Part shown: in pieces, positions 1-64,000 of the stretch | Numbering within the stretch: position 1 is the first letter of the stretch | How the letters are laid out: each line of letters starts with the position of its first letter | The notes under the pieces: model-generated | Database searches by the model: none | Seen by the model: the letters and a program-made list of their open reading frames with translations, nothing else | Told to the model about the DNA's origin: nothing | Translations under genes and position numbers: made by a program | Virus record (IMG/VR): IMGVR_UViG_3300045125_000168 | Location: 1-64,000 of that record | Strand: one strand, 5' to 3' | Length of the DNA: 64,000 nucleotides

Positions 1-2337
1 TTACAATCGAGCGAAAGCCGACGATGAGCGGCGTTGGCGTTGCGGGACCTCAAAGACGCTTCCTGGAGATCTTGTCTCGGGTGCAAGACCCAGCCATTTG
101 TAAGGAAATACTGGTCGCAGCAAAAGTGTTCTCGCTGTAGACAGCCTAGGTGGAGTTAGCGATAGAGGCCCCTCTTGATCCCAGAAAATGACACTTGCGA
201 ACAGAGATCTTTTCGACATTCGAGGCGGAAAGATCGTAATCATCAGTGTGGTATCCACTGCGGAAATCGTCAAGGTGCAATTTTCAAGCGAAGCTCCCAC
301 CGTGCTTTGCGAGAGGACGAGAGGCGCGTTTGAACCATTGATTTTCAAGTTTTCAAGATGAGCGTAGCTCGCAAGGTTGAAGAGCGTGATACCGGAATTG
401 CCTTGGACCACCACTTCGTCATTACCGTTAGACACACCACGAATCGATTTTCCCTCGGGAACCGAGACGACCGTGGAAAGCGTGTACGTTCCGGGGTAGG
501 ACTTCGATCTCGCTGACATTCGGATCAGCCAGGGCTTGGATGAAAGGGATGTGATCGTTTCCTCGGTAGTCCGCATAACTTTCCGTGAGACCGACCGTGC
601 GTTTTTTACCAAGAAAAGGCTGATTCACCTCTTGGGGCAAATTTTCCAAGATGCGGGTATTAAAACCACTGTTTAAAATGTCGCTGGTGGTCCCGAAGTG
701 ATTGCCTGTGATCTGGGTGTTGACCGCACCAGACTGGACTTTCAATTTGGCGTTGATGAAATGACAATGGTTGACAAAGGAATAACTTGCTGTAGACGCC
801 ACTCTCGACACCGTAGTTACTACCTTCTGCAAGAGAATCTTGCACTCCTCAACACGGCAGTTGTCCCACGGATGACGATGCCTTTTTCCAAATAGCCTTT
901 GAATAGACAACGCCTTATTACCGTGTTCGCCGCAGACTCACCGATGGTAATTCCCACCTGGAGATTGGAGGTCGTTGGTCCTGGCTGGAAGATGCAGTTT
1001 TCAATCACCGAGTTTGGACGCTCAGTTAAAATGCCGCAGGTGCCCAGGTCGTTCAACTCGAAGGTAAAACCTCGCACGACCAACTGGCCCGTCCCAGGAA
1101 GGAGAGCTTGAATCCCTGCTGCGAAAGTTTGGAACGATAAAATAGCCGTTCCAGGCGTAAAGTTTTCAATCAAGATGGCGTTGTTCTGGGTCTGCCAACG
1201 GATGGGCACACCTCCCAGAGTATAAACCCAGGGAGCACTTCGATCGCTTTAACCGCAGCGGTAGCGCCCACCGTGATACTTTGCACGGCATCCTCAAAAG
1301 GACGGAAGTCCACCCCTGAAAGGTCATCAAAGATCCTGGGGACCAACGGTCACATAGGGTTTCCGGACGGTGTTGAGGCGCGGGTCTTGCGTCGTTACAA
1401 AAGGGTTGGTTGTGGACGGAGTGCCCGAAGAGCCAATTAAAGCATTTTTTTGATTTTGAGTTGGTATCCGTCCGCGCTCATCCGTCGTGATGATTTGACC
1501 AGAACCAAGGCTCGTAATTTGGTCCAAAATTTCTTTGTTCGCGTGGGCATGGGATTGACTGATTAAAAGGTTTTTTTCAGTGGCCGTGAGATGCTGATAG
1601 CTCAGACTCTCGTTCATACTACTGGGTGTCAGTTCTGTATGATTTAAAGTTCCCGTGCTGATGAAGGCGATCCAAGCCGAACCGTTCCAACGGTAGATCG
1701 TGCGATCGTTTAAGACGCCTCGCAGTTCCCCCTCGACAGGAGAAATTGTCAGGACCGTGGACCCGGCACTGGTGACTGGTTGAGAGAGTTTGACTGAGGC
1801 GTTGGTCGTATACACTTCCACAATAGTCGTGCCCGCAGGGATGCCCGTGCCCGCAACCGCTTTGCCTGGAGAAAGGGCTGCCACATAAGAAATGCTCGTG
1901 ATGACGTTGCTACCATTGGTCAACGTGCCTGTTAAAGTCATCGGAAGCGGCAGGTCGGCAAAGGTTTGCACCGTGTCCCGAAACTCACCAAGGTCGGCAG
2001 TGGGAATATACGTGTCAAGGTCGTTTTTAAGAACAACAGGGTTCGAGGGTCAGGGGTACTGAGGCGCGCATCAAACAGCTTTTTGCTCAGGCGTCAACAC
2101 CTGGGTTTCGAGCTTGGTGAGTACCGAATCATAGGATTCGCGTGGCAACACTCCCAGCGCGGGATGACCTTGGGAGGACAGAATTTTAGTGTCCAAGATC
2201 TCGACGACATCTTCTGTTTTACTTTTTCATTGAGTGCCATAATTACCCGCGTTTGATATAGGCAGCTTGAACTTTACGATTTGCTTCCGGTGCTCCACCA
2301 AGAAAGCGGAGTTGGCCTGTTGGATAACCTAGCTCAT
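1..2337 (-). CDS. Tail fibre/tailspike with right-handed beta-helix (pectin-lyase-like) region; runs off the window start; split by frameshifts
   Basis: ORF pieces 1327..1971, 820..1209, 428..910 and 1..612 are collinear. They show beta-helix-type runs (VIENCIFQ, TVIRRCLFKG, LENLKINGS, LENCTLTI) after a fibre-like Thr/Ser-rich region (TLTGTLTNGSNVIT, IYRWNGSAW). ATG at 2337 follows GAGG. Confidence 0.7.
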
Positions 2338-2355
2338 CGTGTAAAACCTCAAAAT

Positions 2356-5300
2356 CTACCCCACGTCTCGACAGAGGCCGTTTAAGAATAACAAGATCGA
2401 ATCATCAGATGTGGGCAGATCTGAGTTCAGGATAAAAGGAATCGTAAAGAGGTCTGTCTCGCCATCCGTCACTCCGAGACTTGACTGTCGCCAACGGTCC
2501 AGAGTGCGCTCGTTATAGTGCGCCCACACGGATTGGCCAGAGGCTGGTGCTAAATCCCCCAAGTAGGTGATCGAATCATTTCCCACATCCACAAGGTAAT
2601 CTTGACCCTGAAGCTGGAACAAACCTTCGAGGAATAAGTTAAGAGAGAGGCGGTCGTCCGCAGGACCGATGGGGTAATGAAAACTGTTTGTTGACCCCAT
2701 CCACCACTCCATCTAGTGCTTCAACTCGCTCGTAAAGCAAGTTGTCGCTCGGATTGATGCCCGGAAGACCCCGATTCCTTGCGAGGTCATCACAATCGGT
2801 GAACCGTTGGGGGTCAGGGAGATCTGGAAGCTATTGCGTGTGGGATTGACCACATAATACGCTTGTTCCGCTTGCAATCCTTCAGGGAGAGTGCCGCTTG
2901 AGGCCCAAAACGAGATGATCTGCCCTGAGTAAAGGGCATGATCGGCTAGGTTGATCGTGCTCGAAAGAGTATCAACTTCTGAGGTTCAAACCTCAAGGTG
3001 TCGATTGGGATGTACCAAGCCCAAAGTTTTTGCTCCGACGAAGGGGCGGCATCAAGTGTGAGGCGACTGCCACCACTCGACGTGACTTGATAGTCAAAGG
3101 TCGTCGTTGGTTGAAAAATCCCATCGATGAAAAGCATGATAGAGTTTTTGCCCGCGACCGAAGACAAGGTAAGCTCAAAGACTCTGTTGACCCCATCACA
3201 AACCCCTAGAGGCTCTTCCTGATAGGGCAACGTCGTGGTGGTGACGACCAGACGGAAATAGCGATCTTCTTCATTATAATCGTGCAAAAATCCGTGTTCT
3301 GTAATTTGGGAAAAAGAGACCCTGAGTGAAGACACCCTTGGGGTAGTTACACGGCTCATTGGCTATCATCGAGTCCAAAGGATGGTAGTCGATCGGAAAT
3401 GCTTCGCCATAGTAGTAGGGCTCTTGACGCAGAGTCGGTCGATAGTCGAACTGAAACTCGTTGCCACTATAAATTTGTAAAGCCTTGTACTAAGACCGTC
3501 TAACGTGAGGACCGTGCCCTCGTTGGCGTAAAGCGCCTCTTGCGAGGCAAAGCTCAGGTCTCGGACGGGTACCGCCCCACCTTCGATATTTTGCACAGTC
3601 AAGGCACTACTGCCCGACACTAAAGCGTTGTAAGACGGACCGATCTCTTTAGCACTGATGGTAAGATAGGTATCGTAAAGGTTGACGTTGTGGTTAGCAC
3701 CAAGGGTCGGATCTTCCGCCACCACACTACCAAGCCTTGCAAAGTCAAAGGCCGAGTCTACGTCCGTGGGAAAAGCGCCTACGGAATAGACATGCAGATA
3801 GGTCTCTTCGTGGCTTGGGATTGTTAGGATAGAACCCGTAAAGTCTTCGGATAGCTGAAAGCTCGTACTGGTGATGTTGCGCACAAAATAGATTTTCGCC
3901 ACGTCAAAGCCATCTGGCAGATTGGTGCCACTAACCTTGACCCTTTGAAGCTCATAGAGGTCATGACTTGGTGCAAATATGGACGAGGTAGAGGCGTCCA
4001 CTTCAAACACCACGAGATTGAAGTAGGCACTCACCGGACCCTATCGAGACTAAAGACCCACCGGATGGCGCACTGTAGAGTTGAAATTGCTTCCCACCCG
4101 TCGAGGGTGAGTCTTCTAAATTTCTAATGTAATAGGTCAGGTCTTCAGAGAGACCTGAGGGCACATCTCCATTCTGAAAGGGCATGACCTTGACAGGCAT
4201 CGTTTCATAAAAATTCTGGTCGTCACCTGTAAAGGTGATGAGCATTTCCATCAACCAACAGAGGATCGATGGTGATGACATTCAGACCAGACATGGCACT
4301 GATCGACTGAAACGAAGACGGTGACGTGTCCCCCGTGATGTCGGTGATATCAATCCCTAAGCCCGTGAAGCTCAAAGGTTTGATCGAGGCTTGAGAGGGC
4401 AATCGTGTCTTCTTCGCTATAAGTGATGCGGGGCGAGATACCTGCCAGAGTGGTGTCAGTTTTAGAGGTATAGATATACACCGTGCCTTGATGAACAAAA
4501 CTACCTTCGGAGGGGAACCCGCGAGTATGCTCGACAAAAACAATCGTGGACGAAATGCCCATGTCCGTCGTCTTGGTGCGGGCAAAACCGCCCAGCGTCT
4601 TGGCTTGGATGAGGATACGGCCATTTTGAATGTGCTCGGCATGGTAGACCCGAGACAGGATTGAATGGTTATTGATGCAAGAAGCTAGAGCGATCCCATC
4701 GTCTTCAAGGCTGACATTGACTTTAAAAAAGTTTTCATTGGGAGATGTCAGTTGAAACGAGCCGAGCCCCCGTGGTCAAGATGTCCACAGGCGGGCCGTT
4801 AAAAATTGGTGATAGTTTTAAAGTGTCCGTGGTGGGATCGACGACATAATAGGTCACACCGGGATTGAAGCCGACAGGCAAATTTGAAAGCCCTGAGCCG
4901 ACATCAAGCAACACCTCTCGTCCACTTGCCAAACCATGGTTGGGGATAGTGATGCGATCGGTTGTGGGCGACACCACGGAGGCATCAAAGATAAAAGAGT
5001 CCACGGGATTTGCCACGGCTTTGAGCGTGACGCCCAGTTCCTCAAAGTCCAACGTGGAGTTCGTGTCCACTCGGCCTGTCACGATAATTTGACCGGACGC
5101 TGGTGCAACTCCCAAAAAATGAGTGTTGGCTATTTCCAACGTCGTGCCTACTGGCAGTCGGTCTAAGGCTTTCCCGATCGTAGCCGTGGCAAATCGACCC
5201 CGTTGATCGCTGCGGCTGAACGCAAAACCCTGATCCCACGCGCTTGGAAGCTCCTGAGTGTAGGGGCTCTTCAAGGGATAGACGGCCCAGAGTTTCTGGT

Positions 5301-7697
5301 CGGGCTTCGGTGGCGATGTGAACCGCACCATCGTATTTTCTTTGGATACCGTATACTGACGGTTATTGCCTTGAGTTGCGAGCAGACCATTGATGGCAAG
5401 ATAGACCGACTTTTCGTTGGCCACGGGGTATGGGAGGGCAAACTCATTGCGAATCCCATCGGGTGGGGGCTCAGTGGTCCTTGACCCCAGAAAGGCCACA
5501 CCTCATCGTACTGCACTTCGATCAAACTGCCGACCGGAGGCGCTTCCGTGAACTCTAAGAAAGAGCCCGCTTCTGCGGCAAATAGAGCACCAATCAAGCG
5601 GTAACCATTATCGGGTAAGGCATCCGAGAACTGAATATAGGTTCCACCAGGATTGATCTTGCGATGCGACACGAGAAGGTTCGCAACTGGAACTTCTAGT
5701 GAGGTGTGCCAAAGTTGATATAAGAGTGCGACCTTATCGGTGTAAGGCCCATGGGCAAAGTTCAATTTGTAGCGGTTAGTGTCTTGCGCCAGTTCGATGG
5801 TCCCACGTTCCATCGCAAGCTCGTCCGACTCAATAATCCACCAGTAGAGCTTGGTGTTTTCCTGGGTGATCTCATCGGAAAATTCAATCACCGCACCATC
5901 CGTCGTATGGGTGCGCACCATAGTATTCATTTGCCAAGCAGCACTGACCCCTTCTTCAGGGAGTGGGTCTACGGCAAGTTGAACGATGAGTTGGTAATCG
6001 GCCCCAATCGCAGGTCTGGGAAACTCAAGATAATAGCTCGTGATGCCAAGAGGCAGATCGATAATCCCATACTGGTTCAAACCGGGATAATCTTCGGCGG
6101 GCAACGCAGGAGCAACATAGTTGACTGCGATTTCTTGCAGAAGATCCGTCGTACCCTCACTACTACCATAGGGTGGTTCCGCTAAGATCACCCCGATGTT
6201 AGTTGTCGATTGCTGCCCCACCGTCAGCAAGAACTGGAGGTCGGCATCACCTTTAACTTCAAGAGTTGTAAAGGCAGGTCCGATAAAGTCTCGCGGTTCC
6301 CCCGTCTCGATAAGCAGATACTGCGCAGTGGTTTCGGTCGGTGGACCAACCAGCATGAGGAGAGGGACCTGGAGTTTCGCCACCACCAAAGGCTTCGGCC
6401 CCCGCAGACCCTGCCTTAAAGCCAACGGCACCAGATCGATTACCTGATCCTAAGCTGATGCGAAAATCAATATTGAGGTATTGCAGAATACCGTCGATCC
6501 AAACCTTTACAGAACGACTGCTCCTGGGAACGCCTCTCAACCGATAGAAACGATTTTTGCCGTCGATTTCACCAGGAAGGGGACTTTCATACATCCAATG
6601 GTGGACTTTATCAGACTCACCGTATTGCTGCTCCATACGGCCTGTGAGCGAGTAGCCCGTCCAGTTTGTGATTTGGAGCGGGTCTGCGTCAGGCGATGAT
6701 AACCCTGGAGCTAGGATCAGGCCATCGAACGGATACGAGGCTTGGCAAAAGTCCAGAAAGTGATCGCTCTCGACAGTGGCTGACAATCTAAAAAGTCTTA
6801 AAAAGCAGTCGAAGGTTCCGGTGCTTTCAAAAATGGTGTTGGCGAAAGGCGAATCGAAATCAAAGGAGTGTCGCCTGAGCTTACCACCTTGCTCGAAGAA
6901 AACCTCGCCCTCTGTCAGTGCTGTAAGCGCATAGAACTGAGGGAGGTTTGCGAGAAGAAGGGTAAAGAGCTTTCCAGCGTTCTACTTCTCGGTTGGGAAC
7001 CCAAACGTGAGCTTCATGACCTGAAAAGGTTTCTTCTGAGCGATACATCGGCCCATCGAGGCGGGAGATGTTGCGCATTTTATGTAAGACGGGGTTTGAT
7101 GCACAGAATGCGGCTAAAACTTCTCTCGCAGCCCCGTTCGTCCCTGGTCTGTGCAAAAGGTTTTTGACCAAAAGTTTATGGGAAAGAACCCCAAGAAATT
7201 CTAAGTCCGAAGGAATCAATTTACTCATACCTGCGAGAACAGGGAGAGCTAACCGATAAGAAAACTCTTCGGTGATACTTGCGTCTAAAAGACTGAGTGG
7301 TTGTCTTGAGTATTCGGTAATCTCTTTGGCATACGTTCGCAAAAGAGTTCCGTAATGGGTCACCGAGACAAAAAAGCTGCGCTCTTGATAGGCAGACTTT
7401 ACCGTAATGGTCGAAGGGCCGTAAGGAAGATGGACCGTCATCAGTTGTGTATCTGATGACGGAGAAAAAATACATTCTTGGCGTTGGTGCGGTTTCATAC
7501 TCTCCCTGAATATCCATAATATAGGCTGTTTCAGGGATTAAATTTTTCAGGCGGAAAGTTTGTGGAGTATTTCTCGTATGAGATGGAACCACCTGCCCTC
7601 GTTTGAGATTTGAATCCCCTTGTGGTAAGCCTGACAAAAGCACATCGTAGGATGTGCTATCGTCCCCAAGGAGATATTCAAATTCAATAGGCAGCAT
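2356..7697 (-). CDS. Very large modular baseplate-wedge/tail-fibre-attachment protein, probably one gene broken by many indels
   Basis: Consecutive overlapping ORFs (7221..7697, 6881..7498, 6259..6786, 5271..6431, 4735..5499, 4223..4642, 3366..4034, 2946..3359, 2356..2712) carry two recurring phage structural modules: G-x-x-DG-x-N-x-x-F...V-x-[IL]-[DN]G-[IL]-x-Q and HGL...LP-x-G...YYV. The start abuts the Baseplate J stop. Confidence 0.6.
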
Positions 7698-9074
7698 TAG
7701 AATCGCACCGTAATCGTCGATGCCACGGAGTCAAACCGTGGCACTTGGTTTTTAAAAGGAACTATCACTTCAACACTGTCAACAGACCCAATTTTTCGCC
7801 GGAACTCGTAAATTTTCACGTTCTCGATCTCTGGGATCAAGACTCTTAGTTGTTCCCGAATGGTATCGGGGACAAGCAGAGACGGAATCGCAGAGATTTG
7901 TGGATCAATATAATCTGTCAAATAATTTTGAATGTACTGTTTGATAGTATCACTATCGCCTGAGTTGATCCTAACTTCAAGACCAACAATAATTGGTAGA
8001 TCGATAAAACTCCGCACCAGGATATCGGTTTGGAACACTGAATCTTCACTGGAATAAAGAAGCTGCAACCGATCTAAGAGATCATTCCTCGTCCCTGTGA
8101 TCTCGACGAGATCATTGGGCTGAAGAGCTTCGGAGAGTTGGATCGAAGGATTGGCCCTTGTGGAATATTGATACTCTGCGCTGAGATCGGGGCTAAATTG
8201 CCAAGCCTCTGCGTCCAAGACCTGTCCGTTCACAGAAACACTGACAATCGACGTGGCTGTTCTATTTTCGCTCAAAGGGACCACGGTCTCGGCACTGATT
8301 GCAAGATAGTCTTCCGTAAATTGCTGCGGCAAAACTCCGTCCACATATACATCGAGGCTGGGACCTGAGGTTAGCCGACGAAACTCCGTGCGGTCGGTAG
8401 GACGCACCACACGAATATCTCGAATCAGAGTGCTGTAGGCTTGCTTGCCGAGGCTTGCTAGACCGTTGATGGAGTTGCGGTCAAGGCCCTTAAACTTTAA
8501 TTGCACCCGTTGCGCGAGAGTCAAGGCATCTTCGGGTTCCGTCCCCCCGTTAGCTGCGGATGTTTGAACGACTCCTTCAAAGCCAGAGATCGGAGTCATC
8601 ATTTTAGTGATTCGACCCACGGGGACGTTGTAGCGTTGCCCTGGGGCCACGGCTTCCACGACAACCGGAAGTTCATAGCGGTTGGTCGCAGCATTGAAGT
8701 TCGACGAGGCGAACGCACCATAAAGGGTCGCCGTTTGTATGGCTCGAAAGACGAGGCTGTTATCGGCTGTTGCTACCAAAGCCCCAACAGGCACCGTACT
8801 GTCCTGGCCAGTTCCAGGAAGTGAAGTCCTGTAAAAGACGACGGTGGCTCGTGCGACTCCACCAGGATCTGGACCTGTACCAAAGTTATTGGCGAAGTCA
8901 CGAGCTTCTTCTGGTGTTGCGACATCTGCAAAGTTTGTCGAGTAAAAACGCTTGAGGCGCTCCACCTGATTTTCGATCGACACCAGTTCCAAAGGAACAG
9001 GGGAAATCAGATAATCGTAAAGCGGTCCCACTTCAAGATCGAGAGTGGGATCGAGGGCGCAAAGTAGCCTTCAT
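7697..9074 (-). CDS. Baseplate J-like (wedge) protein
   Basis: PGQRYNVPVGRITKMMTPISGFEGVVQTSAANGGTEPED is a canonical Baseplate_J segment; 444-aa ORF; context of tail genes. Confidence 0.88.
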
Positions 9075-9091
9075 AGCATCGCGGATTTGAG

Positions 9092-9583
9092 TCAAGGACC
9101 GAGCCATAAAAAACTATCCTTTGCTAATTTTGATAGGTGGCGGTGGCAGCACTTGCCGCAAGGACGTGGGTTTAAAGTCAAGCCCGATCGCCTTCGACAC
9201 CGTGGTATCCCCCACCGTGGCCACCGAGATAAAAGCCCCGCTTGGGTTTCACGGTCCACAAACACTTGGGTTCCGTCAAAACTTTTGATTTTCTCTGAAT
9301 TGGAAAGAGCAGGGTCTCGGCCCTGTTTTGCCAAAAGCCTTTTGTTCGCCTGCTGGACTCGCAAGAAAAGAGCGGCTCGGAGTTTGGAAATATCGATGTT
9401 AAGAAAATTCTCTAGCTGGATCTCCGAGCCCCAATCTCTCTCAGCATCATAGCGCGTGAGATACAGGTCGGCTAACTCCTGATCGACCTTGGAAGGGCCT
9501 GTCACAAACTCGGGCCGACCTGTCTCGCGGTCGATATAAAGATCACCATCGGCTTTTTTGAGGGTTCGGGACATATTTTTCAA
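9092..9583 (-). CDS. gp25-like baseplate wedge/sheath-initiator protein
   Basis: DGDLYIDRETGRPEFVTG...VDQEL N-terminus; usual position immediately upstream of Baseplate J. Confidence 0.55.
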   Translation of the reverse strand: MKNMSRTLKKADGDLYIDRETGRPEFVTGPSKVDQELADLYLTRYDAERDWGSEIQLENFLNIDISKLRAALFLRVQQANKRLLAKQGRDPALSNSEKIKSFDGTQVFVDRETQAGLLSRWPRWGIPRCRRRSGLTLNPRPCGKCCHRHLSKLAKDSFLWLGP

Positions 9584-9775
9584 CCTCTTCCACTGCGGAC
9601 GCCAACTCGCGATTATCTTCTTTTGCTAGAATCTCGTGACATACGGATAGTAGGTGATTCACCGCCTTTTTTCTGACTCCTGTACTCTCTGCAAATTGGA
9701 GCTTTCCAAATCGAGATCAATTTTGAAGTAGCGCCAAGGAAAATCCTGCACGTCTACCTCATTAAACGTATTCCT

Positions 9776-10012
9776 CTAGGGAAATCTCGTTTTCAGAAAG
9801 AATTTGATAGAATTTTTTTCGAGCATCTCGATGATTTCTTCATGCTCAAGGTCGTGGTTGTTCATGGCCTCTTGCAGGGCAGGATCACTGTAGCCGTGCT
9901 TTCGAGCGGGACGAAAAATCTCTTGAGCGATCTCGTGTAACGCACAGTAAGCCCGGTCTGCCTTGAGAAGGCGAAGGAGGGCTCGTTCCTCATATTGATC
10001 GGTAATATTCAT
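9776..10012 (-). CDS. Hypothetical phage protein
   Basis: 78-aa ORF with ATG; co-oriented in the operon. Confidence 0.45.
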   Translation of the reverse strand: MNITDQYEERALLRLLKADRAYCALHEIAQEIFRPARKHGYSDPALQEAMNNHDLEHEEIIEMLEKNSIKFFLKTRFP

Positions 10013-10049
10013 GGTAATCTGAACTTTTTCGACATCTTGATATCTCCGC

Positions 10050-10587
10050 TTAGTACGCTGTCAGGGGCTCATTCCAACTCTGAATTTGCTTTTGCTGCTC
10101 CAGGGTTACCCCGCCTTTAATTAAAAGGTCTCGCAAGAGAGACGCAGCAATCACACGATGCTCGTGACGGTTGCTTATTGCCATAATCTCGCCCATGGGT
10201 CTTTGCACATCGGCAAAGAACTGACCCGCTTCGGCAACACCCTCAAAGCCTTTGATGAGGAACCGTTCTCGAAAACGATTGAACTGGTCGAGGATAGGAC
10301 CTAGCTCAGCCTTGGCAATTTGCGCTTCTACTAAGTTCATTTTCCATCGCGTTATCGAGGAGAGCATCACGATCAGAGTCCGCAACAGCAAACTCCGAGG
10401 CTTGATTGAGCCAATCGAGTGCCTCTTTGTTACGAGCCCGTCCTTGAATAATCAGATAGGCTTCAAAGTCCTCGCTGATCGTGACCTTCTTACCTTTTTC
10501 TGCGTTATAATACTTAGGTCTTTGACTTGCGCTGAGACGTTTGGTTGCAATAAGTTTGGCTTGGTTTTCATCTAATGTGATGGCCAT
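10050..10587 (-). CDS. Putative virion structural protein (one frameshift)
   Basis: 10306..10587 and 10050..10391 overlap and join at ENEL/VEAQ; GAGGA SD before the ATG. Confidence 0.5.
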
Positions 10588-10596
10588 GTCGATCCT

Positions 10597-13497
10597 CTAA
10601 GCTATGTTAGAAACACCAGCCGCCAACGCGGTTGCTCTCTTGCCCGACTGATATTGAATGGCACTTTCCTTAATCGGAAGACCAAAGCCCATACGTTCTG
10701 CAAGAGATGTCATCTTGGCTTGCAGTTGGGCCATACTTGGTCTGGAACAAATGCTTGCAAACTGCGAAAGACCCGTGAAGTTATCCCTAGCACTGCGCAA
10801 ATTGAGAGACATATTCAGCCAATCGGAGTTCGCTTGCCTTAATACCAATCCACGCAAACTGAAAAGGCCGTTGAGAAGTTGCAAGAGTTCCAAGATCGGT
10901 GCAGGAAGTTTCACATCTTTCACCGAACACGAAACCACGCCATAGGTAAGATCTGAAAGAGCCTCTAAAGCGTCGTCGAGCGGATTCAATAGGTCATTGA
11001 GCCATTTGATGGGAATACAAAAAATATTTAAAATAAAGTCGCGGATAAGGTCCAAAAATTGCCGAATCGGTAAGCCTATGGTGTTAAATAGTCCTTGAAG
11101 ATAAGGCAGAAGCAAAGACAAAAGGTCAATTTTAAGAGTTAGGTCTACAGCGAACACACATTTGATGAGGCTGTTCTCGTATCCCCCTGACCGCTCAAGT
11201 TGATATCGAGAGTCAAAAGACGCTCTAAGATGGCAAGCACCGAGTCGATCGCCAACTGGAACTGCAAGATAAAAGCATCAATCTTGTCCATGACTGTAAT
11301 AAGAACTTGGCGAATCATATCGATGATTCGTTCAAGCCATTTTTCTAGCATTTTTCTTTTGGCCTCAAGCCATTTCGATAAGGCCCCTAACGCTCCACCA
11401 GTCTCGCAGTTATTCAGTTGAAGCTCTAAACTCACGTTGAGCTTGGCAGGAGTGCCCTGTCTTTGCTTAACAGTACGCCTTTTTTCTGCGGAGTAATTCG
11501 TGTTATCGATGCGTGGCAGATACTCATAAGATAGATAACCGCTCCCAGGAGCAGGACTTCCCGAAACCTCAATCGTCATCGTCGCATTGTTAATGATCTT
11601 AGGATAAAACTTGCCGAGTAGTTTACTGTTGGGTGCCTCGTAAATGTTTATGGACGACCCTTCACGAATACCATGGTCTTCGCCTGTAATGGTCACGGTG
11701 TAAACAGGCTCGCTCATACCGGAGTCTGTTTCCTCCGGTGCTTTGGTCATCTCACTTTCATAGCGTTGATCTTGCTTTTTCAAGGTTTGTGTGCCGAGGT
11801 CTTGATTCACGATATCTTCGGCACTGTTGGTGGTGGACGTTAGGGTTTGTCCCGTTCGAGAGTCCACGATATCTGTGGAACTAGCGACACCACCCGTTCC
11901 GGTGCTTTCGACAGAACCGCAACCTCCGAAGTTTTTGCTCCAGTTGGTGAGGCGGGCAAGCAACATTGCAGCGGTCTCTTGAGACGGTCGCCCTTGTCTG
12001 CGGCCTTTGGACCCAGGCTGTTCTCCCGCACTTTTAGCCTCTGAGCGGTTCTCAAACTCTTCGGCTTGCTTGGCCGCAGTTTGACCGGAAGCACTGGCAC
12101 CTATGGAAGTATTAATAAGCTCTTTTTCTCTGGGGTCATCGCTGGTCGTGACGACATTGATAAGATCTCCTGCCGCACCACTCGCCTTAGTATTCGCACC
12201 TAACGCAGCTAGAATTTCCTCAGGGGTCAGGTTCGCATCATCCATGCAGCGAGGCGTCAGTTCATTCAGGGCTTCCTTTTTACCTGTCAACTCTTGGAGC
12301 AAGACTTCGAGAGCCCCCGCACGATCGGGAAGCTCTTTGATAAAGACCTTCCATAAGCTCAAACCAAGATCAAAAAGGCGACACTCAAAGTCTTTTAAAA
12401 ACTTTTCTTCTTCTGGTATGGCGAGCATGTAAGTGTTAATCACCGCAGACCCAGGAGGTACCGAAACTGCCGTGCTGACAAGTTCCGTGATCTCGTCGAG
12501 CTTTTGCGGCAACTCGAAATCCAGAACGTCAGGTCTGTTTTCAAAAAGTTCTTTTAAGTCCTCTGGCTGTAAGTTCTGCATCAAAAGACTATAAAACGAG
12601 GGGTCAAGGACGGAAGAGGTGATGCTGCGCAGCAGGCGATACTCTAGGTATTCTTTAATAGTCAGTTCAATCCAGTTTGACTCGCTTCTCCACGCAGGTT
12701 TTCTTAGAGCATCGTCTTTTGGCAAAATTAAAAGTTTAGAAAGAGTCGATAGATAATTTAAAACGACTTTAAATTTCGCTTTGAGGTCTACGTTAGCGTT
12801 GGGAGATTGACCTGCAAAGATGTTAGTGATCTGGGTTGCGGTAAAGCCGTAGGCGTCGAGTTTGCGCCTGTTGGCTGTACTTGCTAAAATTGTCTCGTTC
12901 CAAAATACACCGCTTTGAAACAGTGAAGGCTGATAGCCACTGATCTGATAAATTTGGTCAAAGCTGCGATCGATATAAGGCGAGTCGTTTTTTTTAGCGG
13001 TGTTGTTTTGTAGAAACATAACATTGCCAGAGGTCGAAGACAGGTGAGCTTCGGCAAGGTCCACAAAGTTCTGAAAACTATTCCCACCCAACTTCCATAA
13101 GCGACGAAAAGGCTCAACACGTCGGCCTTTGAGTATCTTAAAAAGTTTTCCGTTCAGACAAAGGGATGCCAAAAGCGCCGAGCTTCTGCTCATCGATCCG
13201 ACGACTTTCTTTAGTGGTCGGGTCGCGGTCAGGGCTAGTGATTTTCAAAAACTCTTCAATTTTTGCCATGGACCCAAAGTTGGGAACCGGACTTCCTTCT
13301 AACAACTGCCGTCGAAAAACTAACTGCTCTTCTAAGGCCGCTTTGACGCCTGGAAGCTGCGTGGCCGTAAGAAACGCGAGGCGATCAAAGTACGGCTTAA
13401 TTTGTGCGTCGAAGTCGTCTTCAAAGGCAATCAGTGAATTGATAAAGTCATCAGGAAGTTCACACTGAATGTAGCGTAAGCGATTGGGTGTGACCAT
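10597..13497 (-). CDS. Large putative tail/baseplate protein (~960 aa across two frameshifts)
   Basis: ORFs 13138..13497, 11145..13193 and 10597..11157 overlap end to end within the baseplate module. Confidence 0.55.
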
Positions 13498-13555
13498 CTG
13501 AGCCCTCAGAATATAAACGCCTTTTGGTTTTTACATAATTTTATAAGTATCTGAT

Positions 13556-13798
13556 TTATATAATAATTCCAGGAGCGACCGTAGCCTGAGCGGCAGGCGA
13601 GCCTGCGGTCGGTATTCCAGCAGCCACCTGTGCAAAAGAAACAATATGCGGCACAATCGCCTTGGCGAGTCCATTACAGAACGCTTGCAGATTTGGCAGA
13701 GATGCAGGATCGGGCGGATGGCCTGTAGCGGCTAGTTCCGCTTGGACCAGACTAAACATTTGTGCTGCCAAGACTGTCTCTGAACCCATCAGTGGCAT
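13556..13798 (-). CDS. Small spike-tip (PAAR-like) protein candidate
   Basis: 80 aa ending GIPTAGSPAAQATV; lies two genes downstream of the spike gene. Confidence 0.5.
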   Translation of the reverse strand: MPLMGSETVLAAQMFSLVQAELAATGHPPDPASLPNLQAFCNGLAKAIVPHIVSFAQVAAGIPTAGSPAAQATVAPGIII

Positions 13799-13809
13799 AT
13801 TCGTTTCTC

Positions 13810-14328
13810 CTATGACTTACAAGCTAGGGCCGAAATGTAAAACATGCGCAGCGTTGGAAACACTGCGGGTGTCGCGGACGTGATCTTAAATGTTATACCA
13901 AATCGTTTATATCCATCTTCTGACAAAGAAGAATCATAAGCAACCCCAAGATCAACCCCTAAAGACGCGCCTGTAAGAATGTTGGTAATCTTTCTCGTCC
14001 ATAAGGTCGGTTGCGAAAAAACTTCTGTCTTGGGGTCGTCTTCGGCAGCGTTTGAAATAATTTCAAATTGACCGCTCTCATACGATCCGTTTCGCTCTAA
14101 GAGATAACCGAGTAAAAGATAGCGGTAGTCGAAATACCCGAAGCGGTAGGCCAAAGATGGAACTAACACAAAAGACGACATCACGGAGGGTGTCTGAGCA
14201 AGATCATCGATGTTAAGGTTATAACCCGCTATCAGGCTTGGATGTAGAGTGACCTTTTCCAGTTCTCTGTTCGAGGACTTGGCTAAGATATTTTGTAGGG
14301 TTTGTAAATCAATCGTGACCTCTGCCAC
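13810..14328 (-). CDS. Baseplate-associated hypothetical protein
   Basis: 172-aa ORF overlapping the spike stop region (translational coupling). Confidence 0.5.
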   Translation of the reverse strand: MAEVTIDLQTLQNILAKSSNRELEKVTLHPSLIAGYNLNIDDLAQTPSVMSSFVLVPSLAYRFGYFDYRYLLLGYLLERNGSYESGQFEIISNAAEDDPKTEVFSQPTLWTRKITNILTGASLGVDLGVAYDSSLSEDGYKRFGITFKITSATPAVFPTLRMFYISALACKS

Positions 14329-14335
14329 ACTAACC

Positions 14336-15937
14336 TCACGGAGAAAGAGTTATCGTCTTCGATGTTAGTGTTGGAATCTGAGCGATCAGTTGGTTTAACT
14401 GCGTTAGGATTGCAGGGTTGAGCGGGGTCGGAGCACCCATGTTCCCTGTTGTGATGAACATCGAGTTGGTTACAAAAGTATTTATTAGGGTTTGTAACCA
14501 AGTCGAAAGCTGCGTTCCCATCACCATCGGTTCGGCAGGAGTTGCACCTACGGCGACGATAGGAGCTTTCAAATTCATCTGTGCTCCTGCATTCACATCC
14601 ATTAAGGCTGTTGCTGAGAGTTTCATATTGAGCATCGACTCAATCGTCGCATCAAGGTAAGCCTTGACCCCCAACATTCCTTTCGACTCAATTCCAAAAT
14701 TCAAGGTGGATGACATGGAAGTAGAAAGCTGCGAGCTTGTGGAGAGAGACGCTAGACTGTCGATACTGGTTTGCAGGAGCGAGAAAGTTTTGATGTTGGT
14801 CGCGGCAAACGACATTTCAAGACCAGCTTTAACATCATAGTTCCCGAAGGGGACTAGCTGAGTCCAACCTTTCACGGCAGATAGCGAGAGATCCCAGTTG
14901 ACGTTGCCTAGCTCGTCCACTTTGAAACTGGTCCAATCACCAATCGTGGTGTAATAGCGATGCTGCGCCCTGAGATACGCTCCGTTAGGTCCAAAAGTCT
15001 GCAAGCCTTCGTCATTGAACACATGACCTTCGCGGATATCGACAAGGTTGATAGGCGGGATGGTCAAACCGTCTTCGGGGTTGAACAAAGGGTTGCGGAT
15101 AACACGGAGATATTCTTTAGCGTAAGGCCGCATTTTGAATTTGCCCGTCACAGGCGTCAGCGCCTCGGTAGCCGTAGCGACGGCAAACGACGTGAGACCA
15201 AAGCCTGCGGGTATGCCGAGAGGCCCTGCGGGTAAGCTGAAGTCTGGAAATGGATAAAGATGAAAGTTTGGGCTCTTGATGGGCGGGATGGTGAGCGTTT
15301 TAGAAAGCGCAAGCCGTGCAGTAATCCCCGCGATAGCAATAGGCGTCAGCGGCTTTGATCTCCGCACCACACCAAACCGCTCTTCATCCCCAAGAGAGAA
15401 AAGGGGGACGTTGCCACCCGAGGCTTTGTACTCCCAAAGCTGCCTTTGGTGTAAAGGTGCCTTTTGGCCGATCTCGGCTCGGTCCTGGTCAAGCCAAGAG
15501 CGCAAAACCCCGGCTCGCATCTCCAGCAGCGGTCTTTGTCCATAATAGGATTGAGCCATCCCTGACGAATGAATTTCGTGCTCGCTCTGGAAGCAAAGGT
15601 CGATAAAGGGTTTTTTTGCGCTTGTACCCTTCGATCTTTTTATCTGGTCGTTCGTCAAGATACCTCAGGAAGACAAGATCCTTGTTGTCGGACCTATAGG
15701 CTAAGAGTGCCTGCTGCCCGCTTTCAGGGATGCTTCTGATCCAAGAGGTCTTGGAGTCAAACGGCATGGGAAGCGAGAGGTCGCGTTCCCGTTGGCAAAA
15801 ACCACGCGCACCGACTGCGTTTCGCCTGAGGCTGAGTCCACCAGACCTTGAAATATGCCAGCGTCTGCAATCCCGTTACCTGTTTTATCGGCAGAACGGG
15901 ACGAGATCGTGTTCATTTTCTGACGCCAATCAATCAT
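14336..15937 (-). CDS. Central spike (gp5/VgrG/GpV-like) protein, frameshifted near the N-terminus
   Basis: The N-terminal piece (GIFQGLVDSASGETQSVRV) resembles an OB fold. The C-terminus has beta-strand repeats (MKLSATALMDVNAGAQMNLKAPIVAVG) followed by the typical EPMVMGTQL-x-x-WL...QLNQL..S motif. Confidence 0.7.
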
Positions 15938-15952
15938 AAGTATCCCAAGCTC

Positions 15953-18644
15953 CTAGTCCGAATCGTCGGGCAGGTTGTCGAACCCAGCGGCTTCCATCAA
16001 TTTCGGTGTGCAAGGCTCAACTGGGGGAGGAATCACAGAGTTTGCGTTCTTGTTTCCAGGAATCGCTCCTGCGCCTGTCACTTTAGGCACGTCTTTCGGG
16101 TTGAATCCTCTTCGGGAAAGTAACGCTGGGTGATGTGCTTCCAAACTTCCTGCAAATACCCGTCACCGTATTTTTTAAGGTATTCCGAGCGTCTTTCAAA
16201 GAAATCCATTCTTTGGGTTTTTCAAAATGGTATCCATCGTAGAAGCTACGGAAGTTCCCTCCCACACAAGGTCTAGGCCAAGTTCTTGTTGAATTGCGTT
16301 GACCCTTGCTAACACGGCTCGCTCGCTTGGTAGGGCGGCAGACTTGTCCACTACGGGAGCAACGTCTACGGCGAGACCGTACTGGTGCCAACTCTTGAAG
16401 GCTTCTGCGTTGGTTCCTGTACCCTCCGCACTGTTGAAAATCGCTTGCTGCCTCTCTGGGGAGCGAAAGGTCTCTCGCACTGAAATGTTAAGCTCCCTGC
16501 CGTTTGCACTCGGCTAAAAGCGCCTCGATCTTTTTGCGGAACGGTGGATACAGCTTGTCGAACCCATTTTTCAGCGGGCGGATTCGTGACTCGCTCCCGC
16601 ACCTGCTGCGAGGAGAGAGGTTTTTCCGGTTCAGTCGGTGACGCACCGCTTTTCTTGCTGACGTTGTTAGTTGCAGGGGAGTGAACACCAGAAGTCGGCT
16701 CGGCAGCATCGACGCCCGTCTCTTTGTCGCCTTTGTTTCCCCATAACGTCGCATAAGAGATCGGTGTGTTCACTGCTCCTGTCAGTAGCCTAAAGCTGCT
16801 GTTACCGTCTTTGCCGATGCGTTCGGCCATTAGGTTATTGAGGGCGATCGACACCCCTGCATCTTTACCGATGGACCAAGAGTAGGTCACTGCGGTGATG
16901 TTGCCGATGCGGTTCGACCTGAGCAGATGAATTGGACGGTTGGGAAACAGGAAAGGGCGATAAGCCAGGGTTCCTTCCCAAGTGGACGAGTTGGCAAGCC
17001 GCTTGGTGTATTCGATCATACCGAGTCGTGATAGGCGCTGAGGTCAGGGAACCTGCGATCTCCGAGGCTGTTTGGCCTGCAAACGGATAATCGACCGATT
17101 CAACGATCACACCATAGCGAGCCGCCAGTGCAGGTGAATATATAAAAGACCTTGGTGGCGAGTCACCGTCTTGGACGTTACCTTCACCTGTAGAGTTTCC
17201 CACTCACCATGAGCACCGTGGGAAAATCCTCTCCTTCGTCGTTCAGGGTTTCCTCTTTTTGGTGGTGCCCGAACGTAAAAATATTTTGAAGGCCCTTTTT
17301 CGATTTGGGATCTTCTTGTTGGTTTTTCCCGTGGTTTGTGAAAGCTGACGGAGTAAACCCTGCACATCGGGAACTCCACCAGAAGATCACCAGAGGGCGA
17401 CGTCAGGACTTGGAAGTCGAGCTTTTCTGTGAAAGATTTGATGATCTCCCAGCGTGTCGTAAACTCAGCGGCTGTTGGTCCATCTGCCGTTGTGGACTCA
17501 ATCAGCGACGAGGCCCCTGTCCCCCCGATGGGCAAAAGGAAGTGTAAATACCTCGCGTCAGGCCCACGGTACGTTCGGCTAGGGTGCCAAATGGTTTCTG
17601 CCCCGAGCTTATTCATTTGCTGCGTTGTCAGCCAAAGATTGTTCTTGGCAATGTTCTCATCAGGGAAGGGGACTCGATTGCACCCAAACATGGTCATTAG
17701 GTGCCACCGCTCCAACCAGTTCCCAGGGTTTTCGGGGTCATAGCAGACCACGTTGCCAAGAGAAAATTGACCGACACACCTTTTGGGCTAGGTTCTTATT
17801 ACTGAGGCTTGCGGAAGAGTCCTTCGCCTTGGCGTCGAACCCTTCTCCAATCACATCCCCCAGTACAAGCTCCCTAATGGTATCTTGCAAGGATGCTTTT
17901 GCGAAGGGTTGACTTAAAATTCCTGAGCGAGCGTAATCGGCAAAAAAGCCAGAGTCGAAAAAGAGGTCACCCGATATTTGATTCTGGTAGGCGTTCGATG
18001 CGACCCGCATCTTGGTCATCATGTGTCTGATGCCAATAAAGCCGAAATGCGATTCAAAGGAACTGCCATAACGTTATAGTAAGTACCGTTGTGACGGGAT
18101 GGTCGTGGACAACACCGCAAAAGACCCCGATCCACTCGTACGCCTGGTCGGTCGCAAAGGGTTTCGCACAAAAGATGCGAATCGGGTCGTGCTTATTAAA
18201 GCTACAGTCATTGACGCAGAAACGGTACTTTCTCTACGTCGTCGGTAGGAGCCGTGAACTGAACACTGCCCGAAAAGTCCACCGAGATTGAACCTGGTTT
18301 TTTAAGACCGTGAGAGGTTCTGGTCGTTTGAAGGCTGATACTCTTGGTTAGATGTCAGTCTTTTAATTTAAAAACGTTTCTTTTAAGGGCTTCTGAGTAT
18401 TCGGCCCCCGCCATTCTAAACCCTTGCCGTTAGGGTCGGTGAGGTTTTCGCGAGTAAGCTGCCAAATTCGGTGAGGTTGGCAATTTCAAGGCTTGCGGTG
18501 TTGAAGGAGTCTCGGTTGCCGTAGCCACACTGACGGACCCCGCAACCAAGGGCCTACGTCTACCCCAAAAATAAATACTTTGATTCGATGCCGATAGGCA
18601 CAGAACCGCCGTTCTCTGAAATTGTAAATGTCTGACATGGGCAT
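15953..18644 (-). CDS. Baseplate hub-like protein with C-terminal M15-family peptidoglycan peptidase (tail-associated lysin); multiple frameshifts
   Basis: Collinear pieces 18486..18761, 17738..18022, 17107..17751, 16865..17203 and 16366..17019 lead to FDKLYPPFRKKIEALL...RETFRSPERQ...SWHQYGLAVD...WGGNF..FYDGYHFE, which has M15C Zn ligands H, D, H. Confidence 0.7.
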
Positions 18645-18672
18645 AGTACCAACAATCTGAATCTTGCAGGGT

Positions 18673-19327
18673 TCAAAGATCGTCCAGTTCTTTGCGGAAT
18701 TATTTCTTCGGACGAGGCAATTTGAGAAATTCAACGCGGTCGCCGATACCGAGAGTCCCAAAGCCGTTCACGGATTATGGCCGAGATCGAGCGTGCGTCG
18801 GTTATTCGACCTGCGCACGGGCGAGGTCGGCTTTGTCTTTCCAACGCAGGCGAAGCGAGCTTGGTAATCACTCAAGTCCCTCTGCGGAAGCTATCTTAAC
18901 TTTTTTCCAAAAAGAGGCGGTCCTAGCTCTTTTTTACCCATCGAGGAAGTAACCATGATTTTTGGAAAAGAGCAAATCGCATTCGCGTCCTTTGGTGCGT
19001 GAGCTTGATGATGTCTCGCTTCGGGCTCGTGCACGGCAGATGCTTTCCGGCATCTTGAACCCGTGCTCCTCAAAATGTGCAGGCGAGCCTGTCCATATCA
19101 TCCGGTGCGATGACAAAAATCCAAATCCTGAGTCGCCCTTGGTTTGGCTTTCCTCCGCGAGAGCAAGACCTCCGACCAGGACATGCCGTTCTCTTTGCCA
19201 ACACATCTAACACGACGTTCAAAAAGCCGATGCAGTGGTAACGCAGGAGCCAGCCCCTAGAACTTGCAGACAATTCTAGGCTCTCAGATATACCTTTCAG
19301 TGTTTTCACTTTTTCGAGCCAACTCAT
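18673..19327 (-). CDS. Nucleotidyltransferase (AbiEii/DUF1814/MenT-like fold), frameshifted
   Basis: Joining frames gives HVLVGGLAL...KPRATQDLDF, the hGG-x-A...R-x-T-x-DhD NTase motif. The N-terminus is MSWLEKV. Confidence 0.7.
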
Positions 19328-19351
19328 AGCCTTACTCTTTTCTCACCGAAT

Positions 19352-19460
19352 CTTGTCGTCGGTATGTCGTCGGACAAGCGGAACACCCGAAGCAGGTAAA
19401 AAATACTGTAACCAACCAATATCACAAATTATATTCAGCCTTGTTGTCGGTATGTCGTCG
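19352..19460. repeat. Two 21-bp direct repeats, 88-bp period, upstream of the NTase gene
   Basis: cttgtcgtcggtatgtcgtcg (19352..19372) and cttgttgtcggtatgtcgtcg (19440..19460), 20/21 identical. Confidence 0.85.
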
Positions 19461-19543
19461 CAAAATCCCACCCTCTGCTTTTTCCGGTCAATTACATCAA
19501 AAACTTGAGGGCAGGATCGTCTTATGAAGACCCATTTATCCGG

Positions 19544-20079
19544 CTAATTAACTAAGGCGCGTAACCGCGCACGAGTGGAATCATGTTGGAGAGATTGAAC
19601 TCGGCGAGTCAGCAGGGCCGTGATGCTCCGATGCAACCAGGGTGAGATGCTCCCGTTCTCGGGTAAAACTCCAAGGGTCGGGATGCCCAACTGCTTGGCG
19701 TAAAGTAACTCTTGCCCCGTTTCACCACCGAAGCTCGGGCGAGTGAGATCAGTCACAATTAAATTTGCTCGCACAAGGAACCAAAGGTGCCTAAAGAGCA
19801 AATAGTAGGGCTCACCCTGATCGCCTGATAAAATAAAACGGGCAACATTTTCATACGGCAGCAACAACTCTTCTGGGATCGAAAGCACCGAGCATAGGCT
19901 TTTGGCTGCTTTCTTTTCGAGAGCATTAATAAACGGCAGGTCCGGTTTACCAAACTGAGAACCGACCAGTTCGCCTGGCTGTAGACGAGATAACCGAGGA
20001 ACACAGTGCCCTCACGCAAAGGCCCCACCCATTGCGGGATGTCTTGGAAGTTGACCACGGGATAAGAAAAATAGATCAA
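19544..20079 (-). CDS. Nucleoside 2-deoxyribosyltransferase-like (NDT fold) protein, one frameshift
   Basis: MIYFSYPV start; HLWFLVRANLIVTDLTRPSFGGETGQELLYAKQLGIP matches the NDT pattern D-x-x-x-x-x-x-A...S-x-G..E-x-x-YA...G-x-P. Confidence 0.55.
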
Positions 20080-20330
20080 AGGACGAAACTTGTTTGGTGC
20101 ACTCTGAGCGAAAATTGCGGTTGTTCCGGCTTAGTATCGACCGCCGTTTTCTCGAAACCCGCAAACTTCGCAGACTCTTCTTCTTTTGATTTTTCGTTAT
20201 TTTGTTCATGAGTCATACGTTCCACTTCACTTCGCATATTCGCCAAGGTCTGTTGAATCTGGTCGTTTGCCTTATCCATCATTTGTTTTGATGAATGCCT
20301 GGGGGTTTTCTTGGTCAAAGTAGCTCATTT

Positions 20331-21400
20331 TTACCTAACATTCGTGTGGATGGTTGCAAGTAAATGACTGATCCTCAGGCGAGTCTTCGTCTCGACGGGT
20401 TCCGTGAGTTTCATCTGCGAAACGTGTGGCAACCTGTTCGGGCTCAAACCACAGGCGTTCCATCTCTGCTCTAAGAATATTTTTTTGCAAATCTTCCAGG
20501 CAAACAAGTTGGTCATCTTGTAAGCGGTGGCCAATTTTGTGATTTTGCCCACATTTCTGAGAAGCTCGTCGGCATCGAACTTTGGCCGTTCAATCCCAAG
20601 GTCTTGAATCAGATACTCAAGAATAGCTCCGACATGATCGACGCTTTCTGGAGAGTGCGAGATCGGTGCTCATGTCTTCAATCAAGAGTTGAGTCACGGC
20701 CTCTTTGATGCTCGGGACACTTGCTTTGATTTGTTCGACATAGGGTTTCACGGCTCCAAAAAGCTCGTCCCCTGGTCTTTGGTCTTCGATGGGAAGGGTC
20801 ATAGGGAAGTCCTCAAAGGGCCAATTTTCATCGAGGTCAAATATTCCTTAATTAAAGAACTGCCCTCTTTGATATTCCAGTTGGTGGCGATGAGGTGACT
20901 GTAGATCTTTTCACCGACTTCAATAAGGCCATCTACGCGCTCGACTCCCGCCTCGATCGGCGAGAGGACGCTTGATATAACAGACTTCCGAACCCCATCC
21001 CGCAACTGGTTTAGGGGCTCGAAATACTGTTTATTCACCCAGGTAGTAGATTCTTTGAGATGAGTATGCCAGCGCACTTGCAAGAAGTAAAGATCTGTAT
21101 TCAACTCTTGCACTCGGTCCAGTGTGTGCTGGAGCCACGGCCATAATTTTGATCTGTTGCTGGAAGTCTTCATGGCGATGTGATCTTGGAAACGAAGATC
21201 GCCTTTGCTTGACGAGGAGATCACCCGCAGTTCTTTAAACTCCTGTTCAAAGTGCGGTGGAATCTCAAACGCAGGATCTTCCCGAAGCGGTGTGAGAAAC
21301 CGTTTCACCAGGACAGGATCAGCAGCATTTCTTGGATAAGGTTCACGAAAAATCCTTTTCTCAGGCGCTTATGATTGGTATGGCCTCAACGCTGAGGTTG
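20331..21400 (-). CDS. Two coupled hypothetical phage proteins (about 20799..21400 and 20331..20802), frameshifted
   Basis: Overlapping ORFs with an ATGA overlap at 20799-20802. Confidence 0.4.
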
Positions 21401-22513
21401 GCATCGTTGGTCAGATAAAAATCGGACGTCAGATAAATGTCCTCACCGATTTTCGGCTCAAAGCCTAGCTCTTGTTGCCAAAGGGTGTAACCCCCGTGAG
21501 CGTAGTAACCTTGAGCCGCCTCGTAGAAAGAACTGATTTTGTTTGGAAGCCAGAAAACAGTTTTTTTCCAAACTGACTTGCAATCGAGTATTCTTTCGGA
21601 TTCTCAAAATCCTTGCGGAGCAAAGCACTGAGGGGATTGTCTCCGAGCATCGCGGCTCGTCCTGTGTGCATACTCACAATCAAAACACCCGACTGCCTCA
21701 GTCTTCCCTCTCGCATATTGAGTATGAGGGCCATCAAACCCAAATTAGACATCAGATAGTTCCTCGATCAAAGCCTCGGCAGCGGTGATCGCGTCACGAG
21801 CCATGATATTCCAGTTAGCCTCGTGCCCATCCCAACTGCGCTCGTTGTCAAGCATCCCCTGCATGAGGTGCAGCGAAAAATACTCCAACTAGTGAGCTTC
21901 ACTGCTTCTTCTGCGGCTCTTGTCTGTTTTTTCCGAAAAGGATTTCATTTGAGTAGTTTCTTCCGAGAGTTCCAAAATCTTCGATATCGCTCAAGGTAAA
22001 ACTCCTTTCACCGACGCCAGAAGGTTGGCTCATGCAGGTAGTGCTGCTGCCTTAGAATTGCGAGAAAACTCTTTTATCTGTCCACTCCATGATCGTCAGA
22101 TTTCGGTCGCGGTAGTGATACTTGATATTATTGGAAGGCCCACCCTCTTTTCCAAAGGTCCAAAAAATACAATAGGGCTCGGGTTTAAACGACCAGTGTT
22201 CAGTGCAAACCTTTTTTCAAACTTGAGCCTGTAAAGAAGCTCTTGCTTCAGAGTCCCTCGATAAATAATCAGGTACACATCTTTGCAAAGCCGAATGGTC
22301 TTCGGATCATGAGGCCGATAAAATGAAACACCTGCATCTTTGGCGACGGGTTGCGACCAAAAATAAAAACAGTCCAGGCTCTTTAGACACACCCCAGGCG
22401 TAGTCATTCGGCCACACGTCTTCCAGCGTGGGGTCGGTAGCTAAAGGATTTCTGACATTGAAGGTCGAACGCTTCAAACCAAGCCTCAAACTTCTCGTGC
22501 TACTCGTTTAAAA

Positions 22514-23754
22514 TTAGTACGCGAGGTCAAATATCGATTGGACCCAAGGCCCAAGCACACCCTTTGCCGCGTGGTGGGCATCGACGGGTCTTGGTGCGTC
22601 CACCACCTAATCCACACCTATCTCCAGCCTCTTGAGACCTGTTTGCGCTCAGGTGATTGTTAAACTCCTCAAGAAACTTGATGTTGACGTAGACCTCTTC
22701 ATCTTTTTCAAAGGGAGATCGAACTCAAAAGAGGCTTGCCCCAAATACTGGGTGACCTGCTTCGCTCTGAGGGTTTCGACGCGCAAGTAGACTTCCCGTT
22801 GCTGGTTGACCCTACCAGACACACGACGGGGAGATCTTCTTTACTGGCTAAGTGCGCCGTTACTTACAAAAGGAGTCAGTTCAGAGATCGCGCTCTTGAG
22901 AGTCGTGGTTGGGACTGTCACCTTTGTACGAAGGTGATTGATCGATCACCTGGAACAGTTCCGACAAATCGACTTTTGCTGCGGGTTTTAACTGATTAGG
23001 CATCCAAATGTTGGTGCGCATGTGATACACGCGCCACATCGCTTCCGTGTAGCACAAAAGAAACTGTTGTTTTCTTGCTCGTCTAAGGTCTCCAAAGCCG
23101 CAAGCAAATGACTTGGATTGATGTAAAAGTCGATTTCTTCTTTTGGGGTAACGATAAGGTTTTTACGACCGCAGCGCCTGCGACCTGATCGCGGGACTCA
23201 AAATGAAGGGTTCCATCTTTTAAGTAAATGCGAACAGGCCGCTTCAGGGCATTGGTGTCATGATGCTGCCCATACAGATGAGCAGACAACGCGGTTTTAA
23301 AGTCTTTGATGGGGAAACTGGTAGGCTAGGTCTACAGTTGTTTCCTGGGGCCTACAGGTTTCAATCTCCGCTTCGATATCGGGAATGGAAGCGTACACTT
23401 TCCCACGCAGGGTTCCGCTCTCGAAAACTAATGGTCGAGTTCCTATCTTTGTCGATGATCTCGATCTCAACTTCTTTTCCTGAAAATTTTAACGATTGCA
23501 AAGTTTCCAGATCGAGGGCTTTACGGTACTCCTTCGGTGCTCTCGGGAAGGCTCAAAACTTTGAGCGAGTCGAACGTATAGGTCTAAGAATGCTCCGTTT
23601 AGACTAAACTCTAGCTTGACCTCACCCTTGGCAGGAAACACACGAAAAGGCAGGCTGCGTGGGCAGTACACCGAACATTAGAACTCGCTTGAGACACGGC
23701 CCTTACGAGTTTTAGGACTCGCTGCCACTCGGACGTTGAGACAGAAAAGCGCAT
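22514..23754 (-). CDS. dnaN: DNA polymerase III beta (sliding clamp)-like protein, heavily frameshifted
   Basis: GGAGAGG SD then MRFSVSTSEWQRVLKLV, like the beta-clamp N-terminus. The alpha/beta unit recurs (FPIKDFKTAL; VPTTTLKSAISEL; YINPSHLLAAL; YVNIKFLEEF). About 410 aa, directly downstream of DnaB. Confidence 0.55.
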
Positions 23755-23845
23755 CGACCTCTCCACTTAAACAGTATCATCGTCTACTCGGTGCCCACGC
23801 AGCAGTGACACCGCTTTGCGAGCAGGAACCTTGACTTTGCAAAGT

Positions 23846-25380
23846 CTACGGCTTCATCTTGGATCTTGTTGCTTGTATTCGCTCTTCTTTATCTATAGCG
23901 GGGCTCGCCTCAAATTGCACCACTTTTTCTTTAGCAGAAGACGGAACAAGAAGAGCCTGACTACGGGCAAGGCTATTCAAAATCTCGTTATAATCGTCTT
24001 CGGAAGGCCATTCAGTGCGGTCCTCCTGCCCAGGGTCTCGAAACTGCGCGATGTCAAAACGCTCGACCAACCTCGAAATCATAGACTGGTGCGTTACGGG
24101 CCTTAATTTGTCGCACCGCAATCTTGCGCTCCAACCGTGAGGCATCATCACGCACCCAGCCCATCACAAAGTTTGCATGGTCTTTGATGCCCTTAGAGTA
24201 GCGCAGATTGTAGTTGTCATCTAACTGCGCCAAAAGATAGACTACACAGTTGAGCTTGTTGGCAAGGAGCTTGGCATCCTTGGCAATGTCTCCCAACTGC
24301 TGCCACTGTGCCTCAGCAGAAGAGCCCTTAGCCTGAGTCAAAAGGTTGATATAGTCTAAAATTAAGGAATCCGGTTTTAAGGATTTGCACCTAAAGCCAA
24401 TCTCAGCCACGCTCGTTTCAGACTTGGGGCAGATCACGGTGAAGCTCGCGTTCATAGTCAAACCGTGTGCTATGAACTCGCGATAAGCCAAGTCAATCCT
24501 CTGACGCTCATGCTCAGTCAAACGGTTATTCAGAATTTTAACCATCTCAACTTCCGAAAGACAGGCGAGAAGTCGAATCATGACCTCATCTTCACTCATT
24601 TCGTAAGAGGCGAGCACGACTTTGTAACCGAGTCGATATTGGCGCACCATGAGGTTCAAAGCGTAGAGGGATTTACCACCCCCGGAGTTAGCCGCAATCA
24701 CGACAAGGTTTGTTCGGTTATGACCGCCTGTGCGTTCATCGAACTCCCTGAAGCCTGTCTTAATCATCGACCGCTCAAACCCACCGTTTAAAATCCGGTG
24801 ATAGCTATCCTCTGCGGCCTGATTGTAACCTAAGCCAGCGTGACTTGCCCTTGCAGATCTTCCGAGTCGTCGATCTTTAAAATCGATTCCCAAGTTGATC
24901 GGCAATATCCCGCAGAAGAGCTTGGGGGTCATGGCTCTCGATCAGAGTGTTGGAGGCTTTCTGAGTCGCCATCACCATGGAGCGCGACTTAGCAAGCACG
25001 GAGAGCTTATTCAAAAGAAGGGTAACATCCCCTTCGGATTCTAAGAGGGATAAACCTTCTGCTACCTGAAGAAAGCTATTTTTGATAACATCAGATATCT
25101 TAGAATCAGACAAAACAAAGGACAGCGTTGGAAGCTCCAGGGAGGTGGAACCTGCCAATAGTTGCGTGAGACGTTTGTAAATTGCTTTGGAAGTCGGATG
25201 ATAAAAGTAATCCGGTTTGCAGGCGGAAAAAGGTCAGCGGCAAAGCGTGACCCAGGAGTCAGGATCTCCTTGATCGCTTGCACTTCAGCTTGTAGATCAA
25301 CAAGTGCTGAACCCACTTCCGCCTCAAAAAATCAAAATATAAATTTTAGAAATGCTCTCGATGATTGTTCACGAAATGAG
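23846..25380 (-). CDS. dnaB: Replicative DnaB-like helicase, frameshifted; start approximate
   Basis: Walker A AANSGGGKS; SYEMSEDE; Walker B LILDYINL; LLANKLNCVVYLLAQL; YSKGIKDHA; IKARNA. Confidence 0.9.
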
Positions 25381-25569
25381 GGCTTCTGCCAAGCCCCTAG
25401 CAAGATTTTTTAGGATGTCTTATGGAATCTATTAACCTTGACAGTTGTGACCAACTATGCGGACTGGCCTCAAGCTCAATATTCTCTCTGCTTATTCTCG
25501 GGCTGATTTTTATATTTTTAACCAAATCCTGAAGAATAGATACTTTCCATTTCCCATAGGAGAAACGAC

Positions 25570-26420
25570 ATGGCAAAGCCTTGCCGATACTCCCATGCCC
25601 CTGACATTGACCTCATGCTCAAAAAAGGAATCGCGAATCTAGGCGCACCTTGGAGTTGGGTTGGGATGATGCGTTATCAGCGCCTACGTGACCGCGTAGT
25701 TCAGTTAATTTCTGATGGCGAATCCCAACTCGACTTTTACTCAGAACAGGACTTCTTAGTAGCCGTGGAAAGCGCGGTGGACCAAGTGCTCAATCCCTAC
25801 CAAAACCGTTTGACGCTCATGGCCTACGGACTTCTCTTAGGGTCGGTGTGTGTCAACGCCTACCTTAGTGACCTTGGTATCGGACGTGCCTGCCATGTCT
25901 GCCTTTGTGGCAACTCTAGGCGGCACCCTCTCTGGGGCGCTGGGGTTTCAAGTCTTAGCTCGGTTACAAGCCTGGGCCAAACAGCTATCGTCCAACGGGG
26001 GATCGCTGAAGACCGAACAAATCCCCTTCAACGCTCACTGCCTTGATATCTGGCGTATCAGCCAACAGGTGAAAAATGACCTTTCACGGGACGGTCGCAA
26101 CATTCGCAAGGACGCTTGGCTGCAACTCAACGCACGGTTTGAAAAGGCTTTGACCCTACCCGATCCTGATGCTTACGAGGCTTTGGCTGATGCCTTGGTC
26201 GATCACCGTCAGACTTTTGGGGAAGTTGCCCTCGACTTCTGGTTGGTCCGAGAATTTCATCGCAACCTTAAGGTGCGGTTTTGCACTCCGAAGCAACCGA
26301 AGCGATCAAAAAAGTTTGCGCGAGACCGCTCCCATCCATGGCCTGCCCTTGGACCAAATGGAACGTATGGTGGATCAGATTTTTTCGGGAGCTTAAGAAC
26401 TAATACAAACGGAAAACCAG
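25570..26420 (+). CDS. Hypothetical protein (ORFs 25570..26046 and 25850..26503 likely joined by a frameshift)
   Basis: GGAG SD before ATG 25570; overlapping ORFs. Confidence 0.4.
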
Positions 26421-26423
26421 ATC

Positions 26424-27481
26424 ATGAATTTCTTTCAGCACGTTCTAGCAAAATATTCATTCTACGAAGTCCTTGGCTTGACCTTCGGTACTCCCAAATC
26501 TGAGATTCAAAGAGAGCTAGAAAAGGATCAATTTACCGCCCTTTGCTTAACGGACAAAGGCAGGGTGTATTTTGCATACAAAGCTCCAGAAGATGAAAAG
26601 GAAGTGGACCATATTTATATTGACCTAAAAAACAACAAAACTACAGTAGACGACAAACATAATCAGACTCCGGGCACACGCAAGCTGCTAGATTTCCTAA
26701 TACGGAATAAAATCATAGATAAGTCCTTTGATATCAAAACGAAATCTATATTCTTTAAAACCGAAAACGAACCTGATTTTGATTTTTTCGAGATCCAAGA
26801 AACTCTTTGACCAGGGCTATCCGTGGTAATTTTATTCTTTATCACGGCACAAGCTCCGAGGATTGGGAAAAAATCAAGACAAAGGGTCTGGTCCCTTTGT
26901 TTCACGGTTCTAATCAAAAAGGTGGGTTTGAAAGCCGCGAAAAACACCCGGAAAACACAAAGGTTTTGTATTTAGCATCGAGCAAGGATACTGCTCTTCA
27001 TTATGCTAAGGCGCGTTGCTCCTCTCTCAAAATACAGGCAAAGCGTGAGGGTAAAAATACCATGGATGACTACGGGGGTCATGGAGTGCATATTGATGGC
27101 GTCCACGTTTACCCCGTGGTCCTAGAAGTTCATGTTCCAGACGTTGCGCGCCTAGTCGCCGATGACGATTATGTGAACGAAATGGCACGGGCTTTATCTC
27201 GTAAGATCTGGAGTGAAAAAGAGGATCAAGAAAAGAAAGCAATTTTAGAGAAGCTCAAAGCATCACGAACAGACCTGTCTCCCGATTGGAGGAATTGGCA
27301 TGACCCTTTGGTACAGCAAATGTTATGGCGAGAAACGGATGAGGGCTTCAAAGAGATCATGAGCCACATCCCCAAAGAAAGATATACACAGTGGTTTGAA
27401 AGCCTTAAACAATCCAAACAAGTTGGCTATCGAGGTATCATTCCACCCAAGTTCCTTAAACTGCTGCCGATCAAAAAATGA
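26424..27481 (+). CDS. Leader-tagged protein with C-terminal ADP-ribosyltransferase-like domain (26424..26810 and 26807..27481 probably fused)
   Basis: LYHGTS...IKTKGL-x-P, LYLASSKDTALHYA and YPVVLEV are the H-Y class ART fold signature. Confidence 0.6.
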
Positions 27482-27498
27482 CATGAAGGAGAGCAGCC

Positions 27499-28775
27499 AT
27501 GCCTGTCGGAGTTGTGAAAAGTCCACGCGACGAAAAAATTTGGCAAAGAAAAGTTGCAGAGGTTGCGAAAACTCGCGGCAAGAAAAAATCGGCCTTCACC
27601 AGCCAGGACTGGGCACTGGTCAACATGCTCTTTCAAAAAGCTAAGAAAAAGTACCTCGGCAAAAAGCTCCCCGGAAATACGTTGCCGCCTCTTTAAGCGA
27701 TTGGAGCAATCTTTGGGTTCATTACACGGACGTGAATAAGCTCGGTGTGAACCCGCAACAGTTTCACCTAGACCTCGCCGGAATATATCTCTTCCCAAAG
27801 ACTTTGAGACTAAAGGGACACTTTGGAAGCAAAAAATATAAGTTTGTTGTCGAGGTATCCCAATCGGCAAGAATACTTGATCTGTCAAAGATCACCCAAC
27901 CTGAAATGGAGTCGATTTTAGATAAAATCGGCATTAAATACGATCGCAACGGATTGAACAAAGATCAATTTTGGGAGTATTTGAAAGGATATTATTCGTT
28001 ATCCTCGGGCACTAAGAAAGTCGGAAAGTGGAATCGAGACTTCAGAGACCTCGGCTATGACGCTGTATTTGACGACACCGGATCAATTCATAACTCTGAA
28101 GTTCAGTTGGTTGTCTTAAACCCTAAGATATTGAAAATCATCGATGTTGAGAGCCAAAGCATTAAACGCGGTCAATTTGATCGGGTGTCCAAACATCTCG
28201 ATATTCTCGCCTCTCTTTTACGGTCTTACGGTAAAATAGAAAAAAACGTAAAAAAAGAAATCGAACGCTACTCCCAAGGCAAGAGTAGAACGATAGGTCA
28301 GCTTAGACTTACACTCCCCGGTGACGCTTATATCAAATGGCGGGTGGAGGAGGACGAAGCCAATCACGAGATACGGGTTTCGATGGATTATTCAAATGTT
28401 GACACCCTCAGAGACAACTGGGGGTTTCAAGAGATTCGTGCCATTTAAAAGTACGATGATAGCGAAAAAATAAAAAATCTCGTGGAGCGGGTGATGCGCA
28501 AGGCTGGGTTAAGTGAGGTGCAGGCATCATTCCTACATCGCCTCGAAAGCGCATATAATCGTCTTGTTTGGACACCATCCCAAGTCCATGAGAAGATCGC
28601 AAGTGTATTGAATCTTCTAAACTCGAAGATGCCAAAAGGCTCGTTCTGCCAAGCAACGGTCGAACTTAACGACGATGTACCCGTCGTCCGTGTTCTCTTA
28701 GGACCAAACGAACGATCCTTACACTGCGGAGAGAATCGGCTCCTTCGCTTTCTATTCCACCGCTCGCGGGATTGA
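27499..28775 (+). CDS. Second ART-like protein with a small basic N-terminal head domain; frameshifts near 27677 and probably 28445
   Basis: Reading frame 27678 onward gives WVHYT...AGIYLF...ILDL...LGYDAVFD...EVQLVVLNPKILKI, an ART-PolyVal-like pattern. The N-terminal part is DEKIWQR...DWALVNMLFQK. Confidence 0.5.
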
Positions 28776-29024
28776 GTGGTACACCAAACACATCGGTCCA
28801 CCGACCACACCTTTTCAGCCACAACAGGGTATGGTGTTCGTGTCCTATTTCTGCGACCTGAACTCTGAAGGTGAAAGACCCGTTGGTTTGATGCATTTAA
28901 ATGCCTCTGATGAAGCCTGGGTGCATACCTTGATGCAAGCTCCATGTCCAATTTTTCAATTTCGACCTTGACATTTTTTCTCCCTGCTTATCTTTAGGGT
29001 GAGATCAGCAAAAGGAGAAAAACT

Positions 29025-29364
29025 ATGCTAAATGTGCTTGAAAACCTCTATCGCGATTTTCCTTTTCGACCCTCACGGATACTAACAACACGCCAACGAT
29101 CGTCGAAACAAAAGACGCTTGGACTATCGAAATGGATATGCCAGGAGTCTCAAAGACAAAATCGAGATCAAAGCCTCGGGCGTTCATCTCGATGTGCGTG
29201 GTGAGCGAAAACGCAAAGGCCAAGCGTTTGTGTATCACGAAAAGTTCCGTCTCCCTGACACCCTTCGCAGCGCAGAGGGTATCACGGCTACAACAGAGAA
29301 CGGCGTTCTGACGGTGACGATTCCAAAACAGGCAAGCGGAGTCCTACAAATTCCCGTCAACTGA
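29025..29364 (+). CDS. hsp20: Small heat-shock protein (Hsp20/alpha-crystallin), frameshifted
   Basis: AGGAG SD; IVETKDAWTIEMDMPGV...LDVRGER...FRLP...ITATTENGVLTVTIPK. Confidence 0.9.
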
Positions 29365-29428
29365 AAAAGCGGGAGACCAAAACCCTGTAATCTTAACCTA
29401 TTAGAATGATGGCATTTAGACCAAAGGT

Positions 29429-29455
29429 TAAGTAACATTTGCTTTCTTCCGATAA
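29429..29455 (+). promoter_or_regulatory. sigma28/FliA-like promoter
   Basis: TAAG-N15-TCCGATAA, 18 nt before ATG 29474. Confidence 0.65.
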
Positions 29456-29473
29456 GTAAAGGGGAGAGGCATC

Positions 29474-29985
29474 ATGGGGTTTTTACATCGGGTACTTTTA
29501 GCTCTCGAAAAGCCTGCGCTTGGTATGACGATCAACACCAGGGCGCAGGCTCGCCACGTTTTGTATGCTTCCAATCTCCCTAAAATGATTTGTGAGCATC
29601 TCATCAAATACGCTATTTTCCCGAATGACCAAGCTGCAAACCATTGGCTTACAGAATTGAATGCTTTTTTGGCGATCTCAAGGATGGTGTCGCTAAGACC
29701 ATTCAGGAACAAGGCCGCGACGTGCCTTACTACAAGTCGATGCACTTCAAAGCCAAGGATGTAGTTGAGGTACTAAACAGCAATATCAACTCTTCGGCAC
29801 TGCGAAGTCTTGAGAGAACAAAAAATACCCTGATCTTAGAAAAAGACTTCCCGAACATTTTGATAGAGGACCGCTTCACTACGGCTATAGCCTCACAGAA
29901 CACAAAGATAGCGAACAGGGCTACGTTTGGGTTTTGCGCTACCAAGGCAAAGTCTTGTGGCAAGGTTGACGTCCCACGACGATAA
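29474..29985 (+). CDS. Leader-tagged DUF29-like helical protein, frameshifted
   Basis: MGFLHRVLLA; ICEHLIK...HWLTELNAF resembles the HLLK...W-x-x-EI pattern. Confidence 0.4.
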
Positions 29986-30059
29986 AAGCCAACTAAAAGA
30001 TTTCGGGGGCTAACTAAAAAGCCAAAAGCCAATTCTTGACGGTGCCTTGAATTTTTTTC

Positions 30060-30087
30060 TAAAGTTTTTGCAAAAGGATTCCGATAA
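30060..30087 (+). promoter_or_regulatory. sigma28/FliA-like promoter
   Basis: TAAA-N16-TCCGATAA upstream of the XRE regulator. Confidence 0.65.
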
Positions 30088-30122
30088 TGAAAAAATTCCT
30101 CGGATTATTTAAAGGGTAGCTT

Positions 30123-30467
30123 ATGGGTCGTCGTAAGAAAATCGACAGTCCCTTTCGGACTATTCTGTGTCAATACATGGAAAACAATAAGCTAAGTGTT
30201 AGAGACGCTGCACAGATTGCTGGTGTTCCACCGTCAACTCTCGCTAACTGGCGAGCCGGTGCGTCACCGGATAACCACTTGGCACTCAAGCGACTAAGCG
30301 ATCACTTTGGCGTGAGTTTAGCCTTTTTGTTGACGGGTGAGCACGAGAAATTTGAGAGACCAGACGAGTCACTTCGCCAAAAAATACGCGAAGATCTTGC
30401 CTGTGATTGCATCGTTCTTGAAAATTCAAAATTAATTATTCAAATTTGTCGTGATGAAAAAACCTAA
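30123..30467 (+). CDS. XRE/Cro-C1-type HTH transcriptional regulator
   Basis: LSVRDAAQIAGVPPSTLANWRAGASP...LKRLSDHFGVSLAFLLTG. Confidence 0.9.
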   Translation: MGRRKKIDSPFRTILCQYMENNKLSVRDAAQIAGVPPSTLANWRAGASPDNHLALKRLSDHFGVSLAFLLTGEHEKFERPDESLRQKIREDLACDCIVLENSKLIIQICRDEKT

Positions 30468-31219
30468 ATCGTGATTTTCCTGGCCTTGGGTTTTTTACGA
30501 CGAAAAGCAGCGGGGATTTCTTTCTTCGCAGGCATCTCCACATGCAAATTAAAAATGTAGTCTACATAGGACGGAGAGATGCGGAGCTTATCTAAGAGAG
30601 CCGCAAGATTGTGGGCGCTGGTGATAAGAATCCTGGTGTAAGAACTGAAATTGAGCAAAAACTGATAGGTCTTCGATAAATCATAATTGCTCGGGTCTTC
30701 GGTTATCACTCCCCAGACCAGAGTGTGGTTTGGCTTTAAAAGATACATTCTTTGAAATTCGAGTTGCATGAGCCACAAGAAACTCACGTCCACACCACTC
30801 AAGCTCTTCATCTGAATCGCTCGTGCACATAGACCGCACAGTAGATGGTACAAGAAGGCTTCAACAGACGTGCTCGCCTCTTGTGCTCCGATGAAAACAT
30901 GCGGGAAGCTGTTGATGATAATTAAAGGATGCTCTACAGGCCATCCTTCGATCAGTTCCCCGACTTTATCTTGTTGCAACGCGACAGGAAGTTGGACGAG
31001 TTCACCTTGAGCAACGGCAAAATCCATCGCTTTGAACTTGTGGTGAGCAAAATCCTCGCGGCTAACTTTATCGGTTAGCGCGAGAAATTTGCGCGGAATA
31101 CCAAACGAAGCCGCCATCGCTTGAGCAGGCGACGAACGACTAAGCTCTTGCACTTCGTTCGTGCTGTAATCGCAAGGCTTGCTCGTGGGCAGCGGCTGAC
31201 GTTGACGTTGTTCAAACAC
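30464..31219 (-). CDS. Hypothetical protein (weak resemblance to a degenerate DnaC/IstB-type loader N-terminus, FGIPRKF)
   Basis: Clean 251-aa ORF; no Walker A motif seen. Confidence 0.45.
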   Translation of the reverse strand: MFEQRQRQPLPTSKPCDYSTNEVQELSRSSPAQAMAASFGIPRKFLALTDKVSREDFAHHKFKAMDFAVAQGELVQLPVALQQDKVGELIEGWPVEHPLIIINSFPHVFIGAQEASTSVEAFLYHLLCGLCARAIQMKSLSGVDVSFLWLMQLEFQRMYLLKPNHTLVWGVITEDPSNYDLSKTYQFLLNFSSYTRILITSAHNLAALLDKLRISPSYVDYIFNLHVEMPAKKEIPAAFRRKKPKARKITI

Positions 31220-31221
31220 GA

Positions 31222-31560
31222 TTACGGCCTCAAAAGAGTCAGCTTGGAGTAGGCTTGCAGATACTCGTTTTTGTACTGTGCAATCAACTCAGCGTCTGGG
31301 TTTAAAACAAGTAGCCCTGGTGTTGATTTTGGGTTGATACCAATTAGACTTTCTTTGCCGCAAGCCATCGCTTTTGACCAAAATGTTTTGGGCTCGGCAC
31401 TGCTATCCTTAGGTGGTTGCATGATAAAGACCATCGGCTTGCTAAGATAAATAAAATCGTCTTGGTCATTATTCATCAACTCGCCCCAGTATGTGGCCAT
31501 AGAATTTTGCAGGACATAGGCTACGAGGACTGGCTCTTGCGACTCAGGTGCTTCGCTCAT
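31222..31560 (-). CDS. Small phage protein, possibly Sm-like fold
   Basis: TYWGEL...IYLSKP...beta-rich pattern with a C-terminal helix (ELIAQYKNEY). Confidence 0.4.
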   Translation of the reverse strand: MSEAPESQEPVLVAYVLQNSMATYWGELMNNDQDDFIYLSKPMVFIMQPPKDSSAEPKTFWSKAMACGKESLIGINPKSTPGLLVLNPDAELIAQYKNEYLQAYSKLTLLRP

Positions 31561-31678
31561 AAAAATTTCCCTTTAAAATATTTTTTCCATCGTACACAAA
31601 GCCCCTCAGAAAAGAAAAGGTTTTCTTTAGCCAAAAATTATTTCTCCCTGTTAAATCAACAGTTTAAAATAATGCGCC

Positions 31679-31706
31679 TAAAGTCTAGCTGGGTTTCTTC
31701 CGAATA
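31679..31706 (+). promoter_or_regulatory. sigma28/FliA-like promoter
   Basis: TAAA-N16-TCCGAATA, 20 nt before ATG 31727. Confidence 0.6.
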
Positions 31707-31726
31707 GGGGGCCGGAGGAACGCGCT

Positions 31727-32890
31727 ATGCTTAAATATCTCTGGCTGTTTTTGGTCATAGGCTGTCAGCAGCAAGGTCATTCGGATTCGACAGAGGAACC
31801 GCAAGCTCCCGTCTCTCAAATCCCGACAGGTGCAGGTGGGAATAACAGCGGTGGTGGCAATAATGGGAATCCCTCTGTAAGCACACCCGCGAATAATGCG
31901 GCAGCAGATGAGACGCAAGAGGTCAAAATTTGGCTTGCTGGCCCTCTCCCAGGCTGCGACACCAAGAAACAGGGCGCGGCCTACTACGTGCGAGAGGAAG
32001 CTATCTTCAAATATTGTGATGGCACTACCTGGACGACCTTGGACCTAAAAGGCCCACAAGGGGCTCAGGGGGCTCAAGGACCGCAAGGACCGCAGGGCTT
32101 AAATGGCATCGCAGGAGCCACCGGACCCCAAGGGCCGCAAGGTCCGACTGGAGCGGTCGGAGCGCAAGGCCCCCAAGGACCAACAGGTGCCGCAGGGGCG
32201 CAGGGTCCACAAGGCCCAACGGGACCCCAAGGGGCTCAAGGATTGACAGGACTAACGGGACCTCAAGGGGCTCAAGGTTTAACAGGCCCGCAAGGCGCAA
32301 CCGGGCCGCAAGGTCTGCCTGGGAGTATGCGAATTTATGCGGCAAACGGTGACCTGATCGGCAACATGGCGCAGTACAATTACAGTGTGTTCAAGCAAGG
32401 CTCAGATCTCATTCAAGGGCAGCTTGTGGAACGAAATGGATATTTCGCGTTCTTCCAAACCTCTTCAACCTCTCTTGGTCTGTACGCTAATTATGGCGGG
32501 GGGCCTGCAAATTATTACTGGAATACGACTACCGCTTTGAATGGCCAGAGATTTGCCACCATGGGCTACTACACCACCGCAGATTGCTCTGGGCAAGCCT
32601 ACGCCTTTTTGACTAGCGTTGCCCCAGGCTTGGAGCAAGTCAAAAACCTTGCTTTCGCTTGGGGGTCCGGCTCTACTTATATTCCAGGCTACGACGTAGT
32701 TCGCAAAAGTCTAACTTCCTCGTCAGTCACCGTTGCTTCATACCATCGCTGCGACAATGCACCCTGCACCACACCTGAAAGTTTGACCTGCACCTCTACC
32801 AGCGGTACTTACGATGTTTTCCCCGTGCAGATCCAAGCCAAACAAGGGTGGCCAGACAAGCTAAGTGCAGGCTGGTATGTCAGCAACTAA
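31727..32890 (+). CDS. Collagen-like lipoprotein
   Basis: Lipoprotein signal (LWLFLVIGC); Cys domain LPGC...[14 protein letters not shown]; about 29 Gly-X-Y triplets (GPQGAQ...); Cys-containing C-terminal domain. Confidence 0.9.
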
Positions 32891-32915
32891 TGCATCTAGT
32901 CGAGTCGGCCAAATC

Positions 32916-33274
32916 CTAGATTTTTTTGATTTTTTGCGCCATTTGTACGGTGTCGATCTTCTGATTCCAATAATCAAGAAGAACAGCGCGATTTAAATCA
33001 AGAAACATTTGTATTTTTTTAAGGAGACTTCCTTTCAGCCTGCCTTGTATCAGTGAGCCGTCTTTGATTTTGATGCTAGGTGCTTTTTGTAGAGATTCCA
33101 TTGTGACGCGACCCTGGCCCAAAATCACTTTCACCCTTGGTCCATGCTGGCTTTCTTTGCCTTCAAATTCTCCCGCCGAAACCCAGAGGATAGCTCCGTC
33201 TACGCCTGTGCTCTTGGAGCGTAGGTTGGACATCGCTTCGATCGCAAATCTTTCAACTTGGTCTAAAAAGACAT
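32916..33274 (-). CDS. Leader-tagged DUF4160-like protein (true ATG likely 33274, needs +1 T)
   Basis: HGPRVKV...LLKKIQMFLDLNRAVLLDYWN; GGGGAG SD then ATG TCT TTT T(T)A GAC = MSFLDQVERFAIEA. Confidence 0.55.
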
Positions 33275-33293
33275 CTCCCCACCCCCTTCTAAC

Positions 33294-33321
33294 TTTTCGG
33301 CATATTATACCAAAAAACTTA
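33294..33321 (-). promoter_or_regulatory. sigma28/FliA-like promoter (also contains TATAAT)
   Basis: TAAG-N16-GCCGAAAA, 19 nt before ATG 33274. Confidence 0.55.
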
Positions 33322-33395
33322 GTAATTGAGCGAGGCATCGTTATAATGCACTAATTTTATTGCAATAACTTGGATCTTATCCTTTGTAGTGGGGG

Positions 33396-33884
33396 TCACT
33401 TCGCCCAAACGACCACATAGAAATTGTTGACGACGGCAGTGCCCATAAATTTTTGTCCTGGGTCATACATGATTGCGGCATGACCAGGGCTGTTGGTCCA
33501 ACCAGTGACCGCAGTTCGAGACGACGGATACCCGCAGGCGACAATCTCACCCGAAGCTCCTTGAGCCCCACAGGCTTGGGCTCTTTGCCAAAACTGCGAA
33601 CCGTCGCTGCCTACGTGACCGCACACATTCATGCGCGAGATATCGCGAGCATGACGCAAAGCCGCACAGTCTAGAGCCGAAGAGGTAAGCACCGTGGACA
33701 GTCCTCGGGCTTGACGTGCTGCGTTGACTTCCCGCGCAAGCTCACTCATACCAGGATTTGGGTTAGGGTTAGGACTTGGATTGTTAGGGTCGCAGGGTGG
33801 CGGATTTGTTCCTTGGACAATCACCTTTTCCTTGCTGCATGAGCCGACTGTGAGCAGTAAGCACACCAAGATAAAACCCAGCAT
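33396..33884 (-). CDS. CAP/SCP-domain lipoprotein
   Basis: Lipobox LTVGSC; PNPNP linker; VNAARQARGL, AALRHARD, GHVGSDGS, GEIVA, WTNSPGH. Confidence 0.9.
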   Translation of the reverse strand: MLGFILVCLLLTVGSCSKEKVIVQGTNPPPCDPNNPSPNPNPNPGMSELAREVNAARQARGLSTVLTSSALDCAALRHARDISRMNVCGHVGSDGSQFWQRAQACGAQGASGEIVACGYPSSRTAVTGWTNSPGHAAIMYDPGQKFMGTAVVNNFYVVVWAK

Positions 33885-33893
33885 ACACTTCCC

Positions 33894-34567
33894 CTAAATG
33901 TTGGTGATTCGTTTTCCGTGTTCATAAATCTCACGCAGTTCTTTTTGACCCTCTAGTGCTGGGATCGAAAAGCGACCGTCTTTTCCCAGCTTTGCCCCTC
34001 GTGTCCAACGCAACTCCTTGGTCTTGAACAAACGACCGTCTTGAAGTAAGGCTTGTTGGATGACATCCTTCTGCTCTTTGTTCGGGCGAAGAGTCCAAGC
34101 ATAACCGAATTGACGACTCTTGATCGGAAGGATTAAGACGAAAAATTCCTGGTCTGCTTCCTCGATATAGGTGATGTCGCTTTTCTCACTGACAAAGTGT
34201 GGACCTTCAATGGAATTGATCTTTGTGGCCCAACGCTTGAAAAACTCGCCATGGCCTTTATGCGAGCGGTTGATCTTGCCCTTGTTCTGCATGAAATCGA
34301 CATGATGGATAAGTTCATGCAGCAGGATTCGACGACGGGTTTTGTCGTCGTTCAAAATATTTTTCTGCACCAGAATCGTGGTTGTATTCGGACTTTTTGA
34401 ATCATAGGTGCATTTGCCAAGCCATGGGCTTTTGGGATTATTTACAATTTTAAAATTTGGAATAGAGATATCGGAAAGGCGGAAATATTTTCGCAATAAT
34501 TTTTCGCCTCTGTCTCAAGGGCAGAAACGGTTTTTGCGGTGACTTCAATGCGCGTCAAGAAAGACAT
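33894..34567 (-). CDS. Leader-tagged SprT-like zinc metalloprotease (frameshift at about 34500)
   Basis: WLGKC...ILLHELIHH...HKGHGEFFKRWA; ATG 34567 gives MSFLTRIEVTA. Confidence 0.85.
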
Positions 34568-34614
34568 GGCATCCTCTCGGGTTCAGATTTATTCTTAAAA
34601 AATCTTGCCCTGCC

Positions 34615-35699
34615 TTGGAGGATGCCTTGAAGTTCGCCATCATTGAGAACCATCAGCCTCTGCCCGTGAAACTCTATGGTGGTATTGAGCGCATTTCGCT
34701 GTTCCACTTCCTGGCTCAGTGCGAGCTAAAGGTCCACGAACCTTTTTTGATTTGCCTCGAAGGGTCCACCGTCTCTCACCCGGACGGACAGGTGATTCAG
34801 ATTTCCAAGGCAGACATGGCCCGATTGATGGGCGGGGACTTGCCGCTCGATGAGTTGGTTCCAGACTGCGACCTTGTGTTGACCAACACTCCAGAACGGC
34901 TTGCGCCTCTAAAAATTTCTGAAAAAACCAAGCAGGTCTGCGTCTGCCACGGGGACTTTAGGGAGCCCACTGGGAGCACCCATCAAATTTTTCTCACACG
35001 AGGGACAACTCGAATCTCACAAGAAAAGAAAACCAGATTTCGAGCAGACCCACAAAAATATCTATGTGGTGCCCAACGGTCTTGACCCTCGTGGTTTTTT
35101 GGTCCCCCGAGCCAGGGCGAGAAATTGTCTGGTTTAGCTCGATCGATGCTCGACAAAGGTCCACACCTTGTCGGTGCATTGGCAAACTTCTTGGGCCGAG
35201 AGATCGTCGCCGCAGGCAACGGCAACCCCAAGCCTTTGGCAGCGATTTGGTCGCTTATGTCGGAGCAATATCTAATGAAGCTGACAAGAGCAAACTTTTT
35301 GCCATGGCCGAGGTCTACCTACACACGGCCCATGACCCTGTGTTCAATGACCCTTGCCCGACTACGGTGTTAGAAGCGCAGATGTGCGGTGTTCCGGTCG
35401 TCGGACTCAAAAGCGGTGGGCTTTCTGAAATTGTGTACGAGCCAAAGTTTGTCTTTGAAAAGATCGAAGACCTCGCCTACTGCCTGCACGGAAAATATTA
35501 TAAAGACATCAAGCGGCAAGACGTGCGGGAATGGGCGCGAGAGCATCATAGTCACTTAGCTATGGCTCGACGCTACAACGAGGTCTTCAAAAAGGCATTG
35601 TTGGCTAGGGGTGTCCGAATATTTCGGCTTTCGTTTCTTTTTGGATTTCCAGCCAAGCTCTTCAGCTATTTTTCTTTGATAGTTTTTCTTGTAGGCTGA
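34615..35699 (+). CDS. GT4 (GT-B) glycosyltransferase, frameshifted at about 35070
   Basis: PLPVKLYGGIER N-terminal motif; DPCPTTVLEAQMCGVPVVG...GGLSEIV (EX7E-like region). Confidence 0.85.
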
Positions 35700-38296
35700 G
35701 ACATAACTGTTTCTGGACTTTTCTTCCCATTCGCCCAAAGATGAGTATTGTGAGGCATCCGCTTTACATTTTTCGTAAGACCACGAGGTCCACGACGAAC
35801 TAGCTTTGCAATCCCATGTAAGCTCCTGTCGTATGGATTCATGCCATTCTTTACTGGCGAGGTAGCTTCCCCGTGACTTCTTGGCCCACTCTGAAAAAGA
35901 AGAATACTTTGACGCCTCTGCTATACAATTCTCATATTTGAGCCAATAATCGATATTTTTGCGAACGCTCCACCCTAACTCCTGCGCTATCTGCTTTTGC
36001 CATTTATACCCGACCGCAGTGGCATAACTCGGGCTTGCGTTTGTTCTCCATTCTTTTATGGATGAAAATTGTTCTGCTTGTCTCTTACAAGCTCGGTACA
36101 AAAAGCATGGCTCGTGGCATGGGTCCAATCTAGCTCTTGAGCAATCTGTCCTTGCCATTTATTTTTACAGGCAGAAAGATAATCTTGCTGTTGAGTTTTT
36201 TCCCACTCCTTTAGGGATGAAAATTTTGAAGCCTCAGCTTTGCAATTTTCATAGATTCTGCCAGTAACCCGCTTTTTGCGAACTCTTCCAATTAAGCTCT
36301 TGAGCTATTTTTCTTTGGAAATTTCTTTCTAGACGCAGCATTATAACTAGATCTCGAACTTTTTTCCCACTTCCTTCAGGGGAAGAAAATTTCGATACCT
36401 CGGTTTTGCAATTTTCATAGGTCCATGTGTGCTAGTGTCTTGAAAATCCCAATTGAGTTCTTGGGCTATTACTTCATGCCACTTAATTTTACGGGCTGTA
36501 AGATAGCTCGCAGGTGAAGCTCTGCCCCATTCATGCGAAAGATGAATATTTCGAAGCCTCAGCTTTGCAATTTTCGTATTTTTCCCAGTGACCAAGCTCC
36601 TTGCGAACTTTCCAGTTAAGCTCTTGAGCTATCTGTCTTTGCCATTTATGGCTTAAGGCGATTTTATAACTGGATCTTGGCGTTTTTTTCCCATTCTTTC
36701 AAAGATGAGAATTTAGATGCTTGCCTCTTACAAGCTCGGTACAAAAAAATGGAACTTGACTCATCGCTCATTGATTGACGATCCAGTCCATCTTAGCTTA
36801 AAGACCATCCTTTTGTGATGCAAACTCGAAAGAGTCTGGATAGATCGTATTCCAATCTTCCAGGTTACGACACTTGCGTACTCATGCATGATTTCTTTAA
36901 AAATCCATGTATCAATTTCCAGCCTAAATCCTTACACACATGGCCGCCAACCACTCTTTTTATCCGCAAGATTGTAGGATTCTTACAACGCCATTCCGCC
37001 AAGCGTGAGTATCTTGATGCTATCCGCTTACAATCTTCATAGGTTGGCCAGTTGCTTGACTTTCTAATTCGTTCCATGGCTTCGCTGAGAGTAATTAACT
37101 TCTGGTCCTTGAAACATGAGATGAACGACGAAAAGGATTCGATGTATTTTTTATCAAACGTAAAGTTGATATGCTCAAGAGGTTGATTGTCTGAACTAAA
37201 ATTCGGTTGAAATTCAGGGATTTTTAGTTTGGACTTTTGACCATCCCAGGCTTCATAGATTTCCGTGACTGAAAGGGGCCAGCACACCCGCCATGATGAC
37301 TTTGAACTCGTCTACATGGTCTACAGGTGTCGCTTGAGATATTCCTTCTCAACATGACTATCTTGTGGTCGCCTACAAAGCCTTCCCAGTATTTGATCTA
37401 TTCGTTCGATATTTCGCATGAACGTCAAGTCTAATACCTGATTCAAGTTAGGGTAGTCGAACCCGATCTGGGCACGATCTACCACGATCAGTACATCAAA
37501 CTCCCATTTGCAAACTGTTTCAATATTTTAAGGTCTTTATCAGATTCGGAATGAGATACTGCAACCTTATACCTCAGAACTTGTTTTAGGCTCTTAAACA
37601 GCCGTTCTGCTGCGTCAATATTATGTGTGATAATCAAAGATTTCTGTGTTGGTTTTATCAGCTTTTTGATGCCATCAATCAGCTTTTTGGAAGTCTTTTT
37701 CTTCCTTCAATTTGCCCATCGCAGAGTAGTCATTGACCAGATCTAATGTAAACATCGTAGGGATTAACTTTACCGAGATATCTGGGATCTTATTATTTTC
37801 AAACAGTTGTTGTCTGGAGCACAAACCTTCGAGCAAATAAAATTAAAATGCGTTGCTGTGAGTAAAAGTTGCTTTTTTGGGCCAATTTTATCGATAATTT
37901 TATTGACCATTTGCTCATTATAAAATTGATGAGCTTCGTCGATAATTATGATGTCAAATTTTTGCTTTCCCCTTGAGGAGATCGAGTTTCGGATAGATTG
38001 TTTGCGGAAGACTGACAACTACAGAAAAGTTTTCGCTGCCCTTCAAGTCCGTGGCTTTTTTGATGATACAAGAAATTCAATTTTAGCGGCTTTGAAGCCG
38101 AAAAGTTCTCCCGTATCTCTTTTCGACCATGTGTTAAAACCAGAATCCTTTTTTTCTGTTTAACCCAATCCTCAATCAAAGACCAGGATAGGACCGTCTT
38201 GCCGTACCCCGTACTACCACCTAGAAGCACAACATCGTGTTTGCGAAAGAGCTTTAAAATTTTCTTTTGATCCGCTTGGATATCTGTCAGCTTCAT
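35556..38296 (-). CDS. Superfamily II (DEAH, ResIII-like) helicase fused to a C-terminal array of ~48-aa repeats; many frameshifts
   Basis: GGSTGYGKT, IIIDEAH, LLTATH and VLIVVDRAQIGFDYPNL...QILGRL, followed by repeats W-x-YE-x-CK-x-EASKYSS-x-x-EW...SY-x-x-A...W...IAQEL-x-W (35556..37040). Confidence 0.8.
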
Positions 38297-38367
38297 CTAT
38301 CAACCTACCTGCACAACCTCAAAAACCCGATTCTTAAGAGTGCAAGAAGTGTGAAAGCGTAGGGCAC

Positions 38368-38404
38368 TGACACTATTGTCTTCTGGTCGTGCCAAATAGT
38401 GTCA
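38368..38404. promoter_or_regulatory. Inverted repeat TGACACTATT-N17-AATAGTGTCA overlapping a TTGACA on the minus strand upstream of the helicase
   Basis: Perfect 10-bp arms in an intergenic region. Confidence 0.5.
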
Positions 38405-38423
38405 AAAGATTTACACATGTCAG

Positions 38424-38750
38424 TTATTTCTCGACCAGTTGTTTTGCGAGTTGGTCGTAGGCACGATTGATTGCCGCAGCTTTCGTCTCGTCACCACCTC
38501 GATCTGGGTGATTGGCAAGCATGGCTTTGCGGCGGGCCGCTTTTAGCTCTTTAATAGTCTCTGGCATTTCGCTCAAGCCAAGGAGAGCTAAATTGCCGCC
38601 TGCGACGGGCTTAAGGACGTTTTCGGCTTGCCGTGCCCACTGATCGGGACTTCCCGCAGGCCCATCTTTGTAACGCTTATACCGATCAAAAACCCTTTGA
38701 GCGTTTTTTTTCTTCGTTCTTTTTCTTTTTCATCGTTGTTATTCATCATT
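38424..38750 (-). CDS. J-domain (DnaJ-like) protein; start approximate
   Basis: LLGLSEMPETIKELKAARRKAMLANHPDRGGDETKAAAINRAYDQL contains the HPD motif. Confidence 0.8.
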
Positions 38751-38829
38751 CAAATCCTTGGAGAAAGCAGAGGCAATCAAATGATGATCTGAAAAAATCC
38801 CTCTTGGAATTGCCAGCACACATAAAAAT

Positions 38830-39832
38830 CTAAAAATCCTCGTCTTTCAAATTATCGACTTCCTCTTGCTGCTTTCTGAAAGCGGCGAGACCTGACTCTT
38901 GTTGCTGGGTTATTATGATATCGTCTAAATCAATTTTTTTGTGTTTCATAAATGTCTCCTGGATTCCTAGCCCAGCTATCAGCAGGGCCAAAGTTTTTGA
39001 TACGATGCTGCAAAATATCCTGAGCAATTTTATTTTGCTCAACTTGAAAAATACTCGCGATGAGTGTCACACTAATCATCCCTGCGATTTCTTCCACATC
39101 GCTCCAGCGTGGCTCGTCATTATTTGCAATCCAAGCGATTGCATCACGGTAACTAGCGCGTTTCATCATGATCTCCGACAAAGAGTGCAAACACCATCTT
39201 TGTGTAAAGTCATTTGCGCACAATGCTTGCAAAATTTGAAATTCATGATCTCTCCGAACAAGAGGTGCAGATATCATCTTTATCCAATTTTCTTGATGCT
39301 TTGCTCAAGGGCAGGAACAACGGCTCGCAGATGCTTACAGTCCCGTTGTCTATCCCCACGCTTGAAAACCCATCCAGGGCAAGAGCACTCCCAATCACCG
39401 GAGCTTTTGATTGCGCGATGACATAGATCCTGTCGAATGTTTCCGACCTTATTTCCATCCGGTAGCGATGGGTTGCATTGTCAGGTAGAACTTCGAGACC
39501 AAGATTGCTTGCAATTTTTTTAGTGCTTTAGACATAAGTATCTCCTTGTTCCGACCACACTCAAACCACATGTTAAGTGTCTGTAATCACAATACTTTAT
39601 TTGGTTTTTTAGCTATCCTCACTACGGTGTAGCCATGTTCTTCGAGTATTTCTAAGAAAGCACACGCTTGCACATCATACTGATCTCCCGTCGTGAGAAT
39701 CAGTCGAGATGTCGCCTTGTCTACCCTGGATACCATCGTTTCTGCTGTGTAATTTCTAAAAATGGAGGCAACAATTTTACGGCGTATACGCCGAGCTTGG
39801 ATCAATTTTCTTTCTGTCTTTCTCATGTCCAC
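38830..39832 (-). CDS. Cluster of 3-4 small hypothetical phage genes
   Basis: ORFs 39587..39832, about 39243..39530, 38930..39277 and 38830..39042 with strong SDs (AGGAGG, AAGGAG). Confidence 0.5.
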
Positions 39833-39920
39833 TTCCTCCTCCTGTATTCTACTTTTCGGAAGTTTTTAAAAATAGTTTAGAAAGTACAGGTTAAATACCT
39901 GTAATCACTAGACTTTATTT
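39568..39920 (-). promoter_or_regulatory. Two copies of a 35-bp upstream motif (39568..39602 and 39886..39920)
   Basis: acatgttaagtgtctgtaatcacaatactttattt vs acaggttaaatacctgtaatcactagactttattt, 29/35 identical; each lies upstream of a minus-strand gene. Confidence 0.7.
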
Positions 39921-39943
39921 TTTAAGATGATTGAAAATGAGGC

Positions 39944-40021
39944 AACTACTCGAAATTTTCGAGTAGTTCACTTGTGAGGCGATTTTGATTCAGGTGAGTC
40001 ACTCGTGATTCAGGTGAGTCA
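39944..40021. repeat. Palindrome AACTACTCGAAA-T-TTTCGAGTAGTT (39944..39968) plus 2 x TGATTCAGGTGAGTCA (39986..40001, 40006..40021)
   Basis: Directly visible; each 16-mer is itself nearly palindromic. Confidence 0.8.
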
Positions 40022-40040
40022 GTCTTCCCAGCGGATACGC

Positions 40041-41557
40041 TTATCGTCTTCGTCTTTTTGAGCTTGACGACTTCGATGCGGAATTTTTCGGTGAGATAGG
40101 CTTGGTACCTTTTTTGTACATGCCCATGCAGATCCCAGTTTCATCGACAAAATCACGGATAATCCCAAATTTTTTGGGCTCTCCGTTCTCGTTGACGTAG
40201 GGAGTTCGCACCCGCGAATACTCTTGGTAAAAGTTTCCGCTCACCTGACCTTGTTCATTGAATATCACGTTGCCCGTGGGAAACGCGGAGTAATAGCAGT
40301 TCCATCGCGGGACATCGATACCAGTGAGCATCCGAGCGTTGCTCACGAGCACTTGAATTTTCCCGCTCCGTGCATCTTCCAAAACCTCTTCGCGGTTCGG
40401 CAAACCCCCATAAAAAGCAGCGGCTCGAATACCCTCTGCTTTGAGCCGCTCGACAAATTGCTGCAACTGAGCCACGGAGTAGGAGTGGAACGCGAAACAA
40501 ATGTAGTGTCCCGCAGCCACATCTTTTTCGAGATACTGCATGATGATTTTCATGCGCTCTTTGTTGGCATACAAACGCTTGTGCAGCCGTGGGAACGGCT
40601 CGTTAAAACCAAAGGCTACTTTAATGCCAGTGTGAACCACGGTGACCGAGCACGGCACTTGCCGCGATTTGCCCTCGGCAGTCACAGGGCCGATGATGTC
40701 TCGCAACAAAACTCTCTTGCCATCAACACGCTCAACCGTCCCTGTGAGGCCGAGACGATATTTAGCTGCGAGTTTATTCACCGTCGAGCTAAAGACAACG
40801 CCACCGAGCTTATGAGCTTCATCGCAGATCACAAGACCCCAAGCGTTGGCGTACTTTTCAATGCGCTCATCTCCGTGAGTCCTGCCTGTGCTCTTTTTAA
40901 GGGCTTTGGTGCCAAAGGTCTGCCAACACAAAAAGCAGACATCCAATTCCTCGGGATTATCGTAGTCCCCAAAAAAGCCGACGATCTCGCCCCGCGCATC
41001 TCTTTTCTTGGCAAAAGGCGAGCGGTGCTTTTCGCGCAATTCCTCGATATTGGTGAAGTTCAGGAAAGTATTATAGAACTGCTGCAAAAGGTCTTTTGGT
41101 GAGCAATGATGAGCGTCTTGAGCTTGAGTTGAGACAGGATATAGATGCTGGTCACCGTTTTTCCAAACCGTGGACTAGCTCGTATCACTCCGTTTTTGAC
41201 TTTGAGCCAAGCCGAGGCCGCTTCGAGTTGACCTTTTCCGTGCTCCTGCCAATTAAAAAGCCCACCTGTGAATCTCAGGTCACTCGTCATGGGTGGAGTC
41301 GCGGTCAAGTCCTGCCAAGGCAGATCCCCAAACAGCCGACCGACCTTAGCTATGTTGCCCCTAGCAAAGCCGAAGTAGAAGTCGTCGCCAAGTTTGACTT
41401 TATTAAAGGTGCGGATTTGCCGCACACCGGAAGCAAATTGATTGAAGTCTGCCTCGTCCTCGTCATTTTCCAGACTATAGACAAATTGCGATAAAGCCCG
41501 GTCGCTGACGTATTCAACGGGCACATACAATCGGTCTGAGAGGAGACAAGACTTCAC
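40041..41557 (-). CDS. Superfamily II helicase (UvsW/XPB-like), frameshift at about 41080
   Basis: ASPRFGKT, VICDEAH, LGLTGTVERVDG, LTGIDVP, QEYSRVRT. Confidence 0.9.
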
Positions 41558-41566
41558 ATAGGCCCC

Positions 41567-42013
41567 TTATTTGATGAGATGTAAAAGGTCAGGTGCATAT
41601 TTTTTAAGCATCTCACGAGCAAGCTGTTCCTCATCCCAACTAGCATCGACCGCTCTCAACTTTTTTGCCCACACCAAAAACTCTGATCCTGCTTTGTCGA
41701 GAATTTTATTTTTGCCCGTGACGATGGTGCAGGTATGCACGAAATCCTGGTACGCCTCTTGGAAAGCGCGGTTGCGGTCGAAGCGTGATTTTGTCTTCAC
41801 CTTCTTGGGATCGAACATCTCCGAGATTTTTTGAAGAGACGCCCTATCTCTGCATCCCAAGAGTGGTCATACGCCAAGACTTTTGCATATTGGTCGCACA
41901 CAAATTCATCAAAAGCACCGTTGAGCCGTGAGCGCATGAGATCAGCCCAACGGTCTCGATTGTAGGCCATTGCGAAAATGCGATATTGGCGTTTAATTTT
42001 TTTTAAAAAACAT
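41567..42013 (-). CDS. Leader-tagged hypothetical protein (MFFKKIKRQYRIFA-MAYNRDRW..., needs a -1 correction in an A8 run)
   Basis: GAGGA SD before ATG 42013; MAYNRDRW..LNGAFDEF resembles the 29474 and 63818 proteins. Confidence 0.5.
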
Positions 42014-42018
42014 TCCTC

Positions 42019-42614
42019 TTAATCCAATGACATCATACTAATAATAATTGTACGGCTTAAAAACTTAGCGTCTTTCTTGCCCCACAAAAGAGTTTCTCTT
42101 TTTTTAACTTCGTTCCAAGTTTTCGCCTCGAAAAGGGTTCCATGCTCATTTGTCAAATACACAAACAAACCTCTTTTTAATGCTTCTTCTGTGCGGCTCT
42201 TGGTCCATTTTTTCGCCTTCGGGAGTGTTTTCTTCACCAAGAACAACAATCCCATACCGAGGCAGCAATTCTTCAAACAAGCAGTAGACACCTAACGGCA
42301 AGCCATTGATGCGCAAACTTTGGCACTATCTCTTTTCCATATTTGTTCTAACAGGATACCCTTATGCAGAGGACGGAAATTAAGAAAAAATGATATTGGA
42401 GCTTCCGTATTGGCTTCCAAAAGACTATCGAGGTATCGTAAAGATTTAAGCTACCTTTGGCGTCCTGATAAAGGATCTCCGCTGTTTTAGATTTAAGCCA
42501 TTTTGCAGCTTCTCTGTTTTTTTCTGGGTGTACTAAATCATGCTCAAGCCGGTCTACCTGCCTTGGGGCAGAGGTGACTATGTATTTTGCTTTGATGCGC
42601 TGATTGGAATCCAT
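42019..42614 (-). CDS. Leader-like N-terminus hypothetical protein, frameshifted
   Basis: MDSNQRIKAKYIVTSA; ORFs 42348..42614 and 42019..42291. Confidence 0.45.
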
Positions 42615-42632
42615 TGTGCTTCCTCTAGGTAA

Positions 42633-42659
42633 GTATCGGCACTTAAACCAAAAACCTCA
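42633..42659 (-). promoter_or_regulatory. sigma28/FliA-like promoter
   Basis: TGAG-N15-GCCGATAC, 18 nt before ATG 42614. Confidence 0.55.
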
Positions 42660-42713
42660 AGGGTCCCCAAAATAGGCAAAACAGTAAATATTTGTTTTTA
42701 TTATACAAAGTAA

Positions 42714-42729
42714 TGTTTCACGTGAAACT
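42714..42729. other. parS: parS centromere-like site
   Basis: TGTTTCACGTGAAACT matches the chromosomal parS consensus TGTTTCACGTGAAACA at 15/16; perfect 14-bp palindromic core; intergenic. Confidence 0.75.
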
Positions 42730-42734
42730 ACTGA

Positions 42735-43115
42735 CTATTTTTTCTTGCTGCGCCTCTTTTTCAAAGCTCCCGAAATTTTGAGGCTCTCTGGGGCTACTGC
42801 CGGAGCTTTTGCTAAGAGCCACGCGAGGTCGGTGGCTTCGCAGCCTGCGTCTTGAGCAGCTTGCGCACACCCTGTCCCAAAGTGCGCCACATCAGCATAA
42901 GCATCGTAGAGGGTCTGTGCAGGTTTGCTGCTTGTGGTCTTGAGTGCATCGAGAGCCGGGTCTAGCACTTGCGTTTTGACCAGGGCCGTGAGGCTCTTCG
43001 CCGGATTTTCCTTGAGCAGACCTAGCTGCGCCTCGACTAAAAACTTTTCGAGCGCCTGGGCAAAGGCGCTCAAATTTTCAAGGCTGGTCGCTTTCTCAAC
43101 GGCTTCCTTAAACAT
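42735..43115 (-). CDS. Hypothetical protein
   Basis: 126-aa ORF, AGGAGAGG SD. Confidence 0.55.
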   Translation of the reverse strand: MFKEAVEKATSLENLSAFAQALEKFLVEAQLGLLKENPAKSLTALVKTQVLDPALDALKTTSSKPAQTLYDAYADVAHFGTGCAQAAQDAGCEATDLAWLLAKAPAVAPESLKISGALKKRRSKKK

Positions 43116-43124
43116 ACCTCTCCT

Positions 43125-44285
43125 TTATGAGCGCGAGCGGAAATCTGTGAGCAGCATGTCCAAACAATCAGCCCGCTCGTCGGTGGCTAAATGTTCTGCA
43201 TTGTCCGTGAGCCATTGCTCGATCAAAGGCTTATAGTAATCTTCGAGAGAAACGGTAGGCTCTTCAGTCGTCTGAACCTCCGAGGACACCGAACTCCCCT
43301 CGACCCCACGATCAAACTCCCAGTTGATAAGGGTTGAGGTGAAAAATTCGGGAAACTGAGTGTCCAGCACTTGATAGACCTCTGGTGCAATGGTCATTTG
43401 GCACATAATGCTTGCGGTAGAGGTCGGTGATGTGACCTAGCGGGACTTGTTCAGGAGATAGAATCCTACCAAGCTGAAAGTGCTGTTTGATGCGCGAGTC
43501 TTCGAGGGGCACTAGCTCGGGGAGTCTGTCCTGGACCCAACGGCCATCGCTACGACTTGCTTATAGACGTGCCGCAAAACGCCTTTAGGGAGCTTGTGCC
43601 CGTGGTCGAGAGTCGTGGGCGAACCGGAGTACCACACCCGTTGAGCATCGTCCAAGGCTTGGCACTTGTGAATGTCCCCCAGGAAGACACCCGCGATCTC
43701 AGGGGTCACGACGTTATTGATTTCAATATAGCCGTGGTCCTGGTCACGAGGGGGCGTCCAGCCCGTGTCGGTGACCATACGCGAGAGACACTCGTGAGCC
43801 ACGATAAACTCACACGGGATACTTTTTTAAAAGCTCTTTAAAAGACGCCTCGGAGTATCCCCCAAAGGGCACGAGCAGGAGACGCTCTTTTTGAAAGAAC
43901 AGCGGCTCACGCACACTGAGAAAAGGCGTCAACGGTTTGAACGCTGATAGGACCGAGGGGTGTTCGATATACGGCTGACGGTCATGGTTTCCGTCAATGA
44001 TGTAATAAGAAAAGTTCGCATACTTTTCTTTGAGGGTTAGAAGCGGAAAGAGAAAATGACTCATGAAGAGGACAAACTCTTCACGCAGCGTGTCTTCATT
44101 ACGATCAAAAATATCGCCTGCAACAATCAACCACACTTCACTCGCTTGATGCTCGCGCAGAGTATCTTCTGTGATGCGAAGGGATACCTTCGAGCATAGA
44201 TTGTTGCTGTTCGAGATAGTCACCGTATTTGCGGTTTTTTCCCGATGTGCAAGTCTGCCGTGTGAAGAATGATGCGTTGCGTCAT
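43125..44285 (-). CDS. sbcD: SbcD/Mre11 (gp47-like) metallophosphoesterase nuclease, frameshifted
   Basis: HTADLHIG, AGDIFD, DGNHD, VAHECL, LGDIHK, YSGSP. Confidence 0.88.
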
Positions 44286-45506
44286 GACCTTTTTTTCCGA
44301 TTTCTCTTAGGCTTCAAAAGAAAGCCGTTTTCTAAGATTTCTTTCTGTCGGGCTCGCTCTTTTTCCGCCTGGGCTCTATAGACACTGTAATGATCTGTTA
44401 GATTCCATGCGGGTCGATCAGCTTTTTTCTCGGAAAAAGTCTTCGAGAATCGACCTAACTCCATGAGAGAATGTGACTTGATGCATCATGCAAAACGAAT
44501 CGAAAATTTGCACGAGGGGATCACCTTCTTGACCGAGATAAAACGAATGCACTCCGCTTGGCTTTATCAAGCGGTCGGGATGAATATTTGCGTGGGGAAT
44601 TTTAGACATAACTTAATCAGCCAGTTTTTGCAGAAAATTCGTGGTTTTTTTTCTTTTTTCCCGCGTGTCGTGATCGAGACACTCAACCCCAGAGCACAGG
44701 GTCTTTAAGCTGAAGGTTTCGACCATCGCGAAGGGTGACGGAAACCCAGGTCTCTCCGGCGGTTAGATGCCGCACTTGGCTGACAACTTGTGTTTCATCT
44801 AGTGTTGTTCGGACGCGGTTGCGCGTCCATACCGTGATTTTCATTTCAACCACCGTTAAATCGTGTTTGGATACGCCTTTGCTACAAACATTTCTGCGCG
44901 TTTCAAGGTATCTCCTCCTTCTGGATAGGATTCCCCGAATAATATCTCAGGGGTGGTTCCATATTCAGCAATCTGCTCTTTAAGAAATTGCATGATTTGT
45001 TTTTTGATAGCCGCTTTTCTTTTTGTCTGGCCAAAAGATACCACGCAGCCCACTAAATGTTTCTCTCTATGTACGTCTTTATAGTTATTATCATGTAGCC
45101 CAAAGTTGGTTGAATTTGTGCTTTAAAAGCGAAAGAAGGGTAGCCCATGTTTTTCTTCAGCTTCGCAGTATGGACATGATCGACCAAGGGGTTTGGCGAC
45201 AAGCAAAGTAACGTATCTGCACATAGTCCGTTTGGGCATCTGCTTGCCAAACTTTATGGTACTGAATACGCCTCATCGGAGCGACAGCTTCCAAATGCAC
45301 AAAAAACTCCTCTGTGAGAGAGAAGTTATAAAACCACATTTTATAATTTTTGTCAATTTTGGATTAAGCTAAGTATATCGTCAGCTTAGGATTTTCGCTA
45401 GGTCTGAAAAGGACATCTGCCCTTCCCCAAAAGCTCGCAGAAGACTGGCGTTGCTTCGCAGGAAGAGTCAACTACCTACCCCTAAAGGGGTAGGCTTGTG
45501 GATTCA

Positions 45507-46749
45507 CTAGGTTTTAAACCCAGCGAAATACCAAGGCTGGAAGACGCAGCCCCTACAAGTTAGCTCTTTGACAAAAGCATCACCTATACTTTTTCTCAGA
45601 ATATTGATGGCTCCATTGATATCTGCGTTCACGAGCTTTCCGAGAGAGGACTGAAAAAGACCTCGTTTTACTCGTTTTCCCAGATATTTTTCTTGTCGAG
45701 AGATAGGCTCTAAGGCCAAAGAATCAGTTTTTGAGGTGTAGGATTCTTCGATAGTCTCGACGGTGAGGCCATGTTTCTCTGCTTTGTACTGCAAGAGAAA
45801 AAATTAACTTAGCGTGAGGAATTTGCACAAAATTCTGGTTGTTAATTCTTCCGAGATTGACTTCATTTTTCCAACCGATGTTTTTTCCGATAACGATCTT
45901 AGATATGTCGTTACTCAAGCAGTAAGAGATGATGTTACTTGAGACCTTATGCAGCGTGTCTTTAATTCTCCTCGACCTTTTCTTGGTGAGAGATATTTTC
46001 TGCTGCTTGAGCTTCATTTTTAAGGTTATGTTTTTCAAGGTCGATCTGGGATTGAAATTCAGCAGACTTTTTATTGTAGAACTGGTTTTGCGATTTGAGC
46101 TTTTTTCCTGAGAAAAGAAAGGCGTCACCGTCTGAAGACACGCAAGCTGCAAGGTTATTGGTGCCAAGGTCTATACCTAGAACCTTAGAAGTCTCGACCT
46201 TAGGTTGTTCCTCAACTTCATAGCAAAACTTGATTTTGAATTGCCCGTGAGACTGAGGTTTTAGAATTACGAGATCGATACTCTGGTCTTTAAGATACGA
46301 GGGAATCTGGAAATGGAGAAACTTCACCCCATACCTATTTCTCAAATATTTTGAAAGGCTGACTCTCACTTGACCATTTTCAACAGAGGAGACGGTCCAC
46401 CAAACTCTACCTCGAAAAGACCGTTTTTCTTATATTGCGGTGGTCTTATTTTCTCGTCAGGTTTTGCGACTTTTAGGTGTTTGAAAAAACTTTGGTAGTC
46501 TCTGTCTACGCGGTAAATAATAGCCTGGGAAACCCAAGAATTGAGCTTGTAGTATAGCTTAGGATTTTGATCTCTGACTTGGGAGTAGATTTTATACTTA
46601 TTGAGGTACTTGCCCTCTGTTTCTCGAAAAAACTGACGTTGATTGTACAGTGTGTAGTTATAGAGGCATTTGGAAATGTGTGAGGCTTCAGAAAGAATTT
46701 TCTTTTCCAAAGAGTTGAGGTTTAAGATTTCTTCATAGCTCAATATCAT
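45507..46749 (-). CDS. tnpB: TnpB RNA-guided endonuclease, 3 frameshifts
   Basis: N-terminal CLYNYTLY; RuvC-I GIDLGTNN; IVIGKNIGWK; EESYTSK; RuvC-III NADINGAINI. Confidence 0.9.
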
Positions 46750-46755
46750 TCTAAT

Positions 46756-46784
46756 ATTATAGGATATTTAGTGGTTTTTAGCAA
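46756..46784 (-). promoter_or_regulatory. sigma70 promoter for a probably leaderless tnpB mRNA
   Basis: TTGCTA-N17-TATAAT, then 6 nt to the ATG at 46749. Confidence 0.7.
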
Positions 46785-46857
46785 GTTTAAAAACGGGCTT
46801 ATATCCCTGCCCTAAAGGACAGGGTTTTACGCCCGAAGACGATAAATTATACATGAG

Positions 46858-47253
46858 CTAAAAATTGCCGAATACAGGCGATCCTTTCCTGGTGCTATGA
46901 TAATAAATCACGCACTGCTGCGGGATGTTAAATTCCACGGTGCCGCGAGATCCCCAGACCCAAGAGGCGATCTTGAAATCCAAAAAATCGTACACCCACT
47001 CATAGACGGCCAGACCGATCGGCCAGGGCACGGGTTCGGGCTTTCTTGGACGATAAATCAGGATATCAACCCCTGAGATTTCTGGCGGGGGTGACTCTAA
47101 TAATGCACCGTGAGCATCGTAGAAATAAAAGGCATCGACCTCGCCTCCGCCTTTTTTCCCGTGATACTCAAGAACGAGTCTACTGATATTCGCTCGCTGC
47201 AAAAGCTCTAAGATGCGCTCTTTATTAAAAACAAAATGCTGACGACTACTCAA
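46858..47253 (-). CDS. Hypothetical protein (DUF6878-like pattern)
   Basis: LVLEYHGKKGGGEVD...W...SRGTVEFNI. Confidence 0.4.
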   Translation of the reverse strand: MSSRQHFVFNKERILELLQRANISRLVLEYHGKKGGGEVDAFYFYDAHGALLESPPPEISGVDILIYRPRKPEPVPWPIGLAVYEWVYDFLDFKIASWVWGSRGTVEFNIPQQCVIYYHSTRKGSPVFGNF

Positions 47254-48238
47254 CTTTAGACTGGCTCACAAATAAATCGAGAACTGCCTCTGCCCGTTTC
47301 AAATCATTTGGAGCGATTCGCAAAAGACGTTCATTTATTTTCGTTGTTATCAAAATTCTTTGCACTTCTTCGTGCAAATATTCTTTGAGACTATCGATTA
47401 CTTTAGAGAGGTCTTCCTGAGTCAAACCAGCTTTGGGTTTTGACTCCGATTTTGATGTCTTCTCTTCAGATTTTTCGTTTTCTCTTCAAAAAGGCGCATG
47501 TCATCGGCGACGTCAAATCCCAAATTTTTTAGCTTCTCAAACGACCTCGCCTCTAAACCTAGAAAGTAGTATTTGCCTTTTCCGACATTTTTCAGGATGC
47601 CTCTTTTCACGAAATTATTAAATGTCGCGGCACAACTGGAAGGTTCCCACTCTTTACCCGTCAGACTTTTAACTTTCTCTCGGAAAGCTCCGGTCGAAAA
47701 AACCTCACTCTTTTGAAAAAACGAGCCAGAATGAACGTGCATTTTGTAGCTGTTTGGATATTTTCATCCGCGAGCAGGTCGAGGCTATCGCCGAACGCCA
47801 TTTTGACAAATTCCTTTTCGATATTTTTTGAGAGCCCGACAAAATGGGGAGAGTTTTTTCTTTATAGATTCGCTTTATTTCTTCGACGAATTTCTTTCGA
47901 GGCTCTTTCTCTGAGGGCACTTCTACAACAAGCAGGCAATCCGATATCGGGGAAATTGCCCGTGCTGAAAGCGTCTCCCACCAAGACTTTTACTTCAGAG
48001 ACACCGTGGCTTTTTAAAAAAGCGAACCAAGGGCCACAAGTCGGGTGCAGTTTGACCGCTCTTAGAGCGGTCGTTATCGAGCCGATAATCACTACCGTTG
48101 AAAACATGAAGTCCTCGCTTATGGGGCCAGCCCGAAGTATCACACAAGGACTCGTCCTCGCAAGACATTTTTTGCCAGTAAAAACAATACTTTGTGATAT
48201 TTTTATAGAAATTTTTAGAAGTTTGAAATACAGGGTCT

Positions 48239-48607
48239 TCAAAAATAAAGGCGATTAAATCGGGAAAAAGGGAGTCCAGTCGGTGTCCTCGGAGAAAAGC
48301 CGTAAGAACTCCCCGAGCCTTCAAAAGCATGGGTGCAATTGGCAGGTATCACTAGCAAGTCGCCCGGACCAACGGTGACGGAAATCCCCTCAAAATGAAA
48401 TGTAGGCGGGTCTTTTTCCGAAGCCGCTAGACATAACCGCAACTCCTGATCAGTATGGTAATGCCAACGGGCAAACGTCTTTCGCATCTCCGCACTTGCC
48501 TGACTGGTGTCCACACGGTCGTAGCGTGTGCAGGCATGAACTTGCAGCATCTCGTCAATGCTGTTCAAGAATGCTTGAGGGTCCACTTTGAAATGCGAGA
48601 AAACCAC
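48239..48607 (-). CDS. Cupin-domain protein (may continue by frameshift toward 47700)
   Basis: WHYHTDQE...VGPGDLLVIPANCTHAF cupin motifs. Confidence 0.7.
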   Translation of the reverse strand: MVFSHFKVDPQAFLNSIDEMLQVHACTRYDRVDTSQASAEMRKTFARWHYHTDQELRLCLAASEKDPPTFHFEGISVTVGPGDLLVIPANCTHAFEGSGSSYGFSPRTPTGLPFSRFNRLYF

Positions 48608-48972
48608 TATGGCTCCTTGCGGTCAATCGCATCCATCTCAGTCCGAAGATCATCAATATCCATGCCGTCGTCATACCACATCTTGAGGTATGCATGTTGG
48701 TACTTTTTCACATGCTCTACGATCATTTTCAGTTCAGATGAGTTAAGAAAAACGTCTCCCACAACACGAAAATCTCGCAGCATGATCGAAAAGTTTGGCC
48801 CTGTTTCAGGGCTACCTTTGAACACCTTGATGCGTTCCGCGTGAGGGTGACGTTTATCCCCAGGCTGAAGGACATTGAACTTTATGCCCTGAGGTAAAGG
48901 CAAGCGATATACCCGCTGCGGCACGTTTGCCATGGCATGAACTAGGTTATCAATTTGTGGCAAAAAACTCAT
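48607..48972 (-). CDS. Leader-tagged DUF4160-like protein
   Basis: MSFLPQIDNLVHA-MAN; RHPHAERIKV...ELKMIVEHVKKYQHAYLKMW; pattern similar to 32916..33274. Confidence 0.55.
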   Translation of the reverse strand: MSFLPQIDNLVHAMANVPQRVYRLPLPQGIKFNVLQPGDKRHPHAERIKVFKGSPETGPNFSIMLRDFRVVGDVFLNSSELKMIVEHVKKYQHAYLKMWYDDGMDIDDLRTEMDAIDRKEP

Positions 48973-49000
48973 GGGTTATGACTCACCCCCAACCAACGTT

Positions 49001-49027
49001 ATATCGGCAAAAACGAAGAAAAACATA
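49001..49027 (-). promoter_or_regulatory. sigma28/FliA-like promoter
   Basis: TATG-N15-GCCGATAT, 28 nt before ATG 48972. Confidence 0.5.
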
Positions 49028-49111
49028 ACACCATTTTTTTCAAATCAAATTGATATGTTATCGGTGAGACCCCCGCCCTGAAAATCGGGGATTTACGGCG
49101 CGTTCGCCAAA

Positions 49112-49351
49112 TCAATCCAAAATCTGCAAAACCGTGCGTTTTTTCTCTTTACCTGCAATCGCGTAGACGATGGTGCGGATCGCGTCTGCCGTGCGTCCTT
49201 GTCTGCCGATGACTTTCCCTACATCATCTGGGTCCACGGTGACCTCGATGATTTTTGACATCTCCCCATCGACTTCGTTCACATGCACTGCGTCTGGGTT
49301 ATCCACAAGCCGCTTAATAATCATAAGAACCAACTCGGATACTCCGCTCAT
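49112..49351 (-). CDS. khpA: KH-domain RNA-binding protein KhpA (YlqC/UPF0109)
   Basis: LVDNPDAV...VDPDDVGKVIGRQGRTADAIRTIV, single KH domain with GxxG loop, 79 aa. Confidence 0.92.
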   Translation of the reverse strand: MSGVSELVLMIIKRLVDNPDAVHVNEVDGEMSKIIEVTVDPDDVGKVIGRQGRTADAIRTIVYAIAGKEKKRTVLQILD

Positions 49352-50426
49352 GTGAACCTCTCTGGGCTAAAAAGAGTTTTTAAGTCTGGCGGGTCAGGGT
49401 GATGCACCGTTGTCGGATTAGCATCTGGTTCTAGCTGCTCTACGGCTTTCAACTGATCTTGGTACTGAGAAAGTATGTCTGGGCTTCGCGGCTGAAAGGC
49501 GATCAAAATGAGAAGATCCTCTTCTGCCACACCGATTTTCCCCTCATTCAGAATGGTTTGCCACCCTCTTTTCCCGATGTTTGCTAAATAATCTAGGTAG
49601 CGCAAGTAGAGGGCGCGTCCGAGCTTTTTGTCGTCCATCCACTTCTTAATAACCACTGTTAATTTCTTTAAATGTTCTCTAGTTCCCAATGCTTTGTTAC
49701 AATTTGATGTAAATTCTCGTTTAGAAATTTTGCCCACTTGATACGTCAACGCGAGGTTGAGGATGACCTGCTTTAGATGAGAATCATCAAATTGCCTGAG
49801 CACCTCAGAAAGGACTTGCCTGAAAGTCTGAGACTTCCAGTCGATATCAATTTCTGGCTCTTGCACTTTTGCCACGTCCTGTGTGGACGAGGATAAAGAT
49901 CTCGGTAGTCCTTAGGCAGACCCTCAGCAAACATTTCGGTAAAAGCCTCGATCTCGCTGACGCGACTTTCACGCGGGCAAAAGCGTTTCATACGCCCTAT
50001 CAAGTCTTTGCCTTGAGCCGACAAAGGCGAAAGGTTTTCGAGATCCGTCGCAAAGCGTTCCATTTTGATTTTGGCCGTTTGCCATGCTCCACCTGCTTGG
50101 TGGTCGCAGTCGAGCCATTCAATCAACGGGTCTTCAAAAGGTACCATGACGCCTGGGAAATCAAACAGCAAAACCTTGAAACGCTCGCAGTCAGGATATT
50201 CGCGCAAAAATTGCTGGAGGACTGTCAAATTGCCTGCAAGCAAAATAAGCGTCTTGCTACAGGAAAATGCTTGCTTAACCGTGGGGTCCAAGTTTTTGCG
50301 AAAGTTTGACCCACCCCAATCGTGTGAGATGTACACCGCATGGTAAGTGGACGGTACAAGCATTTTGATAAGAAGAGGACTGTGGAAAGACAGACCAAAG
50401 ATTTCGACAGTTGGATTACTTGGCAC
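49348..50426 (-). CDS. Hypothetical protein, one frameshift at about 49870
   Basis: ORFs 49773..50426 and 49348..49875 are coupled between sbcC and khpA. Confidence 0.5.
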
Positions 50427-52837
50427 AGGCTTCTCCTACTGACAACTTGCGGTGATACCAAGGATAGGGCGTCAACTTCGTTTTTCGTTCTCTGCGCTCC
50501 GCCAACCAGAGGTGATCTAAATGGCCTGAATTTTTCAGACCCTTCAAATGGCTGACAATCACGATGGAACGGTCAGGGAATGTCTCCTTCAGCTTTGGTA
50601 TAGCCACATCGGTAAAGGCTTTCATCCCCGCTTCATCGAGGTTTGCTTCGATCTCATCTAAAAATAAAAGGTTCGTTTTTTAGTCGGGGGAATCAACTCC
50701 AACTGTGCAAACAGAAGCACACGAGCCGCTCGGTTGCGTTCACCCGCACTCAACAAGGCTACAGGATACGGATCTTCTTTCTTGAGATTAGTCGGTGTGA
50801 CAAAAAGATTCAAGTCGTCAAGGTCTTCGCTGAGGGACCACTGGTAGGGTTCTTGGAAAAGATTTGCGACCAGTAGTTGGCTCGCTCCACCAAAAGGCGA
50901 CATCTCTGCTTTAGCTCGTAGAGCTTAAAGCCCGAGGGGGAGTAAAAGTCAGCAGCGACTTCTAGCTTGCGGCTGAGTTTTTCAATGCCTCGTAAGGCTC
51001 GACCCGTTTTTTCAAATCCTCACGGGACTCCAGAAGCTCCCGCCTTTGCTTAAGCTGAAAAGTGTAGGTTCCGCGAATCTGTGCGGTTTCCTCAATCTTG
51101 GCTTTAAGCTCGGGTAGGATTTCCGCCTGCAACTCTTGAAGCCTTGCTTCCAGTTCTCTCAGAGGGGGAAGAGCCATCACAAGATCTATCAGGCGTTTCA
51201 ACTCAGCGGCCTCTTTCAAGGCCAAAGCTCGCTCTTTCACCGATTGGCTCAGGGCTTGAACTGCGACCTCAAACTTCTCTTCTAAAAGCCCTGGATAACC
51301 TAGAGCCCTGGCCTCTGCCTCAAGCTCTTTGTCGCGAGTGAGCCATTCTTGATTCTCGTCGGTTCTCTTACGATAAAGGTTCCAGGCGAGACTTTCTTTT
51401 TCCAAAGTCTCCAACTCGCTCTTCTACCTGCGGTAGAGTCAGACCAAAGACAGGAAATTCGTCGAGACGCTTTTTCTGAAAGGCAATCTCTTGCTCTTTC
51501 TTCGCATGGTCTTTGAGTGTCACGGAAAGAGCGTTCAGTCGCAACATCTCGGCTTTGAGAGCCGCAATTTTTCGCTTTTGCCTTTTCAGGACTTTCTGTT
51601 TTGATCTGTTCTGGGAGATCTTGACCGCAGGTCGGACACTCGCCTTTGCCATGGGTCTTTTCTAAAATCGAGAGCGATGCTCCCACTCGACGCGATCACC
51701 TTGCAGCTTGAGCCGCTCGGACTCAACACTTTCGACCGTGACCCCTTCAGGAAGTTCGGGGAGCTTTCCTAACAAGTCGCGGAGCGTTTGCTTGACCGCC
51801 ATTTTTTCATTCATCTGGGCAAGCAGGTGCTTTTTCTCGGCAAGGCTTTGCGGGGTCGGTTCTAGGAAATCCGGTTTTTCCGGCAGGTTTTTCGGTTGTC
51901 TGCTTTTGTGCGGAGTAAGCTGACGAGTGACAAAAAGGCGCAGCTTATGTTGTTGGTCTACTTTTCCACGCAACTCCTGAAGCTGACTCTCTTCGAGCTT
52001 TTGCTTGTCCTCTTCTTTTAAAAGATCGAAGTCCTCATACTTGACCAGGAGCTTATGGTACTCCGACCAAGTGCCCACTTGGTTGCGGAGCTTTCCGCTT
52101 CTTTTGTATAGGTGTCCTGCTGCGACTGAAGGAACTGAGAGATTTCCCGAGAAAACTCCACTTGCCGCTCAAGCCACAAAGACCCTGGCAACTTTTCCAG
52201 GGCCGACTCTACCTCCAAGAGACGCACCTGATCTTGCTCGACTAACCGGATATCCTGTTCGACATCACGGACTTTTTGTTTGTAGTTTTCTAACTGTTGA
52301 AGGTAGTAGGCATCGATATTAAAAAATTCTTCTAAGTACGCTCGCCTTTCGGCAGGCTTTCCCTTAATAAGAGTCCTTAGGGAGTCGCCATCAATCTGGA
52401 CAAAGTACGACCACTCCTCCCGTGAGATGCCGATCGTTTGCTGCAAAAACCTTGCACGTCGGAACTTTTGTGCGAGATCGCTTCCAGCACGGACCCGTTC
52501 TTTTTAACTTCCCAGTCACCCTCCTTGAGTGAAAAAGACCAAAGGGTTTTGGTGCGCAGGTCTTCAAACTCAAGTGTGCCTTGAAAAGCAGGGGTGACCA
52601 TTTTCTTAAACGGCCCCCGAGCGGTTTTGCCGTAAATAAAACCTTCTAAAAATCTGACCAAGCCGTGTCTTGCCCGTGCCGTTGCTGGGCGTGTTCATCG
52701 GATCGTTGTCGTCCTTAGCCACGGCGTCGTAGTTCGTTCCGCGAAAAAGCGTGAGCCCAGGCGTCCCCAAGGGGGATCGTCGTCTTCTGCTGGTAGAATT
52801 TGTCACCTGAAAAACTAAAACTGATAAACTTAATCAT
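50416..52837 (-). CDS. sbcC: SbcC/Rad50 (gp46-like) ABC ATPase, many frameshifts
   Basis: Walker A SNGTGKT; coiled coil with Zn hook CPTCGQ; signature LSAGE; FLDEIEANLD; IVSH. Confidence 0.9.
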
Positions 52838-53456
52838 AAGTATAATACCCAGGCTTTGCGATCACAAGAAAGGCGCATTTGGAACTTTGGCAGAAGCTCC
52901 CCAAAGAAGATCAAAGATTTTTTTAAAATGATCTTCAGACTCGATTTTTTAACTGTCCCAAACTCGTTTTCAGCAAAAACATCGAATCCCCGTGCCAAAG
53001 CAAGACCCACTTGACGTTTCCACCAACGCGCACCCTCTGCGGTGTGCTTTTGGTCACTGATGACCGCTGAGAACTCCTCGATTAAAAAGAAAAACGTATA
53101 CTGAGGAATGGTCAGTCCTTCGAGACGAATCCCTGCCAGATCGCTTTCTTGATCTTTCCAAAGGTAATTTTCCACGCAGGACGCTCGACCCAAGTGCTCT
53201 TTCCGCTCAAAAATCGACACAAATGCTATCGGTTTTACTGCATTTTCGCGTTCGTCTAAGAGCGCCACTGCTGAATCATAAAGTCTCAGGGTAACTCCTG
53301 GTCGAACCTGCTTGAGCAGGACGCCCTGATTTTGAAAGACATCTGCATACATTTTTCCCGTTTTCCGACACGCTATCGAGATTATGGTCGAAGAAGTCAA
53401 CTGCGGCAAAGCCGTGACGAGTTGATATTTTTCTTTTAGATGCTCAAAAAGGACAT
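52834..53456 (-). CDS. Leader-tagged GNAT-like protein (ATG 53456 overlaps the dnaX stop; needs +1 T)
   Basis: MSFFEHLKEKYQLVTA after correction; ISDQKHTAEGARWWKR resembles the phage GNAT SD-x-x-QT-x-x-G-x-x-hW motif. Confidence 0.5.
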
Positions 53457-54763
53457 CATTCTTCTCGAAGCAAATTGTACCGCTTATGGAACGGACTTCT
53501 TAAGGTGTAGGCATCCGCCTGATGTTCTCGCACTGAGTCAACCATTTTAATAATATAGGTAAGAAGTAGGCGTCGATCATCGTGGGCATAGGTGCCGAGA
53601 TCCGTCACAAGAGCAAGAAACAGCTTCGTTAGCTCAGTCGCAGCTTGGTACGTCAACTTGAGAGGCATAGAGGGCTGGCGGCCCCAATCGACTAATGAAC
53701 CCTTCCAATTACTATAGAATGGATCAAAAAGCTCGCTGTATTTTTCATTAGGGTCAATAAAAAGATACATCGTTTGTAAATGATAATCAAAAGCCTTTTC
53801 AATTAAGGACTTGAGGCTTGTGGACTGAACCCGCAAGAGGTTCAGGGCTTGCGCCAGGGCTTCAGCGTATCTACCTGAATAGACTCCAGAAATAAGAAAT
53901 CTTGCGAAGTCTGCCTCATACCGTAGGGAGTCGGACAGGTCCCCAATGATCGAGGCAAGCCGGTCGGGATTGCACCAATTCCTCGGCCTTTTGCCCACCC
54001 TCGACGGCAGCAATCACCCGGTCCAGGTAAGACAGGGCCCAGCCACAACCGGTAGGCATATTTCGCAATGGATTTATAGATGGTGTAGAGGTGCGTGGTC
54101 TTTTCGCCCTGTGCATCCGTCACTTCCACCGTTTCATTGAGACCTTCAAAAAGGTTTTGCTTGCCCTCTCTTTTCGTGACACGGAAGAGATGTTGCGCAA
54201 GGTCTTCTTCCTTTACCCGCTCAACGGCAAGAGGTAAGCAACGGTTTTTAAGCGTCGGTAAAAGACGCTGGGGGTCGGTGGTTAAAAGGATAAGATAGAC
54301 GCCCTCAGGCGGCTCTTCGGAAGTTTAAGCAAAGCGTTTTGGGCCGCTTTGGTCGCACTTTGGATTTCATCTAGGATAAAGACGCGGGCGTTGCAGTTAC
54401 TCGCATACTCTGCCGCTTGGATGACTGCCCTTACCGCGTCAATCCCCGGTCATCCGAAAAGTTCATCTCGTCGCCAGTCGGGATAGCGTCCACTTGCTAC
54501 CGCTTGGCAATAGCCGCAGGCAAAGCAAGGGATGTTATTTTCGAAGTTGAAATTTTCACAGTTGACGTAATGCGCGAGAATCCGAGCGACAGTGGTTTTA
54601 CCGCAGCCCGTTGCCCCGGTGATAAGCAACGACCCTGGGTAACGTGCCGCTTTTAAAATGACCAGTCAGGGTCTGCACCAAGAGGTCTTGGCCGATAAGC
54701 TCAGGCAAGATCCTCGGACGGTATTTCACTGCGAGAGACTCTCGGCTTTTGATAAGTGCTCAT
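53456..54763 (-). CDS. dnaX: DNA polymerase III gamma/tau-like clamp loader, many frameshifts
   Basis: LAVKYRPR...IGQD; KTTVARILA; NC...PCFAC-x-x-C; GIDAVR; VFILDEIQ; AQNALLK..EPP; TTDPQRLLPTLKNRC. Confidence 0.85.
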
Positions 54764-54824
54764 AGTTGTTCCCAGAAAGCAAAAGCGCCTGCCACGTCCC
54801 GTGTTGCAAGCAATTCCGATAAAC

Positions 54825-55490
54825 TCATGGTTTCTGGGTTAGAGTGTAGCTGACGCCTAGAGCAGATGCCACTGACTTTAATGAGGCTCCGTGAGTTTCG
54901 AGCCGACCTTGATATTGCGCCCAACGCACGAGGGAAAGTGTGTCGAGCGTATAAAAACGGTTGAAGGCGTCGAGGTAGGCTTGCGACTCATTACCTAAAA
55001 CACGCTTGATCCAAGCCACAAATACGCCCAGACAAAAAAGACCCGTTATAACTCGCCAAGGTCCACCGATGGTGGTGACCCTCACTGCTTATAGTCAAAA
55101 GATCTTCTGCTAGTGAGGCTAAGACCGTGCGCGGAGAAAGCCTGGTTTTTGTCTAAAAGCCAATTTAAAGGATCTCGTCTCGCAGGAGGATCGAGCAGAT
55201 ACGTCAAAGCACTGCGCTCGTAAGCGAAGAGGGATTTGTCTTTGATGCTACATACCGCGAGACGCTCAGAACTATCAGGCCGAGACCACGGTTGAAGTGG
55301 TTGACGACAGAATCGAGGAATGATGTCCCCAGGCAAGATCCTCCTCGTGCAGGAGAGGTTGCACCGAGAGATGCCGTGGGCCTTGAGAACACACCTCTCC
55401 TGTGCGAACTTCAGGCCAATAAGAAAGACCCAACACGTTAGTATACTCCGTGTTGAGCCCTGTCGTTTTCCAGGTGAAGCCATAGTGTGC
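54825..55490 (-). CDS. One or two hypothetical proteins between recA and dnaX
   Basis: ORFs 55082..55531 and 54825..55085 with an ATGA-type overlap. Confidence 0.35.
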
Positions 55491-55493
55491 GCA

Positions 55494-56871
55494 CTAAATG
55501 GTGACCTCAGAGGCAGTATCATCCTCATCATCGATAGAAACTCTGCCCTTACTCGCCTTACTGCTCTTGCTCGGCTTGGTGTCGGGATTGTTCTTCAAAT
55601 ACTCATAATAAAGCTCTTGGGCTTTGCCTTGGCGGATTAACTCAAACCCAGCGTTTCGGAGTTTTGTCCCCTGCTCATCACTTAAAATCATAGCTTTGAA
55701 CTTTTGCCAAGTGATGTCACCCTCGAATCCTGAGAGCGAGATGTGCATAGTGTTGCCCATCTTCTCTTGCATGAGACCGCAGTGCTTCAGAAACATGAAG
55801 GTATCGTATACGGGGTCGATGCCCATCCCTGGTGTGCCTGCGGAGTCAAGCCAGAGACGATATTCCATATTGCGGAAGCTCGGACCAAATTTGTTTTTCT
55901 GGATTTTGGCGGTGCCGATGAAATAGCGGTCTTCGCCATGCCCATCGACCGTCTTTTCCGTAATCATCTTGGATTGACTACGCTTGGCTTCGATGCGCAA
56001 TTTGAAGTCGGGATAAAATTGAACGGAAGATCCCCCTGGCTCACTTTCGGGATTCTGAAACATCGCCATGGGGTTGATCGTCAAGTGGTTGGTGACAAGC
56101 CACGCGCAATTTTTGCGTCCGATGTAAGACTTTACCAGCGGGAAATGCGCGGCAAAGCAGCGGGCTTGAATGGCAACAGGCTCTTTCTCGGGCTCTTCAT
56201 CACGCGCTTCGGGGAGCATCGCTTTAAGCGAGTCGGTGATAAAAAGCATCTGGGGAGCGAAGTTTTCCGCTTCGACCACGAGCTTCTTTCAAACCTTCGT
56301 TAATGTGTCTCCAGGTCGGCTTGTACTCATACTCGTTCGCAATCAAGAAGTAGCGGTAGCAGCTTTCTTTATCGTCCCAAAGTTGGATTTTATCGGGCAG
56401 CTTTTTGAGAATGCTGTTCATATACCGAAATGTACTCTCAGCCGTAGTGCCAATGGCATAACGAAGCTGAGGAGTCACTTCCCAGGTGCCCTTTTTATTG
56501 CGGAACCCACACAGTTTATTCAGATCAAGCCCGATATTTTGCAGATAAGTCGGGTCGAATGACGACTCGTGGTCATTAGCTACCACTAAGGTCTGACGGG
56601 CGATCGCTTCTTTAATGGTATGGAAAAGAAACGTGCTCTTACCCGCACCTGTCGGACCTACGAGCGACGACATACGGCCTGGAGCAAAGCCTCCACCCAT
56701 AATGAGGTCTAAGGATAAAAGACCGCTCGAAATCGCTCCATTGACTCGCATGGACGGGTCCATCGTGCTGTAGACAAGCCCTTGGTTGTGGGCGGCATCG
56801 TCCAGAACCTTGTTGATATCCATGATCGACTGCAAACCGTCAAATTGCGTCAAAAGCGCATCTTGCGCCAT
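55494..56871 (-). CDS. recA: RecA/UvsX recombinase, one frameshift at about 56280
   Basis: SSGLLSLDLIMGGGFAPGR; GPTGAGKST; TDSLKAM; LVTNHL; EPGGSSVQFYPDFKLRI. Confidence 0.93.
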
Positions 56872-57095
56872 GGTATGCCCCGTTGTTCTCTCGTGATCTT
56901 AGCTCCGAGCATACCGCGCCAAGGGGTTTGTGCAACGTGGACTATTTCTCGATAGTGCCTCTTAAAGGGATTATCGTAAAATACTACACTGCTTCTTGCG
57001 ATTCCTTGCAAACTTTAGTTTCAACAGAACGCGACAACAAAAATCCATCTGTTGAACTGGTACAGGTATATTTTTCTGCCACTTTTCTGAAGAAA

Positions 57096-58950
57096 CTATA
57101 CATTCACCTTACCCCCAACCTTGCACACGGCTCGAACTTCTTCTTCCGTGAATTTTTTTGAGTTTTCTCCGCACAAAAAGTCTTTACGGACTATCTTGGG
57201 TGCTCCCTCAAGCGACATCAGATTGTTCCAGGTGCAATAAAAACTGCCACCGACTTCCTTAGGAGATCCTTTCAATGATTCTATTTTATTTGTAGTACAA
57301 TCGAATGATTGCCCGACAAATTCTGGTGCTCCCTCAAGAGTTTTGAGATCATTCATTCGGCATTCGAAATAAAGATGAACCTTCTTGGGTCCGGCAACTA
57401 AAGACTGAAGTTTGTTTCCGCTGCAAATAAAAAATCCGTCAATTCTTTCCGGTGCTCCTTGCAGAGACACCAGCGCATTTTGACCGCAATCAAAATGTTG
57501 ACCAACTTTCTTGGGACCACCTTTCAAAGACGTCAGTCTATTGCGAGCACATTTAAAAATGCCGCCCACCTCTCTTGGTCCTCCGTCGAGAGAAAGGAGT
57601 TTGTTGTCACTGCAATAAAAATCACCCGTGACGATATCCGGTGCTCCGACAGAGACGTCAACCCTAGACCCGAAGCGTTCACATTACCCTTCTCGTCTGC
57701 CTGCCATTTGAAGGTGAATACTTCCATCTCAAACGAAGGTATTTTCAAATCGTCTGGAAGAGAAGAATGCTTTTGATCTAGGCTATCCCAAACAGTCACT
57801 TGACCTTGCATATCCTTGAGAAGAGCGATCTTAAACCAGGGGTCTTTCGAGTCTCTGGTCTTTGAGATCAGAAAATAAATATTGTTTTTGCGGCTATACT
57901 CTTGCCAATAATGACTACTTTCATGCTTGATGCACCACTCGGTCCCTTGACCTAACTTAGAAGACGCTTCGTTCGTGGTGATCTGATAAACTGTCCACTC
58001 GTCGTTCGCTGTAATAAAGATTGCTCCAGGAATTTTTTCCCGGAGATCAACCTTGCCTTTTTTCTTCTCCGTTGCGGTCTTGGTCTTTTCTAAGTCCTCC
58101 ACTCTTTCTTGAAACTCTTTAAAAGACCTAGACCCCAAAGGTCGATATTTTTTTCATCGTCTTTGAGCTTGTTGCGATCCCTCAGCTTTTTAAATCGATC
58201 AAGGTAGTCTTGGACCTGAGCTTTCTCAATACCCTGATCTAAGAATTTCTTCTCAACCGTTTTGAAGTCTGATGTGACAACGTATTTCGCGAGAACTTGT
58301 TTGAAAAAGCCGCTACATCGAAAAGCCCTCTTAGCAGGAGATTCTGTATTTTTGCAGCGACCTTCTGCTGGAACGAAGGAAAGTTTTTCAGATACTCCTG
58401 TTCGTCGATCAGGCCCACCTGGACATAATCAAACCCGTGCAGCTTACAGACTTTTTGTGTCGGAAACCCACCCTTAACGATACCAGTACACACCTGTCCG
58501 ACCAACTCGGTGAAAAGAGCCGTGTGCGCCTTAGGGGACACAACTTTCAACTGGCGATTGTAGACACCTAGCTCACCTCCAGATCAAACCTGTGCCCGCG
58601 ACCTTTTTTATAGCCTGCAAGGTGACCTAGAGCGTCATGAACAGCCCTAAAAATATGATTCTCTTCTTCGGTCCAAACCGGATGAGAAGAATGCCCTGTA
58701 TAAACTTTAGGACACGGTTTTGCTGCACGTCTTGCCGCATGTCTTCCATGCTGCGGTAAGGGTCGATCTCCGTGAACTCAAACTGGAACTGACTTTGCAG
58801 ACGTTTGTACATGGTCTTGAGATTGACTATCAAAGCCTTCCAGCTTTCGACATACTCTGCTTCAAACTTCGGTCGAGCGAGGTAAGCCTCAGCGACCTTA
58901 TGGGCGTAAGAGTTGTAATTGGGAAGGACGAGCTTGGCTTCGACGTGCAT
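57096..58950 (-). CDS. Multidomain (polyvalent-type) protein: HD/H-motif domain, W-C (PcfJ-like) domain and leucine-rich repeats; joined across frameshifts
   Basis: MHVEA start; DPYRSMEDMRQDV...HPVW..EENHIFRAVHDALGH...GELGVYNRQ...ALFTELVGQ; ASSKLGQGTEWCI; at least 6 LxSLxG[AS]PxxVG repeats. Confidence 0.65.
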
Positions 58951-58995
58951 ATATCCCCCGTGTGCGACTTGAAAAAATCTTTCACAGGGGGAGTG

Positions 58996-59083
58996 CGGAG
59001 AGAGTGGGATTTGAACCCACGTTACCCTTTTGGGGTAAACTCGCTTTCCAAGCGAGCGCCTTCAGCCACTCGGCCACCTCTCC
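58996..59083 (-). tRNA. trnS-GGA: tRNA-Ser(GGA), CCA not encoded
   Basis: GGAGAGGTGGCCGAGTGGCTGAAGGCG, anticodon arm CTCGC-TTGGAAA-GCGAG, long variable arm, T-arm GTGGGTTCAAATCCCAC, acceptor TCTCTCC-G. Confidence 0.95.
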
Positions 59084-59272
59084 TCACGCAGCACTACCCG
59101 AGCACTTATATTCTGTGCTCCACGCGCAGCGTACTATATGGAGAATCAATCTTATGGGCCAAAAGATTGATTTCCAAGGTATAGCCCCTCTTGCCGTTGA
59201 TGAGGGGGCATACTCCCGCTTTTTCTCCTGTGTCCACAGGCTATTACGCTGCTCCCTTTTCACTATTTTTGC

Positions 59273-59300
59273 TAAAGTTTTTCAGGCTTTATGCCGATAA
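59273..59300 (+). promoter_or_regulatory. sigma28/FliA-like promoter (best match)
   Basis: TAAAGTTT...GCCGATAA (TAAA-N16-GCCGATAA), 27 nt before ATG 59328. Confidence 0.75.
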
Positions 59301-59327
59301 GTTATTCTTTGACGAGGTATGTAACCC

Positions 59328-59615
59328 ATGTCGATCCCTTATGAGCAATTTCGCCGCTTACTGGAAAAAACCCTCAAAGAGGATAAGGAGTTGTACGACA
59401 TGCTTGCTCATGTGGAGCGTGAGGAACTATTTGAGCTTGTATTTGAAAAACTGAAGGCGGTGAGCGTAGACACACGCCTAGTCGAAGAAACTGATCCTGA
59501 AAGCGGCAGTACGTCTTTGTATATCGTCACGAGAAAAAGACGGATGTTTCCTGGGAGGACTACGATCAAGTTGTTCTCGATATTTTGGAAAACATTTGTT
59601 CGGACTACAGCATAG
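59328..59615 (+). CDS. Hypothetical protein
   Basis: 95-aa ORF, GAGG SD, sigma28-like promoter; a hairpin CCCCTC-GTGA-GAGGGG follows at about 59637-59652. Confidence 0.55.
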   Translation: MSIPYEQFRRLLEKTLKEDKELYDMLAHVEREELFELVFEKLKAVSVDTRLVEETDPESGSTSLYIVTRKRRMFPGRTTIKLFSIFWKTFVRTTA

Positions 59616-59827
59616 TCGAGGACTACAGAAAAGAAACCCCTCGTGAGAGGGGGTGGAGTGAATCTATTTTTTTGAATGCTCCATCAAGATAGCCTATGAG
59701 GCCCTTCACGAGAAATTCAAAGCCGACTTTCAAGCTGAAGTGAGAAATATAATGTCTTCCTACCTTGAAGAATTAGACTCTACTTTAGAAAATATAAACT
59801 ATATTCTTATTAAAGGATGATATTAAA

Positions 59828-60739
59828 ATGCATACTCCAATCATCAAAAATATTTTAGTAGACAACGCTTTCAATTTGTATGTTGAGTTCGCCGATGGTG
59901 AGATGCGCTGTGTCAATTTAAAAACATGGGTTGATGGTAAATCAAAAATCAAAGATAACTTAGATTTTTGCAAGCAAGCATTTATTGAAGAAAACTGCAT
60001 CATTTCTTGGCCTAATGGGCTTTCTATAGACCCAGAAATAATTTATAAAAATGGAAAAAAAATTTACCTCTGACACAAAAATAGAACTTAATAAATTGAT
60101 AAAAAGCATGGCTAACAATTTAAGTGAGATTGTGGATAGGTACAGGGCACATAAATTTCCAGAAACGACATTTTCAGTCAAACGAGTTATTCACTTGAAG
60201 GTGATCGACGATTTGAAAATGATGCTTTATTTTGACGGCGATAACCAAGCTCGCATCGTTGATTTTTCTAAAATAATACTGAGTCATCCATCCCTCATGG
60301 CATTGAAAGATCCAAGTATTTTGAAAAAAGCTAAAATATTTGGGAGTGCGCTGCGATGGGAAGACCAGGATATAGATCTGGAAGCCGCTGACCTTTACGA
60401 TGACGGTGAAACTATGAATGCTGCTCCTCCGATCATAAAGTTAGATGTTTTGGGCAATTTTGCGTTGATAATCAAGTTTGAAGGATTACCACCAAAAAAG
60501 TGGACTTGAAGACCTTCAACCTTTTAGGTCCAAAGGCTCAAAAGCTACGACAGGACATTGAATATCTACGCTCTTTTAAAATTGTCGATGGCGTTCCTGA
60601 ATGGGATGGTATGGCCTTACTAGGCCCTGAGGACCTTTCGCGGCAGCAAAGAAACTCACTATTGAGGATTTGGATAGATACGTTGAGATGTGGCATCAAG
60701 AAAAACCGAATGTCTCGCTGCAAGACTACCTGGGATTAA
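59828..60739 (+). CDS. Three tandem DUF2442-like domains (1-3 genes; junctions fall at possible indels)
   Basis: LYVEFADGEMRCVNL...ISWPNGLSIDPEIIY; MLYFDGDNQARIVDF...ALRWEDQDIDLEAADLY; IIKFEG...KKVDL...VPEWDGMALLGPEDL. Confidence 0.7.
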
Positions 60740-61002
60740 ATGACGAAGAATACCAAGCGTTCGCTCATGGCGAGACTGTGTTAAAGCAGAAGTTTGAGGA
60801 AAAATACCGAGACATGAATGCGGAGCAAGCATGGGACCACTTCTTTTCAGAATTGGTTAAAAAATCGCATGACATCGAAGCAAGGTTTAATCAAGGCGAA
60901 GACGTCTCCGATTTTTTTGCCACTGAAGTTGACCCCGTGACGCATCAACCAAAACGAGAAAAAATGAATGACATCTCATTCACAACCGATCCTAAAAACT
61001 AG
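60670..61002 (+). CDS. Hypothetical phage protein
   Basis: VEMWHQ...SLQDYLGLNDEEY motif. Confidence 0.5.
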   Translation: MDRYVEMWHQEKPNVSLQDYLGLNDEEYQAFAHGETVLKQKFEEKYRDMNAEQAWDHFFSELVKKSHDIEARFNQGEDVSDFFATEVDPVTHQPKREKMNDISFTTDPKN

Positions 61003-61033
61003 GACCTAATCCGTCACGCTATCATTGCAAGAC

Positions 61034-61546
61034 TCAGAGAGCCGAGTCCTCAGTTATCCATTCCATTGCCGCATCTTCCGCAGCTACCCCATCAGCATGA
61101 TCTTCCGAAATCGCTCCAGGGTTGTTAAGAACTAGCTTGTATTCGATCTTCTGGTATTTCTGTCCGAGCCTATAAGTCAGGTCCCAGGGTTCGTTAGGCA
61201 TGTGACTATCGATCATCAATGTCGCGTCGTCGGCTTCCTTAAAAATATCGGCCAGACGTGTCATGATCCTAAGTTCTCGTCGTGAAAATAGCTTGTCGTT
61301 GAAATCGACGTTTGGACGTACATCCCAATCGATATCGTCAATACGAGTGAACATAACAGCACCAGCTAAGTCTGCCTTTGGTTGCTGGATTTCGTCGTGA
61401 AGTGCGACTGGAACTGGCCCATTCGGCCAAGCATAGTAATCGAGCCCGGTAACTATTCGGCCTGTTTCCTTGAAGTGCTCGAAATCCAAGAATGCAAGCA
61501 GCTTGAATAGCTTCCATTTGCGGCAATTCTTTGTGTTTGAAACAAA
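61034..61546 (-). pseudogene. Panacea (DUF4065/SocA-like) antitoxin, C-terminal part; interrupted by IS element 2
   Basis: FVSNTKNCRKWKLFKLLAFLDFEHFKETGRIVTGLDYYAWPNGPVP...FSRRELRIM...SHMPNEPW. Confidence 0.88.
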
Positions 61547-62732
61547 TTGACGCCCTCCCCATGGCTAAAGCCAGGGATTCCTAACTCACTTTAGAAGTTA
61601 GCGCATCGCGCCCGATGCGGAGAATGTTCAGTGCTGCGTTGACATCTCTATCGTGGATCGCTCCACAGCCGCAGCACACCCACTCTCTTATCGAGAGACC
61701 TTTCACCCCTTTGGGGGAGCTTTCTGGAATTACTCCACAGAAAGAACAGGTCCTCGTTGTGTTGGCCTCATCGACCTCCACGTACCAACGCCCACGCGCA
61801 CTCGCTTTGTATTTGAGCATTGTCTTAAACATCGTTGTCGCGGCATCATTGATGGACTTAGCCATTCTTGTTTTGGCAAGTTTTTTTGCACCAAAGTTTC
61901 CGACAACAATCACCTTATTTTCATCAGCAATCTTAGTGGTAGCCTTATGCAGATCGTCCATGCGCTTATTTTTGATTTTGGCATAGATACCTTTAGCTTG
62001 CCTTTTCTTTTTCCCTCTCTGTGCCTTTGCGAGCTTGCGCTCCATCATTCCGGTAGTAGCGTCCGTTGGACACCTTTTCCCCGTTTGATAGGGTTGCTAC
62101 AGATTTCAATCCTAAATCTATGCCTACCTCACCTTGAACTTTAGGTGCTCGTACCTCGTAGTCTATGGAGACACAAAGATACCATCTCCCGCGAGAGTCT
62201 TCGCAAAACTCACCTGCTCCATGAGCTACATCAGGCAACCGTTCCGGCTGAAACAATTTAAACTTGTGACCAGCGTAGGTGGCTTTGCCGTTTTTAAAAG
62301 AGATCCCTGTCTTCTTGAAAGGTATCCAACCAAGGGATTTTTTTCCACGCCATCTCAGTTTTCTTTTTTGGCTTTTTTGTCTTCTGAGAGCGTATTCCTG
62401 ACAGACCTCTTGGATGGTGGTCGAGTTAAGACCTAATTCTTTGCTAGAACCTTTTGTGAGCTTTTCTAAGTCTTGCGCGTTGAGCCACCGGCTATGGTTT
62501 CGCAAGGCATAAAAAGAAGTTTCATTACAAAAATTCCAGACATAATTGACGGCTCGTGCCATTTGTTTCAGGTGCTTGGCAGTGGCAGCGTCTTTTATGC
62601 GAATTTTAATAGTTTTTTTTGACATCGCATCGCGATGTTTACACTATTTTCGGCACCTTTTCAAGGTTCAGCTTCGCTGGGCGCGGCTTATATCCCCATG
62701 CCTAAAGGCAGGGGCTTTACGCCGTTTTCTCG
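61547..62732 (-). mobile_element. Non-autonomous IS200/IS605-family element 2 (tnpB only) with IS608-type ends
   Basis: LE hairpin CCCCTGCCTTTAGGCATGGGG with guide AAAG and flanking TTAC; RE hairpin CCCTGGCTTTAGCCATGGGG with guide GAAT, ending TCAA. Confidence 0.92.
61581..62625 (-). CDS. tnpB: TnpB RNA-guided endonuclease, one frameshift at about 62050
   Basis: QMARAVNYVWN; GIDLGLK; IVVGNFG; VDEANTTRTCSFCG; CCGCG..HDRDVNAALNI. Confidence 0.93.
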
Positions 62733-62780
62733 GTAAATGATCGCATGAATTAACTTTTCTCTTTGCGTGGGCAGTTTCAA
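62733..62780 (-). pseudogene. N-terminal 16 codons of the interrupted Panacea gene
   Basis: TTG AAA CTG CCC ACG CAA AGA GAA AAG TTA ATT CAT GCG ATC ATT TAC (MKLPTQREKLIHAIIY) joins in frame to FVSNTK at 61546. Confidence 0.85.
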
Positions 62781-62891
62781 TTTCTTTGCTCACCCTTTGC
62801 GCGTCAAAGAGTCAGTTACCCGGAAATCCCGGATAACTGATTATCCCAAATAACTCTTTAACATGCTGTAATTACTGGCTTTTAAGGCTAG

Positions 62892-62980
62892 TGGCGGAGG
62901 GGTGGGATTTGAACCCACGGACCAGTTTCCCAGTCGCGGCCTTAGCAAGGCCGTGCCTTAAGCCACTCGGCCACCTCTCC
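62892..62980 (-). tRNA. trnS-GCT: tRNA-Ser(GCT), CCA encoded; acceptor 3-prime strand one base short (probable indel error)
   Basis: GGAGAGGTGGCCGAGTGGCTTAAGGCA, CGGCC-TTGCTAA-GGCCG, variable arm, GTGGGTTCAAATCCCAC, ...CCCTCC-G-CCA. Confidence 0.92.
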
Positions 62981-63048
62981 ATCGAATGATGAATCAACTA
63001 TATCTCCCACAAAGATTTTTTCAAAGAACTTCTTGGGAGATCTTGTCG

Positions 63049-63393
63049 ATGTCGTTTCTCAAACGCCTGATGATCCTTGCCGTGAAGAAAACCGAATACT
63101 TTGTCTGGGACGAGATGGAATCCGATGGGATCGCTATCGGACCCTCAGCCAAAGAAAATGTTATCCTGCAAGTGCTCGGCTTCTCCAAGCTCGGTCTGCG
63201 CATCGCAGGACAAGCGCCGTTTGAGAAGTTCAAGTTCAACTGGTGGAGTCCCAACTCAGGCTTGATTCATACCGAACTAGAGGTCGTTACCCAGTCCAAA
63301 AACTATTTTGAAGCCAAGTTTGTGGGCTCAAACCCAGCGATCCAACGCGAGATCAAATTCTGGGAAAAACGCTATCCCAAAAAGGTTAGCTAG
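63049..63393 (+). CDS. Leader-tagged hypothetical protein
   Basis: GGGAG SD then MSFLKRLMILA; internal ATG of ORF 62986..63393. Confidence 0.55.
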   Translation: MSFLKRLMILAVKKTEYFVWDEMESDGIAIGPSAKENVILQVLGFSKLGLRIAGQAPFEKFKFNWWSPNSGLIHTELEVVTQSKNYFEAKFVGSNPAIQREIKFWEKRYPKKVS

Positions 63394-63818
63394 GTGAGAA
63401 CGTGTGCCCTGGTGTGGGTTCGAGGATATCGCGAATAAATTTTTCGACCATCTTTTCCAGGTTACCTTCGTCAATCATCACAGGCGAAAACCCTTCGTTG
63501 ACGATTTGTGCCGCCAATTCGATGCGGTCCCCTTTCTCACCTAACGGCTCAGTCCACAGGGCTTTGTACAAAACTTTGCTGCGAATAAGTGCCCGTTTTG
63601 CCTTTCGAGCGGTGCAATCGACGCAGTTGGCCGTTCCAAGCGCGAAGCTCTTTCAGCGAATGAAGGTAGGCGTTAGGAGTTTGGTAGTGAGTGATTTTAA
63701 ACAAATTTTTCGCGATTGGTAGCTGCAACTCGGAAAGTTTGTTGAGCGCCTTGCTACGGTGAAAAGCGTTGCTCCGCACTTCATTTATTTTTTCTTGGAT
63801 TTTTTGCAAAAAAACCAT
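63386..63818 (-). CDS. Leader-tagged DUF29-like protein, frameshift at about 63560
   Basis: MVFLQKIQEKINEVRS-NAFHRSKALNKLSELQLPIAKNLFKI...LKELRAW. Confidence 0.45.
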
Positions 63819-64000
63819 AATTAAGCGTCCACTTTTTTCAATGATTTAATAACTTCATCACGGCTCCGTCAACACTTCAACGCGAAAAATCTCACGTCGC
63901 CTAATCCTTGGGATTAAGTTTTTAATTTTTTTGATGAAGATCAGCATCAATCTTCGTTGATTATCTCGTGGAAAATATCTAATTCTTTTTCCAAAGTAAG

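Follow-up and report, generated by a model that had tools for sequence, protein, structure and literature searches.

In bacteriophage T4, various proteins that counter defences are brought into the scaffolding core by an N-terminal capsid-targeting sequence, the CTS (PMC3012670), which the prohead protease cuts off after core targeting (PMC3012670, PMC5694885); proteases of the T4 type cleave after Glu (PMC5694885). The T4 genes ipII and ipIII begin with MKTYQEFIAE and ipI with MKTFKEFTST, with only MKT[YF]xEF... in common (NC_000866). In the phages phiKZ, 201phi2-1 and SPN3US, inner-body and ejection proteins carry N-terminal propeptides that are thought to target them to the prohead and that the prohead protease removes (PMC5694885), and the SPN3US paralogs gp53 and gp54 have MANFVKSKLARESVE in common (PMC5694885). 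A further group are the polyvalent proteins (Iyer, Burroughs, Anand, de Souza & Aravind 2017), in which ART-PolyVal and zincin (SprT/MPTase) domains represent early-phase phage effectors (PMC5512222). Packaging and injection are known or predicted for effectors in which ART and zincin metallopeptidase domains recur (PMC5512222), and the word "leader" has no match in the text of that paper, which describes no leader (PMC5512222).

Here we describe an N-terminal peptide of 11–17 residues that at least 22 small proteins of an uncultured giant phage have in common (175.6 kb examined). The window, i.e. the whole stretch of 64,000 nucleotides analysed, corresponds to the initial 64 kb of an IMG/VR contig of 236 kb that in turn belongs to a JGI scaffold of 351.6 kb; 13 leaders lie inside the window (Table 1) and at least nine more across the next 111 kb. 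Since the bodies belong to different families or to none in Pfam and PHROG searches, one peptide stands in front of unrelated remainders. The tag is real, translated, selected as a peptide, modular and recurrent throughout the genome. The original prediction had listed 12 such N-termini, all of which were located, nine as intact ATG starts, most with a Shine-Dalgarno (SD) site. Eleven of them hold; MHVEA (58950-) is not a member, since it is not among the PSSM scoring sites and lacks the F-[LF] core, and two leaders (57103-, 58318-) had been missed. Not all tagged proteins are mutually unrelated, as at least two are DUF4160-like paralogs.

The consensus is M-[S/x]-F-[FL]-x-[KRQH]-[VIL]-x-x-([KR]-Y)-x-[VIL]-x-[AGS], with the variants MSFLx[QKR][VI]..., xFFx[HQK]VLAKYx[VI]VT[SA] and MxFLx[KR][VL]x[VIL]LA. 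The core of the consensus proposed earlier, M-x-F-[LF], was retained, but variants exist, including W for F at 19327-. The charge of the leaders spans -2 to +5: some are strongly basic and hydrophobic (e.g. MSFLKRLMILAVKK, MFFKKIKRQYRIFA and MVFLKKLLVLA), others acidic or neutral (e.g. MSFLDQVERFAIEA and MSFLPQIDNLVHA). Leader genes cluster in accessory regions, and, as had been noted before, replication and structural genes are without the pattern, namely those for DnaB, RecA, SNF2, primase and PolA, the tail module (1–18 kb) and the major capsid protein. A Sec, Tat or lipoprotein signal peptide, which needs an n-region, a hydrophobic core (about ten residues or longer) and either AxA or a lipobox, was rejected by inspection, the leaders being 11–17 residues long with charges every 3–4 positions. 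Genuine signal peptides of this phage, for example at 31727+ and 33884-, look unlike the leaders.

Table 1. Leaders and gene bodies in the window.
Feature	Position	Strand	Remarks
Leader MSWLEKVKTLKGISESLELSA	19265..19327	-	Type A, W replaces F; PSSM 22.5 bits
Leader MNFFQHVLAKYSFYEVLG	26424..26477	+	Type B; PSSM 29.2 bits; heads 128-aa ORF
ART-PolyVal-like ADP-ribosyltransferase body	26807..27481	+	PF18760 E=5e-4; phrog_13493 E=2.7e-7
Leader MGFLHRVLLALEKPALG	29474..29524	+	Met directly after; PSSM 17.8 bits
DUF4160-like body of 33274 gene	32916..33233	-	PF13711 E=8.7e-4, under cut-off
Leader MSF(L)DQVERFAIEA	33234..33274	-	Then Met; T5 run puts assembled ATG out of frame
SprT-like zincin metallopeptidase body	33894..34496	-	PF10263 E=1.5e-9
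Leader MSFLTRIEVTA, SprT-like metallopeptidase gene	34535..34567	-	PSSM 23.5 bits
Leader MFFKK(I)KRQYRIFA	41971..42013	-	Then Met; needs A7, assembly has A8
Leader MDSNQRIKAKYIVTSA	42567..42614	-	Type B without FF; PSSM 27.8 bits
MAN family protein body, DUF4160-like fold	48607..48933	-	
Leader MSFLPQIDNLVHA	48934..48972	-	Then invariant Met of MAN family
53456 gene body	52834-53409	-	phrog_1349 E=1.7e-5
Leader MSF(F)EHLKEKYQLVTA	53410..53456	-	Type B; needs T6, assembly has T5
Leader MYSFFRKVAEKYTCTSS	57053..57103	-	Absent from earlier list; 39-aa ORF, strong SD; PSSM 29.8 bits
Leader ..SGFFKQVLAKYVVTSD	58267..58318	-	Absent from earlier list; SD + ATG, then one base out of frame
MHVEA	58936..58950	-	Rejected
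Leader MSFLKRLMILA	63049..63081	+	Intact 114-aa protein; PSSM 23.2 bits
Leader MVFLQKIQEKINEVRS	63771..63818	-	PSSM 26.9 bits

The leaders at 33274, 42013 and 53456 are one base out of frame with their bodies, at runs of T5, A8 and T5, respectively. All inspected frameshift junctions were homopolymer sites, as is expected of a long-read assembly. Of the one-base corrections that had been proposed, the one at 33274 was verified by an ENA protein (P0017) from an independent assembly, which is more than 90% identical and begins with MSFLGQVERFAIEA followed by MSN, and those at 42013 and 53456 are plausible. The leader at 58318- is probably genuine, but is less certain since its frameshift is not at a homopolymer; its body runs on towards 57533.

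The identities suggested for the bodies fared differently. The SprT label was confirmed (38.1 bits against a PF10263 cut-off of 25.6), with HELIHH present in the HExxH region and a frameshift near 34470. For the ART label, both PHROG and Pfam gave a match, but the PF18760 score (21.3 bits) is under the curated Pfam cut-off of 31.2; for the L003 relative the JGI call is PF18760. The ORF behind the 26424+ leader is probably fused to the ART ORF via a T-run frameshift near 26782–26788, and if both are fused, the ART-PolyVal-like body is the cargo of this leader. When the gene pieces were searched, Pfam and PHROG gave no corresponding family for the NTase label at 19327-, where several frameshifts break the gene body that follows the leader, or for the GNAT-like label at 53456-.

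Counting ATG-NNN-TTY-YTN in six frames yielded 23 matches against 16.1 +/- 3.8 in shuffles, which is not significant, and significance therefore had to come from other tests. The type-B regex gave four matches over 11 residues (0.03 in shuffles) and six over eight residues (0.43 in shuffles), and M-x-[FW]-[FL] was present on 6 of the 85 stringently defined starts over 175 kb, where 0.79 were expected. A PSSM trained on the 13 window leaders only was run over 111.6 kb of scaffold that had played no part in the training, and over 100 dinucleotide shuffles. At thresholds of >=8, 10, 13 and 20 bits this hold-out sequence contained 7, 6, 4 and 2 hits, versus shuffle means of 0.39, 0.13, 0.04 and 0, and the five top matches within JGI-called regions are all JGI-called gene starts. 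The comparison with shuffled and control N-termini, proposed together with the original prediction, revealed enrichment in the regex, PSSM and start-set tests and none in the raw count, and the shared peptide is better founded than had been claimed.

The predicted leader end of the [VIL]-x-A type was found, as [VILC]-x-[AGS], in 21 of 22 leaders versus 31 of 76 control starts (p=2e-6), and a Met at residues 12–19 in 8 of 22 versus 7 of 76 (p=0.0045). Synonymous codons are mixed at Ser2 (AGC/AGT plus TCT/TCG/TCC, with AGY as frequent as TCN), at Leu4 (five codons in use) and at K/R-Y (AAA/AAG/CGC with TAT/TAC), which argues for selection at the level of the peptide. Upstream, AAAGATT(TTT) precedes 5/23 leader genes and 0/76 control starts, and the tail module contains no exact copy of it; AGATTTTTT is located 47 nt upstream of the 26424+ leader and AAAGATTTTTT 36 nt upstream of the 63049+ leader. 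The shared upstream motif points to an expression class of its own, perhaps an early one, whose members are interspersed with genes for RecA and helicase.

Homologs in other assemblies show how the leader behaves as a module. Two families contain homologs with a leader beside homologs that begin exactly at the leader's end, often at the retained Met. Homologs of the MAN family have an invariant Met preceded by 0–65 variable residues, usually a helix of 13–19 residues; the SprT homolog P0011 begins with MRFAYRVEAAN followed by M, and the homolog P0010 begins at the post-leader position. A homolog of the 33274 body (in L024) bears a different leader. Leaders are kept in orthologs at 56–61% identity and in distant phages. 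Whether leaders are more similar within the genome or between orthologs gave a mixed picture, the ART leaders being more alike between phages than the leaders of one phage are among themselves. In the AlphaFold model of the MAN protein, residues 1–12 form a detached helix (pLDDT 41) and residues 14–119 a confident fold; cellular DUF4160 folds align with this protein from residue 13 (TM 0.52/0.71, residues 13–102).

The best fit to these data, which we put forward tentatively, would be a capsid-packaging and injection label, a reading reached by analogy with T4. The tag would be a modular address, an N-terminal amphipathic helix of 11–17 residues read by one common partner, that evolution might have placed ahead of complete unrelated proteins, often upstream of the original start Met. 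The likeliest partner would be the assembling prohead, i.e. its scaffold or core; tagged accessory enzymes would enter the capsid during assembly, be trimmed of the tag at the [VIL]-x-[AGS] site and reach the next host together with the DNA. The putative cargo would comprise an ART-PolyVal-like ADP-ribosyltransferase, a SprT-like metallopeptidase, DUF4160-like proteins and many proteins of no known kind, and the tag would match the T4 CTS in function but have another sequence and a non-Glu cleavage site. This reading is based on the T4 analogy, on the ART-PolyVal and SprT cargo and on the leader end in a T4-like relative (L006). L006 has genes for a Gp23 capsid protein and for a protease of the gp21 type (Peptidase_S77), and its MAN homolog has a 17-residue leader with V-C-E right before the invariant Met. 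Somewhat more speculatively, the phage might possess a peptide "zip code" of its own that loads a large, exchangeable effector arsenal and is cut by a Val/Ile-x-Ala-type protease, or that leads to an undescribed destination in the host cell; with the same reserve, this code may have no sequence relationship to the capsid-targeting signals described so far, and a sizeable share of the genes may be tagged.

Several observations speak against packaging. Positions 1–175.6 kb of the 351-kb scaffold yielded no recognisable prohead protease, portal, scaffold or terminase, and of 40 Yoloswag head- and tail-region proteins searched, including the head maturation protease, the capsid protein alone has a match. 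For an acidic, coiled-coil-like ORF of 583 aa at about 172–174 kb, no family match was obtained. This capsid protein (148765-149853-) has an N-terminal extension of only about 24 residues and no long propeptide, and thus gives no sign of extensive proteolytic maturation. To our knowledge, all characterised proteases of the T4 and phiKZ type cut after Glu; the putative P1 residue of the tag is Ala, Gly or Ser, not Glu. The wide range of leader charges makes it hard to see one common docking surface. The mixed leader similarities within the genome and between orthologs also count against packaging, as does the promoter-like motif that several leader genes have and that was not seen ahead of structural genes.

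That no capsid protease was recognised in the 175.6 kb would also fit a docking or localisation peptide with a reader other than the prohead, a reading that we consider rather unlikely. The peptide could be a membrane anchor lying in-plane, address a phage-made compartment, bind a shared chaperone or act as a degron that times the removal of early proteins. A helix apart from the fold, the strongly basic and hydrophobic leaders, the promoter-like motif and the location of leader genes amid replication and recombination genes all agree with such a role. However, the acidic and neutral leaders are poorly suited to membrane binding, and the conserved end together with the retained Met better suits a removable propeptide, as does the gp21-type site at the end of the leader in the T4-like relative; in an unsystematic look, no chimallin-like or compartment gene was noticed.

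It is improbable that the leader is a functionless in-frame remnant of a mobile cassette of promoter, RBS and start codon that recombined before accessory genes, its recurrence reflecting common descent, since the amphipathic amino-acid pattern is retained in leaders whose DNA has diverged and uses a mixture of synonymous codons. The Met right after many leaders is what fusion upstream of complete genes would produce, and the upstream motif of a subset of leader genes and the likeness of ART leaders across phages point the same way; yet upstream regions have only short motifs in common, and leaders are kept in orthologs at 56–61% identity and in distant phages.

A signal at the RNA level, in which a U-rich tract after the start codon (AUG-NCU-UUU-UUG) is a translation enhancer or a RegA-like repressor operator, could explain the T-run in codons 2–4 of many leaders and the apparent co-regulation of their genes, but is very improbable: AGY at Ser2 is as common as TCN, position 4 is CTC, CTT or CTA, position 3 can be TGG, residues 6–16 are conserved with an amino-acid logic (K-Y and [VI]-x-[AGS]) and the raw DNA pattern is not enriched. 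That N-termini were picked by chance from six frames of a frameshift-ridden assembly, as the raw ATG-x-F-[LF] count within expectation and the three corrected leaders could suggest, is refuted by the hold-out PSSM and contradicted by JGI-called starts, the independent ENA sequence and homologs in other assemblies, and is practically out of the question.

If the tag is a packaging signal, sequence alone would reveal which proteins an uncultured giant phage injects as its "first-strike" proteome: over 20 candidates for host takeover or anti-defence, the majority of no known family. The T4 solution of one short removable label for many exchangeable cargos would then have arisen in an unrelated lineage, where the code differs and the protease specificity probably differs as well. 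Loading tags that are short and transferable are also of practical use, since foreign proteins can be put into phage particles with them. Should something else read the tag, a peptide on so many genes would still represent a new, directly testable functional class.

The encapsulation peptides of bacterial microcompartments, the peptides that load cargo into encapsulins and the N-terminal payload signals of PVC/eCIS particles are likewise short, terminal and amphipathic and suffice to bring diverse cargo into a protein shell or contractile particle, but they serve different machines, are usually not removed and have no known sequence relation to the tag described here. In contrast to the polyvalent proteins, the domains are small and stand-alone with a common short leader and are not fused into one giant polypeptide. 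The giant phages phiKZ, 201phi2-1 and SPN3US package many proteins, and this phage is also giant; their propeptides are mostly longer than 100 residues, cut at A/S/G-x-E and found among paralogs, whereas the leaders here are short and on unrelated proteins. Compared with the T4 CTS, there is no sequence similarity, only a general style shared with MSF[LF]x[KQ][VI], and the putative cut site is Ala/Gly/Ser and not Glu. This phage is not T4-like: it has PolA and a capsid protein of the Lu11/Yoloswag type, and gp21, gp22 and gp23 were not found in 175.6 kb; at least 22 genes are tagged, compared with a handful in T4. As in T4 (IPI, IPII, IPIII and Alt), however, a short N-terminal peptide (10–19 residues) is carried by otherwise unrelated, fast-evolving accessory proteins of one phage; the T4 cargo includes an ADP-ribosyltransferase (Alt) and anti-restriction proteins.

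At least 22 diverse proteins of this phage carry an N-terminal tag, a peptide that is translated, selected and modular. All twelve N-termini listed in the original prediction were found, nine of them intact. One-base corrections had been proposed at 33274, 42013 and 53456; a frame offset relative to the gene body is present at all three, and the correction at 33274 is verified independently, since a >90% identical protein from an ENA assembly starts with MSFLGQVERFAIEA followed by MSN. The short MHVEA at 58950, also listed as a leader, does not score and was dropped. As raw DNA, ATG-NNN-TTY-YTN shows no enrichment over the six frames (23 versus 16.1 +/- 3.8 expected), and the claim was therefore tested on real starts and independent data. 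On stringently defined starts, M-x-[FW]-[FL] occurs in 6 of 85, versus 0.79 expected. A sub-motif, FFx[HQK]VLAKYx[VI]VT[SA], emerged among the leaders; its 11-residue expression gives 4 matches (0.03 in shuffles), an 8-residue version 6 (0.43), and the matches sit at gene 5' ends, with C-terminal KELLKKYPV at 43836 as the sole exception. The same scan revealed two leaders missed before, 57103 and 58318, both on the minus strand.

For the hold-out test the scaffold was walked to 175.6 kb, and a profile (PSSM) built from the 13 window leaders alone was used to score all peptides starting with Met in the 111.6 kb past the window, none of which had served for training. At thresholds of at least 8, 10, 13 and 20 bits, 7, 6, 4 and 2 matches were obtained, versus 0.39, 0.13, 0.04 and 0 in 100 dinucleotide shuffles. 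Matches of at least 8 bits and three starts judged leader-like on inspection bring the hold-out leaders to at least nine or ten in total. Those that coincide with JGI-called gene starts are marked in the table; this comparison covers the sequence outside 118.8-127 kb, the stretch in which 122184 and 125306 lie.

Thirteen leaders are located in 19-64 kb, and further ones are scattered over 106-166 kb, where four consecutive genes at 136.5-138.3 kb form a tight cluster. Structural and replication genes had been said to lack the leader, and indeed none was found in the tail module or the replication block (64-100 kb). The tagged bodies include a SprT-like protein (PF10263, E=1.5e-9), an ART-PolyVal-like protein (E=5e-4, below the cut-off) and two DUF4160-like genes; the remaining bodies have no family match. 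The NTase and GNAT labels assigned earlier found no support in any family search; the pieces of the 19327 gene contain, by eye, a fragmented G-S...D-L-D-F-like stretch, so that this gene may yet encode an NTase.

Positions of leaders (ATG) and other features on the window, the IMG/VR record (UViG) and fragments of other phages
Feature	Position	Strand	Detail
Hold-out leader, >=8 bits	136477	+	MDFQRKVEAKYRIVAA; JGI start
Hold-out leader, >=8 bits	165649	-	MFLQRVKKKYQPKMVTSS; JGI start
Hold-out leader, >=8 bits	122184	-	MHFLQRVAVLAKSAT, then M
Hold-out leader, >=8 bits	152072	-	MVFLKKLLVLA; JGI start
Hold-out leader, >=8 bits	138173	+	MSFLFKVQSRYQLTA; JGI start
Hold-out leader, >=8 bits	125306	-	MRFYDHVKNKYLLQA
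Hold-out leader, >=8 bits	137246	+	MGFFDALKLKYGVEGG; JGI start
Leader-like start (inspection)	157380	-	MSFLEKVRCLA, only 2.4 bits by PSSM; JGI start
Leader-like starts (inspection)	106178, 137049	+	outside thirty best PSSM scores; JGI starts
Tail module, baseplate wedge protein	1-18 kb	-	wedge protein: phrog_6
Major capsid protein	148765-149853	-	phrog_2522, E=6e-57
Capsid gene and neighbour	UViG 146580-149853 (L019:10652-13925)
Acidic 583-aa ORF	UViG ~172.2-173.9 kb (L021:1745-3496)	-	candidate scaffolding protein
(A)AAGATTTTTT sites	window 25403, 26377, 28472, 34597, 58972, 63013; UViG 122.2, 125.3, 136.4, 165.7 kb
CCGATA(A/T)(G/A/C)T sites	window 29449, 42639, 49007, 59294; UViG 97051; L003 ~1480		L003 site: MAN gene of another phage
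tRNA-Ser genes	window 58995-59083, 62893-62981	-	anticodons GGA and GCT
TnpB/IS605-OrfB-like genes	window 45507-46749, 61581-62625	-	PF01385, PF07282
Collagen-like protein	window 31727-32890	+	387 aa
Family-A DNA polymerase and two S8 peptidase genes	UViG ~84-88 kb (L011:5830-8935), ~119 kb, ~135-136 kb		one joint entry
Frameshift-split genes, examples	window 40041-41557, 55494-56871, 61581-62625, 45507-46749		many others
KAI-leader genes	L024 (JGI Ga0163144_10096749) 2681-3330, 4247-4642		three neighbouring genes
ART-PolyVal, MAN-family and two AcrVA2-like genes	L003 (JGI Ga0074475_10034791) 889-1874, 4298-6134		ART leader MFKHRVLAKYHVVAK

The modular nature of the leader is seen best in the MAN family, the homologs of the DUF4160-like protein at 48972. 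All of them share an invariant Met (MANVPQRVY...), upstream of which there is nothing (P0002), an amphipathic extension of 13-19 residues (six homologs) or 65 residues. Alignments of cellular DUF4160 models to the window protein begin at residue 13, and AlphaFold places residues 1-12 in a helix (pLDDT 41) apart from the confident domain 14-119; a Foldseek search of the model against PDB gave nothing significant. In the SprT-like family, the homolog P0011 begins MRFAYRVEAAN, followed by MAEV..., and another, P0010, begins at the post-leader position. Within this genome a Met at residues 12-19 is present in 8 of 22 leaders versus 7 of 76 control starts (p=0.0045), as though the tag had been added in front of genes that were already complete. 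SD sites precede the leader ATG and not the internal Met, and in L006, a fragment of another phage, the leader ATG overlaps an upstream stop codon.

The window is, judged from its gene content, that of a tailed phage, with a DnaB-like helicase, a RecA-like protein and a SNF2 helicase encoded besides the tail module. It has no DNA-level match among cultured phages by megablast, and tblastn found no match there for the MAN and baseplate proteins. The record comprises 236,430 bp, equal to bases 1760-238189 of JGI scaffold Ga0494335_066 (351,605 bp), of which IMG/VR kept 236 kb as viral; the remaining 113 kb (238190-351605) may be phage or host, and if phage the genome would exceed 350 kb. Logan run SRR33648778 contains an identical gene. 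The genetic code is standard. Many genes, including both TnpB-like genes, are broken by frameshifts, and the JGI gene calls are fragmented likewise; reassignment of a single stop codon does not account for the breaks, and all inspected junctions lie at homopolymer runs. The contig is thus probably an unpolished long-read assembly with homopolymer errors, a point that bears on the leaders, as they include a T-run, and N-termini and gene lengths taken from it should be treated with caution. Other genes of the region encode the 387-aa collagen-like protein, whose N-terminus resembles a signal peptide or that of a lipoprotein and which has a long stretch of G-x-y repeats, an intein-split DNA polymerase (weak Intein_splicing match) and two subtilisin-like peptidases, one with a signal peptide, which are unusual phage cargo. 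No head module was recognisable around the major capsid gene, after which comes a 665-aa gene of HTH/GIY-YIG/HNH homing-endonuclease-like type. The 583-aa ORF listed as a candidate scaffolding protein is very acidic, Ala/Glu/Lys-rich and apparently helical, with a HEEEH-type repeat at its end and no Pfam or PHROG match.

The best single explanation, held tentatively and with somewhat less than even confidence, is that the tag would be a signal for loading into the virion, cut off at [VIL]-x-[AGS]. Three observations were counted in favour of such a function, similar to that of the T4 capsid-targeting sequence (CTS). First, the leader ends with [VILC]-x-[AGS] in 21 of 22 cases versus 31 of 76 controls (p=2e-6), and the three residues ahead of the invariant Met of MAN proteins are VHA, ITA, VCG, ITG, VYS, VHS, VYE or VCE. 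Second, the VCE case is L006, whose genes include those for a Peptidase_S77 (gp21-type) protease and a Gp23 capsid protein; since gp21-type proteases cleave after Glu (PMC5694885), the leader of this homolog ends at the cut site expected for that T4-like phage. Third, effectors that phages package and inject characteristically include ART and zincin metallopeptidase domains (PMC5512222). Herpesvirus assemblin, which has the gp21 fold, cleaves between A and S in (V/L/I)-x-A-S, so that Val-x-Ala would not be an outlandish specificity for a capsid protease. An HExxH protein of L006 (MSKFEEV...) was rejected as a homolog of the window SprT-like protein, as it belongs to PF18894 (BLASTP E=0.1).

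Several findings count against virion loading. No protease, portal, scaffold or terminase gene was recognised in 175.6 kb of the 351.6-kb scaffold. The capsid protein has only ~24 extra N-terminal residues; it is ~33% identical to those of the jumbo phages Yoloswag, Lu11, BCSR5 and Motura, the sole cultured-phage match, and is the only protein in common with the head region of Yoloswag, where a maturation protease is present.

The exact back-translated type-B leader (xFFx[HQK]VLAKYx[VI]VT[SA]) occurs in IMG/VR only in the window itself and in one chance match without an ORF. Among 1.84 billion representatives, its profile found at E<=1e-3 only the window's own protein, the ART of L003 and an unrelated repeat protein; it finds no other lineage, which also counts against virion loading, and at the sensitivity reached the tag is thus confined to one lineage. 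The KMPT-N domain of Yoloswag gp141 was rejected as its origin, since the window proteins do not match KMPT-N. Co-variation of leaders by phage, a further point against, is mixed: L024, where three genes share a consensus peculiar to that phage (MDSILKAIDRIV.., MSNLIKAIHNVLA, MSDINEKAIIKI), supports it, and the ART leaders do not, those of the window and L003 being more alike than leaders inside either genome. The L024 consensus, ..[LI]xKAIxx[VI].., is unlike that of the window, and two of the three genes are homologous to tagged window proteins. In L003, a related fragment, the intact ART-PolyVal gene adjoins one of the MAN family, with two AcrVA2-like genes close by.

The last point against virion loading concerns expression. 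AAAGATT(TTT) was found upstream of a subset of leader genes (5 of 23 versus 0 of 76 control starts), and exact AGATTTTTT occurs 10 times, never in the tail module; together, this suggests that the subset is a separate expression class. The motif (A)AAGATTTTTT, which precedes many leader genes by 20-45 nt and has no exact match in the tail module, may be the promoter of a distinct temporal class. Each of the two tRNA-Ser genes adjoins a gene with a AAAGATTTTTT motif upstream. A second start-proximal motif, CCGATA(A/T)(G/A/C)T, stands 15-35 nt ahead of some ATGs; CCGATA overall is not enriched (47 versus ~49 expected), and neither are sigma-70 promoters in a scan.

Ranked next, and rather unlikely in our view, is that another partner reads the tag, such as a membrane, compartment, chaperone or degradation system. 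The leaders are not accounted for by an element acting at the RNA level alone or by a DNA cassette of recent copying, since their conservation follows amino-acid logic to residue ~16 and synonymous codons at conserved positions are unlinked (Ser2 is AGC three times, AGT and TCT twice each, TCG and TCC; Leu4 has five different codons; K/R-Y is AAA, AAG or CGC with TAT or TAC).

For virion loading, the known precedent is T4, whose tag brings a variety of defence-countering proteins into the scaffolding core before the prohead protease cuts it off (PMC3012670; PMC5694885). T4 ipII and ipIII start with MKTYQEFIAE and ipI with MKTFKEFTST (NC_000866). The leader arrangement described here is formally the same as that of the T4 CTS; it differs in having a new sequence code, in the protease specificity, which is probably not the same, and in the unusual size of its cargo set.

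What the first reader, a model, noticed from the sequence alone, without database searches (positions are those of the whole stretch)
29429..59300. Seven flagellar sigma28 (FliA)-type promoters drive the phage accessory genes
Seen: TAAG-N15-TCCGATAA (29429+), TAAA-N16-TCCGATAA (30060+), TAAA-N16-TCCGAATA (31679+), TAAG-N16-GCCGAAAA (33321-), TGAG-N15-GCCGATAC (42659-), TATG-N15-GCCGATAT (49027-) and TAAA-N16-GCCGATAA (59273+). All are intergenic, correctly oriented and 18-35 nt before a start codon. Four precede leader-tagged genes. Established: the sigma28 consensus is TAAA-N15-GCCGATAA, and FliA-type promoters dominate attack-phase transcription in Bdellovibrio bacteriovorus. Inference: the phage wires a regulon (payload proteins, XRE regulator, collagen lipoprotein) to the host motility/attack-phase sigma or to a phage-encoded sigma28 homologue, coupling its programme to host life-cycle stage.
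Basis: partly seen in the sequence, partly recalled or inferred. Interest (0 to 1): 0.8.

Follow-up and report, generated by a model that had tools for sequence, protein, structure and literature searches.

The report
Flagellar-sigma promoters in a giant phage
A giant uncultured phage carries at least 14 promoter-like sites matching the bacterial flagellar sigma factor (sigma28/FliA), mostly in front of small add-on genes, which suggests it times those genes to its host's motile stage, though no expression data could be obtained.

Summary
All seven motifs exist at the stated coordinates and are more than chance. There is an eighth in the window (39879-) and six more further along the same contig, giving 14 in 160 kb. 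Each lies 18-49 nt before a Shine-Dalgarno sequence plus start codon. The regex TAA[AG]-N15-17-CCGAWA gives 14 hits against 4.3±2.1 simulated. The -35 box co-occurs with a downstream start at Fisher p=2e-6. CCGATAAG is the top upstream 8-mer in an unbiased scan.

The window is the first 64 kb of a 351.6-kb jumbo-phage contig. Related phages keep a collinear SbcD-helicase-DnaB block. Here three lineage-specific islands interrupt that block, and they hold six of the eight window sites, so "accessory genes" is supported. One relative has a near-consensus site before a lipoprotein cassette.

No sigma-70-family gene turned up in the window or in the 160 kb examined (45% of the contig). A TnpB 84% identical to one in Oligoflexus (Bdellovibrionota) hints at the host phylum. 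The commonest spacing (N16) equals the published Bdellovibrio FliA consensus.

Best reading: host FliA-RNA polymerase drives accessory cassettes.

The parts
29429..29455 (+). P1: TTAAG-N16-CCGATAAG, sigma28-type promoter-like site
   Evidence: Exact match to the B. bacteriovorus consensus TTAAG-N16-CCGATA. 18 nt to the ATG at 29474. Lies in island A.
29474..29764 (+). 96-aa ORF of unknown function behind P1
   Evidence: No family match. No homologue in the related phages.
30060..30087 (+). P2: CTAAAGTTTTT-N10-TCCGATAA, near-consensus sigma28-type site
   Evidence: 15/16 matches to the E. coli consensus. 35 nt to the ATG at 30123.
30123..30467 (+). XRE-type helix-turn-helix regulator (114 aa) behind P2
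   Evidence: Pfam HTH_3 8e-6; PHROG transcriptional regulator 6e-10.
31679..31706 (+). P3: CTAAAG-N16-CCGAATA
   Evidence: The -10 box deviates (CCGAAT). 20 nt to the ATG at 31727. Lies in island B.
31727..32890 (+). Collagen-repeat lipoprotein (387 aa; N-terminus with lipobox VIGC) behind P3
   Evidence: Pfam Collagen 3e-14; PHROG tail-fibre families via the repeats. A 92% identical copy occurs in another sample.
33294..33321 (-). P4: CTAAG-N17-CCGAAAAG
   Evidence: 13/16 matches to the E. coli consensus. 19 nt to the ATG at 33274.
32916..33274 (-). DUF4160-like gene behind P4, interrupted by a probable homopolymer frameshift after codon 3
   Evidence: Pfam DUF4160 9e-4. Paralogue of 48607-48972. 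Frame analysis.
39853..39879 (-). P8 (new): CTAAAC-N15-CCGAAAAG
   Evidence: Preceded by an 11-bp-stem terminator-like hairpin at 39944-39968. 20 nt to the GTG at 39832.
39587..39832 (-). 81-aa ORF of unknown function behind P8
42633..42659 (-). P5: TTGAG-N16-CCGATAC. Weak -35 box.
   Evidence: Lies in island C. Reads towards the 88-aa ORF 42348-42614 and onward into the conserved helicase.
42348..42614 (-). 88-aa ORF of unknown function behind P5
49001..49027 (-). P6: TTATG-N16-CCGATAT. Weak -35 box.
   Evidence: 28 nt to the ATG at 48972. Sits just downstream of the KhpA-like gene 49112-49351.
48607..48972 (-). 121-aa DUF4160-like protein behind P6, followed by an ARD/cupin gene at 48239-48607
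   Evidence: Orthologues at 56-77% identity occur in other metagenomic contigs.
59273..59300 (+). P7: CTAAAGTTTTT-N10-GCCGATAAG, the best site
   Evidence: At least 15/16 to the E. coli consensus and the top PWM score, 30 bits. 27 nt to the ATG at 59328.
59328..59615 (+). 95-aa ORF of unknown function behind P7
25159..30463 (.). Island A: insertion between DnaB and the conserved 251-aa gene; holds P1 and P2
   Evidence: In 12 or more related contigs these genes abut. GC is 0.454 against 0.47-0.50 for the neighbouring core genes.
31561..40040 (.). Island B: insertion between the conserved 112-aa gene and the helicase; holds P3, P4 and P8
41567..43127 (.). Island C: insertion between the SbcD-like gene and the helicase; holds P5

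Best explanation
The window belongs to a jumbo phage contig of about 350 kb. It carries a distinct class of promoters with the sigma28 (FliA/SigD) architecture: CTAAAGTTTT, a 10-11 nt spacer, then (G/T)CCGATAAG. There are at least 14 such sites in the 160 kb I could read.

Each site sits 18-49 nt ahead of a ribosome-binding site and start codon. Transcripts would therefore start a few bases after the -10 box and carry short leaders.

The sites do not serve the structural or core replication genes. They head small cassettes that were inserted, in this lineage only, between conserved core genes. The cassettes encode an XRE regulator, a collagen-like lipoprotein, two DUF4160-like proteins and several orphan ORFs. 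Further along the contig they also encode MoxR/CbbQ-type ATPase, CobT-like and NIF3 genes.

The most likely reader is the host's own RNA polymerase carrying the host flagellar sigma factor. These cassettes would then be expressed only when the host is in its motile state. In Bdellovibrio that state is the attack phase.

Shown: the motif, its enrichment, its placement, and the accessory nature of the genes.
Inferred: promoter activity, which sigma reads the sites, the host, and the timing.
For: Motif presence and match to the published consensus.

Enrichment.

Position test independent of gene calls (p=1.8e-6 and 6.7e-6).

Unbiased k-mer scan: CCGATAAG is the top upstream 8-mer, with 5 of its 9 copies upstream of starts.

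Predictive power: a matrix built from the window sites found new sites outside the window, directly before SD+ATG. One start equals the JGI gene call.

Alternative promoter class: sigma70-type promoter matches are not enriched in the same region.

Accessory islands by synteny with 12 or more relatives.

A related phage (64% DnaB identity) has CTAAAGTTT-N11-TTCCGATAAG before a 57-aa ORF plus a 460-aa lipoprotein. The cassette is antisense, between the DNA polymerase and SbcD genes.

No sigma gene in the window or up to 161.6 kb: and the Pfam lists.

[quoted passage not shown] The nearest DnaB matches here are phiRSL1, BcepSauron and PaBG. Placing those phages in group 3 is from my own knowledge, not from a tool result.

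Host hint: the Bdellovibrionota TnpB. The commonest spacing, TAAAG-N16-CCGATA, equals the B. bacteriovorus consensus and is one base longer than in E. coli.
Against: 55% of the contig is unread, so a phage sigma gene cannot be excluded.

Host assignment rests on one mobile-element gene.

Four of the eight window sites are individually weak by leave-one-out scoring.

Most related contigs show no strong site around the conserved block.

Bdellovibrio phage phi1402 has none.

Clear intrinsic terminators behind the cassettes were not found, so the transcription units are not delimited.

The assembly has indel errors that could alter spacer lengths.
Confidence: 0.55

Rival explanations
1. The sites are read by a phage-encoded sigma28-like sigma factor located in the unread 190 kb of the contig. 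They would then form a phage-timed (middle) class rather than a host-state sensor.
For: Only 160 of 351.6 kb could be inspected. Sigma70-type promoters are not enriched, so the phage may use its own specificity factors. Some jumbo phage groups do encode sigma factors (PMC7824862).
Against: No Sigma70_r2/r3/r4 domain in 186 window ORFs or in the JGI gene lists to 161.6 kb. The only faint region-4 hits are helix-turn-helix repeats in a GIY-YIG endonuclease with no region 2. The motif is the canonical cellular sigma28 consensus, not a divergent one. The sites avoid structural and late-type genes and sit in accessory islands.
Confidence: 0.2
2. The motifs are passengers. The accessory genes were captured from a host chromosome together with their native FliA promoters, and the sites may be weakly used or unused by the phage.
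For: The sites lie in lineage-specific insertions with slightly lower GC. In B. bacteriovorus, FliA promoters precede many surface-protein and protease genes (PMC3627812). The cassettes include a lipoprotein, and CAP-domain and S8-protease genes lie in the same accessory regions.
Against: Most genes behind the sites are orphans whose only detectable homologues are in other phage-like contigs. The motif is kept close to consensus at 14 places, and in a second phage, which argues for selection. Even if captured, the sites would still be read by host sigma28.
Confidence: 0.12
3. The sites are not promoters. They are chance matches, or binding sites for a phage DNA-binding protein such as the XRE regulator.
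For: Four of the eight window sites are weak on sequence alone. At loose thresholds the background gives a few hits: about 2.3 expected at >=13/16.
Against: The two-box structure with fixed spacing, single orientation towards the gene, constant distance to the start codon, and p about 1e-6 for the position association. There are also two or more near-perfect 16-mer matches against 0.01 expected.
Confidence: 0.08

Closest known systems
Sigma28 (FliA / SigD / WhiG) class promoters of flagellar regulons. E. coli consensus: TAAAGTTT-n11-GCCGATAA (PMC2859248).
   Same: Both boxes, their order, and the spacing within one base. P2 and P7 match at least 15 of the 16 consensus positions.
   Different: The sites are on a phage genome, in front of non-flagellar genes of mostly unknown function. 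The commonest spacing is one base longer than in E. coli. FliA dependence is untested.
FliA-type attack-phase promoters of Bdellovibrio bacteriovorus: TTAAG-N16-CCGATA in 92 of 140 mapped attack-phase starts (Karunker et al. 2013, PMC3627812).
   Same: Same boxes and the same commonest N16 spacing. P1 and the site at contig position 98810 match exactly. The use is the same too: a flagellar sigma driving many non-flagellar genes, including surface proteins.
   Different: Those promoters are chromosomal and experimentally mapped. Here the host is unknown, with only a Bdellovibrionota-like TnpB as a clue, and nothing is mapped.
Phage 'morons' / accessory cassettes with their own promoter (named from my own knowledge).
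   Same: Lineage-specific insertions between conserved genes, each with its own promoter-like site and sometimes on the opposite strand. Examples are P1-P3 here and the cassette in the relative L172.
   Different: Classical morons are described in temperate phages with sigma70-type promoters and a terminator. Here the promoter class is sigma28, terminators are unclear, and the phage looks like a jumbo virulent type.
Prophage-borne flagellin / csrA-tldR loci that contain a FliA-dependent promoter (bioRxiv 10.1101/2025.07.22.666180).
   Same: A phage-carried gene set wired to the host flagellar sigma factor.
   Different: That case concerns flagellin remodelling genes at a single locus. Here 14 dispersed sites precede unrelated accessory genes, and no flagellar gene was seen.
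Phage-encoded sigma regulons, such as SPO1 gp28/gp34 and T4 gp55, and the sigma factors of 'group 2' jumbo phages (PMC7824862).
   Same: A dedicated promoter class distinct from the host housekeeping one.
   Different: Those promoters serve middle and late genes, including structural ones, and the sigma gene is on the phage. Here no sigma gene was found in 160 kb, and the structural genes lack the motif.

Membership tests
sigma28 (FliA)-dependent promoter | -35 box TAAA(GTTT) and -10 box (G)CCGATAA separated by about 11 nt (TAAA-N15/16-GCCGATAA) | tested here: met
   All 8 window sites and 6 further sites. Two or more sites match at >=15/16. Consensus taken from PMC2859248 and PMC3627812.
sigma28 (FliA)-dependent promoter | More frequent than chance, and placed upstream of genes in the sense orientation | tested here: met
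   14 against 4.3±2.1. Fisher p=1.8e-6 for -35 box against downstream SD+start. CCGATAAG is the top upstream 8-mer.
sigma28 (FliA)-dependent promoter | Transcription starts a few nt downstream of the -10 box | not testable with these tools
sigma28 (FliA)-dependent promoter | Activity requires FliA (genetic or in vitro) | not testable with these tools
   Needs reporters in fliA+/fliA- cells or in vitro transcription.
sigma28 (FliA)-dependent promoter | A FliA-type sigma is available in the infected cell (host or phage) | tested here: inconclusive
   No phage sigma in 160 of 351.6 kb. Host unidentified; a Bdellovibrionota-like TnpB is the only clue.
accessory ('moron'-like) cassette | Gene absent from the syntenic position in related phages | tested here: met
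   Islands A, B and C interrupt a block that is contiguous in 12 or more relatives. The genes behind P1-P5 and P8 have no homologue there.
accessory ('moron'-like) cassette | Own promoter and own terminator | tested here: inconclusive
   Promoter-like sites are present. A convincing terminator was seen only upstream of P8. Folds downstream of the cassettes are unconvincing.
phage-encoded sigma regulon | Sigma-70-family gene on the phage genome | tested here: inconclusive
   None in the window or up to contig position 161.6 kb. 190 kb is unread.
phage-encoded sigma regulon | The promoter class serves middle/late genes, including structural ones | tested here: not met
   No site scoring 14 bits or more in the structural block 1-25 kb or near the head-fibre and tail genes.

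The most novel reading that the evidence does not exclude
This is a giant phage of a predatory Bdellovibrionota host. It has moved its accessory, and possibly its early, programme onto the attack-phase sigma factor FliA. The logic would be that free-swimming attack-phase cells, where FliA dominates transcription, are the only stage a phage can reach. That would be a phage regulon built on an alternative host sigma as a life-stage sensor, and sigma28 cassettes would be a marker for phages of such hosts.
Probability: 0.2. Interest if true: 0.8.

Novelty: new variant of a known kind. Interest (0 to 1): 0.58.

Why it matters
Phage promoters are normally described as sigma70-type or as targets of phage-made factors. 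A dispersed set of canonical flagellar-sigma promoters on a phage would be different. It would mean the phage reads the host's motility or developmental state directly through an alternative host sigma.

If the host is a Bdellovibrio-like predator, it would give a first view of how phages of predatory bacteria schedule gene expression.

It also gives a simple, testable sequence signature. The strict motif already hits more than 120 places in IMG/VR, and some contigs carry several hits. Finally, it supplies a set of portable sigma28 promoters of graded strength.

Tried and rejected
- Alternative genetic code as the cause of the short ORFs. Rejected: no stop-codon reassignment lengthens the ORFs coherently. 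The split genes (UvsX, helicase, TnpB) are intact in relatives, so indels are the cause.
- Close relatives in the phage database by DNA or by the 682-aa protein: none.
- Single-protein scans of IMG/VR for two window genes returned only the source contig.
- The strict motif scan of IMG/VR gave more than 120 unrelated contigs.
- TnpB paralogues as entry points to the rest of the contig: only one copy found.
- First metagenome scan, with the 251-aa protein: nothing.
- Conservation of P3 and P6 in close relatives failed. The 92%-identical collagen gene lies on a 1.4-kb contig that starts 4 nt before the gene. The contig with the 77% orthologue of the P6 gene had no retrievable DNA. The only IMG/VR relative (37% identity) has no intergenic space.
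- Host clues from the protein atlas were uninformative. PfkB gave a mix of phyla and KhpA gave Myxococcota as the commonest.
- Another recurrent upstream k-mer (AAGATT) showed no coherent motif.
- An accession guessed from memory (NC_019521) turned out to be Sphingomonas phage PAU, and JF344710 does not exist in the collection.

Full report
**What the window is.** The 64-kb window is the first part of IMG/VR entry IMGVR_UViG_3300045125_000168 (236,430 bp). That entry is itself positions 1,760-238,189 of JGI contig Ga0494335_066 (351,605 bp). It encodes a baseplate-J/wedge protein, a DnaB-type helicase, a second helicase, a UvsX/RecA-type recombinase and two tRNA-Ser genes. Further along are a family-A DNA polymerase with an intein, PhoH, homing endonucleases and a 940-aa head-fibre-like protein. 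The best phage matches of DnaB are jumbo phages (phiRSL1, BcepSauron, PaBG) at about 32% identity. So this is a novel jumbo phage.

Several genes are split into overlapping ORFs: UvsX, the helicase and TnpB. They are intact in relatives, and no alternative genetic code explains the splits. The assembly therefore carries indel errors. That matters for exact spacer lengths and for one start codon discussed below.

**Checking the observation.** All seven strings are at the stated coordinates, with the stated spacers and strands. A start codon follows 18-35 nt after each -10 octamer.

An eighth site, TAAA-N15-TCCGAAAA at 39853-39879(-), precedes the gene 39587-39832. It is itself preceded by a strong terminator-like hairpin.

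At site 4 the ATG opens only three codons. Adding one T to the T5 run joins it in frame to the gene 32916-33233. The resulting N-terminus resembles that of the paralogue behind site 6, so this is most likely an assembly indel.

**Is it more than chance?** I used the published E. coli consensus TAAAGTTT-n11-GCCGATAA (PMC2859248) as an a-priori model.
- The window has two sites with at least 15 of 16 matches, against 0.0125 expected. It has seven with at least 13, against 2.3 expected (third-order Markov simulations).
- Two of those seven (38077+, 45256-) are on the wrong strand or lack the CCGA core. That count matches the chance expectation.

I then walked along the contig with the look-up of encoding contigs to position 161,612.
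- A matrix built only from the window sites found new high-scoring sites outside the window. All sit just before a Shine-Dalgarno sequence and ATG. They are 104851(+), in front of the N-terminal part of a MoxR/CbbQ-type ATPase gene; 104204(-), in front of a CobT-like gene; and 102272(-), in front of a NIF3 gene whose start equals the JGI call.
- A regex test added 98810(+), an exact TTAAG-N16-CCGATA, plus 141444(-) and 150374(-).
- In 160 kb the regex TAA[AG]-N15-17-CCGAWA occurs 14 times against 4.3±2.1 simulated.
- Among all 155 CCGAWA hexamers in the first 140 kb, 8 of the 10 with a -35 box are followed by SD+start+ORF. Only 14 of the 145 without a -35 box are (Fisher p=1.8e-6).
- In an unbiased k-mer scan of the regions -100 to -15 of 217 SD-supported starts, CCGATAAG is the top 8-mer.
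- Sigma70-type promoter matches are not enriched.
- Leave-one-out scoring shows that P5 and P6 especially, and P1 and P3 to a lesser degree, are weak on sequence alone. Their case rests on placement.

**What the sites drive.** No strong site precedes the structural block (1-25 kb) or any other structural gene seen. The genes behind the sites are:
- an XRE regulator;
- a collagen-repeat lipoprotein;
- two DUF4160-like paralogues, one followed by an ARD/cupin gene;
- four orphan ORFs;
- outside the window, MoxR/CbbQ, CobT-like and NIF3 genes and further orphans.

A metagenome scan with DnaB recovered 18 related contigs at 57-100% identity. In at least 12 of them, SbcD, the helicase, a 112-aa gene, a 251-aa gene and DnaB are contiguous. 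In this phage the block is interrupted by three insertions with no homologues in the relatives:
- island A, 25,159-30,463 (P1, P2);
- island B, 31,561-40,040 (P3, P4, P8);
- island C, 41,567-43,127 (P5).

So six of the eight window sites head lineage-specific accessory DNA. P5 can additionally read into the conserved helicase.

One relative (L172/L173, 64% DnaB identity, similar GC) has a near-consensus site, CTAAAGTTT-N11-TTCCGATAAG. It lies in front of a 57-aa ORF and a 460-aa lipoprotein, as an antisense cassette between the DNA polymerase and SbcD genes. The other relatives show no strong site in the 10-kb flanks.

**Which sigma factor?** No Sigma70_r2/r3/r4 domain was found in 99 called ORFs plus 87 gap ORFs of the window. 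None was found in the precomputed Pfam lists for contig positions 54.8-161.6 kb. The only faint region-4 hits belong to a 665-aa GIY-YIG endonuclease with repeated short helix-turn-helix modules and no region 2.

[quoted passage not shown] That the closest DnaB relatives here belong to that group is from my own knowledge, not a tool result.

The motif is the canonical cellular sigma28 consensus, and the sites avoid late-type genes. Together these points favour the host's FliA. However, 190 kb of the contig remains unread.

**Which host?** A frameshifted TnpB (61,581-62,625) is 84% identical in protein and 75% identical over 1,077 nt to an element of Oligoflexus tunisiensis (phylum Bdellovibrionota). 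The next genome hits are at 36-49%.

The commonest spacing, TAAAG-N16-CCGATA, occurs in about 10 of the 14 sites. It equals the B. bacteriovorus attack-phase consensus TTAAG-N16-CCGATA (92 of 140 mapped starts; PMC3627812). It is one base longer than the E. coli consensus.

These are hints, not proof. The atlas look-ups were uninformative. The cultured Bdellovibrio phage phi1402 has no such site, and phiMH2K has only one weak one.

**Mechanism proposed.** Host RNA polymerase with FliA initiates a few bases after each CCGAWA box. That produces short-leader mRNAs for accessory cassettes whenever the host is in its FliA-active (motile or attack) state. A phage that adsorbs to swimming cells would meet exactly that state. 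This step is inference.

**Rivals.**
- A phage sigma28-like factor encoded in the unread part of the contig.
- Promoters captured passively together with host genes.
- Non-promoter sites.

**Known or new?** Sigma28 promoters and their expanded role in Bdellovibrio are known. A FliA-dependent promoter inside a prophage flagellin-regulation locus has also been reported. In four literature searches I found no description of a phage carrying a dispersed set of sigma28-type promoters for non-flagellar accessory genes. I rate it a new variant of a known kind, of moderate to good interest. Its value depends on transcript mapping and host identification, neither of which could be done here.

Noticed in passing
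window 55494-56871(-), 40041-41557(-), 24054-25158(-), 33263-33274(-): UvsX/RecA, the helicase, possibly DnaB, and the DUF4160 gene are each split into overlapping or adjacent ORFs. The helicase is one intact 497-aa gene in relative L172. This suggests homopolymer or indel errors in a long-read assembly rather than real pseudogenes.
   Followed up: partly
window 45507-46749(-) and 61581-62625(-): Two frameshifted IS200/IS605-type TnpB elements with conserved right-end (omega-RNA-like) sequence. The second is 75% nt identical over 1,077 nt to an intact 348-aa TnpB in Oligoflexus tunisiensis, and 69-73% aa identical to copies in two other IMG/VR contigs.
   Followed up: partly
whole contig (JGI Ga0494335_066, 351,605 bp): IMG/VR keeps only positions 1,760-238,189 of the contig, as if it were a provirus. 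The 113 kb on the right and the 1.7 kb on the left were never seen here. They could be host DNA or more phage.
   Followed up: no
window 58995-59083(-) and 62893-62981(-): Two tRNA-Ser genes (anticodons GGA and GCT). P7 is divergent from the first.
   Followed up: no
window 33396-33884(-); contig positions about 118.3-118.9 kb and 131.5-132.1 kb: Three CAP (cysteine-rich secretory protein) domain paralogues at 28-40% identity, plus two S8 peptidase loci and a collagen-like lipoprotein. This is an unusually rich set of secreted or surface-type proteins for a phage.
   Followed up: no
IMG/VR loci L013, L038, L073 (IMGVR_UViG_3300025087_000061) and others: The strict pattern TAAAGTTTTT-N11-CCGATA hits more than 120 stretches of IMG/VR, and several unrelated contigs carry 2-3 hits each. 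Other phages may also use sigma28-type promoters.
   Followed up: no
L155 (Bdellovibrio phage phiMH2K) 3336-3372(+): A weak sigma28-like site, TCAAGTTT-N11-ACCGATAG, followed by AAGGAG and an ATG in an intergenic stretch. It is not significant in a 4.6-kb genome.
   Followed up: no
contig positions about 85.7-86.5 kb (L133 12324-13106) and L172 17-3208: The family-A DNA polymerase carries an intein. In the relative it is one 1,063-aa ORF; here it is in pieces.
   Followed up: no
L175 and L180 (sample Ga0129333): Short contigs from another sample carry 88-100% identical copies of DnaB and island A genes, and a 92% identical collagen lipoprotein. A very close relative of this phage therefore exists elsewhere and shares at least parts of islands A and B.
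   Followed up: partly

Follow-up and report, generated by a model that had tools for sequence, protein, structure and literature searches.

Organization of the region surrounding the palindrome

The DNA that we analyzed (the window) is a 64,000-nucleotide stretch that makes up the first 64 kb of the IMG/VR virus record IMGVR_UViG_3300045125_000168 (236,430 bp; G000 in Table 1). On the minus strand, the gene order in the region of interest is an SbcD/Mre11-like phosphoesterase, a 126-amino-acid (aa) ORFan, a short intergenic spacer, a gene that we refer to as gene X, several small ORFs, and an SNF2/ResIII helicase, which places the spacer within a replication/recombination module. The spacer contains a 16-bp palindrome, TGTTTCACGTGAAACT, that begins 5 nt after the stop codon of the 126-aa gene and ends 99 nt before the ATG of gene X. 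A TATAAT hexamer lies 8 nt downstream of the palindrome, so that the palindrome covers the -35 position of a putative promoter for gene X. However, this promoter is inferred from reading the sequence, there is no good -35 hexamer, and a consensus promoter scan did not call it. The coordinates of these and other features are given in Table 1.

Table 1. Positions of features in the window, in the whole IMG/VR record (G000), and in the adjoining part of the source contig (L numbers are retrieved pieces of these sequences)
Position	Strand	Feature
42714-42729	.	parS-like 16-bp palindrome TGTTTCACGTGAAACT; exact 14-bp core at 42715-42728
42615-42734	-	120-nt intergenic spacer between the 126-aa gene and gene X
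42700-42705	-	TATAAT (-10-like hexamer)
42735-43115	-	126-aa ORFan with a basic C-terminal tail; family used to find the relatives P0001-P0004
42019-42614	-	Gene X, split by a frameshift in the window (42348-42614 and 42019-42291); 198 aa and intact in the relative (P0005)
43512-44223	-	Calcineurin-like phosphoesterase (SbcD/Mre11-like) gene, split in the window; 382-387 aa and intact in relatives
40041-41557	-	SNF2/ResIII-type helicase gene, split in the window; 515-519 aa and intact in relatives
37100-38420		DEAH helicase gene, split by frameshifts
38135-38230		Weak CbiA hit (P-loop/Walker A of the frameshifted DEAH-box helicase)
31727-32890		Collagen-like tail-fiber gene with 9-nt and 36-nt tandem repeats (repeats at 32075-32286)
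58995-59083, 62893-62981; L017 12381-12463		Phage-encoded tRNA-Ser(GGA), tRNA-Ser(GCT), and tRNA-Tyr(GTA)
G000 about 78,700		Sharp cumulative GC-skew minimum coinciding with a switch in gene strand
G000 87182-87197 (L002 1500-1515)		Second parS-like sequence, GGTTTCTCGTGAAACG (13/14 of the core)
G000 112821-113849 (L015 12821-13849)	-	PfkB-family (heptose-7-phosphate-kinase-like) gene
G000 146580-148577 (L017 6580-8577)	-	665-aa protein made of several HTH/GIY-YIG/HNH-like homing-endonuclease and regulator modules
Record 238,190-283,433 (L225-L229)		Part of source contig Ga0494335_066 beyond the IMG/VR cut, with portal, tail sheath, SNF2 helicase, RNR small subunit, and M15 peptidase genes
L226 10001-12559; L229 805-1987		852-aa protein with a LAGLIDADG_3 domain (possibly intein-bearing); ribonucleotide-reductase small-subunit gene in two pieces next to a T5orf172/MUG113 endonuclease gene

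Several genes in the window are split. Comparison with the intact genes of the relative shows 1-nt indels next to homopolymers, which are most likely assembly errors rather than the marks of pseudogenes. Gene X is found only in the lineage that has the palindrome, and its nearest Atlas clusters are viral hypothetical proteins whose predicted structures have GNAT-acetyltransferase-fold neighbors. The possibility that gene X encodes an autoregulating DNA-binding protein is therefore not supported. The region has no Rfam match, no tandem repeats or origin-like repeats were found near the palindrome, and no phage promoter motif or repeated motif that includes the half-site was found elsewhere in the genome. 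Half-sites (GTTTCAC) are not enriched (27 observed versus 36 expected), and all others lie in coding sequence.

The palindrome matches the chromosomal parS consensus

The palindrome matches the chromosomal ParB/Spo0J site consensus TGTTTCACGTGAAACA at 15 of 16 positions, and its 14-bp core is exact. It is the only match with up to 3 mismatches in the window and the only exact core in the 236,430-bp record. The expected number of exact cores in 236 kb is 9e-4 under uniform base composition, 1.4e-3 under a second-order Markov model, and 2.6e-5 under a fifth-order Markov model that captures the CACGTG depletion of this genome, so that the chance expectation is on the order of 3e-5 to 2e-3 per record. 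The single mismatch is at the distal position (position 16), which has been reported to be tolerated and to vary naturally, whereas symmetric changes elsewhere, except at positions 5/12, abolish binding by Burkholderia cenocepacia ParBc1 (PMC5450999). Thus, at the level of sequence, the site differs from chromosomal parS only at a tolerated position. In contrast with chromosomal parS, it is not part of an origin-proximal cluster near parAB, but is a single site in a phage replication module, 36 kb from the GC-skew minimum of the record, which may mark the replication origin or a point of transcription divergence. A second near-site at 87183 overlaps the ribosome-binding site and GTG start of a gene for a phage-encoded RRM-type RNA-binding protein and is probably a coincidence, since about 0.04 such sequences are expected per record.

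The original prediction was that an intergenic chromosome-type parS site lies in a phage genome in a window that contains no parA or parB gene, and each element of this observation is confirmed by our analysis.

The DNA belongs to a jumbo myovirus that lacks recognizable partition genes in the part read

The IMG/VR record is labeled a "provirus" with 87% completeness. The window encodes a baseplate wedge protein, collagen-like tail fibers, and a DnaB-type helicase that is 32% identical to those of the jumbo phages phiRSL1, BcepSauron, and PaBG, and head-decoration-like proteins and an exonuclease are encoded further on. The record is cut from JGI metagenome contig Ga0494335_066, which is 351,605 bp long (record coordinate = window coordinate + 1759), and we followed this contig to record position 283,433. 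Beyond the IMG/VR cut, we found genes for a portal protein (phrog_16240, E = 1e-97), a tail sheath, a second SNF2 helicase, a ribonucleotide-reductase small subunit, and an M15 peptidase, and the first 18 kb past the cut show the same extreme avoidance of palindromes as the record (see below). No tyrosine integrase was found in the 236-kb record by a search for the Phage_integrase family. Based on these results, we conclude that the "provirus" boundary is an artifact, that this is a jumbo myovirus of at least 283 kb that may fill the whole 351.6-kb contig, and that the DNA is not a chromosomal region near oriC, which was one of the conditions set beforehand under which the prediction would have failed.

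In order to determine whether the phage encodes its own partition proteins, we searched all six frames of the 236-kb record with profiles for ParB_N (PF02195), HTH_ParB (PF17762), and ParA AAA_31 (PF13614), and none gave a hit at E ≤ 0.01. The one weak CbiA hit, 4.5 kb from the site, was considered as a ParA candidate but was rejected because it is the Walker A motif of a frameshifted DEAH-box helicase. The precomputed Pfam families of the genes called between record positions 226 and 283 kb include no ParA or ParB. These results apply to record positions 1,760 to 283,433 and leave out about 68 kb of the source contig. Within the part that was read, the phage does not have a parA-parB operon next to a centromere.

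The palindrome is a conserved island in a diverged spacer

The 126-aa protein has four homologue clusters, at 94, 62, 59, and 48% identity. Contigs of the 94% clade come from several independent runs and are about 85% identical to the window at the DNA level. Four of these contigs (L003, L004, L006, and L007), from four independent runs, reach the spacer, and all four carry TGTTTCACATGAAACA at the same position. Between the two phages, the palindrome block is 17/18 identical, while the rest of the spacer is 42% identical and contains a 12-15-nt indel, and the flanking coding sequence is 84 to 89% identical. The palindrome is thus the single conserved island in the spacer. However, the relative's copy has a G-to-A change at central position 9 (CACATG rather than CACGTG), which is not known to be a tolerated change, and so this copy does not fit the chromosomal parS definition that the window's site fits. 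More distant relatives lack the site: the 59% relatives have no spacer at that point, and the 48% relative has an unrelated spacer and an unrelated downstream gene. The palindrome and gene X are therefore specific to the window/L003 lineage.

Other searches for relatives gave nothing further. Megablast of the region and tblastn of the baseplate protein against cultured phages gave no match; searches of viral contigs with the two flanking small proteins, the helicase, and the family alignment found no relatives; a metagenome scan returned only the JGI contig already known; a scan of genome contigs with the family alignment found nothing; and a search for sequencing runs listed none.

The center of the site is a hexamer that the phage otherwise avoids

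The phage avoids 6-bp palindromes to an extreme degree. Of the 64 palindromic hexamers, 34 are depleted more than 10-fold in the record (e.g., GAATTC, 0 observed versus 49 expected; GTCGAC, 0 versus 66; CTCGAG, 1 versus 78; TGATCA, 2 versus 98; and AAGCTT, 5 versus 144). The nonpalindromic sequences GAGCTG/CAGCTC and GCACGC are also depleted, whereas GATC, CGATCG, ATCGAT, and TGCGCA are not avoided. This suggests a host range rich in restriction systems. CACGTG occurs 3 times versus 41.5 expected, which is a depletion of about 14-fold, and one of the three survivors is the center of the site. The G-to-A change in the relative removes exactly this hexamer while keeping both arms.

The only lead to the host is a weak one. 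The PfkB-family gene of the phage, which may be an LPS-related auxiliary gene, is closest (45 to 48% identity) to genes of Oligoflexus, Oligoflexaceae, and freshwater "proteobacterium" MAGs. Genomes of this group carry canonical parS clusters (e.g., 13 sites in O. tunisiensis), but the CACATG-centered variant is absent from the parS clusters of the five Oligoflexia-type genomes that we checked. A literature search for CACATG-centered parS was uninformative. HIP1 enrichment, which would have signaled a cyanobacterial host, is absent.

Orphan parS sites recur in unrelated viral contigs

In order to determine whether such sites are found in other phages, we scanned IMG/VR for exact matches to two 16-mers and, as one control for each, to the reversed sequence of the same composition. 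Perfect parS, TGTTTCACGTGAAACA, is present in at least 119 contigs, while its reversed control is present in 2, and the center variant, TGTTTCACATGAAACA, is present in at least 119 contigs, while its reversed control is present in 13. (The two counts of 119 are lower bounds.) The 119 loci with the perfect site fall into 108 unrelated flank clusters, and 26 of them carry two or more sites. Single sites are in non-coding-like positions 38% of the time, compared with 12% for random positions in the same contigs (Fisher P = 1.6e-8). Of 21 records of at least 27 kb, 19 lack ParB_N, all 21 lack ParA (AAA_31), and 19 lack an integrase, and 6 of the 7 that are at least 90% complete lack ParB_N. In six near-complete records, the neighboring genes that PHROGs could name are phage-type genes, such as terminase large subunit.

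The 119 loci with the center variant fall into 86 flank clusters, and the sites are non-coding-like at 50%, compared with 17% for random positions. The variant co-occurs with perfect sites in 10 loci and shares the same AA/TT flank preference. ParB_N is absent from 20 of 22 longer records and from 9 of the 10 that are at least 90% complete. Some of the contigs in either set may be misclassified host, plasmid, or origin DNA. For example, eight loci (L107, L121, L122, L147, L161, L173, L206, and L295) have 3 to 5 perfect or center-variant sites within a few kilobases, including five perfect sites in 800 bp in L122 and a variant and a perfect site 26 bp apart in L295, and these may be either true partition loci of phage-plasmids or misclassified plasmid or origin DNA. 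The window's site and its relative's variant belong to two recurrent, linked forms that are far overrepresented in phage contigs.

Interpretation of the site

The reading that we favor, as somewhat more likely than not, is that the palindrome is a functional, host-type parS, that is, a loading site for the chromosomal ParB/Spo0J CTPase clamp of the host, carried as an orphan cis-element by a phage that has no ParA, ParB, or integrase in the parts that were read. In this view, host ParB-CTP dimers would nucleate on the site in the infected cell and slide onto flanking phage DNA, making the non-integrated phage genome a substrate of the host ParA gradient and of ParB-dependent SMC loading. As the primary consequence, the phage DNA would then be actively positioned and partitioned like a low-copy plasmid carrying a chromosomal parS, for example, during a carrier or pseudolysogenic state. 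Drainage of ParB away from oriC as phage copies multiply, and lowered expression of gene X because the site covers the -35 position of its putative promoter, would be likely side effects. What our analysis demonstrates is the sequence match, its uniqueness, its conservation in the nearest relative, the absence of phage par genes in the parts read, and the excess of such sites across phage contigs, whereas the binding of ParB and every consequence that would follow from it are inferred. Against this reading are the changed center in the relative, the presence of only one site per genome, and the absence of the site from the relatives at 59 and 48% identity. The original prediction, which proposed that the phage may hijack host ParB for segregation as a phage-plasmid, for SMC loading or positioning, or for titration that disturbs host chromosome segregation, is only partly supported, and nothing in the evidence discriminates among these three consequences.

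A less likely explanation is that the conserved palindrome serves something other than ParB, such as a small RNA hairpin or terminator between the 126-aa gene and gene X or an operator for an unrelated dimeric regulator at the X promoter, in which case its identity with parS would be a coincidence brought to attention by a motif-driven scan. In relative L003, the palindrome is part of a 12-bp stem (-11.8 kcal/mol, z = -1.96) followed by a U-rich stretch, and the only central difference between the two phages is in the would-be loop, which fits an RNA or terminator reading equally well. The position of the site next to a stop codon and a TATAAT is also consistent with this explanation. In the window, however, the hairpin is weak (-3.8 to -5.1 kcal/mol, z = -0.55), with a 5-bp A/U-rich stem of -3.8 kcal/mol and no U-run, was not called by a terminator scan, and so does not have the form of an intrinsic terminator. 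A random 5-bp stem with a 4-nt loop would equal the parS core with a probability of about 4e-6, and the large excess of the same 16-mers in unrelated phage contigs is not explained by a local hairpin. The lack of a similar motif elsewhere in the genome, the lack of an Rfam match, and the GNAT-fold rather than DNA-binding-fold structural neighbors of the gene X clusters also argue against this explanation.

It is more doubtful still that the phage encodes its own ParB-like (and perhaps ParA-like) protein, either in the 68 kb outside the part read or too divergent for Pfam, and that the site belongs to an ordinary self-contained phage partition or regulatory cassette. ParB-CTPase folds are common and divergent in phages (PMC12704722), and 2 of 21 perfect-site records and 2 of 22 center-variant records do carry ParB_N. 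However, no such protein was found in the parts read, plasmid and phage ParBs normally use private centromeres rather than the chromosomal consensus (PMC5450999), and most complete parS-bearing phage records lack ParB. A chance occurrence or a neutral relic, such as a short stretch once copied from a host origin region, is very unlikely, since, although the site is a single copy that is absent from more distant relatives and was flagged by a motif-driven scan over many windows, the expectation by chance is very low, the site is an island of conservation that survives in a genome that purges CACGTG, and the flanks are phage genes with no host-like DNA.

A broader possibility, which we consider tentative, is that orphan host-type parS sites are a widespread and so far undescribed class of phage cis-element that occurs both as the perfect 16-mer and as a CpG-less, CACATG-centered form that avoids the CACGTG restriction hexamer. 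Through these sites, phages without ParAB or integrase would plug their DNA into the host ParB-CTP/ParA/SMC machinery or would use it as a ParB sink, and the jumbo phage in this window and its relative would be one instance of each form. ParB-parS is the most widespread bacterial chromosome segregation and SMC-loading system, and, in the literature that could be searched, we found no description of chromosomal-type parS in viruses that lack ParB. If host ParB loads on these sites, phages would have a one-motif way to be positioned, compacted, or inherited by host machinery or to starve oriC of ParB, which bears on pseudolysogeny and carrier states, on how jumbo phages organize DNA, and on host takeover. 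At least 108 unrelated contexts for the perfect site and at least 86 for the center variant provide many candidate phages, and the apparent conflict between keeping CACGTG for ParB and purging it to escape restriction is a specific evolutionary prediction.

Comparison with known systems

Compared with the chromosomal ParB(Spo0J)-CTP loading site (consensus TGTTNCACGTGAAACA), the palindrome has the same core and differs only at the tolerated distal position, but it is a single orphan copy inside a phage rather than an origin-proximal cluster next to parAB, and the cognate ParB would have to come from the host. Phages with their own partition cassettes, such as P1 (parABS), N15 (sopABC), and the cluster-A mycobacteriophages (parABS), are maintained as episomes through a centromere bound by a ParB. 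Those phages encode their own ParA and ParB with private centromeres, while this phage has neither in the 283 kb read and its site is the chromosomal consensus. Centromere mimicry by a mobile element that lacks par genes is already known from SGI1, which carries copies of the parS of IncC plasmids, uses the plasmid's ParB/ParA for its own stability, displaces the plasmid, and titrates the system when amplified (PMC10954446). At the level of sequence, and within the 283 kb read, the phage likewise lacks its own ParAB and carries the centromere sequence of another replicon. What differs is that SGI1 is an integrative mobilizable island that targets the private parS of a helper plasmid, whereas here a virus would target the universal parS of the host chromosome, and no Sci-like helper protein was identified. 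Finally, a chromosomal par operon together with a single chromosomal parS site stabilizes unstable plasmids (reviewed in PMC7022226), which is an experimental precedent, shown for laboratory plasmids rather than for a natural virus, that these components can partition a foreign replicon.

What the first reader, a model, noticed from the sequence alone, without database searches (positions are those of the whole stretch)
61034..62780. TnpB element inserted seamlessly into the Panacea antitoxin gene: a reversible switch
Seen: removing 61547..62732 joins ...ATC ATT TAC to TTT GTT TCA AAC..., restoring MKLPTQREKLIHAIIY-FVSNTKNC in frame. The ends match IS608 exactly (AAAG/TTAC, GAAT/TCAA). Established: IS200/605 excise precisely via TnpA, and TnpB cuts the IS-free allele using the right flank as guide. 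Inference: TnpA in trans would restore the antitoxin, while TnpB (TAM about TTTAC, guide TTTGTTTCAAACACAAAG) would attack phages with an intact Panacea gene. This amounts to a gene drive against, or an on/off switch for, an anti-defence gene.
Basis: partly seen in the sequence, partly recalled or inferred. Interest (0 to 1): 0.62.

Follow-up and report, generated by a model that had tools for sequence, protein, structure and literature searches.

The report
TnpB transposon splits phage antitoxin gene
A small IS608-like mobile element carrying only an RNA-guided nuclease gene (tnpB) has inserted, without leaving a scar, into a lone antitoxin-type gene of a very large phage. This is an ordinary transposon insertion that could in principle be reversed, not a demonstrated genetic switch.

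Summary
Removing 61547..62732 joins a 16-codon head (62780..62733) to a 170-codon body (61546..61037; stop 61036..61034). The resulting 186-residue Panacea (PF13274) protein aligns without a gap to 20 full-length homologues.

The insert is a 1186-bp IS200/IS605-family element without tnpA. It has IS608-type ends: TTAC left flank, AAAG and GAAT guides, subterminal hairpins, and a TCAA right end. It carries tnpB and a structured omega-RNA-like 3' region.

Related copies end at exactly the same bases. One sister copy (about 92-93% identical, intact TnpB) sits in a GIY-YIG gene of a related phage. That phage lacks the whole Panacea cassette, so the element has moved within this phage lineage.

The window's tnpB has one extra base (62049-62051). 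However, 8 of 10 genes of the related phage that could be mapped also fall into two or more frames on this contig, and tnpB shows 55 synonymous versus 12 non-synonymous codon differences from its sister. The frameshift is therefore probably an assembly error.

No TnpA is present in the 236-kb record, and neither an empty nor an excised allele appears in any searchable data. The switch and gene-drive reading follows from known IS605/TnpB biology but is generic to such insertions and unshown here.

Verdict: a new member of a known kind, of modest interest.

The parts
62733..62780 (-). 5' fragment of the Panacea gene: TTG start plus 15 codons, ending in the TTAC target (62736-62733 on the minus strand)
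   Evidence: The N-terminus is collinear with homologues (6 residues before REKL, as in MLITHEREKL).
61547..62732 (-). Non-autonomous IS200/IS605-family (IS608-like) element, 1186 bp, holding tnpB and an omega-RNA-like region but no tnpA
   Evidence: Its boundaries coincide with the ends of similarity to L006, L007 and L106.
62694..62732 (-). Left end: 14-nt spacer, AAAG guide tetranucleotide (62718-62715) and imperfect palindrome CCCCTGCC-TTTA-GGCATGGGG (62714-62694). TTAC lies 18 nt 5' of the hairpin foot.
   Evidence: IS608 has TTAC 19 nt 5' of IP_L and G_L = AAAG (PMC3201880).
62050..62625 (-). tnpB N-terminal part (codons 1-192), with RuvC-I GIDLG
   Evidence: 72.5% aa identity to L007 TnpB over residues 4-196.
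62049..62051 (-). Site of one extra base (CGGA here; CGA in L106, CGG in L007) that shifts the tnpB frame
   Evidence: (table 4). Probably an assembly indel.
61581..62048 (-). tnpB C-terminal part: Gly at the RuvC-II position (VVGNF), conserved alternative Glu (YVEVDE), CxxC...CxxC zinc finger, RuvC-III HDRD, stop TAG 61583-61581
   Evidence: Cas12f1-like_TNB E 1.6e-22.
61547..61776 (-). Omega-RNA-like structured region overlapping the tnpB 3' end and the right end: GAAT 61580-61577, hairpin 61576-61557, TCAA 61550-61547
   Evidence: Fold z-score -4.78. 9 compensated pairs in 3 sequences and 19 in 12 sequences. No Rfam match.
61531..61546 (-). Predicted guide: the first 16 nt of the right flank (TTTGTTTCAAACACAA), which are also Panacea codons 17-22
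   Evidence: Inferred from the ISDra2/IS608 model. The sequence is unique in the 236-kb record.
61034..61546 (-). 3' fragment of the Panacea gene (170 codons plus stop), holding the PF13274 domain
62812..62840 (.). Palindromic hairpin between tRNA-Ser(gct) and the Panacea start; right edge of the Panacea cassette that the related phage lacks
62893..62981 (-). tRNA-Ser (anticodon GCT), immediately upstream of the cassette

Best explanation
This is an ordinary insertion of a mobile element into an accessory phage gene.

Setting (shown): the window belongs to a jumbo-phage-like genome with baseplate, tail fibre, DnaB and UvsX/RecA genes. Between a DUF2442-family gene and tRNA-Ser it carries a single-gene cassette encoding a Panacea (PanA-type) antitoxin homologue. 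That gene has no partner toxin.

Event (shown): a non-autonomous IS608-like element has inserted 3' of a TTAC inside codons 16-17 of that gene, in the same orientation as the gene. It made no target duplication and it splits the gene. The element consists of a left-end hairpin, tnpB, an omega-RNA-like region and a right-end hairpin. Its ends, its relatives and the collinearity of the rejoined gene are all shown.

Consequences (inferred from IS608/ISDra2 biology):
- Only a Y1 TnpA supplied in trans could excise the element. Such a gene lies next to the related copy in L006, but none is in this record. Excision would restore the gene exactly.
- TnpB loaded with an omega RNA whose guide is the right flank would cut an IS-free allele (TTAC followed by TTTGTTTCAAACACAA). 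Recombination could then copy the element back in, giving homing or retention.

The single frameshift in tnpB is most likely an indel error of this assembly. The real gene is probably intact and under purifying selection.

Nothing indicates that the Panacea gene is a selected target or that the insertion serves the phage as a switch. It is best read as a tolerated knockout of a dispensable accessory gene by a selfish element that is mobile in this phage lineage.
For: - Gene restored: the rejoined protein aligns gap-free to 20 homologues; Pfam PF13274.
- Ends: similarity to L007, L006 and L106 starts after TTAC and stops at TCAA. The right-end motif is conserved, with stem covariation, in 16 loci. 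The IS608 parameters match.
- Autonomy: L006 carries a Y1 TnpA (E 7.5e-43) between the same kind of ends. The record holds no Y1_Tnp.
- Mobility: sister copy L106 is 92% identical with an intact 347-aa TnpB. It lies in a related phage whose flanks are 78-86% identical to G000 135.6-138.7 kb. It sits inside a GIY-YIG gene at a TTAC that reads TTGC and is unoccupied in this record. That phage lacks window 60965-62811 entirely.
- TnpB under selection: 55 synonymous versus 12 non-synonymous codon differences from the sister copy, and no in-frame stop. Catalytic Asp residues, zinc-finger Cys residues and the alternative Glu are conserved.
- Frameshift probably an artefact: 8 of 10 mappable genes of the related phage fall into two or more frames on this contig. 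RecA, an IscB-like gene and a second tnpB are split too. All five indels in the element lie in short same-base runs, and two of them compensate each other.
- Omega RNA.
- Orphan antitoxin: in 4 of 4 bacterial contexts an overlapping, mutually homologous 138-163 aa partner follows the gene. No such gene is in the record.
Against: - No reads of the source sample could be laid, so neither the frameshift nor any excision product could be checked.
- TnpA is absent from the record and the host is unknown.
- The TnpB clade lacks the canonical RuvC-II Glu. The paper consulted (PMC10691335) infers activity of such 'rearranged' TnpBs from structure models and says it remains to be studied experimentally.
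- The omega-RNA evidence is structural only. Part of the covariation lies in the right-end hairpin, which TnpA also needs as DNA.
- That the gene is dispensable is inferred only from its absence in relatives.
Confidence: 0.8

Rival explanations
1. The insertion is a functional, reversible on/off switch of an anti-defence gene. Alternatively it is a gene drive that spreads the knockout by cutting co-infecting phages that carry the intact Panacea allele.
For: - The geometry is right: TTAC plus a unique right flank as guide.
- TnpB is under purifying selection and probably intact.
- The phage encodes a UvsX/RecA-type recombinase that could repair from an IS-bearing template.
- The element has moved within the lineage.
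- TnpB homing and a plasmid gene drive are published (10.1101/2023.03.14.532601; PMC11870625).
- The gene is an orphan antitoxin homologue.
Against: - No TnpA in the record.
- No empty or excised allele anywhere searchable, and no second sample of this gene at all.
- Relatives lack the whole cassette and so offer no target.
- The sister copy sits in an unrelated gene, and TTAC is common, at 1157 sites.
- Every IS605 insertion has these properties, so no special function is implied.
- The anti-defence role is untested.
Confidence: 0.1
2. Dead relic. The tnpB frameshift is real, the element can no longer home, and both it and the split Panacea gene are decaying pseudogenes in a degenerating prophage. 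IMG/VR classes the record as a provirus.
For: - As assembled, tnpB is in two frames.
- Many other genes on the contig are frameshifted.
- The record was cut as a 'provirus' from a 351-kb contig.
Against: - The damage consists of frameshifts, in 8 of 10 mappable genes including structural neighbours.
- Within tnpB there is no in-frame stop and codon differences are 55 synonymous to 12 non-synonymous, which does not look like long neutral decay.
- The indels sit in short same-base runs, including a compensating pair. That pattern is more typical of consensus errors.
- Both Panacea pieces are still open.
Confidence: 0.08
3. Assembly chimera. A repeated IS was wrongly placed inside the gene by the assembler.
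For: The element family is repeated in related samples, and contigs break at its hairpins (L006 starts and L106 ends in a hairpin).
Against: - Both junctions are exact IS605 junctions, and together they rebuild one conserved reading frame without loss or gain of a base. A misjoin would not do this.
- Only one full copy exists in the 236-kb record.
Confidence: 0.02

Closest known systems
IS608 of Helicobacter pylori (IS200/IS605 family)
   Same: - Target/left cleavage site TTAC, with the element inserted 3' of it and no duplication.
- Right cleavage site TCAA inside the element.
- AAAG and GAAT tetranucleotides 5' of imperfect subterminal hairpins.
- Spacing of 18 nt (IS608: 19) on the left. 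On the right a 6-7 nt linker puts the end of TCAA about 10-11 nt from the hairpin foot (IS608: TCAA 10 nt 3' of the foot). See PMC3201880.
   Different: - No tnpA in the element or the record.
- TnpB has Gly at the RuvC-II position.
- It resides in a large phage genome.
- The GAAT guide of IS608 is cited from my own knowledge; the paper text I read confirms only AAAG, TTAC and TCAA.
ISDra2 TnpB / omega RNA (solved structures 8BF8, 8EXA, 8H1J)
   Same: - Same domain order and alignment over the RuvC and zinc-finger part (E 6e-23).
- RuvC-I Asp and RuvC-III Asp are conserved.
- A structured RNA region overlaps the 3' end of tnpB and the right end.
   Different: - The ISDra2 motif IGTEH (with the RuvC-II Glu, E278 by my own numbering of ISDra2) aligns to VVGNL/VVGNF here.
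- The TAM would be TTAC, not TTGAT.
- Only about 25-30% identical by my estimate (not computed). No activity data.
RuvC-II-rearranged TnpB clades (RIIr) of Altae-Tran et al. 2023, PMC10691335
   Same: - Catalytic Glu replaced by Gly.
- A conserved alternative Glu about 42-45 residues downstream (E287/E290 of L007).
- The paper notes that some such branches are virus-associated.
   Different: I did not place this protein on their tree. The compensation by the alternative Glu is a structure-based prediction in that paper and was not tested here.
TnpB/IscB homing and retention (Meers et al., 10.1101/2023.03.14.532601) and the TnpB gene drive in multicopy plasmids (Mears et al. 2025 preprint, PMC11870625)
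   Same: The same logic applies: the guide records the insertion site, the IS-free allele is cut, and IS-bearing copies are favoured. A replicating phage genome is a multicopy replicon with its own recombinase.
   Different: Nothing of this was observed here. The phage setting is an extrapolation.
PanA-PanT (Panacea) toxin-antitoxin pairs, Kurata et al. 2022 (PMC8832971)
   Same: - PF13274 domain.
- The closest bacterial homologues (44-50% identity) sit in two-gene operons with an overlapping downstream partner.
   Different: - The phage copy has no partner gene next to it or anywhere in the record.
- The partner family has no Pfam or PADLOC match.
- Neutralisation is untested.

Membership tests
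IS200/IS605 family (IS608-like) | Insertion 3' of a specific tetranucleotide with no target-site duplication and no terminal inverted repeats | tested here: met
   TTAC flanks three independent copies. The rejoined flanks give a gap-free conserved ORF.
IS200/IS605 family (IS608-like) | Subterminal imperfect palindromes at both ends, with guide tetranucleotides 5' of them and TCAA as the right cleavage site | tested here: met
   Stem covariation across 16 loci. Compared with PMC3201880.
IS200/IS605 family (IS608-like) | Y1 (HUH) transposase TnpA | tested here: not met
   No PF01797 match in the 236-kb record and no tblastn hit with the L006 TnpA. The element is therefore non-autonomous. Relative L006 has TnpA.
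IS200/IS605 family (IS608-like) | Evidence of mobility (copies at different sites) | tested here: met
   Window (Panacea gene), L007 (intergenic), L106 (GIY-YIG gene of a related phage, at a site that is empty in this record).
TnpB RNA-guided nuclease (OMEGA) | Uninterrupted ORF with OrfB_IS605 and zinc-finger (TNB) domains | tested here: inconclusive
   The domains are present, but one extra base splits the ORF. A contig-wide excess of frameshifts suggests an artefact. Source reads are unavailable.
TnpB RNA-guided nuclease (OMEGA) | Canonical RuvC D-E-D triad | tested here: not met
   D (GIDLG) and D (HDRD) are present. The Glu position is Gly in the window, L006, L007, L106 and all 17 other aligned relatives. 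This matches the 'rearranged' clades of PMC10691335.
TnpB RNA-guided nuclease (OMEGA) | Omega RNA from the 3' end of tnpB and the right end, with the guide read from the flank | tested here: inconclusive
   Stable conserved fold (z -4.78; compensated pairs). No RNA data and no Rfam family match.
TnpB RNA-guided nuclease (OMEGA) | Guide- and TAM-dependent DNA cleavage | not testable with these tools
   Needs an interference or in vitro cleavage assay.
Panacea (PanA) antitoxin | PF13274 domain above the curated cut-off | tested here: met
   48.9 bits against a cut-off of 25.7. 48 homologues, all carrying PF13274.
Panacea (PanA) antitoxin | Adjacent cognate toxin gene (two-gene operon) | tested here: not met
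   A convergent ORF lies downstream and a tRNA upstream. No homologue of the bacterial partner is in the record. The bacterial homologues do have it.
Panacea (PanA) antitoxin | Binds and neutralises a toxin | not testable with these tools
   The complex prediction gave no verdict.
Reversible (phase-variable) gene switch | Both occupied and restored alleles present in one population, with the machinery for switching available | tested here: not met
   The empty-site 33-mer and a codon-degenerate version were absent from the viral and metagenome collections. No TnpA. This is a weak test, because no other sample of this gene exists in the collections.

The most novel reading that the evidence does not exclude
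OMEGA elements (this TnpB element, plus the IscB-like and second TnpB elements in the same genome) may spread as RNA-guided homing drives among replicating and co-infecting jumbo-phage genomes. In that reading this copy holds an orphan antitoxin-type counter-defence gene in an off state. The off state would be copied into phages that carry the intact allele and could revert wherever a host supplies TnpA. It would be a mobile, conditional knockout of a phage counter-defence gene.
Probability: 0.1. Interest if true: 0.7.

Novelty: new member of a known kind. Interest (0 to 1): 0.35.

Why it matters
This is a clean natural example of an IS605/TnpB element caught inside a phage accessory gene. A sister copy sits at another site in a related phage, and the corresponding empty site is visible in this genome.

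If TnpB homing works between phage genomes as it does for chromosomes and plasmids, loci like this one would allow a direct test of RNA-guided gene drive in virus populations. They would also show how such elements reshape phage counter-defence repertoires.

As it stands, the locus adds a well-defined TTAC-type, RuvC-II-rearranged TnpB with a predicted guide and TAM. It adds no new principle.

Tried and rejected
- **Alternative genetic code** as the cause of short ORFs: opening any one stop codon does not lengthen the longest frames. Rejected.
- **ORF-overlap statistics** to measure frameshift load: confounded by GC content and uninformative. Replaced by mapping a relative's genes.
- **Rfam**, at gathering and at permissive thresholds: no omega-RNA family.
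- **Promoter/terminator scan** of 60900-63000: nothing found; not informative for a phage.
- **Empty-site search** (33-mer in viral contigs; codon-degenerate pattern in metagenome contigs) and **occupied-junction search**: no hits. The negative result for the empty site therefore carries little weight.
- **The search for related loci with the Panacea protein** in viral contigs: none.
- **Sequencing runs**: only 6% of the sampled words were held. The runs turned out to hold a related phage and a sister IS, not the source sample. Excision junctions and the frameshift could therefore not be checked.
- **Left-end/target consensus from distant relatives**: the Burkholderia-type relatives (41-46% TnpB identity) have a different left end and no TTAC. 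TAM evidence rests on three close copies.
- **Complex prediction**, phage PanA body with the bacterial partner from L103: no verdict (score 0.01). This is evidence neither for nor against binding.
- **PADLOC and Pfam on the partner family**: no match.
- **Structure prediction of TnpB** to inspect the alternative Glu: not run, because the tool returns no coordinates with which to measure the site.
- **The 113 kb of the source contig beyond the record**: I did not try to reach it.
Full report
**What is in the sequence.** On the minus strand a TTG start at 62780 is followed by 15 codons ending ...ATC ATT TAC at 62733. A 1186-bp insert follows (62732..61547). From 61546 the same frame continues, TTT GTT TCA AAC..., to a stop at 61034.

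The 170-aa body carries the SocA_Panacea domain (PF13274, 48.9 bits, E 1.5e-12). It is the only such gene in the 236-kb record. I joined the two pieces in a script and aligned the 186-residue product with 20 database homologues of 183-206 aa. There is no gap at the junction, and the residues on both sides are the conserved ones: REKLIHAIIY|FVSNTKNC here and REKLIQAIIFFVSNTQHC in P0006.

**What the insert is.** Read on the minus strand, the insert comes directly after the flanking TTAC and contains, in order:
- 14 nt, then AAAG and an imperfect hairpin (CCCCTGCC-TTTA-GGCATGGGG)
- tnpB
- GAAT directly after the stop codon, then a second imperfect hairpin (CCCTGGC-TTTA-GCCATGGGG)
- a 6-nt linker and TCAA as the last four bases

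IS608 has TTAC 19 nt 5' of its left palindrome, TCAA 10 nt 3' of its right one, and AAAG as the left guide (PMC3201880). That GAAT is the IS608 right guide is from my own knowledge.

The ends are not a chance resemblance. DNA similarity to two viral-contig relatives begins right after their own TTAC and stops at TCAA, and the flanks are unrelated. These relatives are L007 (TnpB about 73-81% aa identity) and L006 (about 69-71%). L006 starts inside the left hairpin and carries a Y1 transposase gene between the ends (PF01797, E 7.5e-43). The family therefore has autonomous members. The motif GGAAT-hairpin-GAGGxxGTCAA recurs in 16 related loci, including Burkholderia, Malikia and Chitinophaga genomes, with many compensatory stem changes.

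The window's element has no tnpA, and the whole record has none either. It is a non-autonomous, tnpB-only IS200/IS605 element.

**TnpB.** As assembled, tnpB lies in two frames: 62625..62050 and 62048..61581. Against L007 there is exactly one break and no in-frame stop. The window reads CGGA where L007 has CGG and the sister copy has CGA.

The RuvC-I Asp (GIDLG), the RuvC-III Asp (HDRD) and the four zinc-finger Cys are present. The residue that aligns with the RuvC-II Glu in the ISDra2 motif IGTEH (E278 by my own numbering of ISDra2) is Gly. This holds for the window and for all 20 full-length relatives examined, and a conserved Glu pair (vEvdE) lies 42-45 residues downstream. That is the 'RuvC-II rearranged' type described by Altae-Tran et al. 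2023. They predict from models that the alternative Glu completes the site, and they note that experimental study is outstanding (PMC10691335). The Gly is thus a clade feature, not damage.

**Is the frameshift real?** I could not lay reads of the source sample. The only public runs found hold 6% of the sampled words, but they proved useful in another way.

An exact-sequence cluster look-up led to a Logan contig, L106. It carries a sister element that is 92% identical by blastn (71 differences in the 1044 tnpB bases) and encodes an intact 347-aa TnpB. Read around the extra base, the window's tnpB differs from the sister at 67 codons, 55 of them synonymous. That indicates strong purifying selection up to the present or nearly so.

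The five one-base indels between the two elements all lie in short same-base runs. Two of them, in A-runs, compensate each other at codons 85-86.

I then mapped the genes of the related phage's contigs L108 and L106 onto the record. Eight of the ten that could be mapped fall into two or more frames. RecA/UvsX, an IscB-like gene and a second tnpB are split as well.

Frameshifts in nearly every gene, together with a clear selection signal in tnpB, point to an indel-rich assembly rather than to biology. I put about 85% on the tnpB frameshift being an artefact.

**Omega-RNA-like region.** The last 230 nt of the element fold far better than shuffled controls (-97.8 kcal/mol, z -4.78). The three close relatives keep the fold with 9 compensated pairs. 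Twelve relatives keep the terminal helices with 19 compensated pairs, including a hairpin inside the tnpB 3' coding region. Rfam has no matching family.

By the ISDra2/IS608 model, the guide would be the first 16 or so bases of the right flank (61546..61531). That sequence is unique in the record. Three insertion sites read ATTTAC, GGTTAC and GGTTAC, so the TAM is most simply TTAC.

**Context: the phage and its relatives.** The window encodes a baseplate J/wedge protein, a tail fibre, a DnaB-type helicase and a UvsX/RecA-type recombinase. It is part of a 236-kb IMG/VR record cut from a 351-kb JGI contig.

A related phage is present in a different study as contig L108, 80-90% identical and collinear over window 58989..64000 and on to 67236 of the record. 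In it, the DUF2442-family gene is followed directly by the palindromic hairpin and tRNA-Ser. Window 60965-62811, which holds the Panacea gene with its insert, is absent. A third relative has two other genes at this place. The Panacea gene is therefore a strain-specific single-gene cassette in a variable spot.

In that related phage, the sister element sits inside a GIY-YIG nuclease gene. The homologous site in this record is unoccupied and reads TTGC instead of TTAC. One differing base at this level of divergence is not significant. The two element copies are more alike (92-93%) than the phage backbones (78-87%). The element has therefore moved within this phage lineage.

**The Panacea gene as 'anti-defence'.** In four of four bacterial contexts of the closest homologues (44-50% identity), the gene is followed by an overlapping ORF of 138-163 aa. 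These ORFs are homologous to each other (E 4e-39 to 5e-6) and have no Pfam or PADLOC match. That is the layout of PanA-PanT pairs (PMC8832971).

The phage copy has a convergent ORF downstream and a tRNA upstream. No partner homologue exists anywhere in the record. An orphan antitoxin in a phage is a reasonable candidate for neutralising a host toxin, but this is inference. A complex prediction gave no verdict.

**How it most likely works, and what is not shown.**

Shown:
- the insertion and its exact boundaries
- family membership of the ends
- restorability of the gene
- mobility of the family in this phage lineage
- selection on tnpB
- a conserved RNA-like fold

Inferred from established IS608/ISDra2 work and the homing papers:
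- A TnpA supplied in trans could excise the element precisely.
- TnpB with omega RNA would cut an IS-free allele.
- Recombination, for which the phage has its own recombinase, would restore the element.

Not shown:
- any empty or excised allele
- any TnpA source
- nuclease activity of this rearranged clade
- any benefit to the phage

TTAC occurs 1157 times in the record and three times on the sense strand of this gene, and the sister copy chose a different gene. The simplest account is a chance insertion into a dispensable accessory gene. The switch and drive properties are those of every IS605/TnpB insertion.

**Verdict.** This is a new member of a known kind, and interest is modest. The locus would still be a convenient test case for RNA-guided homing between phage genomes.

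Noticed in passing
window 45507-46749 (minus strand): A second, unrelated tnpB (OrfB_IS605 E 5e-17; TNB E 2e-10) lies in four overlapping frames as assembled. It also has Gly at the RuvC-II position (VIGKN) and EESYTSK downstream.
   Followed up: partly
G000:C1:144711-146194 (locus L002, outside the window): An IscB-like gene (RRXRR + HNH; Pfam E 9e-41 and 3e-12) is split by a frameshift. It is flanked by hairpins nearly identical to the right-end hairpin of the tnpB element, at 144734 and 146296. The same TnpA may therefore serve both elements.
   Followed up: partly
whole record; examples window 55494-56871 (RecA/UvsX), 63389-63818, 63953-64434 and G000 135659-137243: Eight of ten genes of a related phage that could be mapped fall into two or more reading frames on this contig. 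The assembly (JGI 3300045125, Ga0494335_066) appears rich in one-base indels, so gene calls from it should be treated with care.
   Followed up: yes
window 60965-62811 versus L108:3387-3412: A related phage (Logan contig SRR33648760_7747) has about 24 nt where this window has the whole Panacea cassette. A third relative (an ENA contig) has two other minus-strand genes (163 and 158 aa) there. The spot next to tRNA-Ser(gct) is a variable cargo site. A partial copy of the hairpin arm (TCAGTTATCC) lies at 61048-61057 at the cassette's other edge.
   Followed up: partly
G000:C1:138557-139051 (L107:2958-3452) versus L106:1700-1830: The sister IS interrupts a GIY-YIG nuclease gene in the related phage. 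In this record the site is empty and reads TTGC instead of TTAC, so it would be refractory to both insertion and TnpB cleavage. One base difference at this divergence is not significant.
   Followed up: partly
window 59828-61002 (plus strand): Several ORFs here (DUF2442 hits at 59828-60073 and 60051-60509, then 60500-60739 and 60670-61002) correspond at least in part to one 344-aa gene in the related phage and to a 454-aa gene in a third relative. The differences include 259-nt and 67-nt indels. The region 59600-60400 has only 31-36% GC.
   Followed up: partly
window 62368-62373 (tnpB codons 85-86): Two compensating one-base changes in adjacent A-runs (A6/A6 here, A5/A7 in the sister copy) turn AK into SQ. 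All relatives have AK.
   Followed up: yes
window 58995-59083 and 62893-62981: Two tRNA-Ser genes (anticodons GGA and GCT) bracket the 3.8-kb variable region that holds the DUF2442 genes and the Panacea cassette.
   Followed up: no
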